The notes: generated by a model not told the origin, from the sequence alone. A DNA stretch of 64,000 nt from Tubulanus polymorphus (GCF_964204645.1 NW_027437457.1:1-64000), one strand, 5' to 3'. Positions 1-64,000 are shown, numbered from the stretch's first letter. Numbers and translations are program-made.

Positions 1-179
1 TAGAATAGAGGAAATAAATTCGTTGAATTGAATTGATAAATGAATCCCAGTCTCGTGAAATTAAAATCAGGATAGCGGTGCCGGTGCCTCCCCAAGGTCC
101 GTTCTCAAACTCATGACTCTAAAGAAATCATTTAAATTCATTGATTGTTTCATTAACGCGTGAAAATAGTTTCTTTTAC

Positions 180-217
180 CTCAAAAGAGAAGCGAGCTCT
201 TTTAACGAGAGCGCCAT
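180..217 (-). CDS. Possible first coding exon of an unidentified gene running off the left edge (MALSLKELASLL...)
   Basis: CAAGATGGCG start context at 217 followed by AG|GTAAAA donor at 180/179, divergent from TADA3. Downstream frame not resolved. Confidence 0.35.
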
Positions 218-829
218 CTTGAAATTGAGGTACAATAAATTTTTATTGTATTGAATTGGTACGAAACCTGGACGGAGCACTCCGGATGTCGTACCTCCGT
301 TTGTGAAGCTATCGTTTTGTGGCGCCCTCTTGTAGAGACACCATCTTGAATCAATTCAACAAAAACTTTATTTTACAAAATGATGGAAAAATAAAGAAAA
401 CGTTTTTTTTCATAGCCAACCATTGATTGAGATCAAAAACAAATATTAGAACCGAATATAAAAAATCAAATAACTAATCACTAATTTGACGACTGGCGCC
501 GTCTATTGTTAGTTGTAAATGGTAAGTTGAAAGTCGTTTGTCTAATGACGGCTGATTCAATAATGCATCCACGATTAACAATAGCAGAGAACACTAATTA
601 GTGATAATTACAGATTAGAAAAGTGACTGTCAGCGTTAACTCTGAGGTTAAAGAGGCAATCATTATTTTATAAAGTAAGCGATTTATTAATTTTTTCGCA
701 TCGAAAATCACTTCACAAGAAACTTTGATAAAAACAGAAAAACTGGATTCAGAAGAAATCTCTAATTCCCTTCAAAAATGTAATTTTTGTTATGTGGTTC
801 GTCAGTTTCAGTTGAAGTCACTGCTAACA

Positions 830-3655
830 ATGAAGGGTAAAGGCAAATCAGTGAAAGAAGAAAAGGAGTATTGTCCGTTACAGTTCCCATCGCTGGAGTC
901 AGTCGATATAGAAACTGAGTGTCCAAGATTATCACAAAGTATGAGTCAATTACTCCATCCATTCCCATCACTACTCGCTGTCTGTAGCAGGTTCAAAACT
1001 CCAAGGTTCTATAGTTTAATACTTAGATTTTGATCAGCCTAAGACCGTGCTGTGGAACTGGGTTGATCACATTTAGAATGAGAAAAAATTGTTTAATTTT
1101 GCTGAAAAATGCTCTTCACTGTCGGTACACTGCGAGGTCAGGTCTTGGAGTGGATGTAAACCCTTCTGGCTCCATCTTTTTTTGCCTGGAGTCTCAACAT
1201 AGTGGTTTCTCTAGGGATCATTCATTTATTACGTACGCATAAAATCTGAATTTTTCAAACCCCCTCCCACTGTACACAAAATCGGCCATTTTTACATATA
1301 CCTTAAACATTTACACAATTGCACTGACCCCCTTCCCCTAATGCGTACGTAATAAATGAATGACCCCCTAACACTATTCCATGTGATAGTTTGATCTGAG
1401 TTGTTTAATCTATGAATGAGTTCAAAGATGTTTGTATTTATGGTTTGTTGTATTTGATCAGTTTTACAGCGCGGTGAAATAGATTCAGTAAACTATGAAG
1501 AACTGGATTCATTACAAACAGATCTGGAAACTCTTCTGGCCTCGTTAGCAAAACGCATCAGAGGACTGGAAACTGAAGTGGAAGTTTTAACTAACTGGTC
1601 CGATGTAAAAAAAGAAAAGCGACCCATCGGAAAAGTGGTGCGTATTACTCCTCACATATTACATGTATTACTCCTCACATATTACATGTATTACTCCTCA
1701 CATATTACATGTATTACTCCTCACATATTACATGTATTACTCCTACAGTGTCAGTGTGTATTACTTGTTTATTTTGAAAGGACTGTACACCACCTGCCAC
1801 CCCTAAACGTGGTAAAAGTGTCGAAGGAAAAACTGGGAAAAAGATGAGAGAAGGATTCAAAGGGACGACCCCAACATCAACTTCAAGGGGCAAAGGAAAA
1901 AATGCTAGCGTAAGTTTCAAGTGCATCTGTGCAGTCTGCTGCTGCTGCTGCTGTAGCAGTAGCTGCTGCTGCTGCTGCTGCTGTATCTAGCTGCTGCTGT
2001 AGCAGTAGCTGCTGCTGCAGTCTGTATCAGTAGCTGCTGCTGCTGCAGCTGTAGTTGTATCAGTGATTGAAGTGATTTGTTTTTGTGTTTAGATACAATC
2101 AGTTAAACTGATGGAGGTTGATCCTATCCCTCAAATACAGCCACCGACCGGCCAAACAGAACAACCTCTTATAGACCCGGTTCAAATAGCTAAAAATGAA
2201 ATCCCTAATCGGTACGTATCGCTACAGTCTCATCGTTATATTCTAATCATCGCCGTAGTAACGATATAACCGTTTGTATTGTTGTTGTTAGATTCTGGCA
2301 GATGGTCGATCCGTATTGTCAGGATATCACTAACGACGACATCAAATTCCTCGAGGAAATCATTAAAAACCACGACGATAACAGCAGCGAATATTATAAA
2401 ATACCGTTACTAGGCAAACATTACGCTCAGAAATGGGCGCAGGAGGATTTATTAGAGGAGCAGAGCGAAGGAGCACGGATCTCGAGGAGCGGCGGCAATA
2501 AACCAACCAGTAATTCATTTATAAAACGCATCGAAACAGGGTCAGTTTAATATATCCGTATAGATGGCGACACTGGGTCAGATTCATTAGTTTAAATATA
2601 TCCACACAGATGGCACCACCATTATGGTTTATTAGTTTAAATACCACCATGTAGATGGCGACACCGGGTAGGATTCATTGAAATGGATAACCCCCGGGGG
2701 TTATTTTGACCTCTCCTCCACCCCCCGTTTGTTGTATGGTATTGATGATTTTGTATTACAGTGAATCAATAGAAGAATCCTCTCCGTTTGGACCGTTAAC
2801 TCAGAGACTCGTATCGGCGTTAATCGAGGAGAATATAATGACTCCCGTCGATGATAACTCAATGACTGCAGACGGTACGAGTGGTGGCGCCACCTGTGGA
2901 GTCGGTCACGATCCGACCGAGTTTAACGCTAGTATGTCTCCGCGTACGCTCGCTAGGCAACTTAATCTCGGCAACACTTACAACTTAGAACGACGAATAA
3001 AACGTGAATTAGAGGAAGCAGGTACGTTTAAACACCTATAGATGGCGCTAGTGTTTCGTGCTATAATGCTGGCGCGCGCTAGCGGTGTTTCATGTCAATG
3101 CTTATAGATGGCGCTGGTAGTAATGATTGATTGATTTCAGGAGTTCTCGATTGCGATGAATCGAAATCGACTGATGATCAGTGTAACCCTGACGACGAGG
3201 TATTGTTGGAATTAAAACGTAAAATGACGGAGTTGAAATCGATAGGTCAACACAACGTACTGATGACTCAGAGAATGATTCAATTAGCAAAAATACAAAT
3301 CAGTCGTCAAGATCTGAAGAAAAAACTGTCGATCGCTGATGCTGAGGTAATCAGTTTCCTTCAATCCCACTAGGTGGCGTGATTTACAGTTAGGTCATAC
3401 GTTAGTTACTGATAGTTTAATGCTGTCAGAATGCGCAGTGGGCTTTGCTCAATTCGGAACCCGACAGTTGTCACTCTGAACACTAATAAAATGATGGTTT
3501 TGATTTATATTTGTTTTCTGCAGGTTTTAGAAAGTTACAGAAAAATCCAGATCGCGAAACAGAAAAAGAAAACTCCGACAAAAAAAGAGAAAGATTCGAT
3601 AATGAGAGCTTTAAAAGAGAGAACTTCAATTATAAAACAATTAGATTCAATGTGA
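830..3655 (+). CDS. TADA3: Transcriptional adapter 3 (SAGA/ATAC subunit), multi-exon
   Basis: Exons encode EELDSLQTDLETLLA, NEIPNRFWQMVDPYC, IPLLGKHYAQKWAQEDL, FGPLTQRLVSALIEEN, DDEVLLELKRK, all typical of Ada3. GT-AG introns; stop at 3653-3655. Confidence 0.93.
1214..1367. mobile_element. PIF/Harbinger-like MITE in TADA3 intron 1
   Basis: About 27-nt TIRs (GGGATCATTCATTTATTACGTACGCAT / ATGCGTACGTAATAAATGAATGACCCC) flanked by a 3-nt CTA duplication. Confidence 0.8.
1642..1745. repeat. Intronic minisatellite (GTATTACTCCTCACATATTACAT)n
   Basis: Between 4 and 5 tandem copies starting at the donor site. Confidence 0.9.
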
Positions 3656-3723
3656 ACTTCTTTATTTGTGAATTGTAAATAAAACTGAATGTTGTTGTAC
3701 GCACTACGATTAGATTCTCTTTT

Positions 3724-3886
3724 CTGGAGCAATCCGCTTGTATCTGCTGCTGGAGCAATCCGACGCTTAAATCTGCTGCTGGAGCAATCCGCCACTTAAA
3801 TCTGCTGCTGGAGCAATCTGTTTAAATCTGCTGCTGGAGCAATCTGTTTAAATCTGCTGCCGCTTGTATCTGCTGCTGGAGCAATC
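3724..3886. repeat. Minisatellite (ATCTGCTGCTGGAGCAATC core) downstream of TADA3
   Basis: About 6 imperfect tandem copies. Confidence 0.85.
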
Positions 3887-4393
3887 CCCTGTACATCCAT
3901 CAATACTAGTTTCAAATCGAGAAAACCCGTTCTGTTTTTGAAGACATTTTACTCTACATTTCCGATAGATGGCGCATGTGAAATAAGGCGCCTACAAACT
4001 CTATGGCTATTTGCAATTCCGAAAATTTGGTAGTTGAGCAAAATTCTAATAGATGGCGAACTGATCGTAAAATAGATCCACTGTCGCGCTGCATGTAATC
4101 TCGATAAACTTTCAGCGATATGAAAAATCTGCGATATAAATACCGGTAGACTCGTTATGTAACACTGGGATTCTGACATAGAGAACCAGATCGTGTAAAA
4201 TTGAACATAAAAGAATTCGATTAGTTAGGAATTAAGTGTTTTTTCTCTGAACAGCTAAAAGTCTGGATGAACTCCCGCTTCTAGAACCTAAACGGATCCC
4301 TAGACGCTTGGGGAAGAGGGCCGTTTTATTAAGATTCTTTGTGTCTAATTAAAGTGGGTCGTGGGTTAGTTAATAGTCATTACACCTAGCTGT

Positions 4394-4560
4394 GTGACTG
4401 ATGACAAGTCACCCACACTGACCAGACAAACTTACAAACCCAGTCACTAACTACTGGTCTATGGTTTAGTGGTTAGCATGCTCGACTTGCAAACTGTAGA
4501 CCGCAGGTTCGAGTCTTCTGCTAGGGTTAGGGTTACAGCCGAACTAGGGTTAGGGTTAGC
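4394..4560 (+). mobile_element. tRNA-derived element with CTAGGGTTAGGGTTA tail (copy 1)
   Basis: A-box-like TGGTTTAGTGG and B-box-like GGTTCGAGTC at tRNA spacing, then two CTAGGGTTAGGGTTA blocks. Similar to 17045-17230. Confidence 0.6.
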
Positions 4561-5361
4561 ATGATAAATGATGAATTTTGACCAACATGGTTGTGGTCTG
4601 AATTGTTTTTTTAATTGAATTTTATGCACGTGACCCATTGAACTAAATATCACTGGAAAGCTCACTTAATTAAGCACTAGCTCGTGTTAAAATGTTTCAA
4701 CACTGTGAAGGAACAAACCGTGCTGCATCTTTTGAATTGGATTCCATTTTTCTGCTGTCAAAAATATAAAAAAAGATAAAACGAATACATTTTTTCTTAT
4801 TGCTATCATTTATTGTCTATAATAAAGTGTAAAATCAGTTCAAAAATGTTCTGTATCAAAGTATGACATAAAATACCCAGCTAGCACATATCAATAAACT
4901 AGTGTTAAAATAGATGGAAAACCAACAGCTCCTTGGAGCCCCTAAAATACTGAAAGTCCAGGTAAAAAGATACCCTTTCAAAAAACCTTCTTACAACATC
5001 GATTATTACAATTAAATAAAAAACAAATCAGTGAAATGCATTCATTATCCGACTATGTCTAATAATATCATAATTCATATACAATCAATCTTCATATTTC
5101 AGATTATTTCAAATTAATCTCTATCATTATTCATCAAAATACGATTGGTCAAAACGAAGTAGTGAGATCCACAATAGTTGACTGAGTGAATGAAAAATTA
5201 TTTGAGATCAAAAGTAAACAACAAGCTCTAGATTAGACTAGTTAACGTAACACAACAAGAGTCCTATTGGACTGGTTACCTGCTCATACTTCCCATAGTA
5301 AATGTTTGCACAAATAAAGACTATAATTAAATGTAGGTGTTTTAGTCGAGAGATAAAGAGA

Positions 5362-8300
5362 TTAATTTGATTTCTTGTTGTTTTTCATCAGTTCAGTGCC
5401 GTTCGTTGTTGCCGTAGTAACGCCATTCTTTACTGTTCCGTTTGTTGCATTTTGATTTTTCTGCAAGTATAAATAAAGAGCTATTTTTATCTCTCTAAAC
5501 AGAGTTAAAGTTTGTTGCCCTGCAAATCTTGGGAGTTCTTTAAAGGAATCTATTGTGTTGTTGCCCCAAAGTTAAAGACTCTCCTAAACTATGTTTGAAA
5601 TGAAACTACAGGTGGAACCTCATTACAACGAACTCAGATACAACGAATCATTAGATTTAACAAAGAATTTGGTCCCGATTACGGTAACACAATTTGAGTA
5701 ATTTCATATTGCATTTAACAGATTTTCTGGTCTGGTGAAGTTCGCTGTAACGAGGTTCCACCGTAACGAGGTTCCACCGTAACGAGGTTCCACTGTAACT
5801 CTTAATGTTAGCTATTAGTCGAAAAAATAGTGCATGTATTAATGTGCAGAGATACAGTGGCGGTAAGGTAATTGTGCACTATTTTAACTCAGTTAAAATG
5901 TTTTATAGAATCAAAATGGCTAATCCTATATCTAGGGATAGGGTAATTATCAGGAATGTGGTCATTGCACTAGGGGTGGGCTTATCTCTCTAGGGGTGGA
6001 GTCATCTGTCAGTCCGCACTAGGGGCGGGCTTATCTCTCTAGGGGTGGAGTCATCTGTCAGTCCGCACTAGGGGCGGGCTTATCTCTCTAGGGGTGGAGT
6101 CATCTGTCAGTCCGCACTAGGGGCGGGCTTATCTCGCTAGGGGTGGAGTCATCTGTCAGTTGAGAAAACTCATAAAATACGTAAAACTAAATCCACAGAC
6201 ATGCAACTGATAGGGGCATTAATAGGGGGCGCTGCTGTGGTGCATACCTTCTGTTGTTTCGGATGTTTATAAGCTCGAATGTAAAAGTTGATGAATAAAC
6301 AGAAAATGGAGAATCCGTAAAGAATTAACGCCCACTGCATCCACAGTGGAAACTCACATCGGTTGATTAGTGAGATACAGGAGTGCGACATACCAGCTAT
6401 AAACTGGGTCTAGTTAGAAAAATATAAAAAACAAAAAAACACAATTAACAACAACACGAACGAGAGGATGAAGGGTACCTGAACGTGATAGGCTTGTTTA
6501 TAGAAGTTACAGAACAACGCGATTATTGTAACACCGTACAATAGAGCTATCCACTGCATCCACCGTGGATAATCACAATCTATATATAAACTATAACTCG
6601 CGTAAAACATCCCCATCATAAACTGCAGCTACAATTAAATATATCTGATTAACATCGGAAATATTGATTCAGAGACGTTTTAATAAACGAGAAATATCAG
6701 CTTACGAGTTGTAGAATAGTGAGATATTTCTTCCACCAGAGATATTTTTGATATTGCGGACCGAGCGCCGATACTCCATAGTATGTATACATTATCACGT
6801 GTATAAATGAGTTGATCATCGCTCCAAAAAACGCTGTAAAATATACATCAAAAACATGTTTACTCTTACAGGAGTGTAGTTCTAGTGGGGGCAGGGGGGA
6901 ACCATCACCTTTAACTGGAGCCAACCCTCAACCCGGAGACATTCCTTTTAATAGCGGAGTATTCCTCAGACTGGAGGCACTCACTCGCTTAACCCAGATG
7001 CATCCTTTAATCCGGAACCACCCTTTGCCTGAGAAATTCCACCTCAACCCGGAGCCATCCGCTGTCTGTGTGACATGGAATATTGAACACACTTACACTG
7101 TCCTCCAGGAACCCATTTCACTTACACTGTCCTCCAGGAACCCATTTCACTCCGATCCACCAAATAGGAAACATCGTTGCATGATGATAAACATGTAGAA
7201 ATGATACTTGGTTAAATTTCTTCCTCAATATAAAAAATATTGTATCCAAAAACTCGATGAGTTTTGAGAAGTAATACCACCATAACGCCTTAGCCATCTA
7301 CAATATATAAATCACTCATTTATACAGAGATAATTCAGAGAGGTAGGATTTAGAGAGGTAGGATTCAGAGAGGTAGGATTCAGAGAGGTAGGATTCAGAG
7401 AGGTAGGATTTATAGAGGTAGGATTTAGAGAGGTAGGATTTAGAGAGGTAGGATTCAGAGAGGTAGGATTCAGAGAGGTAGGATTCAGAGAGGTAGGATT
7501 TAGAGAGGTGGGATTCAGAGAGGTAGGATTCAGAGAGGTAGGATTCAGAGAGGTAGGATTTATAGAGGTAGGATTTAGAGAGGTAGGATTCAGAGAGGTA
7601 GGATTCAGAGAGGTAGGATTCAGAGAGGTAGGATTTAGAGAGGTGGGATTCAGAGATGTGGGATTTAGAGAGGTGGGATTCAGAGAGGTAGGATTCAGAG
7701 AGGTAGGAGTCAGAGAGGTAGGATTTAGAGAGGTAGGAGTCAAAGAGGTAGGATTTAGAGAGGTAGGAGTCAGAGAGGTAGGAGTCAGTTAGGATTATAT
7801 CGTAGATCTCGCACAGTGAGATTGTACTTACATTAACAGATAAAGGATTGTCAGAGTAATCCACTGGTTGACACGTATAACTGTAATTCAGTTTCCAGGA
7901 AGTCGTTAAAACCTAGAAATTCATCGAGAAAAATCAATACATTGCGATCACTACTCTAGTAGTTCACCGGTCATCCACAAGAGGGAGCCAAACATACCTG
8001 GTAGAATATATGTAGATTAAGGACGACCAACGCGAGATTGTAGATGAATAACGTGATCCGTAGTTCAAACGGTTTCCGGTGTTTCATGAAGTTCATTCCT
8101 AGTCGAACTGTTACCAGGTAACCAATTGTTAACAGTATTGTTGGTAAATAACTGTCCATTAGAAACCAATCAGCAACTCGATTATCTATAAAATAACAAG
8201 AGGACCAACAGGTCCACACGGTTGATGACAGAGTTTAAAATTGACTAGTAGTGAGAGGTGGATGCCAGGCCCCTCTCTTCCCCACCCCCTCCCTTCCTCA

Positions 8301-8439
8301 CCCCCCTCCCCGCTGAGGAGGTAGGGCAGGGGGCGGAGGACGCATCGCCTGCTAGTACTCTCTATTTACCTGCTCGAGTCAAAGCCCAATCGTAAAACTC
8401 AATCAACTCATGGAGTTTATCTCTGACGATTTCAATCAT
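5362..8439 (-). CDS. Very-long-chain fatty acid elongase (ELOVL4/7 type), multi-exon
   Basis: [31 protein letters not shown] box, [22 protein letters not shown]-terminal KKSN ER-retrieval motif. Confidence 0.93.
5609..5795. mobile_element. Tc1/mariner-type MITE in ELOVL last intron
   Basis: TA|CAGGTGGAACCTC...GAGGTTCCACTG|TA termini. Right end locally triplicated. Confidence 0.7.
5966..6160. repeat. About 49-nt minisatellite, 4 copies
   Basis: GCACTAGGGGCGGGCTTATCTCTCTAGGGGTGGAGTCATCTGTCAGTCC repeated. Confidence 0.9.
7333..7788. repeat. 15-nt minisatellite (TCAGAGAGGTAGGAT)n, about 30 copies, intronic
   Basis: Direct inspection. Confidence 0.95.
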
Positions 8440-8599
8440 TTTCTAATTTTGGGTGGACCTGCAATCAATAAAACATGTGATTGAATTGAACCAGATATTT
8501 CGTGGTTTTCTGATCGTGCACGAGTTTGAATTAAAACATCGTTAATGAAAACAAAAAAAGATACTGATTTAGAACTTGATATCTGTAAAGATTACGTCA

Positions 8600-8820
8600 T
8601 ATTTACCGCGATACTGGATGATTTAAGGCTCCTGGGGCGCAGTGTCCTGGAGGGTCAAGGATCAACTCACTAACTTCCGGGTTCAATAAAGATTCGATTG
8701 AATTGAATTGGTTTTCTATTGCTGTGTTCTATTTCGTGTTTTTTGTTGATTTTCGACGGATTTAAAACATGAAATACGTGAAACTTTGGACGCAGAAATT
8801 TGAGAGATTTCACTGAAGTG
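8600..8820. promoter_or_regulatory. Probable bidirectional promoter ELOVL/VPS18
   Basis: Head-to-head ATGs 584 nt apart, both with apparent 5' UTR introns. ETS-like ACTTCCGG at 8673. Confidence 0.5.
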
Positions 8821-9022
8821 AGTTTTCAATCTTAAAACTGATGTTTAGAGGTTTAGGGCGGGGTATGACAGATAAGTCAAGTCAATTCACTTTGTTGATG
8901 TCATTTCTGTTTTTCAGATTGGCAGTTAGACAGTCGGACAGACTGTGACAGCTACAGACAGTCAGACAGACTGTGACAGCTACAGACAGACAGACAGACT
9001 GTGACAGCTACAAACAGTAAAA

Positions 9023-12000
9023 ATGGCGTCAATGATAGATCAATATGAACAGCAGATGAAGAGAACTCGATCTAATGCTACAACACAAGGCGATATATCG
9101 GTGAGTATTGGGGTGCTGGGGCACTGGGCGGAGAGCCCGGGGATAGTATGAGTATTGCGACCCGGGGGCGGAGAGCCCGGGGGTACCTGGACACGGAGCA
9201 GCTGGGTGTTTTCTAGACCAGTGTCAGTATCGAGGCGTGGGGGCGGAGAGCCCGGGGGTAGCTGGACACGGAGCAGCTGGGTGTTTTCTAGACCAGTGTC
9301 AGTATCGGGGCGTGGGGGCGGAGAGCCCGGGGGTAGCTGGACACGGAGCAGCTGGGTGTTTCCTAGACCAGTGTGAGTATTGGGGCGCGGGGGCGGGTAT
9401 CCTACGACTAGGGTCAGGTTGTTCCGAAGTGTTCTACTGTGTCGGTCTCATAGCGGAGTGTTGTATATTTTCAGTCAGTGAACAGTAATCCATTCCTCAA
9501 TGATTCCTCCGATGACGAATTACCGATATTCAATAAAAATCGCATCAATTTCAGGTAACCGTAGAAACCATCGATTGTTAGTAATAGTATTCGGTAGTCG
9601 TGGTGATGATTGTTGGTGTTTATATATTTTAGACCGCCCGATCCGATCACTCATCTCGTGGCTAGTAATAATTTCCTCGTTATCGCTATGAGAACAAACG
9701 TATTGTTACGAATTGATTTGGATCACCCTGACAACCCGGATGGTAAGAGCCAGGAACTCGCACCAGCGATTATCTTATTGTCTCGATGTTTATTACGTAT
9801 TTTATTTATTTTAAACAGAAGTTGAAATTGTGAAAAATAATGAAGATAGTATTCATAAAATATTCCTCGATCCGACCGGACGTCATTTGATAATTAGTAT
9901 GACTTCTACCGACGCTTTCTACGTGAATCGAGCTTCGAAGAAACCGAAACATCTCTCGAAAATGAAGGTACCGTAAATAATGGCTTCATATTCAACTGTG
10001 GGTGATTTATTTACAGTAAATATTCATATATTTAAGGGGCATCTAATAGAATCAATCGGCTGGAATCGACAAAATACAAACGATAATTCAACTAGTGAAA
10101 TAATTATCGGAACAAATCAAGGTCAGTTCTAGATATTTCAGATCCTTTTTGATATTTGAGATACAGTGGTTGATATTTGAGATACCATGTTTGCTATATT
10201 TGAGATACAGTGGTTTTGATATTTGAGATACCATGTTTACTAAATTAAAGGGTTGATATTTGAGACTGAGATTCAATCTGGAGAGGATAGTCGATTCTTT
10301 CAAGGCAGTTTAGAACAATACTGGAGACAGGTACAGTATACATACCGGTACTCCCCTCCTCTCCCCTCCTCTCCTCTCCTCTCCCCTCCTCTTACTCTAT
10401 CATCTCTTTCTTTCCCCTCTCCCTCTCTGCTCTCCTATTCTTTCCCTCTCTCTCCTCCTCTCCCCTCCCTTCTCTCTCCCCTCTCCTCTCCCTTCTCTCC
10501 CTCTCTCCTCCCTCTCCCCTCTCTCTGCTCCCTTCTCTCTCTCCCCTCCCTTCTCTCGCCTCTCTCCTCTCTCTCCCCTCCCTTCTCTCTTCCCTCCTTT
10601 CTCTCTCCTCTCTCCTCCCTTCTCTCTCCCCTCTCCTCTCCCTCTCTCCTCCCTTCTCTCTCCCCTCTCCTCTCCCTCTCTCCTCCTTTCTCTCTCGCCT
10701 CTCTCCTCTCTCTCCCCTCCCTTCTCTCTCCCCTCTCCTCTCCCTCTCTCCTCCCTTCTCTCTCCCCTCTCCTCTCCCTCTCTCCTCCCTTCTCTCTCCC
10801 CTCTCCTCTCTCCTCTCTCCTCCCTTCTCTCTCCCCTCTCCTCTCCCTCTCTCCTCCCTTCTCTCTCCCCTCTCCTCTCCCTTCTCTCCCTCTCTCCTCC
10901 CTCTCCCCTCTCTCTGCTCCCTTCTCTCTCTCCCCTCCCTTCTCTCGCCTCTCTCCTCTCTCTCCCCTCCCTTCTCTCTCCCCTCTCCTCTCCCTCTCTC
11001 CTCCCTTCTCTCTCCCCTCTCCTCTCTCCTCTCTCCTCCCTTCTCTCTCCCCTCTCCTCTCCCTCTCTCCTCCCTTCTCTCTCCCCTCTCCTCTCCCTCT
11101 CTCCTCCCTTCTCTCTCCCCTCTCCTCTCTCCTCTCTCCTCCCTTCTCTCTCCCCTCTCCTCTCCCTCTCTCCTCCCTTCTCTCTCCCCTCTCCTCTCCC
11201 TCTCTCCTCCCTTCTCTCTCCCCTCTCCTCTCCCTCTCTCCTCCCTTCTCTCTCCCCTCTCCTCTCTCCTCTCTCCTCCCTTCTCTCTCCCCTCTCCTCT
11301 CCCTCTCTCCTCCCTTCTCTCTCCCCTCTCCTCTCCCTCTCTCCTCCCTTCTCTCTCCCCTCTCTCTGCTCTACTCTTTTTATAGCTGTTTGATACTGTT
11401 TCAGTTGTTTAATCTGTGTAAAGATAAACCCGATGACCCTGTCCCAGTAACTGGACTAGAATTCGATAGAATGGACTGGAAGGCGAGTAATGAATACAAA
11501 TATTTCATAATGGCTACAACTCCTGGGTACGTCAGTTTACACATCTATGTAAAACAAGTTAAGTGTAATCTACTGTAATCGTTACTATAGTTACATAGTT
11601 TATTTGCAGACGTATGTATCAGTTTATTGGCACGATTCCAAATTCTATTGAAGCGCCGATATTTCAGCGTATATTCGCACAGTATGAAGATTTACCGGGT
11701 AAAACTAATCACTTTATTCTATATATTGAAGCCCCAGAGACCGGTGTGTTATTATAGATATCTATATTATAGGTCGGTTTGTAGAATTACCGGGTGGTAA
11801 TTGCGCGAGTCAACTACAATTATTCCATCCAAAATTCAGAGCTGCCCCGAAATCATTTGCTTGGATTACCGGTCCCGGGATTTACTACGGTTCTATAGAT
11901 TTAACAGGTGGCGCCGGTGAGGAAACGGTTACCGCTGAAACTAAACTTATTCCGTATCCTTTTATTCAACGATACATAATGCACCATTAACATGTTTTTC

Positions 12001-15000
12001 AATCGTTATAAACCGGTTGTTTAACTTGACGCGTTGCTATAGTTACCAGCAGACGGAGGATCTACCGGTTGCGATTGTTTTGACAGAGTTTCACGTTTTG
12101 ACGTTGTTTCGTAAACGTTTAAAAGCCGTCTGCGTTTTAAACGATCAGCTCATATTCGACGACGTTTTTACGGACGTAAGTGAAACAATAAACAGCGCCC
12201 CCTAGTGGTTGTCCTAGTTACCGGGTTGATAATGAGTTCGGTATTGAATTGTAGAAATTGACAGGTTTAAGAGGAATGTGTAAAGATCCGTTACGAGGAA
12301 CTATCTGGGCGTTCACTGATAAAGCAGTTTTCAAATATAAACTAATGAAGGAAGCGAGGTATGAGATTCTTATCAAATTGATTCCACAGATTCAATCGAA
12401 TTGATTCCGCAGATTCAATCAAATTAAGTCCGTTCAATCAAGTTTCTTTTCATCAACTATTTTCATTTTGATTACTAGAAATGTTTGGCAGATATTTTTG
12501 GATAAAGGAGATTTTGAGAATGCTCGCAGATATGGAGGGGTAAGAGTTGATGCTGCGATTGATGATTCTTGAAATGATTTTTATCCCCAGTTTACTTTGA
12601 TGTTGTGTTTGGTTTATTTTATTTGAGGATAATCCTGCGAATATGGATAAAGTACTAACAAAACAAGCCGAACATCTGTTTAAAGAAGGAAAGTAAGTAA
12701 AACATTATATCAAACATTGTATCAAACATTGTATCAAACATTGTATCAAACATTGTATCAAACATTGTATCAAACATTATATCAAACATTATATCAAACA
12801 TTGTATCAAACATTGTATCAAACATTGTATCAAACATTGTATCAAACATTGTATCAAACATTATATCAAACATTATATCAAACATTGTATCATCAAATTA
12901 GATGAAATTGTATGAAAATGTGTCAAAAATGGATGAAAAATTATCAAACTGTATTGAAATCTTTCAAATTGTATTGAAATGTCTCAAATTGTATTGAAAT
13001 GTTTCAAATTGTATTGAAATGTTTCAAATTGTATGAAAATGTATCCTATTTAACTCATATTGAACTGATAATTTGTAGATATGAGGAGAGTGCTCTACGG
13101 TTCGCGCGATCATTGAGTTCTTTCGAAGAAATCGCTCTGAAATTTGTCCAAGTCGAAGATAAAGAGGCTTTGAAAATATTTCTAAAAGAGAAATTGTCAG
13201 CATTCGGTATCAATGTACGCGGTTGAATCGGTCGGTGGAGTAATATTTAAACCGATGTCGTGGATTAATTATCTCTGTTGTTTAATTACAGGATAAAATG
13301 CAGATAACGATGATAGTTTTATGGTTAATCGAGATTTATTTGAATCAACTCGGTTCGCTCAGAGAACAAGGATTCAATATGAATTCTAAATACGACCAAA
13401 TACAAGAAAGTTTCTATAAATTCCTCGCTCAAAGTAAAGTTCTGGTAGGTATGGAAGCCTGTTAGTGCTATTCCAGTTCTTCGTACGGAGGCCTGTAAGG
13501 TATGGTGATATATATTTTCAGGAGAGTATTTTACTGAATAAGACGACTGTTTATGATTTAATCGCCAGTCACGGTGATATCGATGCCTTGGTTTACTTCG
13601 CATTCCTCATAAAAGGTACATCAAAACATCAAATTATTGGCAATAACAGCCACTAGAGGGCAGGGTGGGCAGGCAGACTGCCCGGTCGTCTGGCAGGCAG
13701 GCTGCCCTGTCGTCTAGCAGGCTGGTTAGCAGGTGGTCTGGCAGGCTGACTGCCAGGTGGTCTAGCAGGCTGACTGCCCAGTGGTCTAGCAGGCTGACTG
13801 CCAGGTGGTCTAGCAGTCTGGTAAGTGAGCAGGCTACGAGGTGGTCTGGCAGGCTGACTGCCACCAGGTGGTCTAGCAGGCTGGTAAGTGAGCAGGCTGC
13901 CAGGTGGTCTAGCAGGCTGGTTAGCAGGTTCAGATTGTTATGATATTTTACAGATTATGAACGAGTTTTAGAACATCACATACAACATGATCATTTTGAA
14001 GAAGCTTTAAAAGTTCTTCTCGAACACGGCAAGGTAAACACTAAATACCGTAAACACCGTACTCATTGATCGTTGTATATTGGTATATAATATTTATTCT
14101 ATTGTTGTAGGATCGGACTGATTTATATTATAAATATTCACCGTTACTGATGCAGAATATTCCTCGTGATACTGTATCGTCATGGATACACATGGCACGC
14201 CGATTAGATCCTAAACGTCTGATACCGGCTCTCGTTCAATACGATCATAATACATCAATAGTCGACGAACAACAGGTAACGCCATCTATATACACCGCTG
14301 CGAACTATCTACCGTATACGCCACCTATTGTCTATTGTATATTTGTATTTTCCAGGGGAATGAAGTAATTCGTTATTTAGAGTTTTGCGTTCGAACGTTA
14401 GACAACAAAGATCAATCTATTCACAACTATTTACTGTCGTTATACGTGAAACTGAATAAACTCGATGAATTAATGACTTATTTGACCGTCGAAGGGGAGG
14501 TAGGTATTAGCGCGACTACCCTCCACCCCCTCATGTTAGACTAGGCAGTTGAGCAGTTCCTATTGTGAAACCTAGGGGGCGGTAGATGTAGATTTGAAAT
14601 GGTTTTTTTGTTTTTTCGCACGCAGGATCAAGATATTGTTCATTATGATTTGAAGTACGCATTAAGACTTTGTTCTCAGCACGGATTGAAACGGCCGTGT
14701 GTTCATATCTATTCAACGATGAATCTATTCGATGAAGCCGTTGATTTAGCTCTTCAGGTATCAATAACATCGTCCCGTTTATCGTTGCCGCCGGAAACTG
14801 AGTTTATATTGTTGCATAATGTTTCAGGTCGACGTCGATTTGGCGAAAAAGAACGCGGACAAACCGAGCGATAACGAAGAACTGCGTAAAAAACTCTGGC
14901 TCAGAATCGGTAAATTACATCGCTATATACTCACCACTGATTGTAATTGATAATAAATTACATCACTATGGAGTCAAAACTGATTGTAGTTGATGATAAA

Positions 15001-16733
15001 TTACATCACTATAGATTCGCCACTGATTGTAAATATAAATTACATCACTATGGACTCACCACCGATTGTAGTTGATGATAAATTACATCACTATGGACTC
15101 ACCACTAATTGTAATTGATAAGAGTTTACTGAACTATAAAATTGTAGCTCGTCACGTCGTTGAAGAAGATAAAGATATAAAGAAAGCGATGCAGTTTGTT
15201 CAGGAGTGTAATTTATTAAAGATCGAAGACGTTCTCCCGTTTTTCCCTGATTTCGTCACCATCGATCATTTCAAGGTCGGTTCTTTTTTTACGCGAACAG
15301 GAATTAGAAATATTTTGATGTTTTTTCGATATTTGTTTGAATGATGTTTTTCAGGATGCTATTTGTGAATCGTTAGAGGAATACAACGAACACATTGAAA
15401 CGTTGAAAACAGAAATGAATGAAGCGACTGAAAGTGCGAAGGAAATCAGAGACGAAATTCAAACATTTAGAAATAAGTGAGAAAAACAAAATTATCAATC
15501 AATTTTCAGGAGTTGGATCTGAGATCTCAGAAAACCGTGGAACCGTGGAACTGAGACCAAGAGATTTCCCTGGCCATATTCTACTTCCTAGTGCTTTATA
15601 AAGTAATCAAAGGTCTTGAGGCGTTCCATCAAAAAATATTCATAAATTCTTAGGACAATGGGGTATTGCAGGATTTTGGCAGAGCACAATTTCCCCCGAG
15701 ACAGCGTGTGTGTGTGGATCGATCAGGATAAATCAGTATATCTGCCCTTTGAATTTCACATTTGTTCTATATTTTCTATAATTCAAGTTAATTGGTGATT
15801 TTAATTGCAGGTTTGCGTTCGTGAAAGGACAGGATAAATGCACAGCTTGTAATTATCCACTTCTAACTCGCAAATTTTACCTGTTTCCGTGTATGCATCG
15901 GTTCCATATGGATTGTTTAATAGCTGAGGTAAATACCTCTTTCATTCATACCTCTCTTACCCTTAACCTCACCCTGTCTGAGAGGTATGACCTCTCTCTC
16001 TCAACCTTTACCTCACCTCACCCTGTCTGAGAGGTATAACCTCACTCTCTCTGAGAGGTATAACCTCACTCTCTCAACCTTTACCTCATCTCACTCTCTC
16101 TGGGAGGTATAACCTCACTCTCTCAACCTTTACCTAACCTCACTCTCTCTGGGAGGTATAACCTCATTCTATCTGGGAGGTATAACCTCTATCTCTCTGA
16201 GAGGTATAACCTCACTCTCTCTCTGAGAGGTATAACCTCTCTCTCTCTGGGAGGTATAACCTCACTCTCTCTGGGAGGTATAACCTCATTCTATCTGGGA
16301 GGTATAACCTCTATCTCTCTGTGAGGTATAACCTCACTCTCTCTCTGAGAGGTATAACCTCACTCTCTCTCTGAGAGGTATAACCTCTCTCTCTCTGGGA
16401 GGTATAACCTCATCCTTTCTGTTGTAGGTGATGCCACATTTACCAGCTCGAGAGCGTAGTGCCGTCGATGAACTACAGAGGGCGTTGTCGACTAGTGATC
16501 AATCTCAAGGTCTATTAAAGACTGAATTAGATGAGATTGTAGCTAGTGAATGTATTTATTGTGGTGATTATATGATCAGGTCAGTTTAAACGCGTTTATT
16601 TGTTGTCTGGAACTGGTTCCTGATTCTCCCTGAAGTTCCGGGATTAAATGACTATTGTTCTATTTTTAGATGTATTGATAAACCATTCATTGATGCAGAA
16701 GAGGAAGAGATGATCAAACAAAGTTGGAGTTAA
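9023..16733 (+). CDS. VPS18: Vacuolar protein sorting 18 (HOPS/CORVET), multi-exon
   Basis: MASMIDQYE start, IFLDPTGRHLII, GHLIESIGWN, SFEEIALKF, YDLKYALRLC, LKIEDVLPFFPDFVTIDHFK, RING-H2 (C..C...FPCMHRFHMDC...CIYCGDYMI). Confidence 0.96.
9127..9395. repeat. About 74-nt GC-rich minisatellite in VPS18 intron
   Basis: 3 to 4 copies of GGCGGAGAGCCCGGGGGTAGCTGGACACGG... Confidence 0.85.
10350..11372. repeat. 1-kb polypyrimidine (C/T) tract in VPS18 intron
   Basis: Almost purely C/T on the + strand. Confidence 0.95.
12700..12892. repeat. 12-nt minisatellite (AAACATTGTATC)n
   Basis: About 16 copies right after a donor site. Confidence 0.95.
13665..13930. repeat. Intronic minisatellite (GCCAGGTGGTCTAGCAGGCTGACT-like)
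   Basis: About 10 degenerate copies. Confidence 0.85.
14911..15122. repeat. About 45-nt intronic minisatellite starting at donor
   Basis: TAAATTACATCACTATGGACTCACCACTGATTGTA repeated about 5 times. Confidence 0.85.
15962..16412. repeat. Intronic minisatellite (CTGAGAGGTATAACCTCACTCTCT)n
   Basis: About 16 copies, each with a GAGGT-ATA-ACCTC mini-hairpin. Confidence 0.9.
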
Positions 16734-17044
16734 ATTTCTAGTCGACGATCGACGGATTGATTGATTGCTTGATCAATTGACCAATCAATTGATCAATTGA
16801 TCAATGATTGATTGTATGGTCTCTATTTATTCAAAGATATATCACTGAAATCAAGTTGATGATTGTTCGATAATTTGTCAATAAAATGTATATATCCCAG
16901 TATTTAAATTAATTGTTATTTTGATCTATTTTCACAGGAGGTCATTACATAAAAAATTGGATGATTTCTTTATGTCGACGAATACGCCATCTATTGTATC
17001 TATCTGCAAAAAATTAGATAATAGTCGGTATAGTGACTACGCCT

Positions 17045-17230
17045 GACTGATCACCAGTCAGTCACCACACTAATCAGACAAACTGACGAACCTCCTCAAT
17101 CGCAACTGGTCTATGGTCTAGTGGTTAGCGTGCTCGGCTGACATGCTGGAGGTCGCAGGATCGAGTCCAGCTAGGGTTAGGGTTACGATCGATCTAGGGT
17201 TAGGGTTACAGCCACTTAGGGTTAGGGTTG
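17045..17230 (+). mobile_element. tRNA-derived element with TAGGGTTAGGGTT tail (copy 2)
   Basis: ACTGGTCTATGGTCTAGTGGTTAGCGTGCTCG...GGATCGAGTCC followed by three TAGGGTTAGGGTT blocks. Leader similar to 4394-4450. Confidence 0.6.
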
Positions 17231-18182
17231 CGGTTGACCACCACTGGCTTCCACGGTTCGATTAGATGCTACGACTTTTTGGTTGGATCGAATATCCCCG
17301 ACCCGTGAAATATGTTACATCTTTTTTTGTAAATATATGTTTTTTTCTGTGTAAGCGAGCAGTAAGGCAGTAAGTGTAGTCGCGCCAAACATTACAAACT
17401 AAAGTTCAGTTTTCTCGCATCCTTGGATGTCCTTGTTTTGAATCTACGTTTCAGGCTCAAGTTTTTGGCTTTCCCCGCTCTTGAGAACTGCTGAGCTCAA
17501 TTTTTGAAATAGATATTCAGGCGTTGATCTACGTCCGACTTTGTTTTTCCATGTTTATAGAACTGATGGATATTTTCCAACCTGTTCAGAGGTTTAACTA
17601 AGATATTCATCATTGTACAACGGATATTCATATTTAACATACCAGTGAAATCCAACAATATATTTAACCAAAGATGGAAAGTTCATCCGCAGGCGTATAG
17701 TAATATGCGCAGCTCAAAACACTTATTTTCAAGAACTTTAATTATATATATTTGGCTGAATTATCGTGTGATTTCTCTGCTGGTATTCATCCCACACCGG
17801 GATAATCTACGTGTCTATTGTGATAACTTTCTCGACTTATCATGTTTCATTTATAGTAATACATTTATATTCAACAAAAGTTTCACAAAATCTGAGTGAA
17901 TTAGTAACATTAAACTTCTGAGAATTGAGTTTTCATTCCAACAGCGAACAATAAAATCTTACAAATGAATTGTAGCTAGTTTATGTTTAAGTTGGATCGA
18001 TACGCGAGGAGGAGACACACGGTCAGTTCCAGAAAATTCTCCAGAACAGTCGTAGAGACCCCCAGACAGTCAGTACCCTCCCTGCAGACTGGACACAGTC
18101 AGTACATTCTCCCTGCAGACTGGTCACAGTCAGTACATTCTCCCTGCAGACTCAGTACATTCTCATTTGATTGGCAAAGATC

Positions 18183-19133
18183 ATGAATTCAACCCAGATA
18201 CAAATCGGTCGTCCTTATAGCAGTTACATCGTCATCACGTCTTTAGTGAACGAGTCTGGAAGCTACCGTACTGTATCACTGGTTTTTCTTCCTATCGTGT
18301 TTCTGTTAGGAGCCTTCGGAAATTCAGCTACTTTCCTGATAATGATAAGTCGTAGATTCCGCAGTTTATCTTACGCTAACTATCTCATCGTGTTATCTCT
18401 CAGTGATTCTGTATACTGTATTAATGTTGCACTGATGCCTGTTTTACAGTTTGTTCTCTTCCGCGTTAGAGCCGGTCCTATATTCATCATTAATTCACTT
18501 ATCAGTTGTCAAATATATGAATTTTTGATGGTGCTTGCAGGCTGCAATAGTGTGTGGTTAATAGTAGCGATAACTCTAGAACGTGCTGCAGTTGTTCTCT
18601 TCCCGTTCACATCTCGTTTCGTATGTACACCTAGAGTGGCTAGATTTACTATATTGATAATAACTGCAGTGAATTCACTGATTTTCTATCTCAGTCCTGC
18701 TATGTCGATGTATTTTACTGATCGGTTTTTCGGATGTTACTATAAATTGATCGACCAAATAAAATATTTCACCATATTTGTCATCTACTTTAACATCCTA
18801 CCTTTAGTATTGATAATAATATTTAATCACGTGATACTCATTCAGTTGTTCAGAGGATCAAAAATGGTTTCGTCCGATCAGAAAACGAGAAAATCAAAAC
18901 GTACAACATTAATGCTTGTAACAGTTTCACTCTCATCTGCAATATTTACACTTCCGAATATTATCACCATATTTTTACCAATATCGCCGGAACAGAAGGA
19001 ATTTCTTTACGATATTTTCAAACAATTCTATGTTTGTAATTTTGTGGTAAATTTCTACATATATCTTTTACTGGGACGAGAAATTCGTGAATATTTCTGT
19101 ATGAAAATCCGCTGTAGAAATTCTGTTAAATAA
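18183..19133 (+). CDS. Intronless rhodopsin-class GPCR (peptide-receptor-like orphan)
   Basis: Seven hydrophobic segments, GN in TM1, LSLSD in TM2, TLERA at the DRY position, LP in TM5 and TM6, NFYIY in TM7. First ATG at 18183. Confidence 0.88.
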   Translation: MNSTQIQIGRPYSSYIVITSLVNESGSYRTVSLVFLPIVFLLGAFGNSATFLIMISRRFRSLSYANYLIVLSLSDSVYCINVALMPVLQFVLFRVRAGPIFIINSLISCQIYEFLMVLAGCNSVWLIVAITLERAAVVLFPFTSRFVCTPRVARFTILIITAVNSLIFYLSPAMSMYFTDRFFGCYYKLIDQIKYFTIFVIYFNILPLVLIIIFNHVILIQLFRGSKMVSSDQKTRKSKRTTLMLVTVSLSSAIFTLPNIITIFLPISPEQKEFLYDIFKQFYVCNFVVNFYIYLLLGREIREYFCMKIRCRNSVK

Positions 19134-20419
19134 CACGTTATGAGACATACAACTTTTAAAGGCTAAATTCCGCTTGTCCCTACAATATGACAATTTGGGT
19201 GATAAATTGCCCTTATTTGGAATGAACCAAACAACCCTTGGGCCGGCTTTATGGTATTCGTAGCGTGGGTTCAAAAACCTTCTGAAAATGCCATGATTTG
19301 CTGCTGAATACAATAAGCAAGAAATCGCGCGGGTATTTCTCATTTTTTAATCGAAATGGAGAAAATAAATATTCAAATTTTTGTCCTCCATCAAACGGAT
19401 GAGTAAAATACCCGGATGTAGAATAACGATGTGTTAAATACCCGTATCTGACAACCGGACTACCATTGTTTCCCGTTAGTTAACAATCAACCCAATGAAA
19501 TATAACGTCTCACAACTCGAAGTATTTTGATCGATGGATTTGATCGCGGATTCTTCTCGCATTTATCGGTTGAGTTGAGGCACACGCCTGACGCACACAC
19601 GCACACGTCTCTTCAACAGTGAGTGGATAGATAGAAGCAAAAATTCATACAGACTAGTCTTCATAAATTTTTGAGTGGAGCTAGAGAAAAATCGTGATGT
19701 GTGTACAGGTACGCGTAAGCACGCCATACATGGTTCAGTAGAATGTTGTGATGTGTGACTAGACATGTTCCCGTAACAAATACGCAATCTATCAAGTCCG
19801 CATAGATAAAATAAGATAATATAACCTAATTACTCCCTTACTGGCTTTCAGTGATACTACAGCAAACAAGATATGGTGGAATTCATGGCTGTGGTTGCTA
19901 TTATCATCTGCCCGTACAGCTCCAGATACGAGACAACAACAGTAACTACAACAACTCTGAGTTCTATGAGTTATATAAGAGTATTATTATTTACTATCAA
20001 TAAGAAACGCTGAAATCATAAAATGACAATTTGTTATCGCACATAGCTGAAAATGTATTTACAGAAATATAAATAAATCATGTGTTTACTATAGAATATG
20101 ATATTCAACATCATTTGATTATTTCGGGGATTATACTATTATCATTAAGCTTATCAATATTAATATATCAATCTATTTCTTTTCGTTAAAAAAGCATTCA
20201 TGTCACACTTACATAAGTGAATACATATATTTCTACACCATCAAACGAACTATATAAAAAATGGAGCTATCTATTTTTAACAAAAAAAGCCCGCTCCTTG
20301 TGAGATGAAGGAAAATCGGGAATCTAGTCAGTCTAATGACCAAGTAATATATTATTTTCAAAACCCATCAGAAAAGCTCTAAATGATCATTAATTCAAAA
20401 GAGATCTTAGTGCCCAGGT

Positions 20420-22513
20420 TTAAATTATGGTACACGTTCGAGATTCAGCCCTGGTTACAGTACTCTCCCTGATACCTGGAGGAGGTAAACCTCCGGACAT
20501 TAAGGGGTACAATACTCTCTCAGACGTATGGGGAACCGGTTCGCTGCACCTTCGCCTGTCAGTGTTTATGTTATAAACTCGCAATGAGTGCTGTTTATTT
20601 ATGATATCATTGTGATTTATAACGACAGTGTTGCTGTCACACACTTGATGTATTTCACCTATATCACTGTCTGCAGTGTTAAGTACTATACGCGGGTGAT
20701 CTATAAACCCCCGATCATTGTATCTGATACTAACCACAGTTCCTGTGCAATCAGTCACGGAGTTTACCGATAGTAACACATGTCTATCATTAATAACACA
20801 CGGGTACCCATCTGGTTCAAACGTTAGTCCGCGATAATTCATATTGATAAAACTGATCGATTTTGCTTCGGCTGTTAGAAAAAGTAATTTATTTGTACTA
20901 CGACAGTAAACGAACATCCGTCCCTTTGAGTCCACATCAAAACAGTTTATACAGTCGTATTCTCCATCCGGGAGCTGATATATTTTCACTGGGCTTCTAT
21001 CGATTAAGCTGTTAACAGGGTTTTCTAGGAAACGTAGGAAATAAATGTTTCTCCCTCCTGAATGTATGTAGATATTTTCACCACGGATTATCAAGGTTCT
21101 ACAGTCTCCAGAAAGGATATCACTGACATCATCTTTCAACAGTTTTTTCTGATCTCTATATTTTCTCAGGATGTATTTCCTGTTTTTCTCCACGAGTACA
21201 AAGAGATACCCGTTGCTGTCAGCAGCGAGTCCTTGTATCTTACCATCAATCTTCATATATCTTTTAATTACATTATCATCATCCATGTAATATATAACAC
21301 TGGACTTCCACGCCGTACATATTATACGTGACTGTCGACCCTCCTGCTCACAAGGAATCGATGCCACTAAGTAGGGTATGAAATCCGTCTGAATCTGTTT
21401 ATTTATCATTAATGATTCAATGGGGTCGTCTACGCGTTCCATATGCCTCATGACGTCATCCGTAGATCTCTTCATTTTTTCTTCAATTCTCCTATCGACG
21501 TCATCACTCGATATCTCCTCTTTAAGAATTCCCCCTATGACGTTTGTCATAGCCCTAAGAGCGAGTCCAGTGTTGATATTATATACTCTCTGTGAGTGAT
21601 GTTTATTGCTGTTATCATAATGACGGATAACGACGGTGTTGCTGTCACACACTTGATGTATTTCACCTATATCACTGTCTGCAGAGTTGAGTACTATACG
21701 CGGGTGATCTATAAACCCCTCATCATTATATCCGATACTAATAACAGATCCTCCACTGAAATCAGTTCCAGAGTTTACCGATAATAAAACATGTTTGTCA
21801 TTAATAACACACGGGTATCCTCCACATGGATCAAATAGTAGTCCACAATCATTTATATTGACAAAATTGATCATTTTTGCTTCAGCTGTTAGAAAAAGTA
21901 ATGTGTGTGAACGGTCACAGTAAACGAACATCCGTCCCTTTGAGTCCACATCAAAACAGTTTATACAGTCGTATTCTCCATCCGGGAGCTGATATATTTT
22001 CACTGGGCTTCTATCGATTAAACTGTTTTCAGTAGGATTTTCTACTAAACGTAAAACACGAACTTCTCTTCCTGATTGTATATAAATATTTTTACCACGA
22101 ATTACTAGAGTTCCACAGTATCCAGACAGGATATCCGTGATATTTTCTTCCGACAGTTTATTCTGCTCTTCATATTTTCTAAGGTAGATTTTCTCTTTTG
22201 TCAACACGACAACAAACAAATATCCGTTATGATCAGTATCTAGTCCTAGTATGTCATCACAATCACACTTTATGTATCTCCTTAATACATAATCATTATC
22301 CATATAAAATATATCATCGCACTCCCTCCACTGCGCACATATTATACGTGACTTATCACCCGCCTGTTTACCAGGTAATGACGTCACTAACCCGTGTTCG
22401 AGGTCTGTTTGAACCTGTTTAGTGATCTTCAATGAAACGATGACGTCATCAACGTGTTTCATCTGTTCGCTGCTGGAAGCTGCGGCAGAGCTTTCGGGAT
22501 TTCTAGTAGCCAT
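20420..22513 (-). CDS. Intronless protein with two tandem ~300-aa beta-propeller (NHL/SGL-like) domains
   Basis: Long ORF with an internal duplication and blade-like motifs (GLAADSNGYLFV, CFDVDSKGRMFVYC). First plausible ATG at 22513. Fold is inferred. Confidence 0.7.
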   Translation of the reverse strand: MATRNPESSAAASSSEQMKHVDDVIVSLKITKQVQTDLEHGLVTSLPGKQAGDKSRIICAQWRECDDIFYMDNDYVLRRYIKCDCDDILGLDTDHNGYLFVVVLTKEKIYLRKYEEQNKLSEENITDILSGYCGTLVIRGKNIYIQSGREVRVLRLVENPTENSLIDRSPVKIYQLPDGEYDCINCFDVDSKGRMFVYCDRSHTLLFLTAEAKMINFVNINDCGLLFDPCGGYPCVINDKHVLLSVNSGTDFSGGSVISIGYNDEGFIDHPRIVLNSADSDIGEIHQVCDSNTVVIRHYDNSNKHHSQRVYNINTGLALRAMTNVIGGILKEEISSDDVDRRIEEKMKRSTDDVMRHMERVDDPIESLMINKQIQTDFIPYLVASIPCEQEGRQSRIICTAWKSSVIYYMDDDNVIKRYMKIDGKIQGLAADSNGYLFVLVEKNRKYILRKYRDQKKLLKDDVSDILSGDCRTLIIRGENIYIHSGGRNIYFLRFLENPVNSLIDRSPVKIYQLPDGEYDCINCFDVDSKGRMFVYCRSTNKLLFLTAEAKSISFINMNYRGLTFEPDGYPCVINDRHVLLSVNSVTDCTGTVVSIRYNDRGFIDHPRIVLNTADSDIGEIHQVCDSNTVVINHNDIINKQHSLRVYNINTDRRRCSEPVPHTSERVLYPLMSGGLPPPGIRESTVTRAESRTCTII

Positions 22514-23036
22514 GATCAACAACCAGAAATAATTAACTTCTGGGCGTATAGGTTGAGAACAGTCACGTGATATTCCTAGGTCCTTCTTCCTGGTTTGTAA
22601 ATAGTAACTATATACAAAAGGCGGGTGCGGCAAAAACCAGTTCGGCCGCAATTTTATCGCTTGAAACATTAGGTCGCCGACAATAGATACAGACAGGTGA
22701 TTTACAAACAAAATTGTTTTCAATTTCAATAAACATCAATAAATTATTATTTAAAGCTAGCTTAAAGATATACATGTATAAAAAAACTATCGTAGATCTG
22801 AGTGCAGACCAATTTATTTATGAAAATCTTAAATTCCCAGTACAGATTTAACTGCTGAGCTGCTGTTGACGAATACGCCATCTATCAGAATATATTGCAT
22901 TGAGCGCTAGCTACGTCACCTGGAAATCCTCGGCTTGCCCGTGGTGTGACGTCAGATAAGAGGAGGAATCCCGCCAGCGAGCGGTGACGGTGAAGTGAAG
23001 AGGAGACAGTTCTAAACGGATTTTTAGTGGAGACTG

Positions 23037-26000
23037 ATGTCGTCTAAAATGGATATAACTCAGTATAACAGTAAGCGCAGTGTGGTAACTGGAGGAGTTA
23101 GCGCAGACACTGTCGTCACTGGTGGTAAGGCCACTTAAAGTTTCATTCGATTCTTCTTCAAGACAACATGTTGACGTTGTTGTTGATGTTCAATAATTTT
23201 ATGGGGGGCCTGGCCGCAGTCTTATTGTCAGAGCGGCGAGGGTTGTTACCCCACCGTATCCAGCCCATTCCTAAAACCGAACCACCCTCTGCCACTCTGT
23301 CATGCGACCCTCATTAATTCCCCAGCGCAGGGGCCTAAAAACACTTTTTCAGCAATAATTAGTATCCCATCATCACGTTCAGTTAACTAATGGTCACACC
23401 TGCTCTCTGTGTACAGCTAGCTAAAAAAATATTATTGATTCCATTAAAAAATACAGATGCATTTTTGATTATATATTTAGGATATTATAATTATTCAGTT
23501 CTGGTAAAAATTGACAAAAGTTACTGGAAGGCGCTTGATTTTAGTCGGGGCAGCATTCTATCTGGTTTGCAAAACTACAAATGATGATAGGGTCTGGGGG
23601 CAGTGGGGCTGTGTGGAGACCATGAAGTGGACCATTTTGCTTATAATATTAGCAGCAAAATGCTGCCCTCACCTACTTCATGTGTTTGTAATGAATTAGG
23701 TTCTCCATGCCTTATGGAGTCCGAATATTAGATGATCTTATATTCTTTTTTTGGAAACAACAACTGGAATTAGGGCAGCAGGTTAGCTGATGAAGTGTAT
23801 ATGTGAGGAGAGTGAGTCAGTCATAGAGACCTCCGCCCTTATACACTGACACACTGTCACACTATAGGCTGTTTCAAATTAATCAATATGTTTATATCAT
23901 ATCAGACACACCAGGTGCTGCAGTCCCAACCAACTCCCCAGGACCTCACTAAACCTCACTTAAACCAGTTCCCTCATAGTCCTCACCTCCCCAACCTCCA
24001 GAACCTCACTAAACCTTACTTAAACCAGTTCCCTCATAGTCCTCACCTCCCCAACCTCCAGGACCTTACTAAACCTCATTCACACATCAGTACTGGCCTC
24101 ACCTTTCCAACCTCCAGAACCTCATTAAACCTCACTTAAACCAGTTCCCTTATAGTCCTCACCTCCCAGACCTCCAGAACCTCATTCACACATCAGTACT
24201 GGCCTCACCTCCCCGACCTCCAGAACCTCAGTAAACCTCATTCACACATCAGTACAGGTCTCTAATTCAGTTCTCTGCTCACCAGTAAATAGTTGGTGTA
24301 TAATTTCAGGAGGTCGCCGGTGTGCTCCGATACCTACAGCTCCTGATGAGGATCTATTATTAAGTGGTGTAGCTGTTTTAACTGGTAAGTTATAAACGGC
24401 TCAAACTCAACTGAGTTCCTAAAGTCCGGGAGGTTAAATTCATCTGATTCGGGCTGTATCATACATTCTAATAGTCACAGTCATCTCATACTGAATTCTT
24501 CTCTATTTTTGAGGGACTTCTTAATTCAATCTTAATTTTTGTGCAAGTCATCATTTGGATAAGTTGTCAAAATTCATAGTCCTAACTGATAGAGCTTCCA
24601 TTGATTTATATTTCTGGGTAGATCGTTAGGGCTTCCATTGATTTATATTTCTGGGTAGATCGTTAGGGCTTCCATTGATTTATATTTCTGGGTAGATCGT
24701 TAGGGCTTCCATTGATTTATATTTCTGGGTAGATCGTTAGGGCTTCCATTGATTTATATTTCTGGGTAGATCGTTAGGGCTTCCATTGATTCATATTTCT
24801 GGGTAGATCGTTAGGGCTTCCATTGATTTATATTTCTGGGTAGATCGTTAGGGCTTCCATTGATTTATATTTCTAGGTGGTTATGACTCGTTAGGGCTTC
24901 CATTGATTTATATTTCTAGGCGGTTGTGACTCGTTAGGGCTTCCATTGATTACATTTCCGACTAAGAATCACATAAAACTGACGTCAATTGATTCGAGCG
25001 ATTTGTGTGAATTAATCAAATATTTCATCAGTTTAACGAAACCTTCTCAAAGATTAAACGGATTTGTATTCCTCGCTGATTTAAGAATTACTCCGACCAT
25101 GAACTTTACAGTGATCATCGATGCGTTACAAAAACTACAGGTAAATTAGTTACTTATACCCTGTTTATCTCAGTACCTGCTGCTGCTGCTGCTGCTAGTG
25201 GTGCTGTTGCTGGTGCTGCTGCTGCTGCTGCTGCTGCTGCTAATATTTCACTGAAGTGTTTGAGAATTGTATTTGTCTGTTGTTTAAGTTGCTGCTGCCA
25301 TCTATAGTGTGTAATTGGTATTAATTACAGATAGAGAATCGAGGCAGCGTGGCTGTATTTTATATAATTCAACCTCGAGCTAAAGAATCGTTAAAATCAC
25401 TACGGAAACAACTCGGAATCAAACAGAAAAAATTTCATTTAAAACGATTTTTCCGTAAATCGACGAGTAACGAATTCAAATACGATCAAAACTGTTTATT
25501 TAAGGTAAGAGGAGACGAAGAATGAAACTGATATTTTGATATTTGATGTGAATTATAGGTTGATATTTTGATATTTTCTAGAGTATAATATCGACGACGC
25601 AGTCAGAGTTATATCGATATTTCGATCGTCCTCAGTTAACTATAGAATTCGGAGGTTCACTAACGTATTCACACGAGGCATGGGTTCATTTTAGACAGGT
25701 ATATAATCCTCCTCTACTCTCTATCCTACCTACCTCCCCTCTATTGCTATAATGAACTGTTCTATTCCAGGAAGTGGAAGGGTTGATTGTGGATATCGAT
25801 AAAGTATTTGAAAAGTTTCCTCAAGCGGCCGATAAAATAGAACTATTAAAAGAGTACGACGTACCGGATACCGAGGACGATGTCAACAATCTAATCGCTT
25901 GGATACGTAACCGTTACCACGACATCATGAGGTATTTATCGTAACCGTGGTTACTACGCCGTACCGGTCCGTATTGTTGTCGATAATTCAAATATTGATT

Positions 26001-29000
26001 TGTAGAGAATTGAAAATTGAAACTGTAATCGATGACTGCGTAGCAACCGTCGCTAAGTGTCGTAATCCCGACAAACACGCCATCTATTGTCACCTCGTGA
26101 AATGTAAAATGTTCGAAGATACATCAAAAATTCTCGAAAAACAACATCAACGTCTCGTAACCGCGCGGCAACAATTACTGTCGCTATGGCAACAAGCGGA
26201 AAGTCGTCTAATGGACGTTATGACGATTAAAAGTTTAAAACTTCGAGCTGAAAAGGTACATTTTACCGTTAAATTCACCTGTCAGTCATTCAGACACGCG
26301 ATTCTGTAACTGATTCAATTGTTGTAGCATTTAAACTGGATTGAAGAAATCGGGTTGAAAAATGTGTCACAATCTCCAGAATACGCAACAACACTGAGTC
26401 AAGCGGAGATTAATAAAAATCACTTTGAAACAGGATTTTATGCTGAAAGCAAGGTTTGTAAAATCATCATCTCTCCGTGTCATTGCTGTGGAACGCACTA
26501 TAAATCATCATCTCTCCGTGTAATCGCTATGGAACGCACTATAATCCCAAATTACCCTCCTTATTTCTATTGTAGGAAAATTTATCAGAAGCCGAAAAAT
26601 TGATGAGTAAAATGTGTGAAAATCCTGACGAGAAACTGATTGAATGTGTGAAACTACTTCAATCTAAAATCACTGAATTCCGTTTCCAACTGGAAAAACG
26701 ATTTCAACTTTACCTCGATATTTATCACTTTTTCCTCCTCTCTGGGAAGGTAAATAGAATATACCGTGGTTTAAATATTCTATTGAAATACACTGAGTAT
26801 TTGATACCGTGGTTTAAATATTCTATTGAAATACACTGATTATTTGATACCGTGGTTTAAATATTCTATTGAAATACACTGAGTATTTGATACCGTGGTT
26901 TAAATATTCTATTGAAATACACTGAGTATTTGATACCGTGGTTTAAATATTCTATTGAAATACACTGATTATTTGATACCGTGGCTATTTTGAAGGTAAC
27001 ACGTTGGTACAAGAGAACGATGTCGTTTTTACCGTTGGAACGTTTAAAACAAAACGTCATCGATGGAACCGTTAAACTGACAGCTGATTGGCTACAATCT
27101 GTATCGCAATATTTATACAAACATCCGGCTCCGAGACCCGAACATATTCATCGTATTAAAGATGGAATAAATCTGATTAAAGACATGAAAATGAGGAACC
27201 AGTCTCGATTACTAGTATACAGGTAACCAGTCCAAACCTGTGAATGCATAACCAGTCCAAATCTGTGAATGCGTCACCAGTCCAATGACTTGTACTTGGA
27301 TGTGACTATCGGCTATAGTTATGTATTGTATGTATTTATAGGGTTGGATTGTTACGCCATCTGTTGGTTGATAAGGAAATCACTATCGCCGATTATCAAC
27401 AATTGTTACAGTTGAAACAACAATTTAAACACGGATTGGATGAATTAGACGGGAGTGCCGGGTTATCGCGTAGTTTACCCGATATATCACACATCACTGA
27501 TACCCCTCTAAATACCGGGTAAATATCACTACCGTCACCAGGGGGAGCTGACATCCATCTTAACTATTTAACACCGATATTTTCTTCATTATTAGGAGGA
27601 ATATTGAAACGATGTACAGTAAGCCTAGAGTAACTATAAACCGGGATGAGTTACCGCAGAGACCGCACAGCGCCATTCCGTTTACTACGTCACAACCTAT
27701 GATTCATTTTGATTCGGATTCAACAGAGAATCTACCCCCAATTCGTTACGATTCACGACGACACGCTGGCGAATCAAAACTGAGAAAATTCCGTTCTCAG
27801 CCGGATTATATCGACAGCTCAACTACTGTTGCTAGGAAACGAGCGTCTAATAAACACACTCCCGGACGACGGTTTGTTAAAGCACGCGATCAACGAACCA
27901 ACAATGAACCACGTAAATTCAGTTTCCATCGCAGTCCGATTGATCGTCATAGTTACGCGGCTATTTACACCGATTCGGAGTCGAGTAGTAGTGAATTGAA
28001 TCAGGAGCGTTATATATCACTGAGTTATCCGTCGACCGGTATAGAGGGAGCCACCGCTGCCGTTACAGCCGCTGACGGAGATATATTCTTCTCTAATACG
28101 TTACCGCATCGACCGGTGGCGCCATCTATCGATAGAGATATACACTCGATGAGTTTACCGAATCTAGCGCGGAGAATGTCGTCGCCGTCGGTTACCGAAG
28201 ATGAAAGTCAATTGTCGTTAACCGCTGATAATTTAGAACTGATCACGACGAGTCACGGTTTAACTCCGACTCAGAAACTAGATCTAATGAACGATATACT
28301 GAACGTTCCTGCTACTGGTAGACGATCGTCGTTACCACGGTTACAGCAACAATCGTTCGAATTAACTCCGCACGAGAAACAAATCGTCGACGACATCATG
28401 AATAAACAACGCGAGGAGTGGAGTTTACAACAGCAGTATCTACAAGAGGAACAAATCAGACGACAGAAAATCATCTCATTAGCTCAAGCACAGGTGGCGC
28501 TATCTGACGACAGTAGTCGCTGTTCGAGTAGATTACAACAATACGACGAAACTACCAGTAGATCATCGTCGTCAACGACGACCAGATCGGCTCCGATAAT
28601 GGGAACGCGATCACTGACGAGAAACTTACATTCATCGGACGAGGAGTTAACAGACCACAGGTACGTGTACCAGTAGCTGCAGTCTGTGCGTGTGTGTGTG
28701 TGTACCAGTAGCTGCAGCTGCAGTCTGCGTGTATGTGTACCAGTAGCTGCAGCTGCAGTCTGCGCGCGTGTGTGTACCAGTACCAGTAGCTGCAGTCTGC
28801 GCGCGTGTGTGTACCAGTAGCTGCAGCTGCAGTCTGCGTGTATGTGTGTACCAGTAGCTGCAGCTGCAGTCTGCGCGCGTGTACCAGTACCAGTAGCTGC
28901 AGTCTGCGCGCGTGTACCAGTACCAGTAGCTGCAGTCTGCGTGTGTGTGTACCAGTACCAGTAGCTGCAGTCTGCGCGTGTCTAGTTGCACCAGCTGCAG

Positions 29001-30001
29001 TCAATGTAACTAAACATCAATTAAATGATATATTTTTCAGTGTGACGCCAGTCTTTGATCAACCTCTCTCTAACCAGGTACGTATCTCACTCAGTGGCGC
29101 CATCTGTTCATTCTACATTAAACTAAACTATTTTTCATCGGAGTTATGAGATGATTGAAACCGTTTTCATTGTTGTAGCGTCGTCACGGTGATGACGAGG
29201 AAGAGGATGATGACGATGAAGATTCGTTAGCGTATACGATACGTAAACTAGCGGAAACGTCGTCGTCGTCGTCCCAGCAACAGCAACAATCACCTGCAGC
29301 AGCAGCAGCGCCTGGTGATGATGATACTGAAGAGGAGGAGATTGTTGATACAGATCGTGGTTACTATGACGATGACAGTGAGTACGAGGTGATGTTAAAC
29401 AGTGATTGGGTGACGAGATTTGATAAAACACTTCCAAACATCGGCAACAGCAGCGGCGGAGGTGGAGGAGGAGGCGATAAAAAGTAAGTTAGAAAAATAT
29501 CTGTTTAATATTTTGAATCAGTTTGGGAGAGGGTTTGTGAGAGAGGAGGAGCAGGTTTAGAGAGAGTAGGAGCAGGTTTAGAGAGAGAGGGAGAGGGAGA
29601 GGGAGAGTAGGAGCAGGTTTAGAGAGAGAGGGAGAGGGAGAGGGAGAGGGAGAGGGAGAGTAGGAGCAGGTTTAGAGAGAGGAGGAGCTGGTTTAGAGAG
29701 AGGAGGAGCAGGTTTAGAGAGAGTAGGAGCAGGTTTAGAGAGAGTAGGAGCAGGTTTAGAGAGAGAGAGTGAATTTATTTCTCTATTTAATTAAAGGCTG
29801 ATGTTGTCACGTGAAACGTCTGATCTCGGTTCTGAAAACGAAGTTGTTGCTGATATTAAAGAATTAGAACATTTAGAAACGGCTCTACAGAAACATGCAT
29901 TCCTAGAACGTCATGCTTTAATAGAACAATCCAGAAACAGAATGCTGAAAGATTTAGTCGAAATGGATATGATGACAACTGGATCTGGTTCAGTGCAGTG
30001 A
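23037..30001 (+). CDS. SEC14/CRAL-TRIO plus spectrin-repeat protein (SESTD1/Trio N-terminus-like) with disordered C-terminus
   Basis: LLSGVAVLTGGCDSLGLPLITFP, GFVFLADLR, FDRPQLTIEFGGSLTYSHEAWVHFR are typical of the SEC14-spectrin module. Exons checked join in frame; stop at 29999-30001. Confidence 0.75.
23925..24256. repeat. Intronic minisatellite about 60 nt
   Basis: CCTCACCTCCCCAACCTCCAGAACCTCACTAAACC repeated. Confidence 0.85.
24594..24951 (+). repeat. 37-44-nt tandem repeat spanning an acceptor of the SEC14-spectrin gene
   Basis: Unit TCGTTAGGGCTTCCATTGATTTATATTTCTGGGTAGA. The last copy runs into exon GGCDSLGLPLITFP. Confidence 0.9.
26761..26985. repeat. About 43-nt intronic minisatellite, about 5 copies
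   Basis: ATACCGTGGTTTAAATATTCTATTGAAATACACTGAGTATTTG repeated. Confidence 0.9.
28665..28980. repeat. Intronic minisatellite (GTACCAGTAGCTGCAGTCTGCG...)
   Basis: About 9 copies immediately after a donor. Confidence 0.9.
29530..29770. repeat. GA-rich intronic minisatellite
   Basis: AGGAGCAGGTTTAGAGAGAG repeated. Confidence 0.9.
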
Positions 30002-30037
30002 GGTACAGAGTCAAAGGGGATTGAAGGGGGTTGAGTC

Positions 30038-30260
30038 ATGGAGTCAGAGGGGATGGGAGGAGTCAGAGGGGAGGGGTGGAGTCAGAGGGGTGGAGTCAGA
30101 GGGGATGGGAGGAGTCAGAGGGGAGGGGCGGAGTCAGAGGGGAGGGGTGGAGTCAGAGGGGAGGGGTGGAGTCAGAGGGGTGGAGTCAGAGGGGAGGGGT
30201 GGAGTTGGAGGGGCGGGGTGGAGTCAGAGGGGAGGGGTGGAGTCAGAGGGGTGGAGTCAG
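30038..30260. repeat. G-rich minisatellite (GGAGTCAGAGGGGAGGGGT)n
   Basis: Just after the stop codon. Confidence 0.9.
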
Positions 30261-30366
30261 TTTAACTAGTCTACCACAGTTTATCATATGTATCACAATT
30301 AATGCATTTTATATTTATAATTGGGGAATTAAGGTCTTCCAAATAATGTACATAAAATATAGATAT

Positions 30367-30820
30367 ATACATGTACACACGTCCTGTGTGATGTACATGT
30401 ACACACATCCTGTGTGATGTACATGTACACACGTCCTGTGTGATGTACATGTCATGTACACATCTCCTGTGTGATATACATGTACACACGTCCTGTGTGA
30501 TGTACATGTCATGTACACATCTCCTGTGTGATATACATGTACACACGTCCTGTGTGATGTACATGTCATGTACACACGTCCTGTGTGATGTACATGTACA
30601 CACATCCTGTGTGATGTACATGTACACACGTCCTGTGTGATGTACATGTACACACATCCTGTGTGATGTACATGTACACACGTCCTGTGCGATGTACATG
30701 TCATGTACACATATCCTGTGTGATGTACATGTACACACGTCCTGTGTGATGTACATGTCATGTACACATATCCTGTGTGATGTACATGTACACACGTCCT
30801 GTGTGATGTACATGTACATC
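30367..30820. repeat. Minisatellite (TACATGTACACACGTCCTGTGTGATG)n
   Basis: About 16 copies, rich in short palindromes. Confidence 0.92.
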
Positions 30821-31058
30821 ACACACCAGCTGTCTTCCTACCTTCAGTATTTATAAAGTCCACAAATATTTGTTAATTAATTTATTATTTTTGTTTCTAT
30901 TGTATATTTTTATATAACGTTATACAAACTTCAGGTGGTCGGTTCATGAGCTCCTTTTAAAGCTGAATAATAAAACTATTGTTAATATTTTAATCAATTT
31001 TTTTGCATTGTATTCATTGTATGACAGCTTTTACAACTATTTGGAGTTACATTGCATT

Positions 31059-31224
31059 GACAGGTAGTTCTAATGTAACTATTAGTTAAACAGGTAGTTC
31101 TAATGTAACTATTAGTTAAACAGGTAGTTCTATTGGTAACTATTAGTTAAACAGGTAGTTCTAATGGTAACTATTAGTTAAACAGGTAGTTCTATTGGTA
31201 ACTATTAGTTAAACAGGTAGTTCT
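31059..31224. repeat. About 30-nt minisatellite (ACAGGTAGTTCTAATGTAACTATTAGTTAA)
   Basis: About 5.5 copies. Confidence 0.9.
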
Positions 31225-31228
31225 AGTA

Positions 31229-34200
31229 TTAACAGGTAACACTTGAAGGTCTATGCAATGATTCAACGTGCATGATGTCCTCAGTTATATCCACTACATT
31301 CACTCTGTTACAGATACCTATAAACAATAATAACAATTACATTCATAGAAATCAATTCCATAGAAATAGCTGATGGACAGAGAGAGAGGGGGAGTGGCCG
31401 GAGAGAGGGGGTAGTGGGACGGAGAGAGAGAGGGGGGCGGACGAACCTTTCATATAACTGATAACATATTTCTGTGTTTCTACGGCTGATGCTGATATTG
31501 TTCCGTTACTGTTGCTAGGTATCGACGGTCTACAGCGACTGATAACGGGACCTTGACTCGGCGGTCGAGGAATCTGTAAACAAACAAACATTCAGTCAGT
31601 CAATGAGATAAACCAACACGGGTTGCTAGGCAATAGGTTTACCTGTAACGCGACCACTTTAGGTCTGGGTAGATTTTCTCCATTGTTGTAATGTGTTTTA
31701 TTTGTGTAAGAACGACATGATTTCGGTCTTTCTTTTCTCTTCCATGTCTTCATCTTAGATAAAACAGAACACATTAGAGAGAGAGAGGTGAGGGAGGTAG
31801 AGAGGTGAGAGAGAGAGGTGAGGGAGGTAGAGAGGTGACACTAACCTCTTGTTGGGTTAGGGTAAGTAGACAGGGGTATAGAGAGAGAGAGAGGTGAGGG
31901 AGAGAGGTGACACTAACCTCTTGTTGGGTTAGGGTAAGTAGACAGGGGTATAGAGAGAGAGAGAGGTGAGGGAGAGAGGTGACACTAACCTCTTGTTGGG
32001 TTAGGGTAAGTAGACAGGGGTTTAGGGAGAGAGAGGTGAGGGAGGTATAGAGGTAAGGGAGAGAGGTGAAGGAGAGAGAGAGGTGAGGGAGAGAGGTGAG
32101 GGAGGTATAGAGGTGAGAGAGAGAGGTGAGGGAGGTAGAGAGGTGACACTAACCTCTTGTTGGGTTAGGGTAAGTAGACAGGGGTATAGAGAGAGAGAGA
32201 GGTGAGGGAGAGAGGTGACACTAACCTCTTGTTGGGTTAGGGTAAGTAGACAGGGGTATAGAGAGAGAGAGGTGAGGGAGAGAGAGGTGAGGGAGGTATA
32301 GAGGTGACACTAACCTCTTGTTGTTGTGAATTTAAAGCCGCTAAGAATGTTTTATCAGTCATTGAACCGGTCACTAATCTTGTGCCTTTAAACGGTTTCT
32401 GAGGTGAACTCGGTACTAACTGTTTTACTTGCGGTACGAGGAACGCCCCCTGGCGGACGTCGTAACATTTCACCTCTGCTTTAGTAATAGTTTGTCTGTG
32501 CTGGTGTAGTTGTGACGGTAGTAGACAGGTGGAGCCACCGACTGTAGCAGTCTGCGGCATGTTATTACACGAACACAACGGTCTTTTTAACTTCATATAA
32601 GTATATTCCTCCCTGAAACAACAATACACATTTAACGCTATAATTAATCATAATTTTACTGAATAGATGATGTCATCGAGAATGAGAAGATCGTCTGAAA
32701 TGGTTAATTATAATTTTACTGAATTTAGTGAATACCTATATCGGTCCATGTGATCACTCCATCTTCCCTCGTGTTTAAATGTATATTTGATTTGATCAAC
32801 CGGTTCTAAACAGTCACTAGATGGCGCCGCTACCGTTAATTGTTTAGAATGACGCGCGCTATGCGACGGTCGCCGTGGTTGCGACGGTTGCCGTGGATTC
32901 GATTGTTGCACTGACATTAATTCTGCTGATTTAAGTACGGAATTCAAGCGTTTACTAGCACTGGGAGAACCTCCATTTGGAGGACCCCTTCTTCCACTCG
33001 GAGGACCCCTTTTTCCGCTCGGAGGACCCCTTCTTCTCGGAGGACCCCTACCTGCGCTGGGAGGACCCCTGCTGCCCCCGCTCGCTGGAGGTTCCTGTCT
33101 GATTGTATTAGTTGTGAGATTCTCATCTGAAACACTCGGAGATGCTGATTTATCATTGATATTATCATCATCACAAACTTCCCAACCTCTCAAATCCTAC
33201 AAATCATTAATTACAACAATGAAACAATTCAGCAGTGCAGTGTACCTTATAACGAGTGACTGAAGCAAAGAAGATTTTGGAAAATATTTGTTGAGGCCCT
33301 GATATGTGCTTACTTTTCACAAAAATGTTAATTAGTACAGAAAACTGCTATTCTTGACTTCAAGATCACTTGCAATTAAATGTTGATTAAATAATCAGAA
33401 TTAGTCAAACACATATCATTTCTGGGAAATTAGTGCATGAATAAGTGAAATAAGTTTTCCCGTGAGATCTAAGGAAAGACGTAAGGCAATGCGTTGATTA
33501 ATCGATTTAATTTAATGGTATAAATATCTTCGGTAATAAAATTTAATTTACTTAAAATGCATCCTATGGCATGTGAGTCTGCCACTTTACCGAATGCCGA
33601 TACATTCGCTGAGCAAAACAGTTCTACTAAGAGTGGTTTGAAAATGAATTTTGAAACCAGATTCCCCTTAAATAAAGTTGTTATTTTCACACAATCATCC
33701 ATCTAAAACAAAAGAAGTTTTATCTAATGAATGGAATTAGATCTAAAAATTCTCTGTATTCCTCACGTGCCACAGTAGAATAACGAAGCTATACCGGATC
33801 TAAACCGTTCAGTGCTGCCCCAATGAATAACGATAGCGGAATTTCTGTGAACTAAAATAGTGGCGTATGGCGCCGGAATACGAATGTCCTTTCCAAAACG
33901 GACAGTGTGGGCGCCTATAATTCCAATAAACTGTCAATAAACTGTGATACTATGAACACGTTCCGAAATTATTGATAATGTTTATATATTTTCTATAGGT
34001 ATTTAGATTTTACCAACTCACTTGCTTCGGCAATGATCAATACACAGAACAATTAAAAACATAGAATATGTTATTGCACAGAATTTAAGGCTAAACAAAA
34101 ATTATACCTTGTTTCTCCGCAGCGGCCGGGTCATTTTTTGTAAAATATGATAAAATTCATAAACAGTTCATTTCTATAGCGGCCGGGTCTGTTATGGTGA

Positions 34201-35064
34201 AATTGATCACGATTTAAAAAAAGTAATGTATAGGGTAGATAGGCGGCCGGCCGGGTCAACATTTAAGCTCAGCAGAGCGGAGAAACAAGGTATCAATTTT
34301 TTTTAGCCTAATTAATATTTAAAACACAGATTTAAAAACGTTAAGTTAATTGAATTAACTGCCACCTTTTCCTTCGATGATATATCATTTGCGAGAAAAT
34401 AATCAATGTAGAATACAAACATCCGCCATCGCCCCCTCCCGGCAAATTGGTAAACTGTTCTAAACTAAAAATCATTCTCGATTTTAATTTTGGTTAAAAA
34501 GAAAAGAAGTGTTCAGTACTCAGGTTCGATTATAGTTTGACCAATCGTTTGTGGATCAAAAAGTGATTAACTTTGCTCTTAAGCTTTACTAATACCCGAA
34601 TGAAGTGATCTATTTGTGAATTGATTTACCTTTAGATTCAGATCTGCAGGATCTAGAGTTTTATATTGGATTTTTAAACTGTTGAAGAATTTAGCGATTA
34701 ATCTCGCGGCCGCCGCTGTCGTCGTCGAGTCGTACTCTATTTCATTCAATCCTCCTCCTCCTCCTCCTACACCTCCTCCTCCTCCTACACCTCCTCCTCC
34801 TACACCTCCTCCTCCTCCTCCTCCTACACCTCCTCCTGATCCTCCTACACCTCCTCCTACACCTACACCTCCTCCTGATCCTACACCTCCTCCTACACCT
34901 CCTACACCTCCTCCTCCTACACCTCCTCCTCCTCCTACACCTCCTCCTCCTCCTCCTACACCTCCTCCTACACCTACACCTCCTCCTGATCCTACACCTC
35001 CTCCTACACCTCCTCCTCCTCCTCCTACACCTACACCTCCTCCTGATCCTACACCTCCTCCTCC

Positions 35065-35148
<84 letters not shown>

Positions 35149-35507
35149 CGATACTTTCTTCTTACCCGACACCTATAAACAAGATACAACAAACAAAACT
35201 CGATAAAACACTGTCAACAATGTCTGAATTACACGTGACACTGCGTAGTTACGGTTACCTTAGCGGCTGCAGTGACGTCATCGCGATCGATGTGTTGGAA
35301 TTTGTTACATTTGCGGAATGATTTTTCTTGTTTTCTGAGTGATTTGACGGCGTGTTGAGCGAACGCGTCTTTATACAAACACGTCAGATTATACGGGTTT
35401 ATCTGATTAAACATTTTACTCAATTCTCGACTGTATTCTGGTTTACTCGTGTTACTGGCCGTCACAGTGTCGAACCTAGGACATCCAGTTCTTTGATACG
35501 TTGCCAT
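31229..35507 (-). CDS. Uncharacterised multi-exon protein with low-complexity segments
   Basis: ORF pieces at 35507, 35172-34630, 33702, 33193, 32612, 31750, 31575 and 31317 are bounded by GT/AG. Junctions checked (AAK|VSG, NLK|MDD, MKG|ICN) are in phase. No family recognised. Confidence 0.6.
31777..32322 (-). repeat. Tandem repeat containing 6 copies of a donor site CAACAAGAG|GTTAGTGTCA
   Basis: TGACACTAACCTCTTGTTG near 31836, 31908, 31980, 32144, 32216 and 32305. Confidence 0.88.
34089..34308. mobile_element. PIF/Harbinger-like MITE
   Basis: About 32-nt TIRs (GGCTAAACAAAAATTATACCTTGTTTCTCCGC / GCGGAGAAACAAGGTATCAATTTTTTTTAGCC) with TAA target duplication. Confidence 0.85.
34750..35150. 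repeat. (CCT/ACA)n plus (GAT)n triplet repeats
   Basis: Direct inspection. In frame with a predicted minus-strand exon. Confidence 0.95.
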
Positions 35508-36671
35508 GGCGATAGGCCGGTGATTTTCCCATTGTTGTCCTATTGTTTCATCGCTGGAGATTGGTTACATGGTAACGGAAGCCTTGATCGACGCCACATG
35601 TTCAGAAGAAAAGACACCGGTAAGAAATTCATGCCCTTGCTTTAATTGCAAAAAGTCATTATCCGGCCATGGGTTCATAAAAGAATATTCTTAAGTGATT
35701 TTCTTCATCTAAATTTTTCCTCAAATTTAGATAGCACCATCGACAAATAAATACATGTTAAAAGAAAACTTGAGAATAAGATTATGGAAAATGCATACTT
35801 TTTTAAGGAATTTCAAATGAACAAGATCCTATTCAAGCAATTTAGCAAAATGTTATAAATTCAGAGGCTTTGTTCATTTCACTAAGGTCTAGAATTCACA
35901 AATTTGTCGATTTATTGTGGAAATTTTTTAGAATTTTCAGATGACAGGATTTAAAAAACGCCGACCACCAATGCGCCATCTATCAGAATAGGTAGGTATA
36001 ATCTGGATCCGATCCGTTCATCGGAAGTGTTCGGGCATTATCCATGCGATATTTCTCACAATTTTATCATCGAATTGTGCGTATACCTGGTTTAAGTTTT
36101 AAATATTTAGGTTTAAGGCCTATGATTTATATAAATATGATATTTTGTACAGTTTGAATAAGATTATTGTTATTGTTGAAATGCGGTAATCGTGGACTTA
36201 CAGATTTCACTAATTGTCGGATTATAAATCAGATACTTCTCTGCGCTGAATGCAATATTTCTTCTGTTATTTCTACCTTATCGTAACCTTGGTTTCACAC
36301 CAAAAACGCCGAAAAATCCACGTGCTTTTTCATTGAGAAAATAAACATTTTTATGTCGTCATCAACATCTGACCAATAAGAGTGGCGTATTGTAGTGACG
36401 TCATAAAGTTATTCTGCTCAGTGTCTGGGATACTGTTTCATGTTGCGTCGATTTTACCGATAATAATCGATTCTACGCCTAAAATAATCCATCCAACATC
36501 GTATAAAAATCATCGACTTCATTTTCAATAAACTTTTCTTAAATTACCCTCGATTTTAGACGAAATAAAGCGTTAAATACGTTGACCTTTACAGCTCATG
36601 AATATTCATGAAGTGATTATAATAATGTATTGGTAGTGAGAAGGAGGCTCGCGAGCTGGGAGGGTAGCATC

Positions 36672-39600
36672 ATGTCGGATAGAGAGAGTGGAGATGAATT
36701 GCAGGCTAGCCAGGCCAGAGGTAATATTACACCCCTGTTCACCAGCGCACCTTATTCCCCATTGTTTAAACTAACTATGTAGAAATTTTGGTGTCGTTTG
36801 GTGGGGTACTTTAGACTGAAAACAGTAAACTGTTGGAGACTCGGACTCTGAGACAGCTGATTGTAAAAACATGGCCGCCTTGCTGTCATACGCCGTGCTG
36901 TACATATAAACACTTCAACTTACTTGCGTTTTGTTTTTTCCTCAATAAACTCCATATATTGCTGGATTAACGCGTACAAATGAAGAATCTTCTAGCTGTG
37001 TTTTCCCCATTGAGATAATTCGATAGATTTGGTTTTGTACACCAATACAATTTGGAACAGTCTTTAAAACCAATTCAAAATGGCTGCAGTGGAAATAGGA
37101 GGAGGTATAAACTGCCCACACGATTGTTAAACACTGTTTCATTTGAGCCTGATTTATGTCCGTAAGAGGCTCAAGGCCTGAGGCCCTGCTTGGGGTATTT
37201 TATTAGATGATGTGCTGTAGTCTTATCACTGTGCACACCTACCTGTCACTTATTGATTGTTTTGAGTGAGAGGCAAGCAAGTTCAGTCTACTGCTGGCTG
37301 GCAACATATTCCTGACCGGACTGTAGGGTAGTTACCACATTGCTCTCAGTCCCATTGTTGTCCAGTACCTGCAGATACAGTAGTCCAGTAACAGTGCAAT
37401 AGTCCAGTAATTAAACGCAGATGCGGAAGTGCATCCAGTAAGTGATAGTCCAGTCACAGCGCAATAGTCCGGTACCTGGGCAATAGTCCGGTACCTGGGC
37501 AGTAGTCCAGTAACAGCACAGTAGTACGGTAACAGCGCAATAGTCCGGTACCTGGGCAGTAGTCCAGTAACAGCACAGTAGTCCGGTACCTGGGCAGTAG
37601 TCCAGTAACAGCGCAGTAGTCCGATACCTGGGCAGTAGTCCAGTAACAGCACAGTAGTTCGGTACCTGGGCAGTAGTCCAGTAACAGCACAGTAGTCCGG
37701 TACCTGGGTAGAAGTCCAGTAACAGTGCAGTAGTCCAGTAACAGCGCAGTAGTCCAGATCGTAGAATAGTCCAGTAACTGCAGTAGTCCAGTAACAGTGC
37801 AGTAGTCCAGTAACAGCGCAATAGTCCGGTACCTGGGCAGTAGTCCAGTAACAGCGCAGTAGTCCAGATCCCAGAATAGTCCAGTAACTGCCGTAGTCCA
37901 GTAACAGTGCAGTAGTCCAGTAACAGCGCAATAGTCCGGTACCTGGGCAGTAGTCCAGTAACAGCGCAGTAGTCCAGATCCCAGAATAGTCCAGTAACTG
38001 CAGTAGTCCAGTAACAGCGCAGTAGTCCAGATCCCAGAATAGTCCAGTAACTGCAGTAGTCCAGTAACAGCGCAGTAGTCCAGTAACTGCAGTAGTCCAG
38101 TAACAAGGTGTGATGAGTAATTGTATGATGATGTTATATTTGTAGGTGGTGAACATGCTGAAGGTGATGAAGGACAGTATGATTCAGGTAAGGAATCAAT
38201 CACATCATCGTCATATCACGTGTCACATCACTTCCTTCATTCAATCACATTTAATGATATTTGGTTCGGTTTTGGATTCTATCCATTATTTATAGATCAT
38301 TCTGAGGGTAACATTGATAAGAGACCTGTCTCACCTGATGGTAAGTCCAATCATTTCATTATCTACAGCTCTGGTGAGGGTTATTATGTTAGGGGGGGGG
38401 GGGTAGGTTAGAGTTCAACATTATTTCTCACTGATTTATAATTTAAACCCTAGAATTAGTCACAGTGAATTCATCGGTAGTTTCTGGAGTGAAGCTGTTG
38501 GAATCATCGGTAACTCCAGAATGTGCTGGAGACCTCAAGGTTGGAGTACCTCTCTCTGAGAATGTACAGGTCGGAGCTTCCGGTCTAGAGTCACTGGAGG
38601 TTGAAGCAAGTCCTTCCGAATCGCAGCAGGTTGAAGCACCGGTTCCGGAGTCACATGAAGTTGCAGCAACTCTGGAGTCACTGGAGGTTGGAGCATCTTC
38701 TTTGGAGACACAGAAAGTTGAAACACCCAATTTGGAGTCACTAGAGGTTGGAGCACGTCCCTCCAAGAATGTACAGGAGGTTGCAGCATCCAGTCTAGAG
38801 TCACAGGAGGTTGGAGCACCTGCTCTGGAGTCTGTGGCAGTTAGAACACCAGATTTGGAGTCACAGAAGGTTGCAGCATCCACTTCAGAGTCACAAGAAG
38901 ATGGAGTATCTGCCCTTGAGTCACAGGAGGTTGGAGTACCTCCCTCCAAGGACCTACAGGATGCTGGAGCTGAGTCACTGGTAATCGGAGCACACCCCTG
39001 TGGATCTGAGACACTAGATGATATTGGAGCAATCCCCTCTGATTTACTACAGAAGATGGAGGCGGTCGATGAGACTCGGGCTGTAGTACTCCGAACTGTG
39101 ACACCACACCATGAGCTCCTGGAGGATATTGGAGCATTCCCAACAGAAGCAAACTCAAACAGATTACCTGAAAGTCAAATGGATGAAAAGAGTAAAGATG
39201 TGAAATTGATAGAAGTTGGTGAGATATAAATCAACCTCCTCCACTTAAACTCCTCTCTATTTAATCAACTATTTTCATAAAAGTTTGATAATAATTTTTT
39301 AGGTGATTGTTGTTTATCTCCTGATTCGGGTAAGAAATGATTGCCGATTATAAGTGGGTGATACCATGTTGACAGGGGAAGGGAGGGGAGGTGTGGTCAT
39401 TCCACAAGGGAGAAGGAGGGAGGGAGGGTTGAGGTGTGTACATAGATTATATAATGATCTTAATGGTTTTAATTGTATTAGGAGTTTCAACTGGACTATC
39501 GACCCCAGGACCAGGCTGTACCCCTTCGGGTTCAAGGGATACCCCGGGCTCGAGGGATACCCCGACACCGGGCTCGAGGGATACCCCTGAACCTGTCTAT

Positions 39601-41409
39601 AAGAGTGGTAAGATACAACACTGGTGGAGTCTTTCAAAATGCACTTTTTACTTTCTTTTTAATTTTACAGCATTAATTAATTAATCATCGTTCGATGCAT
39701 GTAATTAACATATATTTGAATTTCAAAGTTTCAGTTGAAGAGGTTACTGGGTTTAACCAATCGGAATAGTTCATTTTATTTACAATCATGCGGGCATTGA
39801 CAGGGGAGGGGGTTCAACTATAGTCACTCCATCTGGTGGTGTGTGCCGGTACCTCTTTCAATGAAGGATATAGATTTCCTGCAGATATAGATTTCCAACC
39901 CCCCGGCGTGCGGGGGGGTAACCCCTCACTGAAATTGACTCAGTTGTTTATTGATGATGATGATTGGTTCTAATTTCTACAGGTTCCGGTGAACAAGAAC
40001 TTGCTACGAAAATGTTACAAATTCAATCAAAACGGTTTTATTTGGACGTCAAACAAAATAAACGTGGGCGATTTATCAAGATAGCCGAGGTATGTACACC
40101 TTCCCCTGATTATCGCTAATTGTTCACCTACCCCTGGATAATGATGTATTTATGATTTAAAGGTTGGAGCGAACGGTAGAAAGAGTCGTCTGCTGTTAGC
40201 GATGTCAACGGCTGCCGAATTCAGGGATCATTTAACTGAGTTTAACGAGCATTACGTCAATTTAGGTAGGTTATTTAATCGGGCATCTAGAAACTACTGT
40301 CTCATCTATCTGGGGTATCTTAAAACTTCATTCTAAAAGTATCCAGGGTATCTAGAAACTTCTCTGATAAGTATCAAGGGCGTCAAAGAACTTCCTAAAG
40401 TATCCAGGGTATCTAGAAACTTCAATGTTTAGTGTCTAGGGCATCTAGAAACTTCATTCTTAAGTATCCAGGGCATCTAGAAACTTGTTTCGATATGGGG
40501 GATATAGAAACTCTAATGTGTTAAAGAGTTGTGCTAGTAATAGACCATGTGGTTTGTGTGTTACATATTCTGAAGGGCCACAGAGTACAGAGTCGGAAAA
40601 AGATGGAAAACTGAAAAGTGAAATTATGAAAAAAGATAATCGTAGATATTACCTTGACCTTAAAGAGAACCAACGCGGACGGTTTCTACGCGTAAGTAAC
40701 TAATTACACGGTAATTAATTACCGATCGATATTCAACCGATTAACGCAGTAATTAATTGATAAATTGCTAGGTGTCTCAGACGTCTCCGCGTACTAACCA
40801 CAGAATTCAGATAGCTATACCGGCTCAGGGTCTGATAGAGTTTCGTAACGCTCTCACTGATTTACTCTTCGATTTCGGTACCGATGATCACGGTACGTAA
40901 CAATCGACGTATATCGTCGTCGTCGCAATAGTAACCGTACTATGATTAATTAACGGCTGCGTTGTATTGTTGTATTTTACAGAAGGTCAGCCCGATTTAC
41001 CTGCCTCTCGTTCGATGCGCGTAGAAAATAAGATCTTTTATTTCGACGTAGGGACGAATAGAAGAGGTGTTTTCATGAGGATATCTGAGGTAAATACCTA
41101 GCAACAGTCGCTACTCGTTACGATAATTATTATTGATTTATTTATCTAGCGGAATTAGTAGAATATCAGTGGAATGCACGAACATGAAACTCTCTTCATA
41201 TTCTTTATTTTCTCCTTAGCAACAATTGTTGCGTACAGTTTCTATGGTAACTGATTGTATCATTGTTGTTGTTTGCGTTGCAGGTTCGCGCTAATTTTCG
41301 CACGGCTATTACCATTCCGGAAAAATCTTGGGAAAAATTTCGCGACATCATGACTGACTTTGTTGAATCGAAGCAGGTTCCCGAAAGTTGTGAAAATATT
41401 AGTAATTAA
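36672..41409 (+). CDS. PURA: Pur-alpha/beta family nucleic-acid-binding protein
   Basis: MSDRESGDE start; [32 protein letters not shown]; [18 protein letters not shown]; [21 protein letters not shown] (three PUR repeats). Confidence 0.95.
37375..38105. repeat. Complex minisatellite (CAGTAGTCCAGTAACAG core) in PURA intron 1
   Basis: Direct inspection. Confidence 0.93.
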
Positions 41410-42184
41410 TATAAAATAAGTATAAAATAATAAATAGAATTAAAAAAAAAATATCTGTGAAGAAAAACGAACGGAAAGAAGAAGAATTAATAGAAATATG
41501 TGTAAAAATGATGAATCGGTTTCGGACGAAAAGAAATAAAAAAGAAGCAAAGAATGAATTGGATCCAGTCACACTGAAATATTCATTAAATACTAAATAA
41601 TAACCTAGGACTATTTTATATATCAAATAAATAGGGACAATGATTGAAATGTTTTTTCTACTCTGATCAATGAATTGATGATACGTGTGGTGAATGTGAG
41701 AGATTTTACTCTAAATTAAAACAACTCTAAATCTGTGCAGTGATAAAAGAAGGAGAGACGATGTCATATTTGGGTTTAAAATCGAGCAGCCAGCACTGCC
41801 GTCGCGGCACACGTCATGCCTGCGCACACGATTCAACTCTACACGTGTGCCAGCTATCTGTATTTTATTTCAAGGTAAAATCCGGCCGTCCATATTAGTA
41901 GAGCTTTACATGATCTCTGTCTCTCACAACTCCATCTATTGTCAAACTACTAAAACACCTCAATAATTATAATAATAATCAATTTTGATTATTTTATTTC
42001 GAGTTTCGGGTTCAAAAAACAAAATATTATAATTATAATTAACAGTGAATGTGATCAGATGTTTCTTGTTATATCTCTATATTTAAGACACACCGAGGGC
42101 GCCACCTAGGTACACATTAGTGTACTAGCCTGCGTACCAGCCTACGTGTGGTCGGTTTTTTTGGGTTTGAAAACAGAAGTGTTA

Positions 42185-42215
<31 letters not shown>

Positions 42216-44327
42216 AAAAAAATGTCTTGTTCAAATTATTATTGATAAAGTTTATCTTAGTAACATTTAGATTTAATGATGTTTAATATTCTCCGATGTA
42301 GCGTGTATTGTTGAACACCGTTTCTATGGTAATGTAATTGTATATTGTTGCCATGGTAACAACAATTAAAGAAACGTTGTCATCGGCGATGATATATTTG
42401 CGTTATGAGAGGTTTACGCAGCGAGACTGGTTGCCAGCTCGTTGCCGAGAGACTGGTTGCCACGTGATGATGTTTGTTTGTTATAGTAGTTGTTATACCG
42501 TGGAGAACTGCCACCAGGGGGCGCCGTTTGTTAAAATATGAAACTATATAAAATGCATTTTAATAAGAAATAGAATTATTGAAATTATAAGTTGTGGATA
42601 TCAATGAAAAATGGATGAAATATTTGGAGGTGTTTAAAACTTTGTGTAATTCACAATGAAAACTAACAGTGAAATGTAACATAGTTTGAATGAGTGTCGA
42701 TATTCAATTATTATACTATCAATTGATTGATTGTTGCGTTGCTCGGGGTGATATCACCACCGCTGTCCGCAGTGTCAACTGAAGCTCCGCCCCCGTTGAC
42801 GCTAAGCCCCGCCCTCTCTTAGTGCGATCAGCTATTTTATACATTCATACAGCAGCGGTAGCGCCCTCTATCTTGGCGGGCGCTAATCTCTTCTCGTGCG
42901 TAGAAATATATATATTGTTAATATACAGAAAACTTAAAATTGTTATGAAATTTCACAGATTTTATGATGAATTAGTTTTGAGAAATCGGTATGAAATGTA
43001 AAGACTGTTAACAAACACTAAAACAGTCGCTCGTGACATGTTTTCAACAAGTCTCTAAAGAGCTTTATTTATTATTTATTCATAATCGAATTTATTCCAT
43101 ATTTTGTTTGTTTTTGCGTTAATTATTATAATTATTATTTACTACTTAAGTTGTTTATTTGTGATGTTGAAAAATTGGTTCGATTTTTCGAAAAAAAGAG
43201 AACTTTAATATCTAGAAAAAAAACTTGTGGCCGAGCAACTGCTCCTCTTATTGTCAGTCAGTAACCATGGTAATCATTATATTACAACAATCGATCGATG
43301 TAACTATGGAAACGTGACCATTATTTGGATTTCGATGTAAAATGAATGAAACCCATCAGCAGCTCCCTCTTCAGTCTGAATAGAGAACTATCGTTTGCAT
43401 GCATTCCTAATGTTTGTTTTGACGGCAGATTTTAACGAATTTTATAAATTGTCGATTGTTTATTTCGTGTTTTTGTTGTTATTTTCGTGTGAGGGTGCAG
43501 TAAACACCCCCTCCCCTCGTTTGGGGGGAACACCCCCCTCCCCTCGTTTGGAGGGCCGGGGGAAATACAAGTGGCCAGTATCGCATCATAGTTAATAATA
43601 AAAATAGGCTGAATTTGTAAAATAGTTATAAAACACCGCGATCAGCCGAATTATAAATAAAACAATCGACTTTATAGAAATCTGTCGTCCGCATACAATA
43701 AAAAATCCTCCTTTATTTTATAGTGTATTAAAAGTGTATTGAATGTATGTATCAGAGGTATCCGTACGTGGATACATCTGTATCCTTTAAAACAAACATC
43801 GTGATGATACACGTCAGAAGTGTATCTGATAAATCTAAATTTCACGTATCGCAGTGAACCAGACTTACTGCGACTAACTGGTTTATATTAGTATAGTTAC
43901 TCATTAGGATATTTAACCCTAAGCCTTTAGAGTTAACTGGTAACTTATTGAGAGGTACTCATAGGTTAAACCCGGGTACTCCTCACAGCCGGATTGGTAA
44001 ATAAGGAGTATCTGGATGATTACTAGTTTTGGTCTTGGATACTCTGCTGGGATTCTCCAGCCGTATTCATCTCACATTCTCTACTTTGTTGTGAAAATTA
44101 TTAAAATATATCAATCTTATTGTACATAAAAATTGTAATTGTTAGTTATTTTTGAGGTATATTTCTTATTCATTTTTGAGGATTTTGAAGTTCGTTTGTA
44201 CAAAATGGTCAGAATTATGATGGAGATCGAGGCCATTACGATGTCTGTAAGACCGTAAGGTGCTGCCACTTCTGCGATTTTACGGAACTAGGATTTTGGA
44301 ACCGGACCGTGGCGCTCGATGGTTATG

Positions 44328-44536
44328 AACCGGACTGGTTAGGGTTACGAACCGGACTGACCACGCTGACCGTCTGGTGCTGGCATCTAGCAGCAGTTTT
44401 CGGAACTAGGGTTAGGGTTACGTACCGGACTGGCTAGGGTTAGGGTTACGAACCGGACTGGCCACGCTGACCGTCTGGTGCTGGCATCTAGCAGCAGTTC
44501 TCGGAACTAGGGTTAGGGTTACGAACCGGACTGGCC
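44328..44536. repeat. Repeat block with CTAGGGTTAGGGTTACGAACCGGACTGG units
   Basis: Same units recur at 45163-45378. Confidence 0.85.
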
Positions 44537-45162
44537 TTCACCAAGAATCTTAGTGTCTGATGTACCACAGACACTAAGATGCGAACGACATTTTCTCGAT
44601 ACTTTTAGATCACTGCAGCTTTAAACCACCAGAAATCCAGTTTCACTAAACCGATTGTGAAAAATAAACTATCGTTACAAACCTCATACATTCAGTTTTC
44701 TTATTATTATATTCATTTGGAGGTTCATTCATCATAGTCCGTGCTTGATGCGATATAAATACAGAAATAGCAAAAATGACACCATTTTTTCACTTTGAAA
44801 CTAGGCATTGTAACACTGTAGTTCGTTAGCAACAAGACAACTTGAGCGATGCGTGTCTCATCGCTAAACAGCGCATCATTTTTGTATCTTAAATTTAATC
44901 GTACTAAAATCAGATTTATCGTCAAAATGTTATAATGAACAAACGTAAGACATCATAAGGTTAGTGTAGATAGTTTATTCATCAAAATCGGTTGTTTATT
45001 TGCTGAGATATCGCAGTTTGAACACGGACAAAAAAGCCGACCAAATTCTGGTCGGCAACTGTACAGCGAATTTGAATGCACGCGTCTGGGTGGTTGGTTA
45101 CACTAGGATCGTAGAGCGACAGAGATCACTGGTGGAGACAACCGCTGCCAGTGCTGGGTGAA

Positions 45163-45378
45163 GACTGGCCACGCTGACCGTCTGGTGCTGGCATCTAGCA
45201 GCAGTACTCCGAACTAGGGTTAGGGTTACGAACCGGACTGGCTAGGGTTAGGGTTACGAACCGGACTGGCCACGCTGACCGTCTGGTGCTGGCATCTAAG
45301 CAGCAGTTCTCGGAACTAGGGTTAGGGTTACGAACCGGACTGGCTAGGGTTAGGGTTACGAAACCGTCTGGTGCTGCC
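45163..45378. repeat. Second CTAGGGTTAGGGTTAC block, abutting the YIPF3 start
   Basis: Two ~100-nt units near-identical to 44346-44536. Confidence 0.85.
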
Positions 45379-45393
45379 ACCAAATTTGTAAAG

Positions 45394-49366
<3,973 letters not shown>

Positions 49367-50125
49367 GACATAGTTTTAATATCTATCATACTGAGTATGT
49401 TCTTATTCAATCCTCACTCATATTCACTTCTTAGGGACGTGTCTGGTGTGGTGTCTGGTTTGATCGCTAGGGGGCTCTAGGTGCGAGGGTTGGTGTATGA
49501 TTCTATATCTAGGTGGCGCTTGTAATTCACTAGATGCATGTTGTAGCTGTTGTTTTCAAGTTTTGCTCAATTATTTCAGTAATTAGTTTAGTTTTGACTG
49601 AACTGCACAATTGAAAACTCAATGTTAACTCGTAAAGTTATATTTGATTATTTGATTTTTCAGTTTTGGATAAGATGTGAGCCCCTGCTGGGCAGTGATT
49701 GGTCTGGGCGTAGTGGTGGACCGAATTATGGACTGCGGACCAAGTGGTGGTGGCCGTTATTCATTGTAAAAATCTTAATATATTCAATTATCATTTTGTA
49801 AATAAACTGTAGATTTATCCTTAGGTAGGACTTCATCGTTATTGGTATTTAAGTTATTTGAGGATTTTGAAGTAATTGGCAACTGGCCGGACTTATTTTC
49901 AGTCGGACTACTGGTTGGTGCGGTATGTTGGTCCGTCTCCTTCCGGACAACTGGTCGGACAATCCTAAGCGGGTTAAAGCTACGAAAAATGAAGTAATTC
50001 TACGAATTTATGATCTGAAATATGATGTTATTTTCCATGATCGAATTCAAATACAAAAACCCGCAGCGGATCCGTTTAGAAAGGACTGCGTGTACCGGAA
50101 GTATGTTAGCCCCACATGCATCAGA

Positions 50126-50138
50126 TCCTTTCCACTTC
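50126..50138 (+). promoter_or_regulatory. Polypyrimidine initiator / 5' TOP of RPS11
   Basis: TCCTTTCCACTTC about 20 nt before the ATG, typical of ribosomal protein genes. Confidence 0.6.
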
Positions 50139-50149
50139 CGGAGTAAATC

Positions 50150-52207
<2,058 letters not shown>

Positions 52208-52286
52208 TGTAACAAACGTGAATTTAAAATAAAACAAATTAAATTCAAATATATCAGAATCAAATTCAATTTCATTCAATCTGACA

Positions 52287-52566
52287 CCAGAGGAGTCCCA
52301 CAATCGGAGAGGAGTCCCACAATCAGAGAGGAGTCCCACAATCAGAGAGGAGTCATACAATCAGCGAGAAGTTCCACAATCGGTGAGGAGTCCCACAATC
52401 AGAGACGAGTCCCACAATCAGAGAGGAGTCATACAATCAGCGAGGAGTCCCACAATCGGAGAGGAGTCATACAATCAGCAAGGAGTCCCACAATCAGAGA
52501 GGAGTCATACAATCAGCAAGGAGTCCCACAATCAGAGAGGAGTCCCACAATCAGAGAGAAGTCCAA
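52287..52566. repeat. About 19-nt minisatellite (GAGGAGTCCCACAATCAGA)n
   Basis: About 14 copies after the RPS11 poly(A) signal. Confidence 0.9.
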
Positions 52567-52581
52567 TTAAGGTACTACCAC

Positions 52582-54984
52582 AACCCCTGTACATCCTCTA
52601 TTCAGCATCAGGACCGCTCTGAATCGGAATCAATAATTACTGAGTTCGAACCCGGCCCATACGCTTAGTTTAATAATGACGCTATGATCGCCATCTATTG
52701 GATTTTGGATGAACTCACTAGATAGCTCTTACTGGTCTCACTGAGTCTTCTTCAGTGGGTTGAAATCACACTCGCCATCTGGTGGATTTCTATGCTACTA
52801 CAGTTTAATGATGGTTTTATCCACCAGATGGCGAGTGTGATTTTAACGGATTAATGAAGAGTCAGTGAGACAAGTAAGAGCTATCTAGTCGGTTCAGCCA
52901 AATTCCAATAGATGGCGATAACGTTAGAAATCTTGATATCCTCTCGTCGGGCACCCTGTACATCCTCTATTCAGAGCATCAGGACCACTCTGAATCAGTC
53001 AGTAATTACTGGGTTCGAACCCGGGACACCCCTGTACATCCTCTATTCAGTATGAGGACCACTCTGAATCAGTATCAGTAATTTGATTGCTGGGTTCGAC
53101 CCCGGGACACACCTGTACATCCTCTATACAGCATCAGGACCACTTTGAATCAATATCAGCAATTACTGGGTTCGAACCCGGGAAACCCCTGTACATCCTC
53201 TATTCAGCATCAGGACCACTCTGAATCAGCATAGTCAGTTATTAACTGGGTTCGAACCCGGGACACCCCTGTACATCCTCTATTCAGTATCAAGACCACT
53301 CTGAACCAGTATCAGTAATTGCTGGGTTCCAAACTTTTGGTACATAGAATAATGATACTATGATCGCCATCTATTGGATTTTGGATGAACTCACTTGATA
53401 GCTCTTACTAGTCTCACTGACTCTTTTTTAGTGGGTTGAAATCACACTCGCCATCTGGTGGATTTCTATGCTACTACAGTCTAATGATGGTTATATCCAC
53501 CAGATGGCGAGTGTGATTTTAACGGATTAATGAAGAGTCAGTGAGACAAGTAAGAGCTATCTAGTCAGTTCAGCCAAATTCCAATAGATGGCGATCACGT
53601 TAGAAATCTTGATATCCTCTCGTCGGGCACCCTGTACATCCTCTATTCAGCATCAGGACCGCTCTGAATCAGTCAGTAATTACTGGGTTCGAACTCGGGA
53701 CACCCCTGTACATCCTCTATTCAGTATGAGGACCACTCTGAATCAGTATCAGTAATTTGATTGCTGGGTTCGACCCCGGGACACACCTGTATATCCTCTA
53801 TTCAGCATCAGGACCACTCTGATCCAGTATCAGTAATTACTGGGATCGAACCCTGGACGGCCCCTGTACATCCTCTATACAGCATCAGGACCACTCTGAA
53901 TCAATATCAGCAATTACTGGGATCGAACCCGGGACACCCCTGTACATCCTCTATTCAGCATCAGGACCACTCTGAATCAGCATAGTCAGTTATTAACTGG
54001 GTTCGAACCCGGGACACCCCTGTACATCCTCTATTCAGTATCAAGACCACTCTGAACCAGTATCAGTAATTGCTGGGTTCCAAAACTTTTGGTACATAGA
54101 ATAATGATGCTATGATCGCCATCTATTGGATTTTGGATGAACTCACTAGATAGCTCTTACTGGTCTCACTGACTCTCCTTTAGTGGGTTGAAATCACACT
54201 CGCCATCTGGTGGATTTCTATGCTACTACAGTCTAATGATGGTTTTATCCACCAGATGGCGAGTAGGATTTTAACCGATTAAAGAAGAGTCAGTGAGACC
54301 AGTAAGAGCTATCTAGTCGGTTCAGCCAAATTCCAATAGATGGCGATAACGTTAGAAAATCTTGATATCCTCTCCTCGTAGGACACCCCTGTACATCCTC
54401 TATTCAGCAGCAGGAATCACTCTGAATCAGTATCAGTAATAACTGGGTTCGAACCCGGGACACCCCTGTACACCCTCTATTCAGCATCAGGACCACTCTG
54501 AATCAGTATCAGTAATAACTGGGTTCGAACCCGACACACCCCTGTTCACCCTCTATTCAGCATCAGGACCACGCTGAATCAGTATCAGTAATAACTGGGG
54601 TCGAACCCGGGACACCCCTGTACACCCTCTATTCAGCATCAGGACCACTCTGAATCAGTATCAGTAATAACTGGGTTCGAACCCGACACACCCCTGTTCA
54701 CCCTCTATTCAGCATCAGGACCACGCTGAATCAGTATCAGTAATAACTGGGGTCGAACCCGGGACACCCCTGTTCACCCTCTATTCAGCATCAGGACCAC
54801 GCTGAATCAGTATCAGTAATAACTGGGGTCGAACCCGGGACACCCCTGTACACCCTCTATTCAGCATCAGGACCACGCTGAATCAGTATCAGTAATAACT
54901 GGGTTCTAACCCGGGACACCCCTGTGCACCCTCTATTCAGCATCAGGACCACTCTGAATCAGTATCAGTAATAACTGGGTTCAA
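52582..54984. repeat. Composite satellite: ~60-nt units with GGGTTCGAACCC plus three 233-nt palindromes
   Basis: Unit CACCCCTGTACATCCTCTATTCAGCATCAGGACCACTCTGAATCAGTATCAGTAATTACTGGGTTCGAACCCGGGA. Palindromes at 52687-52919, 53361-53597 and 54115-54347. Confidence 0.9.
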
Positions 54985-55020
54985 GTTATCTGAAGATATT
55001 TTATTTTATTGCTGAAATAT

Positions 55021-58000
55021 TTACAAGTTAAAATCATATTTTTGAAATAGTTTTCTGAATTCTGCAGCCATTTCTTTCTCTTCATCGATGGAATATTTAC
55101 AGTTTCTCCAATCAATTCTATCAGTCATATCCAGTATCTCAGCTCCCGCTAATACCTCTCTATATTCAATATAAATATTATCAATTAGTTTATTATTATG
55201 ATTAATATTAATCGAATCTGATTGGTCGACTACAAACCTTCCAAACTGTAGCGGAAACGATTTCTTTATTCGATGCAGTAATTTGTCACCAGAGGGCAGT
55301 TCTACGTAGAAGTAGGGGGCACCTTCGGGTACGATCTGTAAATCAGATGAATCTATTATTGAGCTGTAGAGGGGTGATAGGTGATAAATGATAAAAGGGG
55401 TGGTAGGTAATGGTTACCTGTTTGATGTCAGACATTTTCGGTATTTCGTGAAGTTCAAACGATGTTTGTTGAGATTGAGCGCAATCTAGAAAACTTTCCT
55501 TTAACTCATCACCAGCCGTCGATACAGGAATCGGTACAACCTACAGAATATACTAACTATATACACATCAACCCTACATCACCTCCTCCCACCCCTTCAC
55601 TATCTAATAGACTCACCGGCCGTCGATACAGGAATCGGTACAACCTACAGAATATACTAACTATATACACATCAACCCTACATCACCTCCTCCCACCCCT
55701 TCACTATCTAATAGACTCACCGGCCGTCGATACAGGAATCGGTACAACCTACAGAATATACTAACTATATACACATCAACCCTACATCACCTCCTCCCAC
55801 CCCTTCACTATCTAATAGACTCACCGGCCGTCGATACAGGAATCGGTACAACCTACAGAATATACTAACTATATACACATCAACCCTACATCACCTCCTC
55901 CCACCCCTTCACTATCTAATAGACTCACCGGCCGTCGATACAGGAATCGGTACAACCTACAGAATACACTAACTATATACACATCAACCCTACATCACCT
56001 CCTCCCACCCCTTCACTATCTAATAGACTCACCGGCCGTCGATACAGGAATCGGTACAACCTACAGAATATACTAACTATATACACATCAACCCTACATC
56101 ACCTCCTCCCACCCCTTCACTATCTAATAGACTCACCGGCCGTCGATACAGGAATCGGTACAACCTACAGAATACACTAACTATATACACATCAACCCTA
56201 CATCACCTCCTCCCACCCCTTCACTATCTAATAGACTCACCGGCCGTCGATACAGGAATCGGTACAACCTACAGAATATACTAACTATATACACATCAAC
56301 CCTACATCACCTCCTCCCACCCCTTCACTATCTAATAGACTCACCGGCCGTCGATACAGGAATCGGTACAACCTACAGAATACACTTACTATATACACAT
56401 CAACCCTACATCACCTCCTCCCACCCCTTCACTATCTAATAGACTCACCGGCCGTCGATACAGGAATCGGTACAACCTACAGAATATACTAACTATATAC
56501 ACATCAACCCTACATCACCTCCTCCCACCCCTTCACTATCTAATAGACTCACCGGCCGTCGATACAGGAATCGGTACAACCTACAGAATATACTAACTAT
56601 ATACACATCAACCCTACATCACCTCCTCCCACCCCTTCACTATCTAATAGACTCACCGGCCGTCGATACAGGAATCGGTACAACCTACAGAATACACTAA
56701 CTATATACAACCCTACATCACCTCCTCCCACCCCTTCACTATCTAATAGACTCACCTGTATTTGTAAATGTTGAGTTCTATAATTTCTCTCAAATGAAAC
56801 AATTTCTTTTTTTTCTTGTTTAAACATTTTTCTCAATGCTTTTTTATATCTGAATCAAACGGTTAAGGCATAACCCATAGCAACGATATCGTAACCCATA
56901 GCAACGATATCGTAACCCATAGCTACCCCTCAATAATCGATATTTATAATGGTAGTCAAGGATACGAGTTGATTTCATTAACGACATCGTCAGGAGCGCT
57001 GACTGTTGACTGATAATGACCAATAGGTAAAATCAGTACGTGATCGGGGACTAGTCCACCTTTAGCTAGTGCTAGATATACCTAAAAAACGGAAAACAGC
57101 AAGTCCAATATGGAGAGAACCAGTCCAATACAAAGATAGAACCAGTCCAATTATACTTACATTCTCACCAACACTGACAACTAAATGTTTTTCAACTTGA
57201 GGACTTCCTAAACAAAACCAACACGGTCCAGTGGGCTGAGCTGTAAATATAAACAACCAGCCCATTAGCTTAATACCAGGGGCCAGTTGCACAGTCGTGA
57301 CTTAAGTCCAAAAGTGGTCTTAAATCTGAAGACTGGTCTTAAGTTGTTAGATTGTCTATAGAACTAAGTTGGTCTTAGACTGGTCTTAAGTCTAAGCCAT
57401 GACTATGGAACCAGCCCCAGGAGCTAGTTTTATAATCTGGTATCATCTTTTTATCTTGGAACTATAAATTCAACCTCACACTCTATGTACCACTAAAATC
57501 ACTGATGGGCCGACTGTAATACAGTGACCTTGTCACTCACCTTGATGTTTTTTAACCGAACGACCTTGACCTCCTTGGTGTTGTTTTTTACGTTTTGTGT
57601 CTGGATTCTGTGATTTAGTATCGAAGAATACTGGATTAATCTCGGTAGTAGGTTGAGCTGTTGTAGGTTGAGTTGTAGGTTGAGGAGTATAAGGTCTCTC
57701 CGTGACGTCGTCAGGTTGTTTCGTTAATTCAGTTTGATCCATGCGACTCATTGGTTTTATACTAAACGCATATAAAAACTTGCGTTTCTCACGGTTACCG
57801 ACTGGAGCGAGCGCGATGTATCGAGTCACGTGATTGGTCGATTCCGATAGAATCTGATGATTCCTGAATTATTGAAACACATACAATAGATTCCTCGCTT
57901 GACTCTGATAATCCCGTGCCCTGCAAATCATGCCCCGGGAATTGATCATCTCGGACTGCGCCCGGAATTGATCATCTCGGACTGCGCCCGGAATTGATCA

Positions 58001-59951
58001 TCTCGGACTGCGCCCGGAATTGATCATCTCGGACTGCGCCGGAATCATTGTCTATGGTAGTTTATATACACACCTATAGGGGGCTCTCTCGTAGTGATAG
58101 CCTTCTAAACCGACAAAATGATATCTAGGTTTTAAAACAAGGCATAATTGTGAAATGGCTTCGGAACCGGAATCAATTGAAGAGAATTCGCCTTCCTGGA
58201 ATAAACAACAATACTGGTTACTAGAGACCTCGACTAAACCTTGACTAACACTAACAACAACAGTAGATTATATTACTTACTACAGGAGTAGAATATTTCT
58301 CTACATTTCTCGCCCATTGAGACGTCAACAATATATCAACTCCTTTAAATCTGCTATCGGTTGTCATGGGAACGATTAGTGATTGAATATCTTCATTGTT
58401 GAATTCTGCGTCTGTTTTGTTGATATCGTTATTGATTTTCTGTTTACCGCTTAAATACGCGATCTGTAAACCACTACTGCTTGTATATATACCAGTCTTA
58501 CCTATAATACAGTACACTGTTAGTATGGTGGACCGTCAGGGGCATGTTATATGATCGGTACGGTGTAGTGTAAGGTACATACCGAGGTAGGTTAAATTCG
58601 GACACAATTCACAACCGTTGATATCTTGATAATAAATACAGTTATCCATGTTACACGGTCCCAGAATATACGTCGGTATCGGAACTAAAAAATACATCAA
58701 TCAATATTCATCAATAATTCACTATTTCACAATCAGTAGAATATTGATATTATTTAAATACCTTTCTCTTTTCCGTTGATGTATGATTGAAATTGTTGGA
58801 TTGATTCGGCTCCGTTAAAAAACTCCCCGACACAAAGTAACATCTATAAAAAAAACAGCTCATTAGTGACAGGGGTCGGTAGACTGAGCCATACCGCGGG
58901 GAGGGATGACAGGGGTCGGTAGACTGTGCCATACTGCGGGGAGGGGTGACAGGGGTCGGTAGACTGTGCCATACCGCGGGGAGGGATGACAGGGGTCGGT
59001 AGACTGTGCCATACCGCGGGGAGGGATGACAGGGGTCGGTAGACTGTACCATACAGCGGGGAGGGATGACAGGGGTCGGTAGACTGTGCCATACCGCGGG
59101 GAGGGATGACAGGGGTCGGTAGACTGTGCCATACCGCGGGGAGGGATGACAGGGGTCGGTAGACTGTGCCATACCGCGGGGAGGGATGACAGGGGTCGGT
59201 AGACTGTGCCATACCGCGGGGAGGGATGACAGGGGTCGGTAGACTGAGCCATACCGCGGGGAGGGATGACAGGGGTCGGTAGACTGTGCCATACCACGGG
59301 GAGGGATGACAGGGGTCGGTAGACTGTGCCATACCGCGGGGAGAGATGACAGGGGTCGGTAGACTGTGCCATACCGCGGGGAGGGATGACAGGGGTCGGT
59401 AGACTGTGCCATACCGCGGGGAGGGATGACAGGGGTCGGTAGACTGAGCCATACCGCGGGGAGGGATGACAGGGGTCGGTAGACTGTGCCATACCGCGGG
59501 GAGGGATGACAGGGGTCGGTAGACTGAGCCATACCGCGGGGAGGGATGACAGGGGTCGGTAGACTGTGCCATACCGCGGGGAGGGAGGGGGCCTCCAGAG
59601 ACTGGCTCATACACTGAACTCTCGCTCAATTTTCTGACAGCGAACTTACATCGAATTGTCCATTCTTCTTTAGAACTGATCGAACTCTTGAGAATAAACT
59701 ATTGAATTTACCAACAACATCTCCAGCAACAAGTCTGCAAACAAACAATACAAAAATAATATCACCACTAACAGAAAGATTTATCTGAACTTGAAAAGTT
59801 CTGATATTGACAATAGACTGTTCACTGTTCTGTGCAGGGTTGAACGTTCAGGACTGAACACTTAACACCACTTAACACGGGCATCAGTTTCATGCATTTA
59901 ATAATTAGTTAATTAATGATTCAATTACATTTTTATAGAATCCGCACTCAT
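55021..59951 (-). CDS. CWF19L1: CWF19-like protein 1 (Drn1; debranching enzyme partner)
   Basis: [88 protein letters not shown]. Confidence 0.95.
55512..56756 (-). repeat. 104-nt tandem repeat = whole intron plus first 28 nt of next exon, about 12 copies
   Basis: Minus strand: GTGAGTC...TTCTGTAG|GTTGTACCGATTCCTGTATCGACGGCCG|GTGAGTC... Confidence 0.97.
57280..57417. mobile_element. Degenerate Harbinger-like MITE in CWF19L1 intron
   Basis: About 25-nt imperfect TIRs (GGGCCAGTTGCACAGTCGTGACTTA / TAAGCCATGACTATGGAACCAGCCC) with CAG duplication. Confidence 0.7.
58867..59586. repeat. 40-nt x18 minisatellite in CWF19L1 intron
   Basis: TGACAGGGGTCGGTAGACTGTGCCATACCGCGGGGAGGGA repeated. Confidence 0.96.
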
Positions 59952-61018
59952 TTTTCCGTTTTGAGTGCGCGACGACCTTGAGAATAGTTTAACTATTTTA
60001 CCAACATAAACCGATATAAGTTTAATTGAATTGACAAAATGTTTAAAATATTTTTTTAAATTTAAAGGTTAAATAGATTCATGAATATCGATTTGATATT
60101 GTAGCGAGGCTTAATTTTATAATTTCAAAAACATTCGAACTCATTTTTGTTTTATAATTGGGCGACGACCTTGAAAAATAATTTAACTATTTATCAACAT
60201 GTACCGTTATAATTTTATATATTTATACCGATTTCCTAACTAAATCACATATGTCGTCATCTTTCAAGAAATCGAATGTATCTTTCTAAATATGTAGTTT
60301 AATAAATAGATATATTTTTCGCTTGCTTACTTCTGCGTTCTAATACTTTTTGGTAATCCGGTCATGGCGGTAATTCGGATTTCCATAGTGTTAATCCGCT
60401 GCACCAAAATAGTTATTTTGAAAACCGTTAAATCTACTTAAATAATTCAGGAAACTAATTATTTTCATCATATTACTCCATTTTAGGACCCTTTTTAGAT
60501 ATTAATTCGTTTTATAGATGACATCTGATTGAGTTAGGTAATTGTTTACACTATCAGTGAACCCACGTGGTTTTCCTGGAACTGAACGAAAATAAACATT
60601 TTACCAAGTACCAAATAGGGTCGAATTTAAACTCTGTTCAACAGAAATAGAGTCATTTAATTGTAATAAAAAACTCATGTTGATTCAATAAATTTAAATC
60701 ATTAAGATAAGGTCTTTGTTTAAATGATGAGCAGCTGAATTTGTCGAGTAAATAAGGGTATATTTATTCGCCGTACATTCGGGCACCGGGTTCCATTCAA
60801 TGGACGCCATATTATTGTAAAAAAATACAATAAAAAAGCGTTTGAAAAGATTCAAAAAAATCGGCGCAGATTTGAAGCGGCGAAAGTTAGGAAAAACCGG
60901 TTCAATGTGACATGTTGAGAAGTGATATTTGAGATAAACGCTGTGTTTTGTCAGCGACTGATAATTGCGCGGTTTGTGATCGGGAGTAAGAGTCGAGAGA
61001 GGAGGTGATGTTGAAATA

Positions 61019-63939
61019 ATGGTTGATAGGAATTCTACAATAATTGATGAGGGAAATATCTTATCATCATCAACTGTAGCAGCGATAATGAATCAATCAC
61101 CGCCTCCATCAACGTCCGCCGCCACTGGTAAGTGAGGTTCGATATGGATTGTGGACTCTTCTCGGAGTCTCAGAGACTCCCGGCGGAGTCACCGGGAGAC
61201 AGTTTGATGATGATGTTGGTGTTTTTATTGTATTGTAGGTTTAGTAGTAACAGATAAACCTCAGACGCAAGTGTTCATTCCGTGCCGTGTTTGTGGTGAT
61301 AAAGCTTCTGGATATCATTATGGTGTAACGTCATGTGAGGGCTGTAAGGTATGTACCCCTCCTAGCACCCTCGCCCTGTACCCCCTCGCCCTGCACGCCT
61401 CCCTCTGCACCCCCTCCCCTGCACCCCCTTCCCTGTACCCCGGCCCGCCCTGTACCCCCTCCCCTGTACCCCTCGCCTGTACCCCCTCGCCTGTACCCCG
61501 GCCCGCCCTGTACCCCCTCGCCCTGCACGTCCCTCCCCTGCACCCCCTCCCCTGCACGTCCCTCCCTTGTACCCCCTCCCCTGTACCCCCTCCCCTGTAC
61601 GCCCCCCTCCTGCACGCCCCCCTCCTGCACGTCCCTCCCCTGTACCCCCTCCCCTGTACGCCCCCCTCCTGCACGCCCCCCTCCTGCACGTCCCTCCCCT
61701 GTACCCCCTCCCCTGCACCGCGACTATCTATATCCATTTTTCATGTTTTAACTATCATCTATTTGATATATTTCACAGGGATTTTTCCGTCGAAGCATCC
61801 AAAAACAGATTGAATATCGCTGTTTGAGAGATGGAAAATGTTTAGTAATTCGTCTAAATCGCAATAGGTGTCAGTACTGTCGGTTTAAAAAGTGTTTAGC
61901 AGTTGGAATGTCTCGAGATTGTAAGTTATTTGTTTTACTAGCCGTATGGGCGTGTCATTACATTGATTGACAGTTTTACCGCTGTACATTATGGGCGTGT
62001 CTATTTACATTGATTGACAGTCTATTTTGTTTACACATTATGGGCGTGTCTATTTACATTGATTGACAGTCTATTTTGTTTACACATTATGGGCGTGTCT
62101 ATTTACATTGATTGACAGTCTATTTTGTTTACAGCTGTGCGTTATGGGCGTGTACCTAAGCGTATAAAATGTCTGGAGGAACAGATGGTGGCGACACCTA
62201 CTGAGCAGCAGACAATTGAAGAGAAACATCAATTAGCTATTTATGATATAATACTAGGAGTTTCACAAGCGCATCACGCAAACTGTCATCTTACTGAGGA
62301 TAAATTAAAATCACTACAGAAAACACCTAAAGATCTGGTAAGATTTAATATCAATCTGCTCCCAGTAACCCCTCAGACAGACTGCTGTCTGTAGTCTGTA
62401 CCCTGCACCCCCTCAGACAGACTGCTGTCTGCACCCTGTACCCCTCACACCTGACATGTTTATGCTATTTATCTTTCAGTGTACGGTAAAATTAAAAGTA
62501 GAAGATTTTGAAGATTCGAGTTTGATGTCGATGATTTTAACGACTCAAAGAATAACAATGTGGGAAACAATCGCTACATTAATGACTCCGACAATACAAC
62601 AACTTGTAGAATTTGCTAAACGAGTTCCAGGTATCAATATCTCATTCCTCTCACTCTACTGCCTGAAATATATCAATCTCACTCACTATGTGATATATCA
62701 ATCTCACTCACTGTGTGATATATCAATCTCACTCACTCACTCACTCACTCACTATGTGATATATCAATCTCACTTATCGTACCCTGTGTGATATATCGAT
62801 TCTAATGTGTGATATATTTTGATTTTGATATATTTAGGATTCACTAATTTACCTCAAGATGATCAGTTGATATTGATAAAGACAGGATATTTTGAGATTT
62901 GGCTCGTTAGAATTGCGCGAATGGTGAATGTTAACAATACAACAGTTGTATTCAGTGACGGATCAATTGTCAACAGAAATCAATTGGATATTGTTTATTC
63001 CGTACGTATTTTACTGTTTACCGAGTCTCATAATTCTGCGGTTGCTCAAAAGTTGGTACAAGTTTAACCCGTAGATTGTTGATATTGTGATAATGAAATT
63101 GCGCTATATGACTTAATTCTATCTATTTATCCGATATTTCTATTTGAGCAACTGATCCCAGGATTTACTACTGTAGTCGATACTCACATGCCGCAGTGGG
63201 AATACTCACATGCCGCAGTGGGAATACTCACATGCCGCAGTGGGAATACTCACATGCCGCAGTGGGAATACTCACATGCCGCAGTGGGAATACTCACATG
63301 CCGCAGTAACACTATGATATTTGTCTATTTTCAGCCGGAACTCGTTCAGAGTTTGTTTGATTTTTCCCTTGCGTTTAATTATCTCAGACTCAGTGACACA
63401 GAAATCGGTTTATTTACAAGTATTGTTCTACTTACACCAGGTATTTAACTCCCTCTCCTCCTACCTCCCTCTCCTCCTTCCTACCTCCCTCTCCATCCCT
63501 TCCTACCTCCCTCTCCATCCCTTCCTACCTACCTCCCTTCCTAGCTCCCCCATTCATCCCTTCCTACCTCCCTCTCCCTTCCCTTCCTACCTCCCTCTGA
63601 TTTCCTTTCACTGATGCTGAGAGTGTTGTATATTTTGTAGATAGAATTGGTATCACTGATTGTAAAGGTGTCGAAGAAGTCCAAGATAAATTAATTGAAG
63701 CGTTAAAACTACAACTTTCTCGCAATCATTCGACTGAACCTCAATTATTCGCTAATTTACTGATGAAATTACCAGAACTGAGATCAATAGGAGCTCAACA
63801 TCATCAACTTATACATTACTATAGAGAAAACTGGTCTCATATGAAATTACCTCCTCTCTTCTCGGAGATATTCGATATTCCGAAAAATGACGATGATGGC
63901 GATGATGATACCAGTAATAATGAGGAGGAAAAGTCATAG
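61019..63939 (+). CDS. E78: Nuclear receptor E78 (NR1E1 / Eip78C-like)
   Basis: [64 protein letters not shown]...VRYGRVPKR matches E78. [22 protein letters not shown]; AF-2 LPPLFSEIF. Confidence 0.9.
61352..61718. repeat. C-rich minisatellite in E78 intron
   Basis: CCCTGTACCCCCTC-like units. Confidence 0.9.
61944..62153 (+). repeat. About 50-nt repeat spanning an E78 acceptor
   Basis: TTATGGGCGTGT (exonic) joined to TACATTGATTGACAGTCTATTTTGTTTACA (intronic), 4-5 copies. Confidence 0.88.
63180..63307. repeat. 21-nt x6 minisatellite
   Basis: ATACTCACATGCCGCAGTGGGA repeated. Confidence 0.92.
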
Positions 63940-64000
63940 ACTACGGACCAGTGAACTGTGGAGAGGGATATCGATTGTCGAGATCTGTATTCAATTAATT

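Follow-up and report, generated by a model that had tools for sequence, protein, structure and literature searches.

Junction-spanning minisatellite arrays in short introns of a Tubulanus polymorphus scaffold: probable chance placement and splicing past decoy sites

In the window, i.e., the whole 64,000-nt stretch of DNA analysed here from the nemertean Tubulanus polymorphus, tandem repeats within introns carry copies of a splice junction from the gene in which they lie. Two questions arise from this pattern: whether duplication is drawn to splice junctions, and how mRNAs are made past series of identical decoy sites.

Inventory of the arrays and their presence in sequencing reads

Arrays were identified with Tandem Repeats Finder, and junction copies were counted by coordinates after reading of the flanks. 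All nine arrays listed first below occur head-to-tail in the Tandem Repeats Finder rows, with 2 to 26 copies and matches up to 97-100%, and in all nine the unit contains the exon-intron boundary of the host gene according to flank reading and junction counts. They include the seven junction-copying arrays described by a sequence-only reading of this DNA, each listed where that reading had placed it, and its copy numbers of 26, 17, 9, 6, 2, and 12 were borne out by the junction counts. In case of E78, for which about five copies had been proposed, the array is real, but about four copies were counted. The arrays of VPS18 and the second array of the SEC14 gene were absent from that reading.

46566-47924, plus strand, YIPF3-like acceptor array (Tandem Repeats Finder, flank reading, junction count)
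51210-52111, plus strand, RPS11 acceptor array in the last intron (Tandem Repeats Finder, RNA contig, Pfam)
24590-24958, plus strand, SEC14/CRAL-TRIO gene acceptor array (Tandem Repeats Finder, junction count)
61945-62153, plus strand, E78 array (Tandem Repeats Finder, alignment, junction count)
10149-10264, plus strand, VPS18 array (Tandem Repeats Finder, alignment)
25977-26020, plus strand, SEC14 gene, second array (Tandem Repeats Finder, junction count)
31777-32325, minus strand, donor array of an unnamed gene (Tandem Repeats Finder, alignment, junction count)
7090-7151, minus strand, ELOVL donor duplication (Tandem Repeats Finder, junction count, Pfam ELO in the exon)
55509-56756, minus strand, CWF19L1 array (Tandem Repeats Finder, junction count, Pfam on either side)
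28661-28978, plus strand, array beginning on or at most 4 nt from a donor G, without exon letters, one of six
9101-9396, 14911-15138, 27224-27285, 48451-48625, and 1642-1744, the other five donor-abutting arrays

On the acceptor side, the YIPF3-like unit of 52 bp (19 intron and 33 exon letters) occurs 26 times with the AG kept in 25 of 26 copies; the true intron covers 46486-47884 and the unique exon body starts at 47885. The RPS11 unit of 54 bp (27 intron and 27 exon letters) is stop-free and occurs 17 times, with the AG in register in 12 copies and shifted by one base in the remaining five, and the true intron covers 50999-52080. The same intron harbors a second, purely intronic array with a 21-bp unit at 51022-51200. 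The 37-bp unit of the SEC14/CRAL-TRIO gene (23 intron and 14 exon letters) has an AG in all nine copies, and the true intron is located at 24385-24937. The E78 unit of 49 bp derives from the acceptor and the first approximately 20 exon letters of an intron at 61921-62134, and the alignment shows the AG to be missing from every decoy. For VPS18, the period of 23/46 bp takes in the first 13 letters of the following exon, and most decoy AGs are lost in the alignment. The second SEC14 array consists of two copies of 23 bp comprising the acceptor and 15 exon letters, the upstream copy being devoid of the AG.

On the donor side, the 72-bp unit of the unnamed gene includes nine exon letters and the donor, and its GT is present in six of six copies (true donor at 32314, intact copies at 32225, 32153, 31989, 31917, and 31845). 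The ELOVL unit of 29 bp (22 exon and 7 intron letters) occurs twice, with donors at 7125 (true) and 7096 and an intron running from 7125 down to 6834. In both genes all GTs are intact and lie in identical context. The CWF19L1 unit of 104 bp contains an entire 76-nt intron plus the first 28 exon letters and occurs 12 times with both sites intact, giving 11 pseudo-exons of 28 nt, each with intact acceptor and donor, inside a spanning intron from 56755 down to 55541. Thus, as the sequence-only reading had noted, some arrays keep their splice signals (YIPF3, CWF19L1) and others have lost the AG (E78). Its observation of microhomology at the unit bounds also holds, with shared letters of 7 nt for YIPF3, 5 nt for CWF19L1, and 4 nt for ELOVL. 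The array lengths of YIPF3 (26 x 52 + 7) and ELOVL (2 x 29 + 4) contain these remainders, in agreement with microhomology, and an origin of the arrays as local duplications between short direct repeats is supported.

Exon identity was assigned by Pfam, run exon by exon, and by annotated protein. For RPS11, positions 1-43 of the S17 profile match the upstream exon and positions 44-68 the exon past the last copy; for CWF19L1, CwfJ_C_1 is found in the upstream exon and CwfJ_C_2 downstream, and the upstream exon of E78 matches zf-C4. In XP_074661933.1 (YIPF3-like), the upstream exon corresponds to residues 123-153 and the post-array exon to residues 154-197; the name was taken from a representative protein search and cluster names. 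No significant Pfam match was obtained with individual exons of the YIPF3-like and SEC14 genes, and an Atlas search returned nothing for YIPF3. The CRAL_TRIO assignment of the SEC14 gene is a weak Atlas match and serves as a lead. Beyond RPS11, part of CWF19L1, and YIPF3, gene models are our reading of frame and GT/AG signals; in case of the last YIPF3 intron, the acceptor chosen by us is contradicted by the annotated protein.

Since the scaffold is an unplaced 98-kb piece with 27% tandem repeat (27% minisatellite compared to 4% in 20 random genome samples), over-expansion of the arrays by the long-read assembly had to be considered. Ratios of word depth to single-copy depth, which, being based on contig depths and multi-mapping reads, reflect copy number only roughly, were 13.9 and 8.9 for the RPS11 array in two samples (X1 and X2; 9.8 predicted by the assembly) and 6.0 and 4.0 for the CWF19L1 array (10.1 predicted). 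The CWF19L1 values in both samples are lower than expected for 12 copies on both haplotypes, as over-expansion would predict, but this shortfall is compatible with copy-number polymorphism. Multi-copy word depth in two samples, RPS11 words deeper than the assembly prediction, and raw Illumina reads of a third individual (X6) on both arrays, although at low depth inside them, make an artefact hardly credible. Likewise, single copies in raw long reads, which the sequence-only reading had named as evidence against itself, are at odds with word depths of 4-14 times single-copy.

The RPS11 locus is single-copy, and therefore the scaffold is not an uncollapsed or spare haplotig. The two units searched, those of YIPF3 and CWF19L1, match their own locus only in the 268-Mb genome, which rules out a mobile or dispersed satellite for them.

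Splice-site choice in the presence of decoys

The RNA evidence consists of contigs from one run, compared with positions 50900-56899, and contigs lose rare isoforms. In the RPS11 contig (depth 277), position 50998 is joined to 52081, the last of the 17 acceptors, and a poly(A) tail follows after 52249; words of the array occur in RNA at a depth of 10, i.e., about 4% of the mRNA depth or 0.4% per copy. All four YIPF3-like isoforms of NCBI use the last of the 26 copies and are identical over residues 1-279, a stretch that includes the 153|154 junction. Normal mRNA is thus made via the exon-adjoining copy, as seen from RNA for RPS11 and from public annotation for YIPF3, and the same site is probably used in the other genes. 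The earlier proposal that the spliceosome tolerates many identical decoys agrees with both cases. In case of CWF19L1, RNA contigs (depth 4.7) reach 55052-55497 only and leave the array and the upstream exon uncovered, and a search for protein fragments across the junction yielded no candidate.

The sequence-only reading had invoked nonsense-mediated decay (NMD) or re-splicing to explain such tolerance. For RPS11 neither is needed. The decoy nearest to the exon, 52027, has its AG in register, and its use would give an in-frame, stop-free product; due to this and to the position of the array in the last intron, the product of at least this decoy is beyond removal by NMD. We therefore rejected NMD as the reason for the clean RPS11 transcript. 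Recursive splicing was rejected as well, because the decoy acceptors are not followed by a donor consensus: such ratchet sites directly after the decoy AGs were sought in the arrays and none was found. The letters after the decoy AGs start with GG or CT instead of a GT donor, and the weak GT present in YIPF3 is one base too distant, so that each cycle would leave an extra base behind.

In the persisting arrays, a functional splice site has been preserved in the copy that abuts the exon body. The spliceosome would pick the exon-adjacent site, i.e., the first donor or the last acceptor, and this site likely wins by proximity to the unique exon body and its enhancers. The downstream end of the exon, i.e., a following donor or a poly(A) site, may favor it further. 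The decoys would then be near-neutral passengers, identical in young, homogenised arrays and deprived of their AG in older, diverged ones.

Maintenance of the arrays for a function appears unlikely to us. Candidate functions are tuning of expression via intron retention or NMD, copy-number-dependent regulation, and, for CWF19L1, nascent exons or introns. Perfect splice signals persist in the large arrays, but such retention and the within-array identity of 97-98% are expected from recent expansion and homogenisation without selection, and the AG is gone in the older arrays of E78, VPS18, and the SEC14 gene. As far as rough depth measures can tell, haplotypes and individuals seem to vary in copy number; in addition, there are no stop codons in the RPS11 unit, and a set of three CWF19L1 modules would bring in 28 codons in frame. 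Furthermore, decoy exons are known to regulate intron retention elsewhere (PMC7373989), and junction-spanning minisatellites of amphioxus have been proposed as a route of intron gain (PMC3087553). Nevertheless, no measurable decoy use accompanies the array words at about 4% of mRNA depth in RPS11, and none of the four annotated YIPF3 isoforms uses array sequence.

Chance placement and junction preference

According to the sequence-only reading, a microhomology-driven amplification repeatedly hits splice junctions. A specific attraction of this kind could conceivably stem from the sequence of the junctions, from events coupled to transcription, or from intermediates of splicing, and it would lead to an over-representation of junction-holding arrays. 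In favor of this, nine arrays with exon letters and six on or at most 4 nt from a donor GT occur within 64 kb, and shared letters bound three of the units. Among 38 delimited intron arrays placed uniformly at random in collapsed introns, 16.1 junction-spanning arrays are expected, or 12.2 if only splice-competent placements are allowed, compared to nine observed (P of at least nine = 0.94-0.998). Thus the test that the earlier reading had itself put forward went against a preference. The lack of an excess extends to the 31 arrays with the best-supported splice sites, and even to a doubling of all intron lengths (P = 0.11).

Intron-internal arrays crowd toward the donor: 11 out of 27 start at most 9 nt from it, compared to 5.6 expected (post hoc P = 0.009), and their distance to the acceptor AG is 6-89 nt, a pattern that we take as a footprint of selection. 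This crowding disappears, however, if the last approximately 25 nt of the intron (branch point, pyrimidine tract) are taken as protected. A stronger expansion of the spanning arrays was rejected, as copy number is alike in spanning and internal arrays (Mann-Whitney P = 0.99), and arrays in intergenic regions and UTRs are equally abundant. An attraction to junctions is therefore very improbable in our view, although with few cases a modest real bias may exist. These figures come from a single 64-kb window of an unplaced scaffold with five times the array content of 20 random samples, and no firm conclusion on the genome at large follows from them.

The three best-scoring arrays of the window all span junctions, which could be read as attraction as well; unit length accounts for this. 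Five of the six arrays with units of at least 48 nt span a junction, with 4.3-4.5 expected.

We consider it probable that the arrays are "mirage"-type minisatellites placed by chance in the short introns of a minisatellite-rich scaffold. Collapsed introns have a median of 85 nt and measure about 50-130 nt, and the units measure 12-104 nt; therefore many randomly placed units include an exon-intron boundary. The arrays would have originated by ordinary local tandem duplication; the first step was probably slipped replication or an unequal exchange involving direct repeats of 4-12 nt, and later expansion and homogenisation may have proceeded as in any minisatellite. A striking window-wide pattern would thus have an ordinary cause, i.e., short introns and abundant minisatellites, and a junction-seeking mechanism is unneeded.

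Relation to known systems

The phenomenon as such is already known from amphioxus mirages and a human F7 VNTR, and here it occurs densely in another phylum. Mirages in amphioxus Adh3, troponin C (TnC), the globins BflGb6/BflGb9, and PGBD5 span either boundary with splicing intact and variable copy number (PMC3087553, PMC3902484). As in the present arrays, the unit spans the boundary of the host exon and intron, many units carry AG or GT, and normal mRNA is still made; the amphioxus mirages differ in copy number between haplotypes, and they were proposed as raw material for intron gain. Apart from the host, a nemertean instead of a cephalochordate, the arrays of T. polymorphus differ by a far higher density (nine cases in about a dozen genes), by up to 26 copies, by one unit with a complete intron, and by a test for excess over chance, in which no excess was found. 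Mirage minisatellites have so far been described at a few amphioxus loci only, and the nemertean widens this range. Probably they arise generally, as a side effect, where minisatellites turn over rapidly in compact genes.

In intron 7 of human F7, the first unit of a 37-bp VNTR spans the exon-donor boundary, splicing selects the donor lying furthest upstream among several identical ones, and the following identical 5' pseudo-sites are normally silent (PMC1557585). Judged from their sequence, the ELOVL and unnamed-gene arrays share this layout of a first unit across the exon-donor boundary followed by identical donors. For F7, one locus was examined, by means of minigenes. The rule derived from it, 5'-to-3' scanning with choice of the most upstream donor, leaves the choice of the most downstream acceptor observed here unexplained. 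RPS11 is a clean natural data point on splice-site choice: its 16 decoy acceptors, of which some would yield in-frame products that NMD misses, make up less than 4% of the mRNA word depth. Extra intronic splice signals could also engage the spliceosome as recursive sites and decoy exons do, but a recursive site requires a donor consensus immediately after the acceptor, which none of the decoys has.

It is possible, if rather doubtful, that mirage arrays occur throughout the T. polymorphus genome, at a density without known parallel elsewhere and convergently with amphioxus. If so, the genome would provide a natural collection of identical splice sites in competition, and the winner would be set strictly by position, being the exon-adjacent site: YIPF3 would ignore 24 decoy acceptors whose AG is intact, and RPS11 would ignore 16 without help by NMD. 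The twelve perfect 76-nt introns of CWF19L1 would be removed together with the 28-nt exons as one 1.2-kb intron, i.e., intron definition would be overridden in a short-intron genome; alternatively, intron or exon birth would have been caught in progress.

CWF19L1 also resembles intron gain by tandem or segmental duplication (Rogers model; PMC3265369, PMC4974935, PMC2891723) in that splice signals are duplicated together with exon sequence, and the DNA sequence predicts 11 additional complete canonical introns of 76 nt. In the known cases of this model the new intron is used and the frame is kept, whereas the CWF19L1 pseudo-exons (11 x 28 nt), if included, would cause a frameshift. With its 11 intron-plus-microexon modules, this array could discriminate between intron and exon definition and bears on models of intron gain.

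Arrays carrying copies of splice junctions

Seven tandem arrays were found at the positions assigned to them by the sequence-only reading, and by the reading of their flanks each unit joins letters of the neighbouring exon to the adjoining intron end. Junction copies were tallied by the coordinates of each true junction.

Junction-copying arrays of the window (gene, site copied, number of copies, state of the splice signal)
YIPF3-like gene: acceptor, 26 copies, AG kept in 25
RPS11: acceptor, 17 copies, AG in register in 12 and shifted by one base in 5
putative SEC14/CRAL-TRIO gene: acceptor, 9 copies, signal kept in 9
E78: acceptor, about 4 copies, every decoy without AG
unnamed gene (minus strand): donor, 6 copies, signal kept in 6
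ELOVL (minus strand): donor, 2 copies, signal kept in 2
CWF19L1 (minus strand): acceptor and donor, 12 copies, 12 of each site kept

As had been read from the sequence, splice signals are intact in some arrays, e.g., in all copies of the SEC14 gene, and lost in others, e.g., in the decoys (splice-site copies other than the true site) of E78. Likewise, the conserved protein continues only from the copy adjacent to the unique body of the exon: positions 1-43 of the Pfam S17 profile lie before the RPS11 intron and positions 44-68 after the last array copy, and residues 153|154 of YIPF3 join at the last array copy. The proposed microhomology at unit ends is borne out by array lengths that agree with shared letters of 7, 5, and 4 nt. 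Further exon-holding arrays occur in the putative VPS18 gene (10149-10264) and in the SEC14 gene (25977-26020). Six arrays start on the donor G or at most 4 nt away and thus duplicate the donor's intronic part.

Units of the YIPF3-like and CWF19L1 arrays have no genomic match beyond their own locus; the arrays are of local origin, and a mobile element was rejected for these two locus-specific units. Seeding may have occurred by slippage between short direct repeats, and expansion by unequal exchange. In the RPS11 array (51216-52081), acceptor variants follow a four-unit super-period (AG, one-base-shifted AG, AG with a changed exon letter, shifted AG), which points to expansion in multi-unit steps. 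Base 52108, directly after the stretch of the RPS11 exon that is repeated, is T in the assembly; the RNA run and the reads of another individual have C there, a synonymous change. Base 55514, which marks the last CWF19L1 copy apart, matches the other copies in X1 (read-derived DNA contigs) and X6 (raw Illumina reads of a third individual). Decoys would decay neutrally in older arrays, as may be the case in E78, VPS18, and the SEC14 gene.

The window covers positions 1-64000 of an unplaced scaffold of 98,126 bp in the 268-Mb assembly of Tubulanus polymorphus, a palaeonemertean ribbon worm. The scaffold holds the sole genomic copy of the RPS11 locus and is therefore not a leftover haplotig. About a dozen compact genes were recognized. 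The names ELOVL, RPS11, CWF19L1, E78, and YIPF3-like have support from Pfam, searched with single exons, or from annotation, and protein XP_074661933.1 (YIPF3-like, T. polymorphus) is 100% identical to the window exons; VPS18, the SEC14/CRAL-TRIO gene, Pur-alpha, a GPCR, and others are putative names from sequence reading only. Except for RPS11, YIPF3, and part of CWF19L1, gene models are our own reading of frames, protein continuity, and GT/AG sites.

Junction overlap relative to chance

Tandem Repeats Finder reported 64 distinct arrays with a period of at least 10 in the 64-kb window, covering 26.6% of bases (1.0 per kb), compared to 4.0% and 0.21 per kb in twenty random 10-kb samples drawn from the ten largest contigs. 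The window is thus atypical of the genome in array content. For 38 arrays, the surrounding intron was delimited from the reading frame, the continuity of the conserved protein, and GT/AG sites, and its length before expansion was estimated by collapsing each array to one unit. The median collapsed intron is 85 nt long; introns that lack arrays and have RNA support measure 78-82 nt. Under the uniform null, a unit u is placed uniformly touching an intron l and spans a junction with a probability of about 2u/(l+u); the viable-placement null additionally demands at least 6 intron letters at the donor or at least 15 at the acceptor for a working site.

Nine of the 38 arrays span a junction, with 16.1 expected under the uniform null (probability of at least 9, P = 0.998) and 12.2 under the viable-placement null (P = 0.94). 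Of the 31 arrays whose splice sites have the best support, 8 span, with 13.5 and 10.1 expected, respectively, and the outcome also stands when all intron lengths are doubled (P = 0.11). Within the window, junction overlap is not above chance, and amplification preferentially at junctions, as put forward in the sequence-only reading, is not upheld for these 64 kb. Spanning arrays are, if anything, a little too few, as would result from weak purifying selection. The three largest arrays all span junctions because units of at least 48 nt are mostly expected to do so (5 of 6 span; 4.3-4.5 expected). Spanning and intron-internal arrays do not differ in copy number (medians 6.0 and 5.8; P = 0.99).

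Eleven of 27 intron-internal arrays start at most 9 nt from the donor G, where 5.6 would be expected (post hoc P = 0.009), and the gap between intron-internal arrays and the acceptor AG amounts to 6-89 nt. A protected branch point and pyrimidine tract would produce this combination. Donor-side crowding was noted for 21 arrays, e.g., at 12364, 12700, 14911, 26461, 27224, 28661, 48451, 57102, and 63449, and the repeat unit of several donor-side intron-internal arrays takes in the intronic part of the donor consensus.

Choice among splice-site copies

X5 is a transcriptome run: a poly(A) tail follows 52249, contigs are spliced, and intergenic repeats have no depth. In its RPS11 contig (depth 277), 50998 is connected directly with 52081, which removes a GT..AG intron of 1,082 nt and makes use of the last of the 17 acceptors. 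From annotation, the last copy is also used in the YIPF3-like gene: residues 1-279, crossing the junction, are common to all four NCBI isoforms, and array sequence is absent from each of them. The claim that the spliceosome tolerates the decoys is supported by RNA for RPS11 and by annotation for the YIPF3-like gene.

Heavy NMD, which had been offered as one explanation for this tolerance, does not account for RPS11. RPS11 array words have a depth of 10 in X5, i.e., 3.7% of mRNA or, with about 9 assembled copies of the words, 0.4% for each copy, as would be expected from traces of unspliced RNA. The array sits in the last intron, and at least for decoy 52027, which is nearest to the exon with its AG in register, the product would gain in-frame, stop-free blocks of 18 codons. 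Since NMD cannot remove in-frame products of last-intron decoys, the clean RPS11 mRNA reflects site choice rather than NMD clean-up. What selects the exon-adjacent site may be the unique exon body and the downstream end of this exon. Recursive splicing was excluded because a donor consensus after the AG was not found at any decoy.

In case of CWF19L1, two downstream introns of 78 and 82 nt are confirmed by RNA contigs, which end 43 nt inside the exon. By sequence reading, an mRNA retaining all 11 pseudo-exons would be longer by 308 nt, out of frame, and interrupted by a stop early in the exon body.

Copy number, parallels, and further repeats

The possibility of an assembly artefact was checked by word depth. 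Relative to flanking single-copy words, array words of RPS11 show 13.9-fold depth in X1 and 8.9-fold in X2 (DNA contigs of a second sample), those of CWF19L1 6.0-fold and 4.0-fold, respectively; the assembled haplotype predicts about 10-fold for both. Raw X6 reads are likewise present on both arrays, with a summed depth suggesting fewer copies. Taken together, these rough depth estimates point to arrays that are real and variable in copy number.

In amphioxus, minisatellites whose unit spans an exon-intron boundary of the host gene (mirages) are known from Adh3, troponin C, the globins BflGb6 and BflGb9, and PGBD5; either boundary is hit, AG/GT are mostly kept, splicing is undisturbed, haplotypes differ in copy number, and an origin of new introns was suggested (PMC3087553, PMC3902484). 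The T. polymorphus arrays share those defining features of mirages that the analysis could test; new are the phylum, the density of arrays, copy numbers reaching 26, and the inclusion of a whole intron in one unit. In human F7, the first unit of a 37-bp VNTR spans the exon 7 donor and creates identical silent pseudo-donors, and 5'-to-3' scanning picks the most upstream donor (PMC1557585).

Three in-frame coding minisatellites lie in exons.

In-frame coding minisatellites of the window
57644-57685: CWF19L1, 12-nt PQPTT-type repeat
32972-33070: unnamed gene, 21-nt Gly/Pro/Arg-rich repeat
38568-38945: putative Pur-alpha region, 30-nt acidic repeat

Between the convergent RPS11 and CWF19L1 genes (52584-54983), three arrays share a 76-77-bp unit that bears a tRNA-like T-arm motif. 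Its words reach a depth of 10,000-40,000 in the DNA runs and are absent from the RNA run; by this DNA depth, the unit belongs to a very abundant dispersed (SINE-like) family. A 28-nt motif with two telomere-type hexamers recurs at 17162-17229, 44337-44535, and 45163-45371 within duplicated units of about 101 bp adjoining tRNA-like sequence, and resembles a piece of a dispersed element more than a telomere. At 6173-6628 (minus strand), ELOVL has two similar exons next to each other, coding for alternative forms of one C-terminal membrane segment; the pair looks like a tandem exon duplication and could be spliced mutually exclusively.
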